Shown: positions 1 to 64,000 of the stretch, piece after piece | Numbering within the stretch: the stretch's first letter is position 1 | How the letters are laid out: each line of letters begins with the position of its first letter | DNA from: Strigamia acuminata | Lineage: Eukaryota | Assembly: GCA_949358305.1 (NCBI GenBank) | Contig: OX442314.1 | Span: 27,838,001 to 27,902,000 of the forward strand | Length of the DNA: 64,000 nt | Direction: 5' to 3' | Position numbers and translations under genes: made by a program | Notes under the pieces: generated by a model | What the model saw: only the letters and a program-made list of their open reading frames with translations | Told to the model about the DNA's origin: nothing | The model's database searches: none

Positions 1-53
1 TGGCAGCGAATACGCTGAAACTCGCGCCCGTTGCCTCGGAAACAATTAAGGAG

Positions 54-3000
54 ATGGACGTCGACGTTTGTCCCAAGATTGAAGTAACCCATGATTACCA
101 TGAACCATTGGATAAGAACTATTCAGACTACTGGGATTCAGTAGATAAAAAACATTTGATGGTAGCTCAGTTTAAACCATGTGACCTGAGATTTCCTAAA
201 GTTGACCTTACAAAACTTAACGAAGTCTTGGCCGAAAAAACGGCCGACAAACGATACTTTCAATATCACGTTAGGAAAGCGCTACAGTGCTATCCCAAAC
301 CAAGTAAAAATTGGATGGATCGACTTTGGAAAAAATTCCGTCCCAGGTCGAAAGAGGTCGATGAAATCGAAGAAATGACTAGAGCTATGGAAAAAGTCGT
401 TCTATCATATAACGATGAAATGGACGAACTACCTATTGACTATCCTGCATTAGAACATCGGATACGTAGAGTCACCTGCAATTTGAACATGGAAGATTTT
501 ACGGGAATTCCGAAAATACAACTACAAACCATGAAAGGACCAATTACTGGATTGTTGGATTCTGGAGCCAATAGAAGCTTTATGGCGGCTTCAGTAATGC
601 AAAATCTGAAATTGGAAAAAGAATTACAGTACATCTCACCAGGTCTCTGTATTGGAACGGCTGGCAAGGATATTCAACCAGTCGGAACCCTGTTGCTGTC
701 ATTTCGATGGACACATGGAGTCCTTGTGCATCCTTTCATAGTTATTGAACACCGTTTCCCGATGATTTTATTGGGAAATGATTTCATGAAGCGGCTAAGT
801 ATACAGCCGAATCCAAAAACAATGTCATGGAACTTTATTACTCCATTGACCGAAACTTTACCATATATACCGCAGTCAGTTTTGGACAGATATAAAACCA
901 AAATTGAAGAATTACCGCCAGACAATGCTACATTTGTATGTCATGAAGGAATTTTGGCTGGCGCAGCTACTCTGAAAATGGGAGATGATATCACCAAAAT
1001 GGTGAATGATGCCAATCTGACATTGGAGCAAGGACTCTCATTGGCGGAAGTATTGAAGAGACGACAGAGAATTCTATCGAGAGTTCCTGGACGTACACAC
1101 ATAGTGCAGCACGATATCAAGCTGACAACTGATAAACCTATAAGGGTACCATTTAAAAGTTATAACCCTCAGAAAAGGGAAATAATTCGGCAAATCTGTC
1201 AGGATATGGTAGACAAGGGAATTGCTGTGCCTGCCACTGGAGATTATGCCATGCGAATTGTTTTAGTGGTCAAACCGGGGGCCGAACCACGCCTCTGTGT
1301 AGATTATCGGCCATTAAACGAACATACAGAATATGATCCTCCTCAGATGCCGACGATCGAGGAAATTTTGAGAGAAATCGGTTCATTTGAGTGGGTTACC
1401 ACAATCGACTTGACAAAAGGCTATTGGCAGATAGGTTTAACCTCGTCTGCACAGCCGAAAACGGCTTTTTGGAGCCCTATAGGCCGATTAATGTTTTTAG
1501 TTATGGCATTTGGACTGAAAAATGCGCCGACTAGTTTCCAACGTTTAATTGAGAAAGTCCTCGACGAAATGTATAGGCGACAAGCTTGGGCGTACCTGGA
1601 CGATATCATAACTGTTTCAAAGACATATGAAGAACATTTAATCAATGTCGACAAAATTTTAGGAAAATTAGAACAAGCTAATTTGTGTGTCAACCCGGAT
1701 AAGTCGAAATTCTGTAGAAAAGAATTGATTTTTCTTGGGTACAAATTAGGAACCGGCGGACTCGCCGTTGACCCCAAGAAGTTGGATGCAATTACGAAAT
1801 TTCCAACCCCAACCAATCTAAAAGAACTTCAGCGTTTTTTGGGGATGGTTAACTTTTTCCATCGACTTCTAAAAAATTTATCAGTCATGGCAGAACCATT
1901 GAGGCCTTTATTGAAAAAGGATATGGATTTCAATTGGCAACCCAGTCATCAAGAGGCTTTTGAAAAAATTAAAAAAGCCCTCACTGATTCAGGAACAATG
2001 GCCATGCCAGATCTGTATCAACCTTTCATAATTCATACGGACGCCAGTCGTCAAGGACTGGGCGCCGCATTAATGCAAATCCAGCCTGAAAAAGGTGGAC
2101 AAGAAGAACTACCGTGCGTTTATTCAAGCCGTAGCTTGCAGCCGGCTGAAGTAAATTACACGGCTACTGAATTAGAGTGTTTGGCCGTTGTTTGGGCGCT
2201 GAGAAAATATCGCCCTTACATCGAATTTACCAAATTCACCGTTCAAACGGATCATCAGGCCTTGAAATGGCTAATGTCTCTGGAAGAACCGGCAGGACGT
2301 CTGGCGCGATGGCAACTCGAATTAATGGCGTATACATTTGAAATCCAGTATATTAAAGGGCCGTTAAACGTGTTGGCCGATGCTTTGTCTCGAGCTCCTG
2401 TCTGCACGCCCGAAGAAGATAACGTAGACGGTGAAGATGACGATTTATTGGCGTATTGTCCATCGCCATATCGACACTGGAAGCTGGGGGGACCAAATCA
2501 GCTTCCCACATCGGAAGTTGTTGAAGACGAGAGAATAATCAATTTTTGGTCGCATGCTTATGATCCTCCTAATGTGGAATCCAATGAAAAAATTCATCTT
2601 ATGATGACACAAGAGTTTGAATTCCCGTCATCAAATGTCCTCGTCCACACTTTTGCAGCCAACGTTGTGAAGAAATTGGAATGTGAGCCGCCTACAAGAG
2701 AAGAAATTATTGTTGGGCAAAAACAAGATAAAGAATGCCAAAAAATTCGAAATTTCCTGCTCAATGGCTGTTACCCTCCTGAACTTAAGCACGCGATGAG
2801 CAAGAGACGTTTTAAACGGAAGGCGTCCGCTTATCTAATTGAAGAAGATTTACTTCTAAAATTCCATCCAACTCTAACTGATGAGTTAGGAGAAAACGGA
2901 AGAGCGTTAAAAGTGGTTGTACCGGAAAGTCTCGTTTACAGAGTCATCTGGACAGCTCACGGACACCCGTTGTCTGGACACAGTGGTATTACTCGAACGA

Positions 3001-4415
3001 TGTATCGAGCTAGAAGAATCTACGCATGGCCAACGATGAAACGAGATATTACTCGCTTTATCAAACATTGTCAACGCTGCCAGGCTTGCAAGCCAAGGCA
3101 AAAATTAGAAATTGAAGCAGCTCAAATGGGTCCGTATGCTCCCTTTGATTGCTTGAGTGCTGATCTCATGGGGCCGAAACCAAAAACTCCACGAGGTAAC
3201 ACTCACATACTCGTTATAATCGATGTCGCTACAAAATGGCCAGAGATGCGGCCAATGTCGAAACCAACTTCGGCTAAAATAGCTGATTGTATTTATAATT
3301 TATCACTACAATTTGGCTTTCCCCGCAAAATACTGTCTGATAATGGCTCGCAATTTAGATCACAAGTATACCAGAAGTTTTGCGAGAAATTCAAAATGTT
3401 ACCGGCTTATACTTCGCCGTACCATCCTCAGGCGAATCCTGTTGAAAGAACCAACAGAGATATTAAATACTTGATTGCTTTATACACTGATGTTCACACC
3501 CGTTGGGATGAATATTTACGAGAATTTGCCTTCAGTCTGCGAACTACGGTTGCAGCCGGAAGAGAATTCTCACCGGCTTATTTAAATTTCGGCAGAGAAT
3601 TGAGAGTGCCGTGGGATCCGCGCTTGCCAGATGAAGTTCTTGTCGTGGACCCGAAAAATCCTCATGTTTACATTCATCAACTGGAGAAAGTGCTCGCAAG
3701 CACATATCAGCACATGATGTCACATGTATTTGATCTACAAAAAAGAGTGCAAGATCACCAATCAGAAAAGAAGTTCGATAATTTCAAAGTGAACGACTTA
3801 GTCTGGAAAAATTCTCACGTATTATCCAGCGCTGTTAAAGGAATTTCAGCAGGAATCGCTGATCGCCGAACTGGACCTTTTGCCATTATTCGTGCACATC
3901 AAGGCAATGCCTTCGAGTTAAAGCGCTTGGAAGATAATGCAAAATTCCCGTCTATCCACGCATCCGAACTTACACCATATTTCCCTCAATTTACTCAGGA
4001 AATTTGGCGGAGGGGAGAGGTGGTGGGACAACCCACTGAAAATAAAATTAATACATTATTTGAAGACGAAGTGAAAACTTTACCGTCGCTGCCAAATTCC
4101 GATGACGAAGTTGAACACGTGGCGATTAGTTTTGAAAATATTCAAATAGCCCAGGATGATCTACAAACCACGTTGGAACCGGCCACAAAGCCGAAAAAAG
4201 CAAAGCGAAGATCCATGCTACACCCAGTGGTATCTCAAAATACAGATTTAGACAAAAATGACGAGAAATCGGCTAAAAAATATAACATGAGAAGCCGGAA
4301 ATCACCAAAACAGAGAGTAACTAGTCGATTCTGCGCAGAACGCGGACGACAAGACAGTACTCTAGTGAGTGATGGAGACATAATGATGTCACATCATTCT
4401 AAAAATAGTAATTAA
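54..4415 (+). CDS. pol: Gypsy Pol polyprotein (aspartic protease, RT, RNase H, integrase); true start or gag fusion may be upstream
   Basis: Motifs seen: LLDSGA (protease); RLCVDYR and YLDD (RT); HTDAS, ELECLA, TDH (RNase H); H..H..CQRC zinc finger; DLMG, SDNG, ERTN (integrase DDE); GPF. Uninterrupted 1453 aa. Confidence 0.97.
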   Translation: MDVDVCPKIEVTHDYHEPLDKNYSDYWDSVDKKHLMVAQFKPCDLRFPKVDLTKLNEVLAEKTADKRYFQYHVRKALQCYPKPSKNWMDRLWKKFRPRSKEVDEIEEMTRAMEKVVLSYNDEMDELPIDYPALEHRIRRVTCNLNMEDFTGIPKIQLQTMKGPITGLLDSGANRSFMAASVMQNLKLEKELQYISPGLCIGTAGKDIQPVGTLLLSFRWTHGVLVHPFIVIEHRFPMILLGNDFMKRLSIQPNPKTMSWNFITPLTETLPYIPQSVLDRYKTKIEELPPDNATFVCHEGILAGAATLKMGDDITKMVNDANLTLEQGLSLAEVLKRRQRILSRVPGRTHIVQHDIKLTTDKPIRVPFKSYNPQKREIIRQICQDMVDKGIAVPATGDYAMRIVLVVKPGAEPRLCVDYRPLNEHTEYDPPQMPTIEEILREIGSFEWVTTIDLTKGYWQIGLTSSAQPKTAFWSPIGRLMFLVMAFGLKNAPTSFQRLIEKVLDEMYRRQAWAYLDDIITVSKTYEEHLINVDKILGKLEQANLCVNPDKSKFCRKELIFLGYKLGTGGLAVDPKKLDAITKFPTPTNLKELQRFLGMVNFFHRLLKNLSVMAEPLRPLLKKDMDFNWQPSHQEAFEKIKKALTDSGTMAMPDLYQPFIIHTDASRQGLGAALMQIQPEKGGQEELPCVYSSRSLQPAEVNYTATELECLAVVWALRKYRPYIEFTKFTVQTDHQALKWLMSLEEPAGRLARWQLELMAYTFEIQYIKGPLNVLADALSRAPVCTPEEDNVDGEDDDLLAYCPSPYRHWKLGGPNQLPTSEVVEDERIINFWSHAYDPPNVESNEKIHLMMTQEFEFPSSNVLVHTFAANVVKKLECEPPTREEIIVGQKQDKECQKIRNFLLNGCYPPELKHAMSKRRFKRKASAYLIEEDLLLKFHPTLTDELGENGRALKVVVPESLVYRVIWTAHGHPLSGHSGITRTMYRARRIYAWPTMKRDITRFIKHCQRCQACKPRQKLEIEAAQMGPYAPFDCLSADLMGPKPKTPRGNTHILVIIDVATKWPEMRPMSKPTSAKIADCIYNLSLQFGFPRKILSDNGSQFRSQVYQKFCEKFKMLPAYTSPYHPQANPVERTNRDIKYLIALYTDVHTRWDEYLREFAFSLRTTVAAGREFSPAYLNFGRELRVPWDPRLPDEVLVVDPKNPHVYIHQLEKVLASTYQHMMSHVFDLQKRVQDHQSEKKFDNFKVNDLVWKNSHVLSSAVKGISAGIADRRTGPFAIIRAHQGNAFELKRLEDNAKFPSIHASELTPYFPQFTQEIWRRGEVVGQPTENKINTLFEDEVKTLPSLPNSDDEVEHVAISFENIQIAQDDLQTTLEPATKPKKAKRRSMLHPVVSQNTDLDKNDEKSAKKYNMRSRKSPKQRVTSRFCAERGRQDSTLVSDGDIMMSHHSKNSN

Positions 4416-4628
4416 AATGACGTAGTTCATACGGCGACCAATCAGCATCATGTTGGGGGACTTTGCAAAAATTTGTTACTTTCCAAAGTGAAACCACTCC
4501 GACAACACACTGATTGGGACGATCCGCCGATTAACGAAGGAAAAGAATAGATTCAACTTCGTAAGTGAAACAGTTAGTTTGAAATGATTAGATTTTTCAC
4601 GGAAAACAAACGGCCCATTCACAGAATC

Positions 4629-4898
4629 ATGGCCGAAGGTGGCGAAGGACCGCCCAACATCGATTCGGACTCGGAGCCCGAAAGAAATCTCGTGATGAAT
4701 CCGCCCGACGAAATGTTAAATGAAGATTTCGATCTGCAAAATCAGGTGAATATCGCCATTGAGAAAATTAAAAAAGCCGTTGAAATGTTGAAATCGGCTG
4801 ACAAACGAATTTATAACCAAGCCCGACGGACGCTCAAAAAATACCGAAAGTTCGTAAAAACTGAGACAGATCGTGTTGAAAGTATGTTAAACGAATAG
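4629..4898 (+). CDS. Small accessory ORF of the gypsy element (acidic N-terminus, helical/coiled-coil C-terminus), ~89 aa
   Basis: Within ORF 4584-4898. A putative intron gtaagt(4561)...cacag(4624) ends just before aatcATGgcc at 4629. Confidence 0.5.
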   Translation: MAEGGEGPPNIDSDSEPERNLVMNPPDEMLNEDFDLQNQVNIAIEKIKKAVEMLKSADKRIYNQARRTLKKYRKFVKTETDRVESMLNE

Positions 4899-5178
4899 CT
4901 CGTTGAATTTCACGTAGTTATGTTCCACTTTTCTATCACAAAAGTTGGCTAAAAAGACCGAAAAAATTCAAGAAAAACTTTGTCAGTTCAAAAAATCACT
5001 TAACAAATTTCAAATGGCGCCATTTTTTATGATCATGTGACTTCGCCCGACGGCTAGTAAGCGTTGTGAGGGAGTTGCCATGACGACAGCGCTCAATTTC
5101 CTTTTGCTAAAAAATATTTAAACAAAATATTATTCACCAGTTAATAATTAAAACTTTCAAACGTTTCTGTAGATATTA

Positions 5179-7854
5179 ATGGCAATCAATCAGCCGTATG
5201 CGTTACCAGATTACGTACCCATGGTAACAGGAATCTTTAGAGGCGAATTATCCGCCGAAGTCCGACGTTTACGACAACTTGGTCAGACGTGGGAGGATGT
5301 GAGACAAGAGTTCTCAAATGCCATCGCCGCACATTGGGGCTGTAGATGCCGAATTTGTGGACGGCTAATGGTAGCCGACCCTGTTTCCTGGAACCTAAGA
5401 ATCGATTCGCCATCACCGTTGAGATCCAGATTGCTTTTTGGCTGGCTCTTTCCCACGGAGGAGGAAGACACGGACTTCTACGGGTTTTTCCGGATTGCCC
5501 ATGCCAAAAGGAATGACTATTTGGACGCCATTTGGGAGAAACTCAAGGCCCGGAAGGATGAAGTTATGCGAAAGCTACAAGAAGAGCAAGCATGGTGGGC
5601 CGATCGTCACAAACATTACGATTTAGCAGATCTCGCCAGTTCACAATATGAAATGCACATTCTGGGGTTGGCCGGACATTTCGGCCACGCTCGTGCCCGA
5701 TTCCGTGACTGGGAACGTCAAAGAGACGTATATCACGACCAAGAACGCAATGATAAGCGTGTACGGTCGAGTTCAGTTGCATCAAACGAACCACGTGCCA
5801 AGATGACCTGTGGCAATCACCACAATACGGCTTCGAGAGCCGTTGATAATGTTTTGGAAGCCAGAGTTTCACGATGGGACGCGGCTTGCCGATACCCTGG
5901 AGGAGTGGATCCGTACGTCGCTCGCCCAGGAACCAGACCAGATTTGCTTCGTGCCAACGGCCGACTCAAGCATCGTGCAGGCCGACAAAACCGCGAAAAG
6001 TTAGAGCGCGAACGCTTGGCCCTGATGCCACCACCGCCCAAGGACGACGAATTGCCTGGCCGATGGGATCGCGAAGTCGAAGAGCATTCCATGCAAGTCA
6101 CCCTTCGCAAGAAAGCAGCGTTAGAGCAACAGCAAGCTGACTGGGACGCCTGTTTCCAATCGCCTGATGCAGAAGAACCAACGATAGGATCCAATGAGAC
6201 TTTGATGTTAAATACACCAACGTCAGTGTCCGCCTTGGAGGGAGGAAGTTCCGCGGAAGTCCACATCGTAGACCGAAGCTACAGAATTTCACCTCCAACA
6301 ATGGCCGACAACACGGCCTGTGAATGGAAGAGCCTTCCAAACACACAAAATTCGAATGACCAGGCGAACCACCGGCCAATCGAAGGGCCGATTCCTGTAG
6401 AGTGTCGAGAGTACACGGATTCAATAAACCCAGACCCGAGCCTTCCAGAGCCTCGATTGCCCACGAGAAAATTCGGGATGGTATCCCAAGTTTTGAAAAA
6501 GGGATTCGATCAGCATTATGACGCCATGTGGCAGGGGTTCTGTGAAGCGCCGTTAGAGACTCAGGAGATTGAGTTGTCTGACATGGACTTATACCAAATA
6601 GCTCAAGTCACCGAGAGTCTGAAAGGTAGTCGTCGTGTCGCCGGCTTGCTGAACCGAATGGAGCCGACGGGACCCGACGACCCACGTTTGAATGAGTTAC
6701 AGCGACAGCTTGTGCCGAGTTATCGGAGAATTTTGTTTCCCGGGGTGTTCGACAGCCCGAGACCAGGCTTCGCTGCCACCACGTGCCTAAGAACGGCCGC
6801 CATGGCCGTTAAACCTGAGTTTCTAGATTGTTGGCGGTCCATCCAATTGGATCCGCCCACCATGTGCAGCGAATTGATGCGCCAAGTTGCCGTCATTGGA
6901 GAAAACCCGGCCGCATCGGCCATTCGTCTCCGACGCGAGTGGGACATGCGCAAAATCACGTTCCAGCAAGAGCTGAAAACAATTCGACCGGCAGGAATGC
7001 CGCCGAGGGATCAGACGCCTAGGAGAAAGACGCCAGAAGCCACGTACACGCCAACTGCTGCCGCAATCGAAAGCCAAGCTGTTACCCAAACCACGACTGA
7101 ACCGTCCAACAGTCACGTCGCCATGGATGTAGAAAATTTCGACGATCCAAGACCTGGACCGAGTCGAGGTCGAGCTACAACCTCAAGTTCAACCACCTTT
7201 TTTACGCACGTCGAAAACACCGATTTGGGGGCGCGACTCAAAACTCGACCGAAACCACGCGGAGCTTTGATCCTCCGGCCCGGGGGCCGATCTTGTTGCG
7301 TAAAACGTCCAGACGAGTCAGCTGCGGCGCCCAACCCGCCGACACCACCCAGGAGTGTTCATTCGCCTATTCGAGCGCCCACTCCATCGCCCAAGAAGGA
7401 CGATCCACCGAATTCAATCCAATCGGCGGCCGGAACTGCCGAAGCCAAGAAGCAAGAGAGCAGCCCAATCTACATTAAGCTGCGACAAACGTACCCAAGA
7501 CTCGAGATGCATCCGCACACGAGGATTTTGCTCAAACATAATGTGGAGCTTTGCCACCACGTTTTCAACTGGCTCGAGCGGAAAATACGAAAGAAGAGGC
7601 CGTGGATGTTGCACCAACGGCTGATCCGAGCTCGCCGACGCCCGTCCAACCCGCAAGAATTTTATGAGATGGCGTTTGGAGATGACGCCTTATCCCGACT
7701 CATCCGAAGTGTGTGGATACACGTCAACCCCGGCCTTTCGTCAGGGCCGAATACGGGACAACCGTTTATCAATGTCAACGAGAGCGGAAATCCGTTGTCC
7801 GACGAGACGGACATGATGTCAATAGACTTACCTTCACCCAAAACACCCGAGTAG
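5179..7854 (+). CDS. Large accessory ORF of the gypsy element, 891 aa, unknown function, not env-like
   Basis: 2.7-kb open frame between pol and PPT. CxCxxC (WGCRCRICG) near the N-terminus, Pro/Ser/Thr-rich tracts, no signal peptide or TM segment seen. AATAAA follows at ~7877. Confidence 0.8.
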   Translation: MAINQPYALPDYVPMVTGIFRGELSAEVRRLRQLGQTWEDVRQEFSNAIAAHWGCRCRICGRLMVADPVSWNLRIDSPSPLRSRLLFGWLFPTEEEDTDFYGFFRIAHAKRNDYLDAIWEKLKARKDEVMRKLQEEQAWWADRHKHYDLADLASSQYEMHILGLAGHFGHARARFRDWERQRDVYHDQERNDKRVRSSSVASNEPRAKMTCGNHHNTASRAVDNVLEARVSRWDAACRYPGGVDPYVARPGTRPDLLRANGRLKHRAGRQNREKLERERLALMPPPPKDDELPGRWDREVEEHSMQVTLRKKAALEQQQADWDACFQSPDAEEPTIGSNETLMLNTPTSVSALEGGSSAEVHIVDRSYRISPPTMADNTACEWKSLPNTQNSNDQANHRPIEGPIPVECREYTDSINPDPSLPEPRLPTRKFGMVSQVLKKGFDQHYDAMWQGFCEAPLETQEIELSDMDLYQIAQVTESLKGSRRVAGLLNRMEPTGPDDPRLNELQRQLVPSYRRILFPGVFDSPRPGFAATTCLRTAAMAVKPEFLDCWRSIQLDPPTMCSELMRQVAVIGENPAASAIRLRREWDMRKITFQQELKTIRPAGMPPRDQTPRRKTPEATYTPTAAAIESQAVTQTTTEPSNSHVAMDVENFDDPRPGPSRGRATTSSSTTFFTHVENTDLGARLKTRPKPRGALILRPGGRSCCVKRPDESAAAPNPPTPPRSVHSPIRAPTPSPKKDDPPNSIQSAAGTAEAKKQESSPIYIKLRQTYPRLEMHPHTRILLKHNVELCHHVFNWLERKIRKKRPWMLHQRLIRARRRPSNPQEFYEMAFGDDALSRLIRSVWIHVNPGLSSGPNTGQPFINVNESGNPLSDETDMMSIDLPSPKTPE

Positions 7855-8105
7855 GCCGATTGCGGCCAAAAAGCATAAATAAATCTGGTTGTTTCCGAAA
7901 ATAAGTCTTTTCGAGAAACGTTTATTTTCATGAATATCCCTTTCATTTAATTATTTAATCACCAATGTTTTCTTTTAATGCATGTATCTATTATTATACA
8001 GTATAACGAATATTAAAAAATATCTATGTCAAATTTGAAAAAAGAAAATTACCTGGTCTTGTTGTAATTAACTAAGAAACAAACAAAAAATTGTAAAAGT
8101 TAATT

Positions 8106-8114
8106 GGGGGGAAG
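8106..8114 (+). promoter_or_regulatory. Polypurine tract (plus-strand primer)
   Basis: GGGGGGAAG immediately 5' of the LTR start TGTTGCG. Confidence 0.9.
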
Positions 8115-9293
8115 TGTTGCGATCTCAAATGTTCACTTCATTTGTGGAGAAGTTTTTCTACCACGTTTTTAACATATTATTTATATTTTAACCGTAATCA
8201 TTAGAATTGTGTTTTTTGCCATGCACCTGTTGCGCTTTTGGGCAATTGGCCCAGAAGCTGTAACGGCTGCCCTGGCATTTTGAGCCCTGGATTGGGGCGT
8301 TGCTAAGTCAATCCCCAAATTTTGCACCGTTGCTAGGGCTGAAGCGTGCCTTGGCACACGCCACGCCTGCGCACTGGCCGTTTTCCGGCCATATTCCGAG
8401 TAATAATTCGAATTATTACTCACTCTTCGCATCACACTCATACCGTTCACACCGACACAGCTTTGTTCACTAACCAGAAACACTGTTTTGTCCGTGACTC
8501 GTGAGTTTGCCAAGTTTCAACCCGATTTGTTTGAACCAACGTTCAAACGAATCACTTTCCGAGCCGCGAAGACGACGCACGACGGCCCAAACCACCGTCG
8601 TTCCCGCCGCCGCCCGAAGACCAACGCGCCCACGCCGTTGAAGATCGACGCCAGCCAGCCGCCGAGGATTGCAGAGCCATCGTCGCCGCTCCTCGACCTG
8701 TTGACGACGATTCCGATTCAGATTGCAGCGGATCTCCAGTCAGGTTTTAACGATCGGCGGTACCCGCCGTTTGACTACTTGTCTCCAACGGAAATCTCCC
8801 GTTGCAATCTAGGGTTTAACCCAAGATTTCCCGTCTTGTCAGGCTTAACAGCCGACACTCTTTGTGAAGTCTTTCGGCTTCACGCTTCCTTTCTCACTTC
8901 GCAGAATTTGCGCGGCGACGTGTCGCCATTTCTGCACTGCTTTTTCCCGCCCGAAGGAGTCCCGCGCTGCTTCGAGCACGTCGCCTTCCACGCCGACGAC
9001 ATCATTCTCGTAGAACCCATTTTATTAACATTCTCTTCAATTGAACCTGTAATTAACGCTCAATAAATTGATTAACTGTTTGATTTAAAATAACTAAACT
9101 AGCCTTTATTCGAGATCAAATCCCTAGACACCGACTTAACGGCTAACCCACCCGATAGAAGACCTATAAACGGCATTCAACTGCTTCCACAGGTGAACGC
9201 CGGGATCTCTCGCAATTGGAAAAATCCCATAGTGACTAAATATAAATTTAGTGTTGTTGTGAAAATTCAATTGGAACCATCAGGAACGCAACA
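8115..9293 (+). repeat. 3' LTR of the gypsy element (1179 bp)
   Basis: Ends are TGTTGCG...CGCAACA (7-bp inverted termini). Follows the PPT, has AATAAA at 9062, and host exon sequence resumes at 9294. Confidence 0.9.
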
Positions 9294-9526
9294 CAGTTGA
9301 ATTAAAATACAAGAATTCTGTTTTCGGCAGTACACTGATTACGAAAACAGGTAAAATTCATATAATCATATTTTCCATTTATTATATAATCTTTTTGGCT
9401 CTATTTTTTTATTTTTTTATTTTTTAAGATTTACTACCGGTTCAAAAGAGAAAATTGCATATCCTTTTTAAAAAAAATGGAACCTGTGACGAACCAGTGG
9501 TTGCAGTCAGTTCACTTTGTCAAATT

Positions 9527-10039
9527 GGGGATTTGTAATACGTGCAATATTCTTACGCGCGATAATACAAATCACACCTAAGAATGGTGTTGCATAGTGC
9601 AAATATTCGTACCTGCGACGCGTACAAATTACGTAGGCATGTGTGTGCGCAATTAACGGGCGTACAAATCGGCCGAAAATGTCGGTGCCGACTCCAAGTC
9701 GCTTTGCTTGCGATGTTGGCACTGACTTCTACCAATCATGCACTGACCGCTCCACACTGCGGGGCGTGACGGCATTCCCCATACCCCTAGACAACACATA
9801 TTAAAGGCCAGCAACCAATAATAGGGAGTCTTTGTCATTTATTCGTGAGTATGCGTTCCACACCAGGATGACCAATCCCCGGGTTACCTTGGCGAAGACC
9901 ATACCAGTCACAATACTTATGATGTGCACATGTGCGACGTCGCGCATGAACACACTTACAAAACTTGTTGTCGCAGTGCATGCATGCAAACATTATCTCA
10001 ACGTCGCGAGTAAGAATATCCCATGTATGATAGAGGCCC
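9527..10039. mobile_element. Non-autonomous TIR element in ENaC intron 3 (second copy at 30988-31500)
   Basis: 8-bp TSD GTCAAATT at 9519-9526 and 10040-10047. Imperfect terminal inverted repeats (GGGGATT...aatattctt / aagaatat...GGCCC). Confidence 0.7.
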
Positions 10040-12062
10040 GTCAAATTGTTTCTCCTTCAAGGGGGTGGCATATTTCGTTCAATCCTGGTCATATAAATTG
10101 TTCACACTAACCTGATTTAGCGTGGCTATCCGAATATACAATGAACAGTTTATGCGACTTGGATTGTACAATTGCTGCCATAAAAATGTTCATTGACTTC
10201 TACCGTTTAATACTAGATGTCTCTGAAGGATGGTGTCATGCCCTATCGTTACACTTTGCCAGTGCAGATGGGAATTGAAACTGAATTTCAATTTATTTTG
10301 CGCAAAGTGAGTTAATTGCTTGTTTCTTTAGTTCTTGCAATTTATTCAATGATGCAGCAAGGTTAAAGATATCTTGTGACAGTTTTTATTGCGGATACAT
10401 TTAACAAAAATAGTGATATTGTATTTCTTTTCTGCAAGTATCAATTTTTGCCTTCAAGAAAGCCCTACTGTGAACCCAGCCTAATAAAGCAAACCCAATG
10501 TTATGAAGACTGTGTGTCAAAACAAACTCTAAAAAAACATCCACAATGCAGGTCTGTAAACTTAGTTCACTGAAACAATTGATGATGCTGATACTGTAGA
10601 TTGTTTACTTAGGTTGCCTTACATGACTGACAAAAATCTGCCAGACTGCAGTTTAGAAGCAAACAAATCAATTGTGTTGAAAGTGTATGATGACTCCTAC
10701 CTTCCCGAAACATCCACACTGGCAACAATTGAATGTGGTTGCCTAAGACCTTGTCAAACGAGTGTTTATATCCTAATAGTGAAGACCGATACTAGTTAGG
10801 TCAAACGATATCATTTTGACGTGTAATTATAACAAAATTATTCATCTTTCACTGTTAGATTTTGAAGATGAACCCAATAGTAAAGATTTAGCAAGTATAA
10901 ACGTTAAAGTGATGGAAGAAACATTTGTCAGAATGACAGAAATCTACATTTACAAAATCCCTAATTTGGTGATCGATTTTGGCGGTAATCTAGGATTTTC
11001 TTTGGGATATTCGCTCCTCTCTATAATCGAAATTGTACAATTTGTTTCGCTTTTGTGCTACAATAAGTATATTAGACCTGTTCGACTACAAGCTCACATA
11101 AAAACAAAAGTCATTAATCAAATCAGAATGGCAAATTTGAAAAAAAAGGCAAAGGAAACTTTGCCTCAAGCCTCACCAATGCTACAACGCACGTTTTTCA
11201 TACTCATTTTTATTTGTGCTTTCTTAGCAGTTTATGTGAGCAAAGAAAAAATTACATTATATCTGAGTGAACCAACAAGATATGTGGTAAATATTCAAGA
11301 AAATGACACATTATATATGCCCAACGTTATTGCATGTATGGATGGACCCTTAACAACACACTATAGGAACCAATATGCCAAAATTACAGGCATTCCAGAA
11401 TGCAAAATTCACTTTGTTGATTTAATGAATACAACTATCAGAGAGAAAAAGCCATCAATGGAAGATGTATGGCGCTATCAAACACCTATAATGGATATTG
11501 TTACCATGGAGGCTGCAGCAAGTGTAAGTGTTTGGTCTGATGTCCAAAAGTGTAAAACAACAGTAATTGTTGTTTTTATGTTTCATCCGTGGGATGGGAT
11601 GACATTAAATCCTGGTTCTTAACCTTTGTAGCAGTTGGCAACCCTTGACTTATGCAGTCTCTGCTCACAGCTCAACAAAGTTAAATATTTTTGAACTAAG
11701 TTTTTACTGGTGTTACTTAACCACTTCTGAAGTAGCTTTGTACCCCCAGAATATCTATCTTGCACCCCCAGGTGGTTGTAACGATTCTACTTTTGGCTGA
11801 ATATATTACGCTTTAAACCTAACTTAAACGAGATAGACTAAAACTGTGCACTAAGTGAAAAACAGAATAATACAAACTTACGATCTACAGGTGATTATGT
11901 TTATTACAAAGTACAACTGGGTTCTGGGCACCTGTAAACGGGCAGCATCGTCTGGTTGAGGATCCAGGCGGGCCAAGGAATAGGGCTGGCTTCGCGGCAT
12001 CGTCACAATAACATTACGTGGCCGTATTCGGCCACGTGACGAAAATGCACAAAGATGCGGAG

Positions 12063-12833
12063 TAGGGCCTCTGTTTTCCCACCTTTTTAAAATTCCTAAT
12101 TCCCGGTACCAAAATAGCAGGTACTCCCGGGACTCCCGGGAAATCGGTACTCTTGGGACTAAAAAAGGTCAGGCGAGAGGCGACAATAAATGGCAAAAAA
12201 TGCCCGTTTTTTGTCACAAATGGCCATTTTTAGCCATTTCTAGCCATTTTTCATGGTAAAAATGGCTGTTTTCCATAAAAATTGGCCCTTTTTTGTCAAG
12301 AATGGCTCTTTTTTGTCAAAAATAGCGTTTTTTGTCAAAAATAGCGTTTTTTGTCAAAAATAGCCTTTTTTGTCAAAATAGCCTTTTTTGTCAAAAATAG
12401 CCTTTTTTTGTCAAAAATAGCCTTTTTTTGTCAAAAATAGCCTTTTTTGTCAAAAATGGCCTTTTTTGTCAAAAATGGCTTTTTTTGTCAAAAATAGCTT
12501 TTTTTGTCAAAAATAGCTTTTTTTGTCAAAAATAGCCTTTTTTGTCAAAAATAGCCTTTTTTGTCAAAAGTAGCCTTTTTTGTCAAAAATAGCCTTTTTT
12601 GTCAAAAATAGCCTTTTTGGTCAAAAATGGCTGTTTTTAGCCATTTTTTGTCAAAAATGGCCATTTTAGCCATTTTTAGTTAAAAATGGCCATTTTCAAT
12701 GATGAAAATGACGTTTCAGCAACGAATTTTTGACGGAACCGGTTTTTCTCCAATTTCCCGGTTTTCGGTACCATGATTTATCACCGGGATTCCCGGGAAA
12801 TCGGTAGCCCGGTTTCCAGGTATCGAAACCCTA
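12063..12833. mobile_element. hAT-type MITE with an internal ~20-bp minisatellite (TTTTTTGTCAAAAATAGCC)n; truncated copy at ~34135-34998 with an expanded array
   Basis: TAGGG...CCCTA termini, 8-bp TSD ATGCGGAG/ATGTGGAG, subterminal CCCGGGA motifs. Confidence 0.8.
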
Positions 12834-12982
12834 ATGTGGAGAATCCTCCGCATTTACTGATATTTATACCATCGATTATTCAATCGATGGAATCGTGATT
12901 TGAACAAGACTAAACTATAAAAATAAAACAATTAAATGTTAGATATTAATATTATTGGCGGGGTCAGTCATAATGGTTTTAA

Positions 12983-15163
12983 CCTTCCCATAGCCAAGCC
13001 TAATTTCCATCACTGCTAGCTGTGGTCAGTCAAATCGGCCTTCTTTTAAAATGCTTCTGCACATGTGCAGAATCTTATTTCTCTAGGTGCAATCGCATTT
13101 TTCCTGGCCTCAGCACATGTTTTAATGTGCTCAAACCAGAAAAAATGCGATTGCACCTGGAAAAGTAAGATTGTGCACATGCGCAGAATCGTTTGTGATG
13201 ATTATAAACCCGTATTCATCAATGTTCACAATAGATGGCGCTGTTTACTAAACGCGCGTAATTCAAACTCGAGAAAACTAAAAAGTTGTGATAAATCATT
13301 ACTTAACACGGTGAAGAAAATATAACTATTTTATTCAATATAAATTAAGTATTACTTACTTGATGATATTAATTCTATCGAATTAATATCAACACTTACT
13401 TACCTTTCGAGGGAAACCAATCGGACCCTTCTTGACCCAATTCCATATTAGGTCCGAACCCCCCTGTCTCTTTTAGGTCCGGACTAGTGACCTACGAATC
13501 CGCTGATCCGTACACTGATTGGCTGTCGCCAATCTAGTAGTTCTCAAGAACTATATAAGCACTGGTTTTCCACCCACTATCCCCCTGGCTTGATTCTGAA
13601 TATGTTTATATTGTTTGTAGTTGATATGTTGTTATCATTTGATCTCACTTTCTCTATCGACACATCAGGCCTCCTCAGCTCTCCACAATTAGTATTCATT
13701 ACTAGATTGTTATTGTTGTTGTAGGGCCCTTTCGGGAAGGCTAACTCCGGTAATAGACATGTTAATAACATGAAATGGCCCCGTAACGTTAGCTTGCTGT
13801 TCTACGGGACAGTTAGAGTTCGTACGGTAGCTTAATATAATGGCCCTATACAGTAAGGCCTTGCTAGTTGTAAGTAGGTCCCTCAGCTAACTGGCCTCAG
13901 TCCGCTGCAGGATGGCTGTTGTAAACAGCCCCCTCAGGTTCCCGTATTTCTGTGGCTGGTCCTTCCGCACGTTAAAGGTCGGTAAAGGGTCGGTAAAGGT
14001 CGGTTAAATAACTACCTGGATAATGGTAATCCAACAGCAGTGGCTGATTAATATTTTACCCGGTGCTCGATCAAAAGGATCCCGCCATCGTAAAGCATGC
14101 TGGCAGATGGAGGAGTCAAATCCTCCCGCGATGGTTCTCCCGACCGTCGTGACGGTCCCCGCCCCATTGTACACTCCGGGTTAGTAACCCGTGAACGGTA
14201 TACAAAATACCGTGCTAAACAAATTACTCGGGCATTGGTAATCCTGTATTGGCAATAATTATTATGTCGGTAAGTCCATAGAAATGTTTACCTGGTGGTT
14301 GGTACCACCGATAGCAAATTAACGTTTACAATTAAATACTCGGCACCTGATCACGAGATCTTGTCGTCGTAAGGCATGCTGGCGGATGGAGTCTCAACAA
14401 CTCCCGTGACGTTCTCTCAATTGTCGTGATGGTCCCCGCCCAATTAATATTTATATAACATTTCATTTGTTATATTTCAATAATCACTTTACTTTTATTC
14501 ATTGGAACAGAGAATATTCTACCGAATATTCCCATTCAAGCGAAGGACTCTTCGCATTATTAGATAATCGAGCTGCGGACCAAATACGTCTCCGTAGCGT
14601 TATTTGTGACGATGCCGCAAGTCAGCCGTATCCCTCTGGCTTCGCCCGGATCCTCAACCAGTTGATGCCGCCGTTTACACGCGTCAAGAACCCAACCTTG
14701 TTATTATTATTCAGTAATAAATATGTTATGTCACATTAAAACCATAAGTTGTCTCCATTCGATTATTCATTCATGTCACGCTGAATCCCGTAGCTTATCT
14801 CGGTTAGGTTGTTGTTAGTCTTAACAACGTCTTGTTTAAACCGATTAATATCTATCTTAACTGGCTAATAAATTAGCCTAAAAGTAGAATCGTCACACGT
14901 TTCAATATACCGCCTAGTGCTAAAAAGTGGCAAAACAGTGTACGGCGCTCACGTAATGGTGTTTTAGGTTGTAAATATTATAATTATTATTGGTTTAACT
15001 TATTCCTAACCGAAATAACATTAGAACTTTGTTATTATAAATTTAAAAAAAAATTTTTTGGAGGAATTAAAGCTGGTCCCCTAAATTAATTTTCAGGGAA
15101 AAAAAAGTTATAGTTATTTTACTACTTTTGTTATTTTTCTGACCCACCATGGCTATGGGAAGG
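12983..15163. mobile_element. piggyBac-type non-autonomous element hosting solo LTR B and a ~140-bp palindrome
   Basis: TIR CCTTCCCATAGCCA/TGGCTATGGGAAGG with TTAA TSD. The empty site (ggttTTAAggcc) is visible in unit 2 at ~35144. Confidence 0.85.
13194..14897 (+). mobile_element. Solo LTR B (1704 bp)
   Basis: TGTGATGATT...AATCGTCACA termini, 4-bp TSD CGTT, TATA (ctatataa ~13551), AATAAA ~14716. Confidence 0.85.
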
Positions 15164-17212
15164 TTAAGGCCATCGTGGGAGATTATTACGCCTCCATCCG
15201 CCACATAATCATAACAACTAAGAGCCACGACGGTCGTAGAATCATGAATGATCCATGGCCGGGATTTATTGTCCGGGTATTCCTTCCCGCATGATAACAC
15301 TTTATAAATGCAACAGCAATTCAATTACTCGAGCGAGCTATTGCCGGAACACGCGTTAACAAGTCATCACCTTTATAGTCAAGTTACTGAGGGGGCCTAA
15401 TGCTTTTGAAGAGAGATCACAAAGACACAAACCAAACAGAAAAACAGAAAAAGCCGCAGTTCCGATGTTAACCGGAGTTTATATAGTTCTTGAGAACAAT
15501 AGGATTAGAGGTGACCAATTGGGTATCAGAATCAAAAGATTCGGGGGTCCATTCTAAAGATAGGACCAAATCTCGAAGAGTCCAATCGGCTCGCTTCACA
15601 TTGATATTGATTCATTTGAATCAATATCTTACTAAATAATACCTTATTTAGGTTAACACATATCGTATATTTATTCGTTTAATTATAACATTCATTATAA
15701 TTCTGGTTTCAATGTTTAAACAGTGCGCGTTCGATTGAGCAGCGCCATCTAGCGTGAACTTTCACATTACACAGTTTTACAACCGTCACATGGTTCATGC
15801 ACCATCTGTTGAGAAACACTGCATAAAATACTTGTACACACGAAATGTGTCAAAGAACATCAGAAAAACAATGTCTGCCATCCAATCCCCAATGGGTCAA
15901 AAACTGTGGCAGTTAGTGAATACACAGTAGATCGATTTGCATTGGATCAAAAGGCATTTGACAAACCTATTTTGAACCTGTTAGATAGACTGTGCTAGTG
16001 CTAGATCAAACTAATCCTTTCTACTAAATTCAATCATTTACAAGATAATTGTGCATAAAATGTATTTTCTTAACAGAACCTAGGAATAAAAGTAAATGTA
16101 TCTTGGAGCAAAATAGCTATGCACACAGGAACATGCTATCAATCTCGAATAGGTAATTAAAAATTTGTACAAAAATTATAATTGTATAAAATTATAATGA
16201 CATTATTTTCTTAGAACCACTAAAATATGCAGGAGTTCTTTCAGCAATATTTTTTAGTTTTCGACCAAACAAACATCAAATCTGTAACCAAAATGAGTAT
16301 GAGGTAATGAACACATTCCATTTGTCATCAACTTTTGAATTTTGCACGGTACTCGAATAAATACACAAGTTGCACAATACTTATCCACTGGGCGGACAAA
16401 AGTCGCGGTCAAGAGTCATAGTAATTAATCATTTTGCATTTTGCATTTTGCATTTAAAGGTGGATTTCACAACTTAATAAGCCAATTCTTTGTGCCTTAA
16501 ACAAGCGCACTCCATCCAATTTCTAACTGTATCGTGCCTATTTCCCCACTATGTTAAGCCATGCTTACTGATCATTCTCCATCCCTAATGAAGTTTGAGA
16601 CCCGAGTCAAACCCTTTCTTTTAGGTTAGTCAACACTAACAAAACACTCAAATTTTGCAGATACAAAATAATGTTGTAAACTTCAGCAAATTGGGATTTC
16701 TCGACCGCCTGATGTCCTTATTAAATGGCGGCCATCTTTGGGACTTCCCACAAACCTGGTAAAGTTATTTAAATCCACCAACAACCGGATTGAACATGAC
16801 AGTACTTACACCAACATGTATTTTTGTTAATTGTAGGGGTGTTTGATCAGAATTGACTTCCTGCTAAATATCAAGAATACGATAACTGTAGTTTTCTTTC
16901 TGTAGGTGTACTTTAAACAAAACGAAGCAACAATTCCATCAATTCCCTCAATACTAAGAAGCAGAAGAAGTATTAAAAGAGACACGTTTACCATTCTCAC
17001 ATTCAAAATGTTTAAAGTATGTTTGCAGACAATTATATAAACAAAACTACTAAATCGATTGTTTTAATTTAGACCATTCGATTAAATCTGAAATCTCAAC
17101 CTTGCCTTGACCATGACAAATACATGAGATGCCAAGATGATTGCTACGAAAAAGAGATTTATAATATAATTCAGTGCAAGTGAGTATTTCTTTTTCATTT
17201 TATATCTAAGTA

Positions 17213-17398
17213 CAGTGTAGGCTGCGTAGCCCAGACATAGCACCGTCCGGACAGCTGTGTGGTCTGGACAGTTTGGAAGGCCTGATTTGGTCCCGCCCAA
17301 TACCCAGCAATATTAAATCTCCTCTCCCGTCCGGACATTCCCTAGACCGGACAAGTTTCTGGGTCCCGTCCTATGTCCGGGCTACGCAGCCTACACTG
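17213..17398. mobile_element. TA-flanked MITE (Tc1/mariner type)
   Basis: TIR CAGTGTAGGCTGCGTAGCCC flanked by TA. Absent at the paralogous site ~55020. Confidence 0.85.
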
Positions 17399-18357
17399 TA
17401 TGTGACATTTAGGGAGTTACTGTGTGAGTGGTGTCATCATTTTTCACACTTGTAAAAATCTGTGTTTTGGACATTAAGAAAACCAACAGATGAAATTTTT
17501 AAACTTCATATGATGTAGTTTGCAATACATGTTATTTAAACATTTTTAGGTTACCATTTTTGGTCAACATCAATAAGAATAATTGCACCAACCTTCAAGA
17601 CACTAAAACTTCATTGGCATCGTTCATAAACAGTTCATTAACTACCGATGCAATGATAGACTGCGGTTGCCATCCACCTTGTGAAGAGCCAGTGTTTGAC
17701 ACCTTCGTTTTTTTTCAAGACACAAAAGCATGGCCACTCAAAATTCTCGCTATAATTCCAATGAACAACATAATTGAAGAATTTAAGCAAATATTATCCT
17801 ACACTGAAGTTGCATAGTGCTGCGACATTGGAAATTGTTTTTCATTAATGCTTGGCCTTTCAATTCTTGCAATTCCACAGCTATCACAAAAAATAGTTTT
17901 TCAATTTATGCGACTGACTAGAAAAAACTAAAATCTGCCATCACATTTTTCAAATACTATACACTGATATAAATCAAAAATTAAACGACAATTAAATCTA
18001 AAGCACATCCTAATAAATAATACGCACGTAAATAAATAAGTAAATAAATATAACAAAAAATCAACACACAGACGAAGCATGGCTAACAGTCACTAATCCA
18101 CACAATGCAGCTAAACTTTTCTATAAATCACCCACAAACTAAGTTTCACTTAAGAAACAACTTTAAATATTATCTTTTAATTTGACATAAACTCGGACGA
18201 CTTTTGTCAGCATAACATACTGTTGTCTGTTGTTTCACAAACGCTTAGTTGTTATAGAGTGGGAAAAGATCCTTAAAGATGTTTAAAAACTAAAAAGTGT
18301 CATTTCAGAATAATTTAGCCTCTCGGTTTGTATTTTAAGACATTAATTTTTCAACTA

Positions 18358-18527
18358 CCGTACTGCCTTGAACAATGGCCCGGGCGTTTATTTATTTTCA
18401 TGACCCGACCCCACCCCGGTCGGGTCAGTTCGGGGCGGCGTTTGGTGCACTAAGCGCCGCCGAGCCCCCGGCGTTTATTCGAGTCCTGGCGCTTATTCAC
18501 GCCGGGCCATTGTTCAAGGCAGTACGG
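18358..18527. mobile_element. TA-flanked MITE (CCGTA termini, pogo/Tc2-like)
   Basis: TIR CCGTACTGCCTTGAACAATGGCCCGG with TA TSD. Empty site at ~55973. Confidence 0.85.
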
Positions 18528-18744
18528 TACTACTACTGTAATATAATATTCTATCTATTACATCATGCGATTATGAACTTTACCCATATTATATACAAGT
18601 ATTTTTAATCTTAAAAATTGATCCTCCGATAGGACGAGTGGGCTACGCTAACTAGTTACGCTATCCTATTATACTGCGCTATTACACTATACTATACTAT
18701 ATTATTAATTACACTACTACAGCACTATTTATTATTCCGTAGTA

Positions 18745-19054
18745 CAGGGGTTCCCAAACTTTTTAGCATCGCGCCCCACTTTTTAAGCAAGGCGATCTTC
18801 TGCGCCCCACTTCATCTACCAGTGCATTAAATTTTTAAAAAATATACTACTAAAAAGAAAAAAAGAAATTTTTATATAATTTTGCATAAAACTTTGTATA
18901 ATTTTTTATATAATTTTATATAATTTTGCTTAAAAATTTACAAAAATTTGCAAATTAAGCTTGTTTTATTTAGGCATGTATGATAGGTGCGCCCCACCAA
19001 TAATCAGCTCAGCGCCCCACCAGTGAGGCGCGCCTCACCGTTTGGGAAACCCTG
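18745..19054. mobile_element. hAT MITE
   Basis: CAGGGGTTCCCAAAC / GTTTGGGAAACCCTG termini, 8-bp TSD CCGTAGTA/CCGCAGTA. Empty site at ~56176. Confidence 0.9.
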
Positions 19055-19881
19055 CCGCAGTATTTATATTTATTAATCAACTCTGTTTTTACTTTCCACT
19101 TAATCGTTTCTGCAGCAATTTAATCCATAGTTGTTGCATACATTTTTTTAAATTGCTTTTCCCAGTCAGTCCACCTCTTAAAATTAACTTCACAATCAAA
19201 TAACAAACTTACTGTTAGAACTACCGTCTTTTACTTTCATCGGTTTGAAATTTTTTTAATTTTTTTATACTGTCGACGTGGGATAATTTGATTCCTCATT
19301 TGCCTCTGTCATTGAGTTGACTACATCAACCCGACTGCGTCAACGGTAAAACTATAAGATACAACTAAATTTCACAATAGTTGATAAGAATTATCGTTTC
19401 TTACGTTTATGATTAATAATGCTGATTGACGTTGTTGCTGAATCAGATGTATTGGCTACGAAGCGCCATATATTTTTTCATTTTTCACGTCGTTACAATG
19501 TCTGTTAAAATGAAAACATGTTTTATTATATATGGTATATTCTATTTGATTGTTAAATTATTATTACTCCCTTGATTTGCGTCGCATTGAGTTAAACCGG
19601 CAGCCGCCATTAAAAGTTGTCGTGACGTAGTAGTCAAGATGTTTTATGCGCATGCTCAATAGCGCATTTTTTTCCTGTAAAATAAAATAATAAAATAAAA
19701 TACCGAACATAATAAACAAAGCCTTCGGTGTATTATATTTTCAAGCATTTTCGGTCTATCCATTATCGGTTTTGGATTTTTCTTACCAGAAAAGAAAAAT
19801 GGCGGCAGTTTCAAATAAATGCCGCACAAATTCATGTGTGAACAAGCTAAAGCAAAGAAATTGCATCTTAGCAGGGTCGGC

Positions 19882-20659
19882 TCAGACGTCGGTTTTTCGG
19901 ACCCCAGAACGAGGCCCTGCTTCAGTAATCAACAAATGTTGAAATGTGTTGCACTCAGTGCTCCGGTTCAACTCCAACAAATCGTAAACGGTTTCGTTGT
20001 CCAAACATTGCAGCTTAATCTTCTGAAATAACCGAACGGGAGCACGCTCTCTATTACGATCGCCGTTGCATTTCCACTTGAAAATGCACCGAGCAATCGC
20101 ATTGCAGCAAGCAACGTCGTTGCCACATTCAATTAAATAACTCATTTCGGTTTCATCCAACAATTGTATGATTTCATTCTCTGCTAGTGCCTCAATGAGG
20201 ATCCCTATATACATCGCAATAATTTATAATCTTGTCGGCATAGATCGAATTTAGTGGCCAAACTCCAAGCTTTGGGAAACGTCTCCCCACTGACGTCATC
20301 GACTAATCGGTCCCAGCAATGGCGAAGCAAATCATGAATTCGCATCAAAAGACAGGTGGAAATTAACTCTGGCAGCAAGTCGTCATCCTTGTCGAAAATC
20401 GGCAATTCAGCGGTGTATAGGTATTCAACGATGATTTCAATGACTTTTTTTCAAATATTTGAAAATTAACTTCGCCCGAGTTCTTCTCAAACAAATCTGC
20501 AGTGAGCATGACCTCGAAATAAGATCAGGATGAAATTAAAACCACTTTGTGGACATGAATGACCCCGTCCATGCATCTTAGAACGACGTCCGTCCCGTAT
20601 TGTTGTTGTCGCAATTCCTCCATTTTGTTTCGCGTGCGAGTCAATTGTTTGTATACCAT
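19882..20659 (-). pseudogene. BTB-BACK gene copy 1, pseudogene
   Basis: Paralog of 59122-59952. Premature TGA (~20524) and frameshifts split it into ORFs 20205-20405 and 19882-20214. Confidence 0.85.
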
Positions 20660-20825
20660 GCTGAAAGTACAGGAAGAAACATTAAATTATTTTTTGGTTT
20701 CAATAAATCCAAATTAAATTAAAATCAAACTTTTTGTCGCAAACGTGAATTAATTTTACTGGCTCGAATGCTCGTTCATCGGTCCCAGTAACAGCACAAT
20801 CGTAAACGGCTCGAATTGTCTTTTT

Positions 20826-22782
20826 GGGGATTCATAACTGGCGCGAAATGAATTGGCGCGGAATTATTTTTTTTTCACAGAACCCGTTTTCAGTAAATTG
20901 AACTGGCGCGAATTGAATAAGCGCGAAATTTTGAATTCAATTGTTGAATTAGCGCGGAATGCCAACATTGTCAACTGAATAAGCGCGGAATTTGTTAAAA
21001 TTTGGAACTGAATTAGCGCGGAATTTGGACAAAGTTTGGAACTGAATTAGCGCGGAATTTGGACAAAAGTTGGAACTGAATAAGCGCGGAATACGAAAAG
21101 CAATACAAGTTTTTAATTTGTTGTTTTCCAATCGAATTTACTTATTTTCGTGGTTTTTAGGCTTTTAAAGTCAATTTTGGACGTTTTTTCAACCAAAATT
21201 CTCACACTTGAAAAATGTTCGTTTAACGACACGATTCGTCCAATTAGTGACCTTCGTTAAGTTGGCCCCCCTATGTCCAATCCAAAAAATTTATTGGACT
21301 AGATAGCCCTTTCAATGGACATAATTGGACTTCGTTTGTTACATTAAACAAATATAGGGTGTCCCAAAAATAACGCAAGATTTGAATTAGCCGCCATTTG
21401 TGCAGTAAATTTTTGGCGACCCTGAAACAACAACAAATTGACAGCTAAGAGTTTAGGGTTAGGTTTAGGGTTAGTGAAAATGGAGTGTTACACGATACAA
21501 CAACGTGTTTAGGGTTGGTAAACATGAAGCATTACGCGATACAACAACGTGTAACAATACAATTACTGCAAGAGACATTTCCTGGTCGTGTACTCTCTCG
21601 TTTCGGTGATCAGAATTGTAATGCACGGGTGGTTGTGGGCTTGTTGACATAGACCTTTGAATTCAAATAACCCCATAAAAAGAAATCTAATGGTGTTAAA
21701 TCACACGATCTAGGGGGCCAATTCTGATCACCGAAACGAGAGAGTACACGACCAGGAAATGTCTCTTGAGTAATTGTATTGTTACACGTTGTTGTATCGC
21801 GTAATGCTCCATGTTTACCAACCCTAAACACGTTGTTGTATCGTGTAACACTCCATTTTCACTAACCCTAAACCTAACCCTAAACTCTTAGCTGTCAATT
21901 TGTTGTTGTTTCAGGGTCGCCAAAAATTTACTGCACAAATGGCGGCAAATTCAAATCTTGCGTTATTTTTGGGACACTTTTTATAACAAACGAAAAACCG
22001 AAATTGTAATTGCTGACAAAAATTGCAGTTTTGCAGAGCCGCAGCTCTTAATTGATAAAATACGGTAGTCATTTTTTCTTTAAAAAATCGGTGATTTATG
22101 TCATGTTCACCATTTTATTTCAAATTTCTAATTTTAAAATGCATGTCTTCGTAATTAAACTTGGGTATTTTTTTGAAAAACCGATTAACTTTCATGTTCA
22201 CCATTTTCATTTTGAATTTCGATTGACCACGAATTGTAAACAAACTAGAGCTTTATCTGGCGGAAGCCGTGACCAAAATAAAATTTAATTTTGAAATTTA
22301 AAAAAAAGACTAATTTTCAAAATTGACCTTTAGGAATATTTAACACATGAATCCTATGTGTAATCTGCCGCTGAAAACGTTGGCGTCCTTATATTTCTCA
22401 TTAAATTTAGTTAAAAAGAAGAAATCAGCAAATTACGACAAAAATTGAACAAACGCTCATTGCAGTAAAGCCCCCTCCCGTCTCCTAGCGGAATTCTCTA
22501 CAGCACACCATTCCGCGCTCAGGCAATTCAAGAACTGAATAAGCGCGGAATTCTCTACAGCACACCATTCCGCGCTCAGGCAATTCAAGAACTGAATAAG
22601 CGCGGAATGGTGTTCAGTAAATAATTCCGCGCTTAGTCAGTTCTGGAATTGCCTGAGCGCGGAATTCTCATTACCACAACTGAACGGGCGCGGAATGATC
22701 AGCCGAGAACTGAATAAGCGCGAATGAATAAGCGCGGAATTTCTTTCCGCGCTCATTCATTCCGCGCCAGTTATTGTAACCC
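20826..22782. mobile_element. Non-autonomous TIR element (MULE/hAT-like) with subterminal AACTGAATAAGCGCGGAA repeats
   Basis: 8-bp TSD GTCTTTTT and inverted ends (ataactggcgcg...). Empty site at ~57704. Confidence 0.8.
21355..21983. mobile_element. Foldback deletion derivative of a Tc1/mariner (DD41D-like) element
   Basis: ~260-bp inverted arms. Transposase remnant [30 protein letters not shown] (21610-21831, minus strand). Confidence 0.85.
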
Positions 22783-23514
22783 GTCTTTTTATCTTCAAAA
22801 TAAACAAAGATTGATGAATTAAACTATATAAACATGTAAGTAATTCAAGTACCCGATGACATTATTTAATGTGGAACAAAGAGTGAAGCGATGACCCTGT
22901 TGTTCAAAGCGAAGCCTCCTTCATTCAAACTGCGCATGAGCAGTAGGTCGCCATGTTGTAACCTTGAAAACAAGTTTTCTCAATACATGTTTCGACATAA
23001 CAACAATAACAATAAAAAATAAATAAATCTTATCTAAAATGAGAATTAATAAAACTTGTAATTAAAGATTGGTTAGAGGCAGAACGACTTCTATTATAAT
23101 TTTCACAAGAACAAAACATGAGTCACGCAGCCGATAATCCGATGTATAAATCTGTCGTCGAGTTAGGGTTTTGTAAGGTTTTGTAAATAAAATATAAATT
23201 CGTGTTTTAATGATTATTTAAATTGAAATAAATAAATACGAATAAAATAAATTTTCTGCTTCGGATTTCAGTCCAATATTCTCCGTAAATTCCAAACTCA
23301 TAAACAGCTCAACTTTCTCGCGTCTTTTGGCAATGATTCCATCAGATGCAATTCAATAAATCTTGGATCTGCTTAACACTTCCTCATTCCCAAGTTAGGA
23401 AGAAAATAATAGTGTCACCAACTTCATTGGATTTTGACTTGACGAGACTTTCCAGTTGTTTTGTTGACATCAGAAATCAGGGTGGAATTAACCGTTCAAT
23501 TACAGCTTATCAAT

Positions 23515-25069
23515 AGGGGGTTTCATTAATTAAGCAATTTTGTAATTTTGCAACTTTAGCAATTTTGCACTTTTGGATTTGTCACATGATATCAGTTCCA
23601 CCAATCATGTGCATAATTGCAAAAACACAAAACAGAAAAAATACACAATCACAAAATCAAAGGTAGTTTTGCTATTTTGGCAAAAATGGCAGCAGCCAAA
23701 CTCAATCCAAGTGGCCATCACAAATTGTGATTAATAATTAGTTTCAAAAACAATCTCATAATTTTGCAATTTTGCAATTATTTAAATAGTCACGTGACTT
23801 CCTATCCACCATATTAGGTTATAGTTATATCCAACCAATTTTAAAATGTGATGCAAAAAAACTAGTTCTTATTTGTGTGATGGAACAAAATATTTTTTAA
23901 TAAGGTGCATTTTAATAAATACTAGCTGTTCACCCACAAAGCCAAAGTCATAGATCAGACAAATGTATACAACCAAAAATAAAATAAATTTTTGCAAAAC
24001 TAAACCAAACCCATAATAATGCAACCCAAACCCAAACCACACCAAACCAAAACCAATGCCAATCTGGCCAATACCCAAACACAATCAAACCCAAAAGTTA
24101 ACCTAAACCCAACGTTAATCCAGCCAATTCAATTTTGGCCCAAACCACTGCAACCTGCTATTTTGTCCTCCTTTATTATTCAACCACTTTTTCCAACTTT
24201 TTCTTATAAATCAACCCAAAAAAGATCGTTTTTTCCAAAATTTAAAGTCAACGGTTATTCCGATCAAAAAGTTATCTGTACCATCGTTTTCAGCGGGATT
24301 TTCTTCTCTGGAAACCTGTTTTAAACATTTCATTCGGTTAATTTTACGAATTTTTGGTTTTGTCATGGTCGAATCTCGAATCCAAATTCTGCACCAAATT
24401 TCCAAATTTTCCCATTCGGTCCCCCGCTAAGATGGCCCGAATCGGCACTTTTCCTCGCCCGAATCAAAAAATAAAAAATACAGGCTTGTGCAGAATTGTC
24501 TCCTCTTCAAAATGAGCTTGGTTCCATAATTTTCCGAGCTTATCTTGACATAGAAAACAATAAAAAACGATACGCGACGAACATTTCCGCCTGAATTTCC
24601 ATTCGGGCACCCGCTAAAATCGCCCTGAATCGCCCTGAATCGGTACTTTTTTTTACCCGAATCGAAGTATTGAGTTTCCTAGCTGTTATACAGTCATGGA
24701 TGCATCAGCATTTTGATGATATACAAGGATACAAGTTGGCCACTTAGATAGAGCTTGGATGCCTCCATTTTGTTTTGAGTTTCACAAGCCTCAAAATCAC
24801 TTCTTATCAAAATCGCAAAAACTACCTTTTAGATGTTTTTGGGATTTTGTGTTTTCACTCTTTTGTGCTTTAGTGAATGTGAATGTGATTGGTAGAACAG
24901 ATATCACATGACAATACTCAAAAATCACAAAATTGTCCAGATCACACAATTGCAAAATTGACTGGGTTAATTCAATGTAAACTCATTTTTGGAGGCATCA
25001 AAAAATAATGATTTTGTGATTAATGCAAAATCACAAAATTGCAAAATCATTCATATAATGAAACCCCCT
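23515..25069. mobile_element. Non-autonomous TIR element (PIF/Harbinger-ISL2EU-like termini); copies at 46250-47805 and 39093-39905 (shorter)
   Basis: TIR AGGGGGTTTCATTA/TAATGAAACCCCCT. Near-identical dispersed copies. AAT and ATT 3-bp duplications at two of three copies; a TA reading is also possible. Confidence 0.8.
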
Positions 25070-25261
25070 ATTATACGTAGTGATTAAATACGCACGAAAC
25101 CACATTAGATTTCACAGAATCTTTGCAACAACTACTGTATTTGTTTACACGTGTCAAAAATTGTGCTTTTTTGCCGTTTTATTTTTATTCAGTATAATAA
25201 TACATCCAAAAATGGTGATGTAATGTAATGGTCGCCACATTAAATTATATATCATACAAAG

Positions 25262-25930
25262 TGTTGTATTAAAAACACCTCGCTACCGATATTCTTCACG
25301 ATCTCGAATGGTCCCGTGAATAACGTCTCGAACTTCTTGTTGCGCGGACCTTTTGAAAACAACACTCTGTCTCCCGCCTTAAGATCCGAAGATTTCCGAC
25401 GAAGATAGGCGACATTTATCGACTAAATGTGGAAACTGTTGAGAGCGCACAAACCGACGTGTGTCAGCAATCGACTGTGGTCGATGTGGGGCACAGCCAT
25501 CTGGGGCATTCGAAGAGCCGGTGCCACACGCCAAAACGGGAGCCGACTCAAGCGACGAGACCACAAGACCGACTGGTGGTGCGACCGAAAAGAGCGAGGT
25601 GCGTTGAAAGCGTAAAGTTCATCGTAGAGCCTGCCAAATGTAAGCAGTGGGTCGACGGGATTAGTGAAGTGGCGAGGGGACGAGTAAAACGAGCGGCTGT
25701 ACCCAATGCTGCAGAACCACAATGGACCTTCAAAACCAAGAAGAAACGACCAATCCGGCAATGCGACATGAGGAATGCGTTTCGGCACAGCGATTTGGCC
25801 GAGAAGATGTTTTGGGAGAAACAACCGGGATGCGAAGAGCGGGAAAAAGTGCAGCTGTTACATCTAGGAACCGACCGAATGGTGGCGGATATGCTGGCCA
25901 AAGCAATAACACTGAAAAAGCAGAGTTAGT
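25262..25930 (+). mobile_element. Degenerate Ty1/copia-like remnant at the duplication junction
   Basis: GHLGHSKSRC (zinc-knuckle-like) and VQLLHLGTDRMVADMLAKA (resembles the copia RNase H ADxLTK end) in ORF 25429-25929. Confidence 0.5.
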
Positions 25931-27244
25931 GATACAAAACGCGGTGGATTGAATAGATGTTGAAAATATGCGTTGTTTTGAAATTGATTTATTAATCTTT
26001 CCATTGAATTGTTTGTAAGTGTGTTTTATTTTGCATTTTTATTTTTACTTTATTTTAATTTATTTATTTTATTGTGCTATTTATTTAACTGCTTAAAATT
26101 TCGAGGTTTAATTAAAACTAGATTTAATTTGAGGTCAATCCAAATATTTTATTTTTTCACTTTCACAGCAGTATGAGGATATATGGATTTGACTAGTATA
26201 CGGTAAGTCACGAACCACTCATTACAATTCTCAGAAGTCTCATGAATTATTTAAAATACAGAGTAGTAATTACTTGTCAACTTTCTCAGAAAACCCATGA
26301 ATTATTTAAAATACAGAGTAGTAATTACTTGTCAACTTTCATAAAACATGAATATAGCTGCAATGCGGTGTTTTTGAGTGGATCGAGTGCCACGTTTTCA
26401 CCTGAGTGGACTTTAAAACCGTATGTATTTTTTCATGTCTATATTCAATTCATTATGAGCTTATGACAGAGATATTCAATCATATTCGAGTTTTGAGAAT
26501 CTGGATCAAATCATAGTAAAAAAAAAGCACTGGATTTGCAAAATAACATTCAAATTTATGTGAATCCCACTCTCTCAATACTATCAATAGTCAGTATTTC
26601 AACAAGAATGTAATTATCACACGGTTTTAAGTTCTGTTTTTTTTTTTAATGAAAGACGTCAGTTGCATTATTTTCGGATTGCTGTGACAACCAAAGCTAC
26701 GACGTTTATCCGAATGCACAGTAACGTGTTAAAAAGGTTCCTGTATAAACCCATCAGAACCAGCGGTGTAGCATGGGTTGCCATCAAGCAGAGCAAAACT
26801 AGTATTGTGCTCCCCTACCCAGGTAGTATTCCCTTCCACGGTTAGATTTGTATTATTTACCTATCAAAAGGTAAAATCGTCACACTCACTCAAAAACAAC
26901 CATGATAAATCATACTTTTGAAATATCAATATTTAATTACAATGTTATGACTTTAGTTCCTCTTTTACTGTTGCTCACAAATTGAAAGCAAACATTATTT
27001 TTGAAAATTACATTTCTATATTTTGGTATAAAATTTTTTTTTCATGGAAAATTCAGTTGGAAACAAATTAATTTTTGAAGTTTTACAACCATACACATTT
27101 ATGGGAAAAACAAATTAAATTAAATACAAATTTTAATCCAAAAGGACAAGTTTATTAATTTTTGTTGATCATTTATGTACCATCGATTGTTAAACTACAT
27201 ACAAGTTACGTACTTTTATCTTTTAAACTTGATTTGTAGACAAA

Positions 27245-30200
27245 ATGCCCGCTCCTAGAGCATTGCGCATCCGCCGGTTCCGTGTCCGTACTCGCCAATT
27301 TGTGCGACAAGAATTGCAAACTTCACTGTCGGGCAAAGATAGTTTGAAATATATAAACAAGGTTGTCAAGAACACTGGAATAGTTCGTGCAGTTTGGTTG
27401 GTTGGTTGGTTGGTTTGTTTCGGCATTTGCGGTTATCAAACATGGGAAAGATTACAATTCTACATTTCTGGACCCTTCAAAGTTGAAATTGATTTTGTTC
27501 CAATACAAGAAAGTAGATTCTCTGAAATTAGATTCATGGCCCTTGATACTCCTCTGATGTCGGAGTACTGGGACAAAATACCAGAAGGTAATTCACTTGA
27601 TGATGTAAAAGAGAGAATGATAGCTTGCAAGGCCCCAGTGAGAGGAATCATTTTGAAGAAAGTCAAAGTTAAAAATTACACACACTTGTGGGAACATTCC
27701 AACATTTCAGAAAATATGCAGCACTTTAAGTTCAGACAGGTAAGTAACCTTGGATAAATAAAAGAGCTGTATTAAAAAATATTTTTGCCAGTATTTTGCT
27801 AATAACTACTTTTTCAGGGCAAAACTGTATTACTTGAGACCAAGACGAGAAGTGGCAATTACACAAACCAAGAGTCAACAGTTGAATTAAAATATAAGAA
27901 TTCTGTTTTCGGCAGTACACTGATTGTGAAAACAGGTAAAATTCATATAATCATATTTTACATTTATTATACAGGGTGGAACAAAAGTCTGTTCCCCTCG
28001 AATATTTCCTGAGCAATTGCATCTAGGCCAACTTTGATGAAGCGATCATATAGGAAGTTGGGTGAGAGCAATCCAATGATGGCGTCAAATTTGACCTTGG
28101 AGGCCATTTTCAAGGTTATTCACTTGCTAACTTCTAAACCAATCAGGTTAGAGCAAAAAAGTCAATTACAAAGTTGAAGAGCACCATTTGTTTAGTCAAT
28201 ATCCACTTTTAAATCTTATTGTTACCTTTTCTTATCTTGTGAAAAAAGTGAAAACATAAATTTCAAAACTTCCTCAGTTACTAGAAAAAAATCAAATCAA
28301 ATCAAATTGAAGTTTTCTTTAACTTCTGTATTAGAATAATGAGGATAAGGAAAGGATAATTAGTCCAGTATTTGCTCAATGTGCCGACCACCAGCACCAA
28401 GACACAATTCTGCTCGGTTTTGTGTAGATTTGTACACTGCATCGATTGTTTGTGGTGTGATTCCAGCACATGCTGCTGTTATTCGATCTTTGATTTCATC
28501 TATAAATGCTGGCTGAGTTTTGTAGACAACATCTTTTACATGACCCCAAAGAAAGAAGTCTAATGGTGTTAGGTCAGGAGATCTTGGTGGCCATGCTATT
28601 GGCCCTCCTCGTCCAATCCAATGAACTCCAAATAAGGCATTTAAATGCTGACGAGAAGCAAGTGCGAAATGTGGAGGGGCACCGTCATGTTGATACCACA
28701 TTTGACGTGCCGAGGCCAGTGGTAAGTTGTCAACATACTCCTCAACTGTATTTGTCAAGATGAGATCACAATAACGCTGGCCTGTTAAAGTGCCATTGAA
28801 GAACACAGGACCAATGATTTCTTTGTTGTAGATTCCACACCACACATTACAGCGCCAATTTACTTGGTGTGCTACTTGGCGTAACCATCTAGGATTTTCT
28901 GAAGCCCAATAATGGAGATTGTGTCTGTTGACAGTTCCATTGCGTGAGAATTGGGCCTCGTCTGACCACAAGACTTTTTGAGGAAACAGTTCATCATTAT
29001 CAGTTTGGGTTAGGAACCAGTCACAATACTCTGCTCGAGTATTGAAATCAGTTCCATGAAGTTCTTGGTGGCAGTGTAAATGGTATGGATGGAAATGATT
29101 GGTGTGCAGTACTCTTAACACAGATGTATGGGCACAACCAACATCATTAGCAATTGCTCTGCTGCTGAGATGTGGGTTTGCTCCTACTGCTGCCAGAATT
29201 GTTGTGCTCATGTCATCATTTGTCACTGTTCTTGGCCGACCTTGTCGAGGACGTGACTGTACACTTCCCGTTTCCCGGAATCTCTGAACAATTGATCGAA
29301 GTGTTCGTGGTACTGGATGACGTCGATTTGGATATTTTGCACTGTACAACCTAGTTGCGGCTGCACCATCTTCATTTGCTGCACCATAGCAGAACATCAT
29401 GTCTACCATTTCTTGGTTTGTGTATTCTGACATAATGTCTGAAATTTGGATCTGGAAATTTTTTGAGTTTTTCTGGGAAATGAACGTGAGAACTTTGTAC
29501 TGAAAAGCAAGCACTTATTAGGATCAGCTTGTAATGAATCGCGTTTCTAAGATTAAATTAGACACGTTTTGAAATGCAGTATCTCAGGAGCCTGGTTTGA
29601 GTACCTGCCCGGCAGTCAATGTACACCGGAAGTTGGTGGCATACACTCCAAATACCTCTAGTCTTTACACAATTTTATTTTTTACCGGGCCTTACCAAGC
29701 CTTAAAAATGGAGACAGAAATGTTGAAACCAAAGAAATTTGGAAATTGACGCGTACTGACCAAGCAAATGCAAGGCAGCACGCCCGAAAAGAAACTAGAC
29801 ACGGAAATAATGGCTACATAAATCTTGCCCTATTCTGAGGCACACGTCACGTTGCTAAAATAAACAAAGGGAAAAAACAAAGGAATTCAAATGGAATAAA
29901 AACGAACGAAATGCGTATTCAAATGTGGTGAAAATGGAAAAAACTCAGTGGTCAGGAAATTGGTCCACACTGAGCAATGGGAAAGCAAAATATCAGCTCC
30001 CAAGTGAATTATGCAGGCTTGTGAGAATACCGGCTAGTTAAAGCTCTTACACATTCAAAGCTCAAAGCACAACTGACTTGAAAAAGGAAAAAGAGGTGAG
30101 AGCTAAACTTGGTCCAGAATAGACTGGGCCAAGCTTAACCAATCACGGAAAGGTCAGGAAACCAATCAAATGCATCGGTGCATACCAAATGGGTATGACT

Positions 30201-33200
30201 CATGACGATGCATTGAAGGTTTAGAAATATGCAAAACAAAACATAGAGAAAAGAAAGTAAACCAGGAAAGAAAGGTCGAAATTGAAACAAAATAAGAAAA
30301 AGTTAAGAGAAACTAACATAACAAACTTCAACACAAAATAAGGTAGGACTAGGAATTAGGTTTAATGAACGAACAAAACAAACAATGCACGAATTATGCC
30401 AACAAAACAATTGGAAACACAGGGGAAAAAGCGCGTAGAACTCGTGCGCGTATCCCTGGACCGTGACAAGCTGAACTGACAGTTAAGTTTTTATGTTCAG
30501 TTAACATGCTTAGTTTCTGATTTTTTTTGTCACATTTTTTTTTGAGTTTTGAAATTTATATTTTCACTTTTTTCACATGATAAGATAAGGTAACAATAAG
30601 ATTTAAAAGTGGATATTGACTAAACAAATGGTGCTCTTCAACTTTGTAATTGACTTTTTTGCTCTAACCTGATTGGTTTGGAAGTTAGCAAGTGAATAAC
30701 CTTGAAAATGGCCTTCAAGGTCAAATTTGACGCCATCATTGGATTGCTCTCACTCAACTTCCTATATGATCGCTTCATCAAAGTTGGCCTAGATGCAATT
30801 GCTCAGGAAATATTTGAGGGGAACAGACTTTTGTTCCACCCTGTATAATCTTTTTGGCTGTATTTTTTTTATTTTTTTATTTTTTTAAGATTTACTACCG
30901 GTTCAAAAGAGAAAATTGCATATCCTTTTTAAAAAAAATGGAACCTGTGACGAACCAGCGGTTGCAGTCAGTTCACTTTGCCAAATTGGGGATTCGTAAC
31001 ATGTGCAATATTCTTACGCGCGATAATACCAATCACACCTAAGAATGGTGTTGCATAGTGCAAACATTCGTACCTGCGACGCGTACAAATTACGTAGGCA
31101 TGTGTGTGCGCAATTAACGGGCGTACAAATCGGCCGAAAATGTCGGTGCCGACTCCAAGTCGCTTTGCTTGCGATGTTGGCACTGACTTCTACCAATCAT
31201 GCACTGACCGCTCCACACTGCGGGGCGTGACGGCATTCCCCATACCCCTAGACAACACATATTAAAGGCCAGCAACCAATAATAGGGAGTCTTTGTCATT
31301 TATTCGTGAGTATGCGTTCCACACCAGGATGACCAGTCCTCGGGTTACCTTGGCGAAGACCATACCAGTCACAATACTTATGATGTGCACATGTGCGACG
31401 TCGCGCATGAAAACACTTACAAAACTTGTCGTCGCGGTGTATGCATGCAAACATTATCGCAACGTCGCAAGTAAGAATATCGCATGTATGATAGAGGCCC
31501 GTCAAATTGTTTCTCCTTCAAGAGGGTGGCATATTTCGTTCAATCCTGATCATATAAATTGTTCACACTAACCTGATTTAGCGTGGCTATCCGAATATTG
31601 CACAATTGCGGCCATACAAATTGTTCATTGCACTTCCACCGTTTAATACTAGGTATCTCTGAAGGATGGTGTCATGCCCTATCGTTACACTTTACCAGTG
31701 CAGATGGGAATTGAAACTGAATATCAATTTATTTTGCGCAAAGTGAGTTAATTGCTTGTTTCTTTAGTTCTTGCAATTTATTCAATGATGCAGCAAGATT
31801 ACAGATATCTTGTGACAGTTATTAATGTCGATACATTTAACAAAAATAGTGATATGGTATTTCTTTTCTGCAAGTATCAATTTTTGCCTTCAAGAAACCC
31901 CTACTGTGAACCCAGCCTGATAAAGCAAACCCAATGTTATGAAAACTGTGTGTCAAAACAAACTCTAAAAAAACATCCACAGTGCTGGTCTGTAAACTTA
32001 GTACACTGAAACAATTGATAATGCTGATACTGTAGATTGTTTCCTTAGGTTGCCTTACATGGCTGACAAAAATCTGCCAGACTGCAGTTTAGAAGCAAAC
32101 AAATCAATTGTGTTGAAAGTGTATGACGACTCCTACCATCCCGAAATATCCACACTGGCAACAATTGAATGTGGTTGCCTAAGACCTTGTCAAACGAGTG
32201 CTTATATCCTAATAGTCAAGACCGATACTAGTTAAGTCAAACGATATCATTTTTAGGTGTAATTATAACAAAATTATTCAATTTTCACTGTTAGATTTTG
32301 AAGATGAACCCAGTAGTAAAGATTTAGCAAGTTTAAATCTTAAAGTGATGGAAGAAACATTTGTCAGAATGACAGAAATCTACATTTACAAAACTTCTAA
32401 TTTGGTCATCGATTTTGGCGGTAATCTAGGATTTTCTTTGGGATATTCGCTCCTCTCTATAATCGAAATTGTACAATTTGTTTCGCTTTTGTGCTACAAT
32501 AAGTATATTAGACCTATTCGACTACAAACTTACATTAAAACAAAAGTCATTTATCAAATTAAAATGTCAAATTTGAAGAAAAAGGCAAAGAAGACTTTGC
32601 CTCAAACCTCGCCCATGCTACAACGCACGTTTTTCATTCTCATTTTGATTTGTGCTTTCTTAGCAGTTTATGTGAGCAAAGAAAGAATTACATTATATCT
32701 GAGTGAACCAACAAGATATGTGGTAAATATTCAAGAAAATGACACATTATATATGCCCAACATTATTGCATGTATGGATGGACCCTTAACAACACGCTAC
32801 AGGAACCAATATGCCAAAATTACAGGCATTCCAGAATGCAAAGTTCACTTTGTTGATTTAATGAATACAACTATCAGAGAGAAAAAGCCATCAATGGAAG
32901 ATGTATGGCGCTTTCAAACACCTATTATGGATAAGATCACCATGGAATTAGCTGCAAGTGTAAGTGTTTGGTCTGATGTCCAAAAGTGTAAAAGAACAGT
33001 AATCGTTGTCTTTATGTTTCATCTGTGGGATGGGATGACATTAAATCCTGGTTCTTAACCTTTGTAGCAGTTGGCAACCCTTGACTTTTGCAGTCTCTGC
33101 TCACAGCTCACCAAAGGAAACTAACAAGGGAACCAGATGAATAAGTCATTTTAGATTTTGGCCAAATTTTGGCCAAATGATGTCTAAAATGAGCTTAATA

Positions 33201-36200
33201 ATTGCCTAAATTTTTAAATCTCTATGGTCAGCTGATTAACCATGGTAATTATCCCAAATCTGTACTCTTTTTGGGCTCTAGTAGACATTTTGAGTGAAAA
33301 GGCTGTGTGTAGGGATATGGTAAACAACTGGTTGCTGAGCAACAACTCCAGGAAAATAGTTCTGGAGCATTAATCCAGAACTATTTTTTCTGGAGTTGTT
33401 TTCTGGTCACATGGTCACATTCAGGAATTTTATGACTGTCTTCATGAAGACAATAATAGTTTGTAGTTCTGGTCCAGTGGTTAAAGCAATGGACTAGGAA
33501 TCTTTCCACACAGGTTCAAATCCTGCTGTCTGTGAAAATTTTTTCTGTTATTTTTTAATTTTTTTAGCAGTAATTTTAATGTTTGTAATTTTATGTTTGT
33601 TTTTAGAAAACTTTAATTAATTAATTTAATTTTTTAACAAACATAAAATTACAAACATTAAAATTACTGCTAAAAAAATTAAAAAATAAAAGTAAAAATT
33701 TTCACAGACAGCAGGATTTGAACCTGTGTGGAAAGATTCTTAGTGTATTGCCTTAACCACTGGACCACAACTACAAACTATTATTGTCTTCATGAAGACA
33801 GTCATAAAATTCCTGAATGTGACCATGTGACCAGAAAACAACTCCAGAAAAAATAGTTCTGGATTAATGCTCCAGAACTATTTTCCTGGAGTTGTTGCTC
33901 AGCAACCAGTTGTTTACCATATCCCTACACACAGCCTTTTCACTCAAAATGTCTACTAGAGCCCAAAAAGAGTACAGATTTGGGATAATTATCATGGTTA
34001 ATCAGCTGACCATGGATATTTAAAAATTTAGGCAATTATTAAGCTCACTTTAGACATCATTTGGCCAAAATTTGGCTTTGTACCCCTAGAATATCTATCT
34101 TGCACCCCCAGGTGGTTGTAACGATTCTACTTTTTTTCCGTCAAGAATGGTTGTTTTCCGTCAAAAATGGCCGTTTTTGATCAAGAATGGCCATTTATCG
34201 TCAAAAATAGCCTTTTTTGTCAAAAATAGCCTTTTTTGTCAAAAATAGCCTTTTTTGTCAAAAATAGCCTTTTTTGTCAAAAATAGCCTTTTTTGTCAAA
34301 AATAGCCTTTTTTGTCAAAAATAGCCTTTTTTGTCAAAAATAGCCTTTTTTGTCAAAAATAGCCTTTTATGTCAAAAATAGCCTTTTTTGTCAAAAATAG
34401 CCTTTTTTGTCAAAAATAGCCTTTTTTGTCAAAAATAGCCTTTTTTGTCAAAAGTAGCCTTTTTTGTCAAAAGTAGCCTTTTTTGTCAAAAATAGCCTTT
34501 TTTGTCAAAAATAGCCTTTTTTGTCAAAAATAGCCTTTTTTGTCAACAATAGCCTTTTTTGTCAAAAATAGCCTTTTTTGTCAAAAATAGCCTTTTTTGT
34601 CAAAAATAGCCTTTTTTGTCAAAAATAGCCTTTTTTGTCGAAAATAGCCTTTTTTTTGTCAAAAATAGCCTTTTTTTGTCAAAAATAGCCTTTTTTGTGA
34701 AAATTAGCCTTTTTTGTCAAAAATAGCCTTTTTTGTCAAAAATAGCCTTTTTCGTCAAAAATGGCTGTTTTTAGCCATTTTTTGTCAAAATTGGTTATTC
34801 TAGCCATTTTTAGTTAAAAATGGCCATTTTCATCATTGAAACGTTACAAAATGTAACGTTTCAATGACAAAAATGACGTTTCAGCAACGAATTTTTGACG
34901 GAACCGGTTTTTCTCCAATTGCCCGGTTTTCGGTACCATGATTTCTCACCGGGATTCCCGGGAAATCGGTAGCCCGGTTTCCCAGTATCGAAACCCTAAT
35001 GTGGAGAATCCTCCGCATTTACCGAGATTTATACCATTGATTATTCAATCGTTGGAATCGTGATTTGAACAATACTAAACTACAAAAATATAACAAATAA
35101 ATGTTAGATATTAATATTTTTGGTGGGTTCAGTCATGATGGTTTTAAGGCCATCGCGGGAGATTATTAAACCTCCATCCGCCACATAATCATAACAACTA
35201 AGAGCCATGACGGTCGTAGAATCATGAATGATCCATGGCCGGGATTTATTTTCCAGGTGTTCCTTCCCGCATGATAACACTTTATAAATACAACAGCAAT
35301 TCAATTACTCGGGCGAGCTATTGCCGGAACACACGATAACAAGTCATCACCTTTATAGTTAAGCTACTGAGGGGGCCTAATGCTTTTGAATAGAGATCAC
35401 AAAGACACAAACTAAACAGAAAAAGCCGCAGTTCCGGTGTTAACCGGAGTTTATATAGTTCTTGAGAACAATAGGATTAGAGGTGACTAATTGGGTACCA
35501 GAATCTAGAGATTCGGGGGTCCATTCTAAAGATAGGACCAAATCTCGAAGAGTCCAATTGGCTCTCTTCACATTGATATTGATTCATTTGTATCAATATT
35601 TTACTAAATAATACCTTATTTAGGTTAATACATATCGTATATTTATTCGTTTAATTATAACATTCATTATAATTCTGGTTTCAATGTTTAAACAGTGCGC
35701 GTTCGATTGAGCAGCGCCATCTAGCGTAAACTTTCACATTACACAAAGGGGAATCAGAAAAGAAATTTAAGTACTTAACTGGTTAAGTACTGAAGTGTGG
35801 AAATGCAACTGAGCATGCCCAGAAAATTTTTTAAAGTTTGTTTTTACACACTAACTTAAAACACAGGCTGCTAAACACTTAAAGTTATCAGTTACACTGC
35901 TTGAAAATTAATATTTACAAATTGTAAAATTCTTGTAAACATATTGTAAACATCAACTTTACATACGTTTAACTGCGTTTACAATGATTGTTAAATACGG
36001 AATTTAACAAGGATTTATCATCTTGTAAACAGACACTTTACAAACAGATTTTACTGCATATTTACAACAAGTTTAATTAAGTTTGTCATGATATTTACAG
36101 TAAATTTAAATTGGATTTACAGTACATTTGCTAATGAATTCCAGAAAATTTCTGTAAATTTACACAAACATTCCAAGAAATTTAAGTGAACTTTTTAACC

Positions 36201-39200
36201 TTTTCTGCATATTTACAACATTAAATGTGAAAAAAAAGATTTTAATTTTGATTCAGGCTTGAAAATGTTTTTAAAAAATGTGAAATAAATAACCACCATC
36301 AGTCATAAATAATTGAAAATATTCTTTTAATTGAAAAATTTTTTTACATTTTTTTTAAAACATAGTTGGGAGAATGAAAATATATTAATGTGGCCAACTG
36401 TTTTTAATCATTTAGGAAAACCACATCAAAACCTAACTTATATGATTTAATTCAACTGTCCACGCAGGTGCATTTTTAGGAGGACATGAATTGCTATAAA
36501 TGAATTGCTCCATCCGTTCGTTTTGCCGACATGCTTTTTCCTTCTGGGATAAATAAGAACACTTCATTGCCACTAGGATTAAAATTATATGTTATTACAC
36601 AAACAAAATCAAAAAGACTATTATGCTTACAGTCAATTTCTAATTCTGTGACATTTGGTTTATCCGCTTAGACGTAATCCTTAATGTACTTCGTCAATGC
36701 TTGATTTTCAGGTTTAAAAATACTGAAAAAAATTATAAATATTTAATTATTTCTTTAAAAATATTACTATGGTATAATAACTTTGACTGTAGACTAACTT
36801 AAATTGTGAACCAATATTCCAATCTTTTCCTGATCACTTGTACTCTGTATGCCATTCTCACACATTCCTAAAAAATAAAAGCAAAAAATATATATATATT
36901 AGATTTATGCTTTAAAGTATATTAAATTAATGACAAGTTGATTTACACTAATTTCTGGTGCAACTGTTTTATTTGGTGGCCTACTAATTATTTCCTGCTG
37001 CTGTCTGCTTTCCTTAGGTTGCTTCTTTTTTAGGCTACGTATTTTTTTTGGAGGATCTTCATTGCTGATTTGTTCTCTTGAACAAAAGCAATGATAAGCT
37101 GAAACAATATTGAATTTAAGAATGTTTAAATGATGTTTTTTGTTATTGAACTGAAGGCATACATACTGAAGGCATACTGGTTCCTTGTTCTTCTGCATTA
37201 TTAAATTCCAAGTGTTTTCTTGCAAATGGTTGGTTCTAAACAAATTATAAATAAAGAATAATTGACATATTTTAATTCTTCCATCTTCTGTCTGAATTGT
37301 CTACCTTTAAATATTTTGCAACTTTTTTAGCCTCTCTTTCACTTAAAGATGACCGCAATAATGGATTGTTGTCATCAGTTACAGGTGGTCTCTTTGATCC
37401 CTGTAAATAATTTTTATTACTAATCTTTTTAATACCTTTCTTACCAAATCCTGATGATTCTGCATTAATATTCATTGAACTTTCCTGAAAATTATTCAAA
37501 AAGAAGATTAGTTAGATTGTAATACCTTTGAGGTGTATATTTTACTTACAAATGAGTCGTCATGTTTACTGTTATGTAAAATTTCGCTCATTTCACTTTC
37601 CTTCAATTGGTAATGACATGATGACATTCTGAGAATGAAACAACTGGATCTTTGGAGATAAATAATAAATTTTTTTTAATATTAAATTAAATTTTAAAAA
37701 ATAAGAAATACTATACAAAAAATGTAAACATATTTTAAAATAATGGCAGATGTCTAATTAGCAAAATAATTGAGCTGGAATGGCAGTGTTTACCAATGAC
37801 GTCACCCTTGATTCAAAATGAGGCTGTCCAGTGTAAACAAACACAGTACACATTGATGAATATGGAAACAGATTAGCATTCCATTGGATGCCTTAGGCTA
37901 GAGGTGTGCAGGTCATTCCCCACACTATTTCCCCCTCATAATCAGTGACGTGCAGTGGGCATTCCCTCCAACACATTCTAGAAAGTTCTAATTCAATCTA
38001 GGCATTTATTTGAAGCTTTAGAATATTTTTATATTTTTTACTGCATAAAATAGGTTTTTTTTTGCAAATTGTATGTGCATAAAGCAAATTTTTTTGCATA
38101 AATATCCGGTGTTTACCAATTAATAACTTTTCTGAAACAGTATAGTTAAAAAAGTATACAAATATCGAATTTATTAAGAAAAATTTTGGAAGGCAATTCA
38201 TAGAAATGTAACAATTTCCGATGAAATTTAGTAATTTATGAAAAAATTTAGTGATTTCCAATGAACTTTTGTGATTTTCTATCAGCTTTGGTGATTTTTG
38301 ATGAGCTTAAGTGATTTCTGATAAAATTTAGCGATTTTCATAAAAATTCATTCGGGAATTGCTAAATCTTATCGGAAATCGCTAAATCTCATTGGAAATC
38401 GCTGAACCTCATCGGAAATCATCACTAAATTTTATTGAAATCATTAACGTTCATCGGAAATCACTAACGTTCATCGGAAATCACTAAAGTTTATCGAAAA
38501 TCACTAAAGTTCATTGGAAATCACTAAATCTTTTCAGAAATCGCAAAAATTCATCAAAATTGTTAATTTATGTTAATTTCTTTTGTTAAAACAGAAAGAA
38601 ATCTTTCAGAAATTTTAATTAAATTTATCAAAAATTCTATTAAATCTATCAAAAACTCCATTAAATCCATCAAAAAATCCATTAAATTTACCAAAAATTC
38701 TATCAAATTTATCAAAAATTCTATCAAATTTATCAAAAATTCTATCAAATCTATCAAAAGTTCAATCAAAGTCATCATAAAGTTGAAAAACATAATGATG
38801 TAGAATATTTTAAAGAAATATTAAAATTTTACCTGTGGTAATAAACAATTGCTGCAGTTTCCTGTTGAAATTTCAAAGTAGGTAGAAAAATAGGTCAAGA
38901 TTTTAATCCCTTTCCTTTCCTTAGTCATGTCAACCAATAAAAATGCTCGAGGAGAACAATGTTAAAAAATAGGGACAAGTATGTCACATCTGCTGAGCAT
39001 ATGTGGCTTGTGACTATGTGTGAGAGAGGTCAAGTAAAAGATAAAAATGTCGCTTACCATCACATGCTTATCAATATTTTTCATACAACAATAGGGGGTT
39101 TCATTAATTAAACAATTTTGTAATTTTGCAACTTTAGCAATTTTGCACTTTTGGATTTGTCACATGGTATCAGTTCCACCAATCATGTGCATAATTGCAA

Positions 39201-42200
39201 AAACACAAAACAGAAAAAATACACAAAACACAAAATCAAAGGTAGTTTTGCTATTTTGACAAAATGACAGCAGCCAAGCTCAATCCAAGTGGCCATCACA
39301 AATTGTGATTAACAATTAGGTGCAAAAACAATTATTTAAATAGTCACATGACTTCCTATCCACCATATTGGGTTTTAGTTATACCCAACCAATTTTAAAA
39401 TGTGATGCAAAATAACTAGTTCTATTTGTGTGATGGAACAAAATTTTTTTTAATAAGGTGCATTTTAATAAATATAAGTTTCACAGATTGTACCAGAGCC
39501 ATTAATTGAGTTTCCTAGCTGTTATACAGTCATGGATGCATCAGCATATTGATGATATACAAGGATACAAGTTGGCCACTTAGATAGAGCTTGGATGCCT
39601 CCATTTTGTTTTGACTTTCACAAGCCTCAAAATCACTTCTCATCAAAATCACAAAAACTACCTTTTAGATGATTTTGGGATTTTGTGTTTTCACTCTCTT
39701 GTACTTTAGTGAATGTGAATGTGATTGGGAGAACAGATATCACATGACAATACTCAAAAATCACAAAGTTGTCCAGATCACACAATTGCAAAATTGACTG
39801 GGTTAATTCAATGTAATCCCATTTTTGGAGGCATCAAAAAATAATGATTTTGTGATTAATGCAAAATCACAAAATTGAAAAATCATTCATATAATGAAAC
39901 CCCCTAATGAGTATCGGTCAAATTCTATTATGAATTTATTGCTGGATGACGGTGGATCAAGTCACTTTAAGGACCTTGACATGTCCAATTGGTGTAGACA
40001 ATCCACCATTCAAGAATTAGGAGATAAGAAATATGACATTAGCGTTAATTATACAGGGTGGTCAGAAAGTCTGGTTCTATGTAAATAATTCCCAAACTGT
40101 TCTAGATGTTGATTCAGCAAGATTATTGTAAGGGTAGTATGTAGGAGGAAATCCAATTATGACATCTAATTTGACCTCAGAGGTCATCTTCAAGGTTATC
40201 CATATTGTAACTCGAGAACCGTGACAGATAGAGAGAAAAGGTGAATTAGAAAGTTGTAGAGCATCATCCAATTAGTCTAGAACCGTTCTTAAAAAAATTA
40301 TTTCTTACTGAAAAGTTTTGAGAAAAAAGGTCTGAAACATTAGTCTACTCAGCATTGTAACTCAGCTTTGTAACCTAAAACTATAGAGGCAACCAAGCTA
40401 ATCCTCAATTAGGACACTTTATTTGGTCATACTTGTAAGTGGAAAAGAGGAAACACAAAAGAAAAGAAATAATTTATTTTAGAAATACATTCCAACATGA
40501 TTGTTTTAGGTTACAAAGCTGAGTAGACTAACATTTCAAACCTTTTTTTCTCAAAACTTTTCGGTAAGAGATAATTTTTTTAAGAACAGTTCTAGACTAA
40601 TTAGATGATGCTCTACAACTTTCTAATTCACTTTTTCTCTCTATCTGTCACGGTTCTCGAGTTACAATATGGATGACCTTGAAGATGACCTCTGAGGTCA
40701 TGTTGGATGTCATAATTGGATTTCCTCCGACATACTACCCTTATAATAATTTTGCTGAATCAACATCTAGAACAGTTTGGGAATTATTTACATAGAACCA
40801 GACTTTCTGACCACCCTGTATATCACCATACAGTATGGAGATCGGTTGTTATGTATCGAAGATGTGATAATGGTATGGTATGTGGTATGGTGTTGTGATA
40901 ATGGGTTCAAACTAAATAAATTTTTATTTGATTTCGAGAATGAAACATTGATATCTCCAGCATATCCAGTTGCAACTAATTGTATACAGGGTGTTTCGTT
41001 TAAAATGCCCAGTCAATTTTCAGAATAAGTACATGCTTTTTTAAAAAACCAAGCAGACTATCCTATAGCAAAGTATGGATGCCGAATCCAATGGTGTAAT
41101 CAAATTTCATGCCAGACATGCAACAATGCACTTTTCATTTGCTAACTCGTTAGCTGGTGGATATAGAGCAAAATTTCAAATTACAAAGTTGTAGAAAATC
41201 ATAAAATTAGTACTATCCAACTGATCTTAGTCACCTTAAGTTAACTGTTTTTTTTAAAAAAAAAAAAGAAAAACAAATCAGCAAATTGAAAATTTTTATT
41301 CTTAGAAAATAAAATAATTTAGGCATAAAAAAATACAGTGGTTTTTCTTGTTTACTTGCATAATAATGCAAATTTGAATACAGTTATTGAAGAAATTCAG
41401 TACTTTTGTAGTAGAAATTTAATTTTTGCCACAATGGCTGGCTTTATTTCAGCTGATTTGTTTTCATTTTAAAATGAGAAAATTTAACTTAAGAAGACTA
41501 AGATAAGTTGGATAGTACTAATTTGATGATGCTCTACAACTTTGTAATTGGAAATTTTGCTCTATCTCAACCAGTTAACGAGTTAGCGAATGAAAAGTGC
41601 ATTGTTACATGTCTGGCATAAAATTTGATTACACCATTGGATTCGTCATCCCTACTTTTCTATAGGATAGTCTGCTTGGTTTTTTAAAAATGCATATAAT
41701 TATTCTGGAAATTGACTGGGCATCTTAAACGAAACACCCTGTATAACATAGGTATTTTGATGGTATTGAATTAGATTTGCCGTTATATCGTAGAAATAAC
41801 TCCTACTATAATAAATGATTTTTAAATAACATACAATACGCAATATAAGTTTCAACTAATGTTGACCATCATGTCATCTTAGATTAAAATTAAATACTCT
41901 GATATTACTGAAAGTTTCTTTACTTCTGTAATATTTATCTGTATATCATGTAACAAACTAAATTTGACATTTTGTTTCAGTTAATGGCAAAAAGAAGTTA
42001 GAAGAAAGAATTGATGCCGTGGAGAAACGTCTCGGTAAATTTATTATGTTTTCTCTTCTCGCGTTTTTGTAACGATGATTTTAATGGAAATTATTAAATT
42101 GATGCCAAGAATTGGAAATTAATTCATGCAAGTAAAGAAAGTAAAGAAAAGTAAAGAAAGTGAATTGATGGAACGATGTCTGGGTTTGGAGTAGTTGGTA

Positions 42201-45200
42201 AAGAATTTGGCTTCAAACCAAGTTGATCACTTTGTTTTAGATGAAAGCAAGAATTTGTTCAAAGTCAAGATGGATCATCTGACGAATGAACAAAAGGAGC
42301 TGGAGAAACTTTTGGAAAAATGTTGCCTACTTATCTATTTCTCATCACTTTAATTGTGCTATTTAAATTATTCTTAGATGGCCATAAAATGGAAAGAAAG
42401 AAATTTGAGGAAGATTATGCTAAAAGCAAAGGTAAAATTTATACATATATTGTGTAGAGAATTGGATAAATTGTGGGATTTAATTTGACCATTTGGATAA
42501 TTGTTACAGACCGACAAACTGAACAACAAACTCAACAACAAATTCAACAATCTGCCAAAACCAAGGAAATTGAAAACAAATTAGCTGCTTTGACAGCAGA
42601 AACCAGTAAGTTATTCAATTCAAACTATAGACTTAATGTGTGTTTCAGTGATTAACAAAACATCTTTCATTTTTTGTTTTTAGAGCAATTGGCAAAAACT
42701 GTGGGTAAGTGCGTCGTGCTGCACCTGCTAGCACCGATTCAGCACGTTCCATTTCGGCGCCTAAGCATCACTATTTTGCGCAGTCCCTATTCTGCGTCGT
42801 TTCAATTCGGCGTCATCGGTATTTATTTTTGATATTAAATAAGATATACTACGTTATACAGGGTGAACAAAAAGTCTATCACTATAGTAAATATTTCTGA
42901 AAGTGCTGACAATTCATCTGATCTAATGATGGTAAAGTATTAAAGTTGGGTGGGGCAATCTTTTGGTGACTCGAAATTTGACCTTGGGATGTTCCTTTAA
43001 GGTCATTGGGAAATTATCTCGGAAACCGTTAGAGATAGACAGAAATTTCCAATTGTAAACTTGTAGAGCAACATTAGTTTAGTCTAAAAATGACTAATTC
43101 TCAAATCTTTTGTACTAAAATTTTTAAGAAAATCGCAATTGAAAAAGTAGACACAAGTCAAAGGATAACATGGCCAAAATTGAAAAAGTGCCAAAAACGT
43201 GCTGATTAGATGTAAAATGACCCAAAAAATCGATTCTCCTGGTCAGAATTTGTATATCTGGCACCGTTGCAGAGATATGGGCAGAAAACTGAATTTTTTT
43301 ATGACTTTTTCTTTTCAAAACTACTTCTCAATTGCGATTTTCTTAAAATTTTTTAGTACAAAAGTTTTGAGAATTAGTCATTTTTAGACTAAACTAATGT
43401 TGCTCTACAAGTTTACAATTGGAAATTTCTGTCTATCTCTAACGGTTTCCGAGATAATTTCCCAATGACCTTGAAGGAACATCCCAAGGTCAAATTTCAG
43501 ATCACCAAAAGATTGCTCCACTCAACTTTGATACTTTACCATCATTAGATCAGATGAATTGTCAGCACTTTCAGAAATATTTACTATAGTGATAGACTTT
43601 TTGTTCACCCTGTAGATTGGGTCTGCACAAATTTGGTGCACATGCAATTCTATCACTTGGCGCAGAATTGGGACCACAAGCTGGGACTGGGTCTGGGACT
43701 GGGACGTGCGGAATAGAACATGGCTTTTGAGAATTGGATAACTTTTAAGATTTAATTTGACCATTTGGATAATTGTTATACAGGGTGTCTCGCCGAACAC
43801 CTACCAGGTGAATTATTTCATAATCATGTTAATTCAAAAAAACTTTTGATTATGAATTGAAGGAACTGACATGTGACGAATTCAATGAAACATGTTAAAT
43901 TCATGTGACATTGTTGCATCACTGTTTTGCAACTCGTAACTTTTAAACCAACAATGCTACACAAAAAATGTCAATTGCAAAGTTGTAGAGAACCATCTAA
44001 TTAGTCTAGAACTGTTCTTAAAAAAATTATCTCTTACTGAAAAGTTTTGAGAAAAAAAGGTTTGAAACATTGGTCTACTCAGCTTTGTAACTCACAAGGG
44101 GAGCACATGAATAACACACTCACAGATTGTTGTCATATTAAACAAGAAGGATTGTTATATCATGCTGAATGAGACCCTAAAGTAATTTCATTCCATAAAC
44201 AGCCAACAATGCAAACAATGAGCTCAAAGTTTGCACTATTTTGTCTGTGTATGCATCCAATCTGAGCAATCAGGCCTAGTGTATGAATCCCCCCCCTAAA
44301 TCCCCCCCTAAATTCCCCCCCTAAATTCCCCCTCTAAATTCCCCCCTCTAAATTCCCCCCCTAAATTCCCCCCCCCTAACTTCCCCCCCCCTAAATTCCC
44401 CCCCCCTAAATTCCCCCCCCTAAATTCTCCCCCCCCTAAATTCCCCCCCCTAAATTCCCCCCCCCCTAAATTCCCCTTCCCTAAATTCCCCCCCCCTAAA
44501 TTCCCCCCCCCCTAAATTCCCCCCCCCTAAATTCCCCCCCCCTAAATTTCCCCCCCCCCTAAATTCCCCCCCCCCTAAAATTCCGCCCCCCCCCCTAAAA
44601 TTCCCCCCCCCTAAAATTCCCCCCCCTAAATCCCCCCCCCCTAAATTCCCCCCCCCCTAAATTTCCCCCCCCCCTAAATTTCCCCCCCCCCTAAATTTCC
44701 CCCCCCCCTAAATTTCCCCCCCCCCTAAATTTCCCCCCCCCCTAAATTTCCCCCCCCCTAAATTCCCCCCCCCTAAATTTCCCCCCCCTAAATTTCCCCC
44801 TTCCTAAATTCCCCCCCCCCTAAATTTCCCCCCCCCCTAAATTCCCCCCCCCCTAAAATTCCCCCCCCCCCTAAAATTCCCCCCCCCTAAAATTCCCCCC
44901 CCCTAAATCCCCCCCCCCTAAATTCCCCCCCCCTAAATTTCCCCCCCCCCCTAAATTTCCCCCCCCCCTAAATTTCCCCCCCCCCTAAATTTCCCCCCCC
45001 CTAAAATTCCCCCCCCTAAAATTCCCCCCCCCCTAAATTCCCCCCCCCCAAATTTCCCCCCCCCAAATTTCCCCCCCCCCCAAATTCCCCCCGAAACCCC
45101 CCCCCCAAATTTCCCCCCCCCAAATTTTCCCCCCCTAAATTTTCCCCCCCCAAATTCATAGATATGCAATTTGCGCACACGGGAATCGATTTTTCAGCTC

Positions 45201-48200
45201 ATTTTACGTCTAACCAGCCCGTTTCTGACACTTTTTCAATTTTTGGCCATTTCTTCATACATTAGCCTTGGCTTTTTTGCAAATTTTAAAGTGTCAAAAA
45301 CGTGCTGAAGGTTGTTTGATGGTTGTTTGAAGGTTGTTTGAAGGTTGTTTGAAGGTTGTTTAAAGGTCATTTAAAGGTAGTTTGTAGGTCATTTGAAGGT
45401 TGTTGGAAGGTCGTTTGAAGGTCGTTGAAGGTTGGTTGAAGGTTGTTGAAGGTCGTTTGAAGGTTGTTTGAATGTCGTTTGTAGGTCATTTGAAGGTTGT
45501 TGGAAGGTCGTTTGAAGGTCGTTGGAAGGTTATTGGAAGGTTGTTTGAAAGTTGTTAAAAGGTCATATAAAGGTCGTTGGAAGGTCATTTGAAAGTCATT
45601 TGAAGATCGTTGGAAGGTCGTTTAAACAAAATTGGAAGGTCGTTGAAAGGTTGTTGGAAGGTCATTGAAAGGTCATTGGAAAGTCGTTTGAAGGTCGTTC
45701 AAAGGTTGTTTGAAGGTCATTTAAAGGGTGTTTGAAAGTCGTTGAAAGTTTGTTTACTGAAGACATGTAAAATGAGCTAAAAAATTGATTCCCGTTGACA
45801 GAATTTGCATATCTGGCACCGTTGCAGAGATATAAGCAAAAAACTAACTTTTTAAACAGAAAAAGTCAGTTTTTTGCTTATATCTCTGTGTGTCAGATAT
45901 GCAATTTTCGCACACGGGAATCGATTTTTCAGCTCATTTTACGTCTAAGCAGCCTGTTTCTGACGTATTATTTTCAAGACGGCGTTGTGATTGGTTGAGA
46001 TCCATCGATGTCGGTTCGTTTCATTTTCTCAAATTGACGTTTTTGAGGTGTTAGCCTTTTTTTATAACGAGTGGGGCCTTGACCCCCAGACCTAACCTAA
46101 TCTGTTTTTAGCAAACAAGACAGAACTCAGTTTTTTTTATCACTGGATCTCAATGCATCGCTCAACCAATCACACAATTACAATTAATTTTGTTTTCTGT
46201 TTAATTTTTAAGATGTGGTTTGATTAGTTTGATACAGCTGGAAGATATTAGGGGGTTTCATTAATTAAGCAATTTTGTAATTTTGCAACTTTAGCAATTT
46301 TGCACTTTTGGATTTGTCACATGATATCAGTTGCACCAATCATGTGCATAGTTGCAAAAACACAAAACAGAAAAAATACACAATCACAAAATCAAAGGTA
46401 GTTTTGTTATTTTGGCAAAAATGGCAGCAGCCAAACTCAATCCAAGTGGCCATCACAAATTGTGATTAATAATTAGTTTCAAAAACAATCTCATAATTTT
46501 GCAATTTTGCAATTATTTAAATAGTCACGTGACTTCCTATCCACCATATTAGGTTATAGTTATATCCAACCAATTTTAAAATGTGATGCAAAAAAACTAG
46601 TTCTTATTTGTGTGATGGAACAAAATATTTTTTAATAAGGTGCATTTTAATAAATACTAGCTGTTCACCCACAAAGCCAAAGCCATAGATCAGACAAATG
46701 TATACAACCAAATCATAAAATAAATTTTTGCAAAACTAAACCAAACCCATAATAATGCAACCCAAACCCAAACTACACCAAACCAAAACCAATGCCAATC
46801 TGGCCAATACCCAAACACAATCAAACCCAAAAGTTAACCTAAACCCAACGCCAATCCAGCCAATTCAATTTTGGCCCAAACCACTGCAACCTGCTATTTT
46901 GTCCTCCTTTATTATTCAACCACTTTTTCCAACTTTTTCTTATAAATCAACCCAAAAAAGATCGTTTTTTCCAAAATTTAAAATCAACGGTTAATCCGAT
47001 CAAAAAGTTATCTGTACCATCGTTTTCAGCGGGATTTTCTTCTCCGGAAACCTGTTTTAAACATTTCATTCGGTTAATTTTACGAATTTTTGGTTTTGTC
47101 ATGGTCGAATCTCGAATTCAAATTCTGCACCAAATTTCCAAATTTTCCCATTCGGTCCCCCGCTAAGATGGCCCGAATCGGCACTTTTCCTCGCCCGAAT
47201 CAAAAAATAAAAAATACAGGCTTGTGCAGAATTGTCTCCTCTTCAAAATGAGCTTGGTTCCATAATTTTCCGAGCTCATCTTGACATAGAAAACAATAAA
47301 AAACGATACGCGACGAACATTTCCGCCTGAATTTCCATTCGGGCACACGCTAAAATCGCCCTGAATCGCCCTGAATCGGTACTTTTTTTTACCCGAATCG
47401 AAGTATTGAGTTTCCTAGCTGTTATACAGTCATGGATGCATCAGCATTTTGATGATATACAAGGATACAAGTTGGCCACTTAGATAGAGCTTGGATGCCT
47501 CCATTTTGTTTTGAGTTTCACAAGCCTCAAAATCACTTCTTATCAAAATCACAAAAACTACCTTTTAGATGTTTTTGGGATTTTGTGTTTTTACTCTTTT
47601 GTGCTTTAGTGAATGTGAATGTGATTGGTAGAACAGATATCACATGACAATACTCAAAAATCACAAAATTGTCCAGATCACACAATTGCAAAATTGACTG
47701 GGTTAATTCAATGTAAACTCATTTTTGGAGGCATCAAAAAATAATGATTTTGTGATTAATGCAAAATCACAAAATTGCAAAATCATTCATATAATGAAAC
47801 CCCCTATTTATTTTTTAGCATTTTTATTATGAATCTAATAAATTTTGCTAAAAATAAACATTAAAGTCAAATATTTATGGATGCTAAGAAACTAAATGAA
47901 TGTTTTTAAATTGATTTAGCTAATAAAAAGCATAATAACTCAAGTAATAACACAAATAAAGTAATAAAATCAACATTGCCAGGGCCACTGAGAGTAGATT
48001 CGGACCCTGATTAAATCAAATTTTTGGGTTTCTACCAGCTAAAATTCACCAAATCTACATGGCAATGAGAAAAAAGTTCGAAATTTGCAATAAAAATCTT
48101 ACATGTTTTCAGCTAAATAATAGTTACATTTAAGTTTTGGACGGAATTTCGTTAAAATTTAGCAAATTCCGATGAGATTTTGCAATTTTGGAAAATTTTG

Positions 48201-51200
48201 ATGATTTTTGATGAACTTTACCGATTTTCGGTGAAATTTTGTGATTTTCATCGAAAACTATTCAGAAAACGCTAATTTTTATAAAAATTCATTCGATAAT
48301 CACTAAATTTCATCGAAAACTATTTAAAGAGTGCTATTTTTTAAGTGTTTTAAATGTTTGTGTTTGCCGCTCACGTGTATTTGGTTCATGTCTATGTTTT
48401 TTAAATGTTTGTATTTTTAATTTTGTATCTCAGACTCTGCCTGCAGACGACGGTTATTACAAACTGATATGCCACATTCATATCCATATGAACAAATACT
48501 GTAGCAACAGTCAACAGGTCAACAGCTTATCAATAACAAAAAATCATATTTAGCATCGTCAATTTGTACAAATTGGCAATACGCTCTGGTTGCATTAAAA
48601 AATAAATGTTTCAAGTGTTTTAGGTGTATGTGTTTTTGTTTTGAATGTTAAAGAATACAAAATACAAAATATTAAAATATAAAAACATTTAAAACAACAC
48701 TTTCTGAATGCAGCTGCTATTTAGCTGCAAAAACGGATTTTTTTATTGCAAATTGCGAACTTTTTTCGTAAAAATAAATTAAAATAAACCGTTTGTTTCA
48801 TTTTAAAAAGTGGAACTTAGTACAATCACTGTTGATCTTTCTACAAGATTCTCCTGTGCACAAACGAGTGAAAATTTTAAGATGTTATTGCAACTGCAAA
48901 TAGCAAAAATTACTTTTCTTCCCATTCGTTTTCAAAATCACGTCGATTACTATCATATAAATGTTGCAGCGTTTCTTTCTGTAGCAGTTCGCTATCAGGT
49001 GCTGGAGTTTGTAGAATCTGAGGGAGGTCAGTAAACCAAAAATGTGAATATTATCACTTTCAAATCCATATCGTTTTTATTTATTTAAAAAAAAAACCAA
49101 CACATTTTCGAATTAATAATTAAAAACCGTACATTCGGGTTTGAGGTGGATTTTTTATTGTTTTATTGTCGGTACGAAAAAAAATAAAATTAAGAAAAAA
49201 AAAATATTTTATTTGTTTATTTATTTTATTTTGAGGATTTCTGTTTTTTCTTGCGTGCTCTGCTGGTTGTGTGTAATACATGTCAACATACAAGTAGATA
49301 ACACGGCATTTATGGAGAAATCCAAGTGCAACGTTCAATTATTACTCTCTATGTACATAAAAGTTTTAGATTGAATTAGAACTTTCTAGAATGTGTTGGG
49401 CGGAATGCACACTATATGCTTCACTGATTATGTGGGGGTAAAAGTGTGGGGAATGACCTACACACCTGTAGCCTAAGGCATCCAATGGGATGCTAATCTG
49501 TTCTTGACCACATAGTTTTCATCTGATGTTTAAGTTTTATTAAATAACTACTTGCTCAATCTTTCTCCTGGCTTCAATACTCCAATTAATTCCAACTTAT
49601 TGGTCAACTCCTATTGACTGGAAATAGATTTTATAAACATATAGTTTAGTTGTGAATGATATATCCACCAAAACTGAACCTAATTTTCCATTCCAACATA
49701 AAGTTTTATTTCAGCAACAGATTTTGTGTAAACTATTGATTCATACGAGGTATAATATTTAATTACATTCCGTTTAAAATAATTGCATTGTCTTTATTAC
49801 AGTCTGTATTAATTAATTAATTAATAAGTTTTTTTGTTGAAAAGATTATCAGAAAAGTTATTAATTGGTAAACACCGAATATTTATGCAAAAAAAATTCG
49901 TTTTATGCAGTAAAAAATATAAAAATATTGTAAAGCTTCAAATAAATGCCTAGATTGAATAGAACTTTCTAGAATGTGTTGGACGGAATGGCAGCTGCAC
50001 GTCACTGATTACGTGGGAAAAATAGTGTGGGGAATGACCTGCACACATGTAGCCTGAGGTGTCCAATGGGATGCTAATCTGTTTCCATACTGTGTTTGTT
50101 TACACTGGACAGCCTCATTTTGAATCAAGGGTGACGTCATTGGTAAACACTGCCATTCCAGCTCAATTATTTTGCTAATTAAACAATTTAGATATCTGCC
50201 ATTATTTTAAAATAAATCATACTTGTCTTGATATTACTGACTTTTTTAAATATATTTTTAGATCACAAAACATTTTTAATTCACATAGCTTATTTGTTAT
50301 GGCAAGTATAGCAGTAATAACAGAAGGAAATGCATTCATTGCGGAATAACTTATTCAAGAAGTCATTATTATGATCGCATTCAACTTTGTCAGCAACAAG
50401 GATCTTCTCACAGTGTTGAAAGCTTAAGTTTATTTGAAAAAATATTGCAAGTTCCATGAATCAAATTGGACATATTCAAACACATGATCTTTTTTCAGAT
50501 ATAGACACTTGAAGAAATACCACAATTTTTTTTATGCTTAAAATGATATATAATGTTCTAAATAAAATTATATCACAAAGTAGAAATTATAATTGTTTAA
50601 CTGAAATGTAATAGTTTATATTCTTTATTAGTAGAATCTGTATAGTAATCATATAAAACAAGAATAAATTTTATTTATTTTTGTGCATCACTATAAATAA
50701 GAAAGATGAAAACAGCAATGTGTCAATAATAATTTTCAACAACACACACCATTCTGCATTTATACAATGTTTATGAATGAATACTGTAGAAAAAATGCAT
50801 TAGTTTGAATTAATTTGAATTATAAATTATATTTCGAAAAAGAAAAAAAAATTCCACAAATTCATGGAATTTTTTTATCTTCATAAATTTCAACAAATTG
50901 CTATATTCGATTTAGATAGATAGATACGTTCATTTGGATGTTGTTATCAGTTTCCATACAATTTTTATGCCAATAAATGAATAAAGTATAATTACTTTAT
51001 ATTTCCATGAAATTTACAATATATTTTATAAATAAACAAAAAAGTTGTAAATTTGAAGTAAAGTCCATGTTTAGCAATGAAATTTAACATGCGTGTCACT
51101 TCAACTTTACAAACAAAGCGAAATATAGAATTTAACAAGAAATTTACAAACTTTTTTTTTTGTAAATCTGTAATTTCAAGCAGTGTTAAGTGTTTAGCAG

Positions 51201-54200
51201 CCTGTGTTTTAAGTGAGAGTGTAAAAACAAACTTTAAAAAATGTTCTGGGCATGCTCAGTTGCATATCCACACTTAAGTACTTAACCAGTTAAATACTTA
51301 AATTTCTTTTCTGATTCCCCTTACAGTTTTACAACCGTCACATGATTCATGCACAATCTGTTTAGAAACACTGCATAAAATACTTGTACACACGAAATGT
51401 GTCAAAGAACATCAGAAAAACAATGTCTGCCATCCAATCCCCAATGCGTCGAAAACTGTGGCAGTGATTGAATACACAGTAGATCGATTTGCATTGAATC
51501 AAAAGGCATTTGACAAACCTATTTTGAACCTGTTAGATAGACTGTGCTAGTGCTAGATCAAACTAGTCCTTTCTACTAAATTCAATCATTTACAGGATTG
51601 TGCATAAAATGTATGCATAAAATGTATTTTCTTAACAGTACCTACGAACAATAGCAAATGTATCTTGGAGCAAAATAGCTATGCACACAGGAACATGCTA
51701 TCAATCTCAAATAGGTAATTAAAAATTTGTACACAAATTTTATAACAATTATAATGACATTATTTTCTTAGAACCACTAAAATATGCAGGAACTGCTTCA
51801 GCAATATTTTTTAGTTTTCGACCAAACAAACATCAAATCTGTAACCAAAATCAGTACGAGGTAATGAACACATTCCATTTGTCATCAACTCTTAAATTTT
51901 GCACGGTACTCGAATAAATACACAAGTTGCACAATACTTATCCACTGGGCGGACAAGAGTCGCCGTCAAGAGTCATAGTAATTAATCATTTTGATAAATT
52001 ACTAAAGACATTTGCAGTAAGCACTGAGATGAAATGTACTGTCATGTGCATGGTTTTCATCCCTTTTCTAATTTATTAGATTTTTCCATTTTATTATTTT
52101 TCTAAGTTAACCTATTTTTATTTCTATTATTTCTGCAAGTGATCTTTTATAATGAGATCAAATTAGTTACCACCCCAAATACATTTAAAAATCCCCCAAA
52201 TCTATTTAGTTGCACACCAATTATTCACACACTATTTTTATGTGATCAGAGCTGATTTCTGGGCTAACAGACCTGTAAAATTCACTTTCTGCACTGCAAA
52301 AAAAATTAGATTTTCGTCGATAAAATATTTTGGAAATATAACTAAAATGCGATATTTCCAAACCCGAAAGTTATATATTCCAAATTGTACAAACATAAAA
52401 TTTCCAATGACTTTCCAACACTGAATGCAGCCGTTTCCAAACTACTTTTTATAGCATAATATATTAAATTTCCAAACAGTTAAACACATATTTCTCAACC
52501 AGTAAAGTTAAGATTTCCAAATGTAAAATATGAGTTTCCCATCAGTAAATAACAACTTTCCAAATATAAAATTTGATATTTCTTTTTTAATAGAAATTCT
52601 AAATTAGTTAAATCTCAAAATAAATCTCGTAAAAATAAATCCCTAGAAATTTCCATAAAAATTTAATACATCCTGAAAATATGCAGAGGATTCACTCCTG
52701 AATCCTGAATCCTGAATTTGTTTCTGAATTCTAAATCCTGAATTTGTTTCTGAATTCTAAATCCTGAATTTGTTTCTGAATCCTGAATCCATTTCTGAAT
52801 CCTGAATTCTAAATTCATTACTGAATTCTGAATTCATTCCTGAATCATAAATTCTAAATTCTGAATCTTGAATCCAATAATCTTGAATCCTGAATTCATA
52901 AACCAAGGCTATAATCATAGCCTAATACAAAAAATAAGCAAAATCAACTGAAGGCAGTGATAAAAACTCGCATTGATATGATGGTATGACAAATTCTAGA
53001 ATCAAATTAAAATGTTACACTACAAAATTTGTGTCAACTTTTTAATTTATCTAACTCTAACAATAATAATCTAATTGTTTGTTGAAGTAGAAATGATAAA
53101 ACCAATCCCATATTTAAAATCTGTGATTATAAATTATTGTTCTGAAGGTGTGATGAAATAGAAATGTCAAAAATGGTGTAGAGAGTTGAAAAAACATGAC
53201 TGCTCAGCTCGCAAATGTAATGTACACTAGGGTGACTCTTTTATTACCCTCTGAAAACATACAGTATATACAAAGAAGCTCCCATTGGAGCAAACACTCC
53301 TAACTTTATTGCCCCAGCCACATTCCAAAGTTGGGGGCTGAGGCCAAACTTGTGCAAATAGGAAATAAAATATAACATAATTAATTATTATCTAAATACT
53401 ATAAAATAAAGATTAGTAATACTAAATATTATAAAGTTAAATCAAATCAAAACAAAATACAAATATTGAATATAATACTTAAAATAGATAACACAAAATA
53501 GAATGAAATAAAATAAAATAAAATAACTCATTAAAGGGAAAGTGAAAGAAATTATAAAATGATGAAAATAACACGTGTAAAACGGTCAGTTTTCACACCA
53601 TATTTAATAAATATAAATTTTGAATTAGTTTTGAATTATGTTTGCCATCTGGTGATAAACCCATAAATTTTACAAGCTGGAAACATAGGATCTTTAGTCA
53701 TCAATTTTTAGGCTTGAGAAATGAATGGAAATATAAATTTCCAAATCTAATTTACATTAACATTCCATACAATTATAATAATTTGAATCATCATCTTTCA
53801 GTGTTGAAAATTTATAGAAATTTAAATTTCCAAACCTAGTTTACATTAGCTTTCCACACATTTAACAAAAACTAAAATGTCATCTTTTGGTGTTGAAAAT
53901 TTACATAAATTTAAATTTCCAAACCAAATTTACATTAGCTTTCCATACATTTAACAAAAACTTACAACATCATCTTTCAGTGTTGTAAATTTACAGAAAT
54001 TCAACTTTCCATAAAATATTTCCCATTTCCTTTCCATTATATTTCAAAACTGGAATTTATCCAATTTCACCATTAACTTTCCAATAACTTTTTTTTTGGA
54101 AATCCAAAATTTTTTGCAGTGCTGGCTTGATTGTCAACAGAGTACATCTCTCTATACTTTCAGTTAGTTAGTCACTCTTCTTCTAAACCCTGGCACAACA

Positions 54201-55548
54201 CAGCAGCTTGGTTAAAACGCAAGTCATCTGCTAGTGGCATTTAAAGGTGGATTTCACAACTGAATAAGCCTTTGTGCCTTAAACAAGCGCACTCCATCCA
54301 ATTTCTAACTGTCTCGTGCCTATTTCCCCACTATTTTAAGCCATGCTTAGTGATCATTCTCCATCCCTAATTGAGTTTGAGACCTGAGTCAAACCCTTTC
54401 TTTTAGGTTAGTCAATACTAACAAAACACTCAAATCTTGCAAATACAAAATAGTGTTGTAAACTTCAGCGAATTGGGATTTCACGACCGCCTGACATCCT
54501 TATTAAATTGCGGCCATCTTTGGGACTTCCCACGAACCTGGACCCACGCGCATACTTCCACTTGCGCGTAGTAAACTTATTTAAATCCACCAACAACCGG
54601 ATTGAACGTGACAGTACTTACACCAGCATGTATTTTTGTTAATTGTAGCGTTGTTTGATCAGAACTGACTTCCTGCTAAATATCAAGAATACGATAACTG
54701 TAGTTTTCTTTCTGTAGGTGTACTTTAAACAAAGCGAAGCAACAATTCCATCAATTCCCTCAATACTAAGAAGCAGAAGAAGTATTAAAACAGACACCTT
54801 TACCATTCTCACATTCAAAATGTTTAAAGTATGTTTGCAGACAATTATATAAACAAAACTACTAAATCGATTGTTTTAATTTAGACCATTCGATTAAATC
54901 TGAAATCTCAACCTTGCCTTGACCATGACAAATACATGAGATGCCAAGATGATTGCTACGAAAAAAAGATTTATAATATAATTCAGTGCAGGTGAGTATT
55001 GCCTTTTCTTTTTATATCTATGTGACATTTAGGGAGTTACTGTATGAGTGGTGTCATCACTTTTCACACATGTAAAAATCTGTGTTTTGGACATTAAGAA
55101 AACCAACAGATGAAATTTTTAAACTTTATATGATGTAGTTTGTACATGTTATTTAAATATTTTTAGGTTACCATTTTTGGTCAACATCAATAAGAATAAT
55201 TGCACCAACCCTCAAGACACTAAAACTTCATTGGCATCGTTCATAAACAGTTCATTAACTACCGATGCAATGATAGACTGCGGTTGCCATCCACCTTGTG
55301 AAGAGCCAGTGTTTGACACATTCGTTTTCTTTCAAGACACAAAAGCATGGCCACTGAAAATTCTCACTATAATTCCAATGAACAACATAATTGAAGAGAT
55401 TAAGCAAATATTATCCTACACTGAAGTTGCATTGTGCTGTGACATTGGAAATTGTTTTTCACTAATGCTCGGCCTTTCAATTCTTGCAATTCCACAGCTG
55501 TCGCAAAAAATAGTTTTGCAATTTATGCGACTGACCAGAAAAAACTGA
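27245..55548 (+). CDS. DEG/ENaC (pickpocket-like) channel with two tandem subunit domains, ~834 aa, 12 exons
   Basis: Exons: 27245-27739, 27818-27935, 30890-30966, 31653-31742, 31875-31987, 32049-32230, 32295-32959, 51639-51714, 51772-51860, 54718-54828, 54885-54991, 55167-55548. They join in frame with GT-AG introns (2505 nt). Motifs: TM1 RAVW..YISGP, CxLPY, CGCLRPC, TM2 [19 protein letters not shown]; then second TM1 ..YLSEPT, TGTCY, CRLPF, CGCHPPC, TM2 [15 protein letters not shown]. Confidence 0.85.
27972..30843 (-). mobile_element. Tc1/mariner DD41D (rosa/Visitor-type) transposon with ~300-bp TIRs, in ENaC intron 2
   Basis: TIR CAGGGTGGAACAAAAGTCTGTTCCCCTC... with TA TSD. Empty site in unit 1 at ~9384. 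Confidence 0.95.
28360..29514 (-). CDS. DD41D transposase (probable start at MSEYTNQE, ~29433)
   Basis: N-terminal HTH region, [30 protein letters not shown]. 41 residues counted between the 2nd and 3rd catalytic Asp. Uninterrupted. Confidence 0.95.
   Translation of the reverse strand: MLAFQYKVLTFISQKNSKNFQIQISDIMSEYTNQEMVDMMFCYGAANEDGAAATRLYSAKYPNRRHPVPRTLRSIVQRFRETGSVQSRPRQGRPRTVTNDDMSTTILAAVGANPHLSSRAIANDVGCAHTSVLRVLHTNHFHPYHLHCHQELHGTDFNTRAEYCDWFLTQTDNDELFPQKVLWSDEAQFSRNGTVNRHNLHYWASENPRWLRQVAHQVNWRCNVWCGIYNKEIIGPVFFNGTLTGQRYCDLILTNTVEEYVDNLPLASARQMWYQHDGAPPHFALASRQHLNALFGVHWIGRGGPIAWPPRSPDLTPLDFFLWGHVKDVVYKTQPAFIDEIKDRITAACAGITPQTIDAVYKSTQNRAELCLGAGGRHIEQILD
33463..33534 (+). pseudogene. 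tRNA-Ser-derived degenerate sequence (left arm of foldback)
   Basis: GTAGTTCTGGTCCAGTGGTTAAAGCAATGGACTAGGAATC...AGGTTCAAATCCTGC resembles animal tRNA-Ser. A and B boxes are present; the variable arm is shortened and the acceptor stem is mispaired. Confidence 0.65.
33703..33774 (-). pseudogene. tRNA-Ser-derived degenerate sequence (right arm of foldback)
   Basis: Inverted copy GTAGTTGTGGTCCAGTGGTTAAGGCAATACACTAAGAATC...GGTTCAAATCCTGC. Confidence 0.65.
36430..37650 (-). pseudogene. Degenerate multi-exon gene within the CACTA-like element (possible accessory DNA-binding protein)
   Basis: AG/GT-bounded segments translate as ..[69 protein letters not shown] and [24 protein letters not shown], with in-frame stops. 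Confidence 0.45.
38270..38770. repeat. Degenerate ~20/21-bp tandem repeats
   Basis: (AAATCACTAAAGTTCATCGG)n followed by (AAAAATTCTATCAAATTTATC)n. Confidence 0.8.
40054..40818. mobile_element. CAGGGTG-type long-TIR MITE
   Basis: TIR CAGGGTGGTCAGAAAGTCTGG..., TA TSD, ~320-bp arms. Confidence 0.9.
40987..41741. mobile_element. CAGGGTG-type long-TIR MITE
   Basis: TIR CAGGGTGTTTCGTTTAA..., TA TSD. Confidence 0.9.
41981..42704 (+). pseudogene. Captured multi-exon coiled-coil gene fragment
   Basis: Short AG/GT-bounded exons: [100 protein letters not shown]. Confidence 0.55.
42859..43612. mobile_element. CAGGGTG-type long-TIR MITE
   Basis: TIR CAGGGTGAACAAAAAGTCTATC..., TA TSD, ~280-bp arms. Confidence 0.9.
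43781..44092 (+). mobile_element. Single arm of a further CAGGGTG-type element
   Basis: TA-CAGGGTGTCTCG start. 43980-44092 is highly similar to 40250-40370. No partner TIR found. Confidence 0.6.
44285..45155. repeat. C-rich tandem array (CTAAATTC7-10)n
   Basis: Dozens of units of TAAATT followed by C runs. Confidence 0.95.
45305..45745. repeat. 11-bp minisatellite (TTGAAGGTYGT)n
   Basis: Repeated gaaggttgttt/gaaggtcgttt units. Confidence 0.9.
52292..54121. mobile_element. Non-autonomous CACTA-like element containing (TCCTGAA)n repeats
   Basis: CACTGCAAAAAA...TTTTTTGCAGTG termini, 3-bp TSD CTG, subterminal TTTCCA repeats. Absent from unit 1. Confidence 0.8.
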
Positions 55549-57137
55549 AATCTGCCATCACATTTTTCAAATACTATACACTGATATAAATCAAAAATTA
55601 AACGACAATTAAATCTAAAGCACATCCTAATAAATAATACGCACGTAAATAAATAAGTAAATAAATATAACAAAAAATCAACACACAGACGGAGCATGGC
55701 TAACGGTCACTAATCCACACAATGCAGCTAAACTTTTCTATAAATCACCCACAAACTAAGTTTCACTTAAGAAACAACTTTAAATATTATCTTTTAATTT
55801 GACATAAACTCGGACGACTTTTGTCAGCATAACATACTGTTGTCTGTTGTTTCCCAAACGTTTAGTTGTTATAGAGTGGGAAAAGATCCTTAAAGATGTT
55901 TAAAAACTAAAAAGTGTCATTTCAGAAGAATTTAGCCTCTCGGTTTGTATTTTAAGACATTAATTTTTCAACTACTACTACTGTAATATAATATTCTATC
56001 TATTACATCATGCGATTATGGACTCTACCCACATTATATATTTTTAATCTTAAAAATTGATCCTCCGATAGGATGAGTGGGCTACGCTAACTAGTTACGC
56101 TATCCTATTATACTGCGCTATTATACTATACTACACTATATTATTAATTACACTACTACAGCACTATTTATTATTCCGTAGTATTTATATTTATTAATCA
56201 ACTCTGTTTTTACTTTCCACTTAATCGTTTCTGCAGCAATTTAATCCACAGTTGTTGCATACATTTTTTTAAATTGCTTTTCCCAGTTAGTCCACCTCTT
56301 AAAATTAACTTCACAGTCAAATAACAAACTTACTGTTAGAACTATTATCTTTTACTTTCATCGGTTTGAAAAATTTTAAATTTTTTTATACTGTCGACGT
56401 GGGATAATTTGATTCCTCATTTGCCTCAGTCATTGAGTTGACTACATCAACTCGACTGCGTCAACGGTAAAACTATAAGATACAACTAAATTTCACAATA
56501 GTTGATAAGAATTATCGTTTCTTACGTTTATGATTTATAATGCTGATTGACGTTGTTCCTGAATCAGATGTATTGGCCATATATTTTTTCATTTTTCACG
56601 TCGTTACAATGTCTGTTAAAATGAAAACATGTTTTATTATATATGGCATATTCTATTTGATTGTTAAATTATTGTTACTCCCTTGATTTGCGTCGCATTG
56701 AGTTAAACCGGCAGCCGCCATTAAAAGTTGTCGTGACGTAGTAGTCAAAATGTTTTATGCGCATGCTCGATAGCGCATTTTTTTCCTGTAAAATAAAATA
56801 ATAAAATAAAATACCGAACATAATAAACACAGCCTTTGGTATATCATATTTTCAAGCATTTTCGGTCTAACCATTATCGGTTTTGGATTTTTCTTACCAG
56901 AAAAGAAAAATGGCGGCAAATTCAAATAAATGCTGCACAAATTCATGTGTGAATAACCTAAAGCTAAGAAAGGTTTGCATCTTAGCAGGGTCGGCTCAGA
57001 CGTCGGTTTTTCGGACCCCAGAACGAGGCCCGGCGCTCATAGGGGCCCCACACTTTCGAAAATAAAAAATTGAAAAATAAAAGATTAAAATAAATCCTTT
57101 TCTTACGAATACACTTTGGGGATCCACTAATATCTTT

Positions 57138-57539
57138 TTAACTCCAAACTTTGGGGAACGTCTCCACACTGTCGTCATCGATTAATCGGTCCCAGCAATG
57201 GTAAAGCAAATCATGAATTCGCATCAAACGGCAGGTGGAAATTAACTCTGGCAGCAAGTCGTCATCCTTGTCCAAAATCGGCAATTGAGCGGTGTATAGG
57301 AATTCAACGATAACTTCGATGACTTTTTTGTCGAATATTTGAAAATTAACTTCGCCCGAGTTCTTTTCGAACATACCTGCAGTGAGCATGGCCTCGAAAT
57401 AAGAGCAGGATGAAATTAAAACCACTTTGTGGACATGAATGACCCCGTCCCTGCATCTTAGAACGACGTCCGTCGCGTATTGTTTTTGTCGCAATTCCTC
57501 CATTTTGTTTCGAGTGCGAGTCAATTGTTTGTATGCCAT
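57138..57539 (-). pseudogene. BTB gene copy 2, truncated after the BTB domain (133 aa)
   Basis: TDVVL..HKVVLISSCSYFEAML..IVEFLYTA. The BACK-coding part is replaced by ~110 bp of unrelated DNA (57031-57140); the original 3' end resumes at 57030. Confidence 0.75.
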
Positions 57540-57879
57540 GCTGAAAGTACAGGAACAAAAATTAAATTATTTTTGGTTTCAATAAATCGAAATTTAAATT
57601 AAAATCAAACTTTTCGTCGCAAACGTGAATAAATTTTACTGGCTCGAATGCTCGTTCATCGGTCCCAGTCCCAGTAACAGCACACGCGTAAACAGCTCGA
57701 ATTGTCTTTTTATCTTCTAAATAAACAAAGATTGATGAATTAAACTATATAAACATGTAAGTAATTCAAGTACCTGATGACATTTTTTAATTTGAAACAA
57801 AGAGTAAAGCGATAACCGTGTTGTTCAAAGTGAAACCTCCTTTATTCAAACTGCGCATGAGCAGTAGGTCGCCACGTTG

Positions 57880-58180
57880 TACCGAGGATATAGAAGAGAA
57901 GGATGGGAAAACGGGGCCAGGTACTGACATTTTAATGTATCCTGTGTGTTCTATTAGGTTTATGAAATGAAATTAAGTAAGTAATCTATTAGTTTTTCTG
58001 GCAGAAAATTTTTGTACTTACAATAATAGGCGAAATCATTGATTATTTAACACGGTTCGTACACGTTGCGATGTGATAAGCGTATGCAAAAGGCGGGGCT
58101 GACATCTAGCGAGAGGAACCACGTGTCTTTCAAGGTCAGAGCCCGTTTTCCTATCCTTCTCTTCTATATCCTTCTCAGTA
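57880..58180. mobile_element. Small MITE upstream of BTB copy 2
   Basis: Inverted ends AGGATATAGAAGAGAAGGAT(G/A)GGAAAACGGG, TA-flanked. Absent from the paralogous upstream regions. Confidence 0.7.
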
Positions 58181-59121
58181 CATGTTTCGACACAACAAAA
58201 AGAAAAATAATTCTTTTACATTATCTTATCCAAAATGAGAATTAATAAAACTTATAATTAAAGATTGGTTAGAGGCAGAACGACTTCCATTATAATTTTC
58301 ACAAGAACAAAACACGAGTCACGCAGCCGATATATAAATCGGCCGTCGAGGCAGAGTTTTGTAAGGTGTTGTAAATAAAATATAAATTTCTGTTTTAATG
58401 ATTAATTACATTGAAATGCTCAGTTTTATTGAATAATTTCTTACAATGGTATGAAAGAAATTAAAATATGATAGCACAAAAATAGCGTCACACGTTTAAA
58501 ATCATGTTTCTTAAACGTTGTTAACTGACAGTAAAAATAACCACAAGTTGCTACAGAAAGCCAAAAAATTTATATAGGGGACAAACATTTACAAGAAATA
58601 AATGTTTAATGACATGGTTTAATTTTTTGTGGAGGAGGGCAAATACCGTACCGCCTCGTTTAAACGCCCGGGCATTGTATTTGAGTGGACTCAAAACGAG
58701 ACAATAATCCAAAAAAAAATTGTCATGATGACTATTGTTTAGTGAAATATGACTGATAGAAGTGTAGAGGTATTGTTAACTAAATAATGATACTCCGGTA
58801 TAAAACAAACGAGTGAAACGTTTATTCTTGGTTGAAAATCAAAATGGCGCGTATACGCAACCGTGACTTACGATCGAGATACATTTCGAAGATGGGAAAC
58901 AAAAACGCACGTGTCGCGTGGTTGATTAAATACATCGTGACGACGATAAACGAAATTATAAATTCACATTGTACACGCACGGAATTTCAAAACTGACAGC
59001 CAAAACAAACACTCATAAAAGAAAAGGCATCATAAATACACTACTATAAATAATATAAACTATTACGTATAAATTACAAACATAAAACAAATATCGTTAT
59101 CGGTTTAATATACCACAAGAA

Positions 59122-59952
59122 TTACTGCCAATTTCTTTCGGCATCCATTTCGGCATCCCAATGAGCAAAAGTCATGGCAGCGTTAAATCGTTCGGGAAAA
59201 CGTGCAACTGCTTCACCAATCAACACATCTTGAACGGTTTTGCACTTAGTGCTGCGGTTCAACTCCAGCATTCTGTAAACGGTTTCGTCGTCCAAATGTT
59301 GCAGTTTAATCTTCTGCAACAACCGAACGGCAGCTCGCTCTCTATTACGATCGCCGTTGCATTTCCACTTGAAAATGCACCGAGCGATCGCATTGGAGCA
59401 AGCAACGTCTTTGACACATTCAATTAAATAACGCATTTCGGATTCACTCAACAATTGTATGCTTTCATTCCTTGCTAGTGCTTCAATGTTACTTAGGATT
59501 AGGAATTGTAATAATTCACAATCTCGTTGGCAGAGATCGAATTTAGTGGCCAAACTCCAAACTTTGGGGAACGTCCCCACACTGACGTCATCGGCTAATC
59601 GGTCCCAGCAATGACGAAGCAAATCATGAATTCGCATCAAATGACAGGTGGAAATTAATTCTGTCAGCAAGTCGTCATCCTTGTCCAAAACCGGCAATTG
59701 AGCGGTGTATAGGTAAACAACGATGATTTCGATGACTTTTTTTTCGAATATTTGAAAATTAACTTCGCCCGAGTTCTTTTCCAACATATCTACAGTGAGC
59801 ATGGCCTCGAAATAAGAGCAGGATGAAATTAAAACCACTTTGTGGACATGAATGACCCCGTCCATGCATCTTAGAACGACGTCCGTCCCGTATTGTTGTT
59901 GTCGCAGTTCCTCCATTTTGTTTCGCGTGCGAGTCAGTTGTTTGTATGCCAT
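59122..59952 (-). CDS. BTB/POZ-BACK domain protein without Kelch repeats, 276 aa
   Basis: BTB signature TDVVLRC..HKVVLISSCSYFEAML..YLYTA, then BACK-like helices (IFKW...RERAAVRLLQKIKL). Single open coding exon. Confidence 0.9.
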   Translation of the reverse strand: MAYKQLTRTRNKMEELRQQQYGTDVVLRCMDGVIHVHKVVLISSCSYFEAMLTVDMLEKNSGEVNFQIFEKKVIEIIVVYLYTAQLPVLDKDDDLLTELISTCHLMRIHDLLRHCWDRLADDVSVGTFPKVWSLATKFDLCQRDCELLQFLILSNIEALARNESIQLLSESEMRYLIECVKDVACSNAIARCIFKWKCNGDRNRERAAVRLLQKIKLQHLDDETVYRMLELNRSTKCKTVQDVLIGEAVARFPERFNAAMTFAHWDAEMDAERNWQ

Positions 59953-60987
59953 GCTGAAAGTACGGGAAGAAAAATTAAATTATTTTTTGGTTTCAATAAA
60001 TTGAAATTAAATTAAAATCAAACTTTTTGTCGAAGACGTGAATTAATTTTAGTGGCTCGAATTTTCGTTGATCGGTTCCGGTAACAGCACACTCGTAGAC
60101 GGCTCGAATTGTGTTTTTATCTTCAAAATAAACAAAGATTTATGTATTAAACTATATAAACATGTAAGTAATTCAAGTACCTGATGACATTTTTTAATGT
60201 GGAACAAAGAGTGAAGCGATGACCCTGTTGTTCAAAGCGAAGCCTCCTTCATTCAAACTGCGCATGAGCAGTAGGCCGCCATGTTTACCCTTGAAAACAA
60301 ATTTTCTCAATACATGTTTCGGCATAACAACAATAAAAATTCAAAATAAATAAATCTTATCTAAAATGAGAATTAATAAAACTTATAATTAAAGATTGGT
60401 TAGCGGCAGAACGACTTCTATTATAATTTTCACAAAAACAAAACATGAGTCACGCAGCCGATAATCCGATATATAAATCGGTCGTCGAAGCAGGGTTTTG
60501 TAAGGTTTCGGTTTTGTAAATAAAATATAAATTCGTGTTTTAATGATTATTTAAATTGAAATAAATAAATACGAATAAAATAAATTTTCTGCTTCGGATT
60601 TCAGTCCAATATTCTCCGTAAATTCAAAACTCATAACCAGCTCAACTTTCTCGCGTCTTTTGGCAATGATTCCATCAGATGCAATTCAATAGATCTTGGA
60701 TCTGCTTAACACTTCCTCATTCCCAAGTTAGGAAAAAAATAATAGAGTTACCAACTTCAGTATAATAATACATCCAAAATTTATGATGTAATGTAATGGT
60801 CGCCACATTAAATTGTATATCATACAAAGTGTTGTGTATCATCCACCAAATTATTAACATTCCACGAAGACAACAAACCGTTTATCTATTCGTATTAATT
60901 CCAGTAAGGGAGACAGCTTAGACAAAAAAGGATTTGGGTCAAAATAGATTTAGTGTCAGAAAATATAGACAATTTCAAAGCGGCAAC

Positions 60988-61860
60988 ATGCTCATGAAAT
61001 TCTTCCTCATTGCATTTATCCGTAAGTTTCCCTTCATTCAGTCAAAAATACAATCATTTTATTTATTTATTTGCAGTTGCGACTTTTCTGGCACTTTCTA
61101 GCCAGAAAGAAACTTTGAAAATCTTCGATAAACAATGCAAAAAAACGGCTAATACAATTGATGAATGTTGGGTGAAACATTCGGAATTGCCAGACTGTGA
61201 AAACAGGTGCCAGAATTCATCAATCACGTATTCAAAACATTGTGTGCAAATATATATAATTTTTTTAATCAATTAGTGACCCGGTTGTTGTGTGTGGTCA
61301 AGACGCGTCGCAAAAAATGCGTCTTTGCGACAAGGAAGTGCAAAAACAGAGCAAACAAATGGTCCGAAACTACGAAATTATTCACGACGCCGTGTGCGAC
61401 AACGACCACACGCGAGAAGGTAAATATTTCAAAACACGGATACTTGGTCGCTGTTAATTTTCACATTTTAGAGTTCGAAAAGAAGCCGGCTTGTTGGTAC
61501 ACAGCTAGAAATTGCGCTATGAAGTTATTGAACAAGACAGCAACAGCTGTCGATTTGGATTCACTCGATTGCAAGTAAGAGTTTCGTTTGATTTCGATTT
61601 TCGCGACGTCATTTCGAATTGTCGTCTTCAGGGATGCTGTGGACGAAGCTGCGGAGTGCTCTTCGTTTGACCCTTGGTGTTCCGACTTACACGAAAACAT
61701 CACGCTCGCAGTCTACGAGAAATCGGATTGCGGAAGTCCGTATCCGGACGAAGAGAAATTAGTGAGTTCAGCTCTGAAATTGGACACGTTTAACGTTGTT
61801 TTGCTTGCATTTTTTGTATTTACAAAATCGTATTTCGACGCTTGCATTTATACTTACTAA
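60988..61860 (+). CDS. Small secreted or GPI-anchored Cys-rich protein, 5 exons
   Basis: Exons 60988-61021, 61077-61206, 61277-61419, 61472-61574, 61632-61860 join in frame. Signal peptide MLMKFFLIAFILATFLALSS, ~12 Cys, hydrophobic C-terminal tail. AATAAA follows the stop. Confidence 0.75.
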
Positions 61861-62422
61861 AAAATAAATTAAAAATTAAATTAAATTAAATTAAAATAAA
61901 TAAATTCGTGGCTTCGCATTCAGGTTTATAACTTATTTGAATCTTATTGCACAGCTTGTTTCAGTAGTTTTTTAAAACAAAAGGCAAGTTATTGCAAAAA
62001 TAAATGTAGCGAAAAAAATAAATTCATTTTTAAATTCAAAGTTGTATCACTTCGTGTCATTCAATGATTTGGTAATAAAAAAATAAGAAAGAAATCATGT
62101 CGGTACACCATTTCCTTTATAAACTATCACATTTCCTTCCCTTGACCTACAAATTTCAATGGCGCTTCAGCTCCCAACACATCATCTCTTCATGTGGCGT
62201 CGTTTTTCATAAATCACGTTGCTATTGCATCACGTTTTGTCTTCTCTTTATTAATTTTTATATCTTTAAAAAAAAAAAACACTTTCGATAACATCTAAAG
62301 AATTTGGGATTTTATTTTTCTTTTTTCTTCACACTTTCTATTCACAAATTTAAAAACGAGTCAAAAAACCAAAAAAAAAATACATGCTTTGTTTTCTCAG
62401 TATAATTAAATATCCAAAAACG

Positions 62423-63505
62423 CTACAAGACCGTGAAAGTATTTAATGGCTGCATCGGAACTGGCAAATAATCTTCAGTACGTTTCGGCTCGTAAATATT
62501 TCTGCGCGTTACGCATCCCAGTCGAGTGTCGGGCTGCACGCACGCAGTGCATTTTTTCGCAACATAATCCTCGTAATAATTTGTGTCCTTCCAAGTCAGC
62601 ATTTTGTTGTCAACAGTAACCGGGTACATCAAAGGCACTGTCAATTTCCAAACAAGAAATTATTAATTCAACCTTTTTCTCCTGACCCACGAACATCTGG
62701 TGATGGTTTATTGAACTAAATTGCTATGAAATGCGCGTTAGAGCCAGCCGACACACGGTACGGCTCTACTGCGTGACAATACGTACTCATTCCACTGCAT
62801 GGAATGCGAGTTGGTTTCTGGGATACGGATTTCACAGCATCTTTCACCCGTTTCACTTCGTTGAAATAAGATACTCTCTCGACCGTATTCATAGTGTATG
62901 GAGGGTTGTAGAATTCGTTGTTTTTAACAAACGGCACTTCCGCCAAATTTCTATCACCTGAAAACCAAACGTGCATCAATTTAAATCATTCCTACACGAT
63001 TCAAAAATCACCATTTAAGTCCGAATCGTAATCTCTGGTCTTGGTCGTACTGCAAGTGTCAGCATGCTCTTGAAGGGAAACGACCTCCTTCATTTTTTCA
63101 ACCGCTGCTGGATTTTTTGGCTTGTATTTGTATTTTTCAGGGAATTTAGACTTGACGAGAGGCTGAAAGACGATTTCAAGTTAGTCATAATTATTTTATT
63201 GTTATTTTTGGGAGAGATTTTACCACTCCAATAGTAGGACTCCAAGTGAAGGATTCCATCATTGGATTTCCATTGGCACAATGGTTTGTCAAGTCCTTTC
63301 TTTGGTAATCAGTTTTGTAAACTGAGTTGTAAGTGTCGTAGAAATTTTCGTTTCCTAATGGAGAAAGAAGAAACATGATTAAAAATCTATTTGAAGGTTG
63401 TGCAGAAATGATATGTGGTTGATGTAGCCGTGATAGTGTTAGAAGCAAAGTAAAGTAAAACAATAAACGATTTTTAAGTGCACGTACGTCCATTATTGCC
63501 GGCAA
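62423..63505 (-). CDS. Multi-exon gene of unknown function; first exon and some junctions uncertain
   Basis: In-phase GT-AG-joined segments: ..[17 protein letters not shown] | [23 protein letters not shown] | GDRNLAEVP.. | ..PLMYPVT..NTFTVL*. Confidence 0.55.
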
Positions 63506-64000
63506 TAGTTATTTTTAAGGCTACTAGATGGCAGAATAAGCAGTAAAGAGCGCCTTAATATCTTACTATATGTTATTTGATTTAAAAAAAGACATTTCCT
63601 CTTTGGATATTTAATTTTTGGTGGAAAAATAACTCGCAAAAAAATCCTTTCTGTATTACAAAAAAGTAAAAAGCAAATATATATTTAAAAACGAATCGTA
63701 GAGAATTTCAAAAACAACTATTCGCCCCTAGATGGTGCTCACTGCTTAAACCTTCGTTTCACGACGCTCCAGACACTAATATACAATAAACGTGTTTTTT
63801 TCCCACACTGACTCAAATGTTATGACTATAAAGTGTTATGAACTAATCGCATGTGCAATTCAAAGAGATAGGGGAGAAAAAAAACGTGTTTGCGCCTTAC
63901 AGATGGTGTATATACAATATACGAGGTCGCGATTGCCGTCTGCTTATGGATTTGCATACTTAAATTTGTTTGTTTTTTAATGCGAGGGGAAAAAAAAAAT

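What the first reader, a model, noticed from the sequence alone, without database searches (positions are those of the whole stretch)
27245..55548. Natural concatemer: one gene encoding two DEG/ENaC subunits head-to-tail (4 TM)
Seen: a single 665-bp exon (32295-32959; also ORF 10816-11622 in copy 1) encodes TM2 of one subunit ([17 protein letters not shown]), a ~45-aa basic cytoplasmic linker, and TM1 plus the ectodomain start of a second subunit. The fusion therefore does not depend on a predicted splice. All 12 exons join in frame to ~834 aa. Established: DEG/ENaC/ASIC/pickpocket subunits have 2 TMs and assemble as trimers. Inference: a covalent dimer cannot fill a trimer evenly. It would need a separate third subunit (fixed-order heterotrimer), leave a domain excluded, bridge two channels, or be cleaved in the K/R-rich linker.
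Basis: partly seen in the sequence, partly recalled or inferred. Interest (0 to 1): 0.88.

Follow-up and report, generated by a model that had tools for sequence, protein, structure and literature searches.

The report
Centipede two-subunit DEG/ENaC concatemer gene
A centipede-type gene carries the coding sequence of two different sodium-channel subunits joined head to tail in one reading frame, as do at least 16 database relatives; since such channels are built from three subunits, the fused pair likely fills two of the three seats and would leave the third to a separate protein.

Summary
Confirmed in DNA, not yet in RNA. Twelve GT-AG exons (27245-55548) join into 834 aa with four hydrophobic segments and two complete DEG/ENaC domains, A and B. 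The junction (TM2 of A, about 41-47 aa linker, TM1 of B) lies inside one 665-bp exon. A and B are 19% identical yet share four intron positions and phases, so they come from an old gene duplication followed by fusion. Sixteen Strigamia maritima database proteins have the same junction. A units group with A and B with B (moderate support), and an A+B sister pair is rejected (AU p=0.006). The linker shows purifying selection between the window's two copies (pN/pS 0.35). B units have consistently altered pore residues. The nearest solved channels are the centipede homotrimers BRTNaC1 and PDPNaC1. Best mechanism (inferred, 0.45): a fixed A-B pair plus a separate third subunit; main rival: self-assembly with a spare or bridging domain (0.3). 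Copy 1 is a pseudogene, and copy 2 has a 15.6-kb intron insert. Shrimp proteins with three units in one chain appear to be an independent case. Nine literature searches found no description.

The parts
26169..26202 (+). Candidate 5' non-coding exon (34 nt, AG...GTAAGT, stops in all three frames)
   Evidence: Sequence; inferred, no RNA. An AG acceptor sits at 27238-27239, five bases before the ATG.
27245..27739 (+). Exon 1: start codon, N-terminus, TM1 and finger of unit A (aa 1-165)
   Evidence: Pfam ASC 11-67, E 3e-4; family HMM E 2e-11
27818..27935 (+). Exon 2 (unit A, aa 166-204)
   Evidence: donor kept in copy 1; the intron after it aligns with that after exon 8
30890..30966 (+). Exon 3 (unit A, aa 205-230); the least certain donor (GTCAGT)
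31653..31742 (+). Exon 4 (unit A, aa 231-260)
31875..31987 (+). Exon 5 (unit A thumb cysteines, aa 261-297)
32049..32230 (+). Exon 6 (unit A thumb, aa 298-358)
32295..32959 (+). Exon 7, the fusion exon: end of A ectodomain, A TM2 (about 32390-32494), basic linker (about 32495-32617), B TM1 (about 32618-32704), B finger (aa 359-580)
   Evidence: pN/pS 0.40 against copy 1, Fisher p 0.004
35746..51322 (.). 15.6-kb insertion in intron 7 of copy 2, absent from copy 1; terminal inverted repeats (about 190 bp, 84%) and an ACA target duplication; holds apparent sense-strand exons at about 41981-42705
51639..51714 (+). Exon 8 (unit B, T-G-x-C motif, aa 581-605)
51772..51860 (+). Exon 9 (unit B, aa 606-635)
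54718..54828 (+). Exon 10 (unit B, aa 636-672)
54885..54991 (+). Exon 11 (unit B thumb cysteines, aa 673-707)
55167..55548 (+). Exon 12: unit B thumb, TM2, short tail, stop (aa 708-834)
9293..17931 (+). Copy 1: tandem paralogue with the 3' half of exon 2 and exons 3-12, splice sites kept, no exon indels; cut in exon 2 by an LTR retrotransposon and with a stop before B TM2, so a pseudogene

Best explanation
The gene holds two different DEG/ENaC subunits, A and B, in one open reading frame, and the predicted four-TM protein likely fills two neighbouring seats of a trimeric cation channel whose third seat would be taken by a separately encoded single subunit. Shown: two whole domains in one frame, a junction inside one exon, an old A/B split, selection on the linker, and a different pore signature in B. 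Inferred origin: a single-subunit gene duplicated in tandem, and the last exon of the upstream copy merged with the first coding exon of the downstream copy; the fused gene then multiplied as a unit. Inferred function: fusion fixes the A-to-B order and ratio and lets the two halves specialise. A keeps the standard pore lining. B has Asn/Ser at the positions of PDPNaC1 Gly375 (lower gate) and Gly378 (selectivity), and mostly lacks the 18' acid. The result would be an asymmetric, ENaC-like heterotrimer. A sensory role (heat, protons, chemicals) is a guess from the two characterised centipede relatives.
For: Two whole domains. Both halves of a model of the relative P0008 align to a whole BRTNaC1 subunit (aa 48-389, Z 13.3, rmsd 8.6, 308 aligned; aa 444-779, Z 12.8, rmsd 5.8, 308 aligned; model pLDDT only 53). 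Of 47 hits, 16 named S. maritima proteins plus one unnamed record (P0026) carry the TM2-linker-TM1 junction; spacing is 88-116 aa in the 17 rows measured. Four introns fall in the same alignment column and phase in A and B at 19% identity. Trees: A|B needs 1 change against about 9.7 shuffled, 0 of 500, and 1 change at support 67/86; A+B of one gene as sisters is rejected for 3 of 3 genes tested (AU p 0.006, 0.004, 0.013). pN/pS is 0.43 over aa 205-834 (p 2e-4) and 0.35 in the linker (p 0.037). Both units keep eight thumb cysteines and G-x-S, so both look built to line a pore. Position 3' is Gly in 18 of 18 A units and 1 of 7 B units; none of 7 B units has both the 3' and 6' glycines; 18' is acidic in 13 of 18 A and 1 of 7 B. 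PMC12714832 (passages): Gly378Ser changes selectivity. PMC5449180 (passages): each E18' contributes to selectivity. A single-unit S. maritima protein (P0023) lies in the same clade (97/97), so a candidate type of third subunit exists.
Against: No transcript or protein evidence for this locus. No third-subunit gene lies in the window, and none was shown to be co-expressed or to bind. Engineered ASIC1a head-to-tail dimers gave currents with no added subunit, with lower bands suggesting cleavage or incomplete synthesis (PMC4529235, passages), so a partner is not strictly needed. Tree support is moderate: in the 20-row tree the free search needed 2 changes (8 of 500 shuffles as low), although A and B clades were not rejected, and branches are long. 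The relatives are automatic gene models, many partial, and whether their junctions lie in one exon could not be checked. Copy 1 is dead, and copy 2 carries a 15.6-kb insert with sense exons that could trap splicing. Unit A of this gene has lost the beta-2 and beta-4/5 cysteines and has Ile at the degenerin site, so it may be degenerating.
Confidence: 0.45

Rival explanations
1. The fused protein assembles with itself. Two chains give one trimer (A-B-A or B-A-B) with a spare domain left out, or three chains give two tethered trimers (A2B plus AB2), which would cross-link channels into pairs or arrays.
For: Engineered ASIC1a dimers and tetramers are functional alone (PMC4529235, passages). There is no single-unit DEG/ENaC in the window. 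Two-unit relatives far outnumber single-unit ones among the named S. maritima hits, 16 against 1, although the query was the junction exon and so favours them.
Against: A left-out subunit exposes large interfaces and would likely be degraded (inference). The consistent B pore signature fits one fixed seat better than mixed A2B/AB2 pores (inference). Linker length is held at about 36-64 aa, short for bridging two channels.
Confidence: 0.3
2. One gene but two proteins: the linker is cut by a cytosolic protease, or B is made from an internal start, and free A and B subunits then form ordinary heterotrimers.
For: The window's linker has two in-frame Met and 11 K/R. Engineered concatemers give lower-order by-products (PMC4529235; PMC10329638; passages).
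Against: Met position is not conserved and Met is absent from 3 of 17 linkers; an R-x-K/R-R site occurs in 2 of 17 and not in the window's. The linker would face the cytosol, out of reach of furin-type enzymes (established knowledge). No strong splice donor lies in the linker.
Confidence: 0.1
3. The architecture is real in the family, but this locus is a decaying copy that makes no working protein.
For: The tandem copy is a pseudogene. Copy 2 has a Tc1/mariner element in intron 2 and a 15.6-kb insert with sense exons in intron 7. pN/pS of 0.4-0.6 is relaxed. Unit A lacks a conserved cysteine pair.
Against: All 12 exons are open, all splice sites are GT-AG and kept in both copies, and there are no exon indels. 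The loss in copy 1 can itself raise pN/pS.
Confidence: 0.1
4. Two neighbouring genes with separate mRNAs (A ends and B starts within 'exon 7'), or a tetrameric channel made of two A-B chains.
For: AATAAA/ATTAAA hexamers occur at 32534 and 32558, though such words are common in this AT-rich DNA. A and B gene pairs duplicated together would give the same tree. One paper argues for ASIC1a tetramers (PMC4529235, passages).
Against: A would have no stop codon before B TM1. The linker is under coding constraint and is 55% identical (22 of 40) to that of P0001. The centipede relative PDPNaC1 is a homotrimer by cryo-EM (PMC12714832).
Confidence: 0.05

Closest known systems
BRTNaC1 (Scolopendra heat receptor; PDB 8ymr/8ymw/8ymx; PMC9974506)
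   Same: Best solved match by profile (E 6e-40) and by fold; centipede DEG/ENaC with a short ectodomain; each half of the two-unit model aligns to one whole subunit.
   Different: One 431-aa subunit per chain; here two different subunits, 19% identical to each other, in one chain. Function here untested.
PDPNaC1 (Scolopendra proton-dissociation channel; PDB 9jf7; PMC12714832)
   Same: Second-best match (E 6e-31); also lacks the HG motif; gives the numbering for the pore positions compared here.
   Different: Single 421-aa subunit, homotrimer, Gly at 375 and 378; unit B has Asn and Ser there.
Engineered ASIC/ENaC concatemers (PMC4529235, PMC10329638, PMC5449180)
   Same: Head-to-tail TM2-linker-TM1 joins that give working channels and fix subunit order.
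   Different: Laboratory constructs of known subunits; this one is natural, old and multiplied into a family.
Vertebrate ENaC alpha-beta-gamma heterotrimer
   Same: Fixed-order heterotrimer with unequal pore helices (established knowledge); a beta-gamma dimer structure exists (9btu title).
   Different: Three separate genes, far more distant in sequence (E 1e-4 to 1e-8); gating by furin in the ectodomain has no counterpart here.
Internally repeated channels (two-pore channels, K2P, Nav/Cav; recalled, not tested)
   Same: Arose by duplication and fusion of a subunit gene, followed by divergence of the repeats.
   Different: There the repeat number (2 or 4) divides the four-fold pore; here two repeats do not divide a three-fold pore.
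Three-unit shrimp proteins (Halocaridina rubra P0013, P0038, P0039; unnamed P0049)
   Same: Several DEG/ENaC units in one chain, with units grouping by position across genes.
   Different: Three units, a separate clade, so apparently an independent fusion; uncharacterised database entries, not a described family.

Membership tests
DEG/ENaC superfamily | Pfam ASC (PF00858) domain | tested here: met
   Exon-7 ORF 47.5 bits with two stretches, exon-12 ORF 24.4 bits (cut-off 23.6), exon-1 ORF 20.3 (below); two whole domains with a local family HMM. The spliced protein was not run on Pfam.
DEG/ENaC superfamily | Two TM helices flanking a large ectodomain, per subunit | tested here: met
   Met for each unit by hydropathy; the chain as a whole has four, which is the departure from the family norm.
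DEG/ENaC superfamily | Cysteine-rich thumb | tested here: met
   Eight cysteines in each thumb, aligned. Unit A lacks the beta-2 and beta-4/5 cysteines that unit B keeps.
DEG/ENaC superfamily | TM2 with D-x-G start and G-x-S belt | tested here: met
   A: DFGG...GYS; B: DIGN...GLS.
DEG/ENaC superfamily | Palm/thumb/finger fold | tested here: met
   Tested on the relative P0008, not on the window protein; low-confidence model; both halves Z about 13 to BRTNaC1.
DEG/ENaC superfamily | Pre-TM1 HG motif (common, not universal: 43% of insect PPKs per PMC8438182; absent from PDPNaC1) | tested here: not met
   No HG dipeptide in the 834 aa; not treated as defining.
DEG/ENaC superfamily | Trimeric assembly; amiloride-sensitive cation current | not testable with these tools
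   Needs expression, electrophysiology or cryo-EM.
Insect pickpocket (PPK) subfamilies | Falls within the insect PPK radiation | tested here: inconclusive
   Profile match to Pickpocket 26 is E 1e-6 against 6e-40 for BRTNaC1; no tree with named PPKs was built.
BRTNaC1/PDPNaC1-type centipede channels | Single about 430-aa subunit forming homotrimers | tested here: not met
   Two non-identical units in one 834-aa chain. A related channel, not a member in this respect.

The most novel reading that the evidence does not exclude
Arthropods have at least twice evolved single-chain multi-subunit DEG/ENaC channels: three-unit chains in shrimps that would be a whole channel, and a large centipede family of two-unit chains that cannot fill a trimer evenly. 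The two-unit chains either cross-link trimers into tethered pairs or arrays (three chains, two pores) or act as a fixed two-thirds scaffold whose third seat is filled combinatorially: an assembly rule not described for trimeric channels.
Probability: 0.35. Interest if true: 0.9.

Novelty: new variant of a known kind. Interest (0 to 1): 0.74.

Why it matters
DEG/ENaC subunits are described as two-TM monomers that form trimers, and fixed-order versions exist only as laboratory constructs. A natural, old, expanded family of covalent dimers poses a concrete question: how do two fused subunits fill a three-fold pore? It can be tested directly in oocytes and by cryo-EM. It also offers a natural record of how each seat of a heteromeric pore specialises once its position is fixed, since B has diverged at the gate and selectivity positions. 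In practice, multi-ASC proteins in databases are easily dismissed as gene-model fusions; grouping of units by position in a tree separates real fusions (centipede, shrimp) from likely artefacts (midge, leech). The family may be part of the sensory repertoire of centipedes, whose two characterised DEG/ENaCs sense heat and protons.

Tried and rejected
RNA: no RNA holder listed. The two runs found, X1 and X2, cover introns as well as exons and show no exon-exon joints, so they behave as DNA. This is no evidence on expression. No whole genome was held. Word-indexed protein searches were insensitive: 0 hits, 2, 2. The metagenome scan gave one unrelated single DEG/ENaC exon, L001. ESM Atlas returned only single-domain ASC clusters of 376-485 aa; it holds only clusters of 50 or more, so this shows neither novelty nor absence. 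Complex prediction of P0008 unit A with unit B: no verdict (0.12, mark 0.34; alignment not used). Earlier findings of the scan: none in 3 look-ups. Rejected: a third unit up- or downstream (no exon found); the ORF at 51302-51550 as an exon (it gives a stop in phase 0, and exon 7 joins cleanly to 51639); a recent in-gene duplication (AU test); furin cleavage. Polypedilum P0012 (3 units), Helobdella P0017 (2 units) and S. maritima P0005/P0006/P0019 have units that group within a gene or subfamily; these may be merged models of tandem genes and were not counted as support. A finer look at paralogue indels across the linker in X1/X2 was not obtained; the 12 of 29 indel rows shown include three 1-nt gaps at 32586-32593 in one X2 contig (net 3) and a 3-nt insertion at 32628, but X1 lists only one of the three gaps, so this is weak.


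Full report
Observation. The 665-bp exon is at 32295-32959 between a canonical AG and GT. It reads without a stop from a DEG/ENaC TM2, through a basic stretch, into a TM1 and the start of a new ectodomain; the other two frames have 16 and 15 stops. Pfam ASC hits this ORF with two stretches. There are four hydropathy peaks. A profile built from 31 units of relatives, leaving out the window protein and P0001, finds two whole domains (aa 44-423, E 2e-46; aa 466-829, E 1e-67) and no other DEG/ENaC exon in the window, so there is no third unit here. A likely non-coding exon lies upstream of the ATG.

Two copies. The window holds a tandem duplicate about 94% identical in DNA. Copy 1 (9293-17931) keeps exons 3-12 with the same splice sites and no exon indels, but exon 2 is cut by an LTR retrotransposon (pol ORF 3-4415) and codon 797 is TAG: it is a pseudogene. 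Copy 2 is intact in frame but has a Tc1/mariner element in intron 2 and a 15.6-kb inverted-repeat element in intron 7 with apparent sense exons. Between the copies, pN/pS is 0.43 over aa 205-834 (Fisher p 2e-4), 0.40 in exon 7 (p 0.004) and 0.35 in the 41-codon linker (8 non-synonymous and 6 synonymous changes, p 0.037). The linker has therefore been read as protein. The 'all' row includes non-homologous bases of exon 2 and was not used.

A family. An exhaustive HMMER search with the exon-7 peptide gave 47 hits. I looked up names for 30 proteins. Sixteen S. maritima proteins (P0001-4, 8-11, 14, 18, 20, 22, 24, 34, 36, 41) and one unnamed record (P0026, a 241-aa product on a 1154-nt contig, 25-32% identical to any of them) carry the same junction. 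The closest, P0001, is 65% identical, and 55% in the linker, so the window likely comes from a geophilomorph centipede. The distance from the TM2 Asp to the Pro after TM1 is 88-116 aa in the 17 rows that my pattern caught; P0010 and P0048 dropped out. The most complete relatives (P0004, P0008, P0009) start about 40-50 aa before A TM1; P0003, P0008, P0009, P0020 and P0048 end 31-39 aa after the start of B TM2. Two units is thus the family norm. These are automatic gene models, and I could not check their exon structure.

Origin. A and B are 19% identical (67 of 355), yet introns 2-5 and 8-11 fall in identical alignment columns with identical phases; introns 1 and 7 are both phase 0 in the poorly aligned finger; intron 6 is unique to A. 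Exon 7 is thus the end of one ancestral gene joined to the first coding exon of its duplicate (inference). In a 60-row quick tree all 14 A and 14 B units separate with one change (shuffled mean about 9.7, 0 of 500). In a 41-row careful tree (short or redundant rows left out) there is one change at 67/86 and in 76% of bootstraps. In a 20-row tree of seven two-unit genes the free search needed two changes, A and B clades were not rejected (p 0.52), and sisterhood of a gene's own A and B was rejected for 3 of 3 genes tested (p 0.006, 0.004, 0.013). Branches are long and the roots are midpoints, so 'fusion before the radiation' is likely, not proven. Unfused A/B neighbour pairs would give the same tree; the single open exon is what separates the two readings.

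Structure and pore. The family profile's best solved matches are the centipede channels BRTNaC1 (E 6e-40) and PDPNaC1 (E 6e-31), far ahead of ASIC, ENaC and Pickpocket 26. A low-confidence model of P0008 (pLDDT 53) aligns by each half to a whole BRTNaC1 subunit (Z 13.3 and 12.8). Both units keep eight thumb cysteines and the G-x-S belt, and neither has the HG motif. At position 3' (PDPNaC1 Gly375, lower gate), 18 of 18 A units have Gly against 1 of 7 B units. At 6' (Gly378, selectivity), 16 of 18 A have Gly and 5 of 7 B have Ser. At 18', 13 of 18 A are acidic against 1 of 7 B. Gly378Ser raises Na+ selectivity in PDPNaC1 (PMC12714832), and each E18' contributes to selectivity in ASIC1a (PMC5449180). 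So A and B look like two specialised seats of an asymmetric pore (inference).

Mechanism. PDPNaC1 is a homotrimer and trimers are the family rule (established knowledge). I favour A-B plus a separate third subunit (0.45), because both halves look pore-competent, differ in a position-specific way, and a single-unit relative (P0023) lies in the same clade. Self-assembly with a spare or bridging domain is the main rival (0.3), since engineered ASIC1a dimers conduct on their own (PMC4529235). Cleavage or internal initiation (0.1) is disfavoured: Met is absent from 3 of 17 linkers and an R-x-K/R-R site is present in only 2 of 17. A dead locus (0.1) and separate mRNAs or a tetramer (0.05) remain. 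Nothing here tests assembly or expression.

A second case. Three Halocaridina rubra proteins have three units each, and the units group by position across genes (the short middle units of P0039 and P0049 were left out of the trees). P0049, a 1035-aa product on a 3441-nt Logan contig, is 37% identical to P0039 over its whole length. An ORF that fills nine tenths of its contig fits a spliced transcript, but its source is not given. These lie in a different clade from the centipede family, which suggests an independent fusion.

Literature. Nine searches found no description of natural DEG/ENaC concatemers. What I saw: PMC12714832, part 1 of 9 plus passages; passages of PMC9974506, PMC4529235, PMC10329638, PMC5449180, PMC8438182, PMC5203786, PMC7067487 and PMC9822975; term searches with no hits in PMC4244043 (the S. 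maritima genome paper) and PMC10148893. PMC8438182 notes that 8% of insect PPK models have three to five predicted TMs, without comment in the passages seen, and cites Vizueta et al. 2020 for PPK-like sequences in S. maritima; I did not see that paper. No supplements were read and most subscription papers are not in the library, so a prior mention cannot be excluded. The comparison with two-pore, K2P and Nav/Cav channels is recalled.

Verdict. A real, old gene fusion that defines an undescribed two-unit branch of centipede DEG/ENaCs: a new variant of a known kind, interest 0.74. It is held back by the lack of RNA or protein evidence and by the fact that the sequences already sit, unnoticed, in public databases.

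Noticed in passing
P0013, P0038, P0039 (Halocaridina rubra); P0049 (unnamed Logan record): Three DEG/ENaC units in one chain, grouping by position across genes: candidate natural single-chain trimeric channels, apparently independent of the centipede fusion.
   Followed up: partly
window 35746-51322: 15.6-kb element with about 190-bp terminal inverted repeats (starting AAGGGG) and an ACA target duplication, absent from copy 1. It holds nested repeats, apparent sense-strand exons for a coiled-coil protein (about 41981-42705) and lysine-rich antisense ORFs (36905-37511); no Pfam hit, no transposase seen.
   Followed up: partly
window 3-9292: Ty3/Gypsy-type LTR retrotransposon with an open pol ORF (3-4415) followed by three further sense ORFs (4578-4898, 5173-7854 of 893 aa, 8407-9066) with no convincing Pfam family; its end interrupts exon 2 of copy 1.
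   Followed up: partly
window 28360-29514 (-): Full-length Tc1/mariner-type transposase ORF (DUF4817, HTH) in intron 2, inside a segment flanked by about 305-bp inverted repeats (27966-28270 / 30545-30849) that are very high-copy in runs X1/X2.
   Followed up: no
window 19882-20825, 57138-57711, 59122-59979 (-): BTB-BACK genes lie tail to tail with each channel copy and were duplicated with it; some copies are frameshifted or truncated.
   Followed up: no
P0005, P0006, P0019 (S. maritima): A second multi-unit subfamily with at least three closely similar units per model; real concatemers or merged tandem genes, not resolved.
   Followed up: partly
window 32390-32400 (aa 397): Unit A has Ile at the degenerin site in both copies, where relatives have small residues (S, C, A, T, G); large residues there open some DEG/ENaCs constitutively (established knowledge).
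   Followed up: no
window 44288-45157: About 870-bp C-rich tandem array (runs of C broken by TAAATT), potentially G-quadruplex-forming on the minus strand, inside the intron-7 insert.
   Followed up: no
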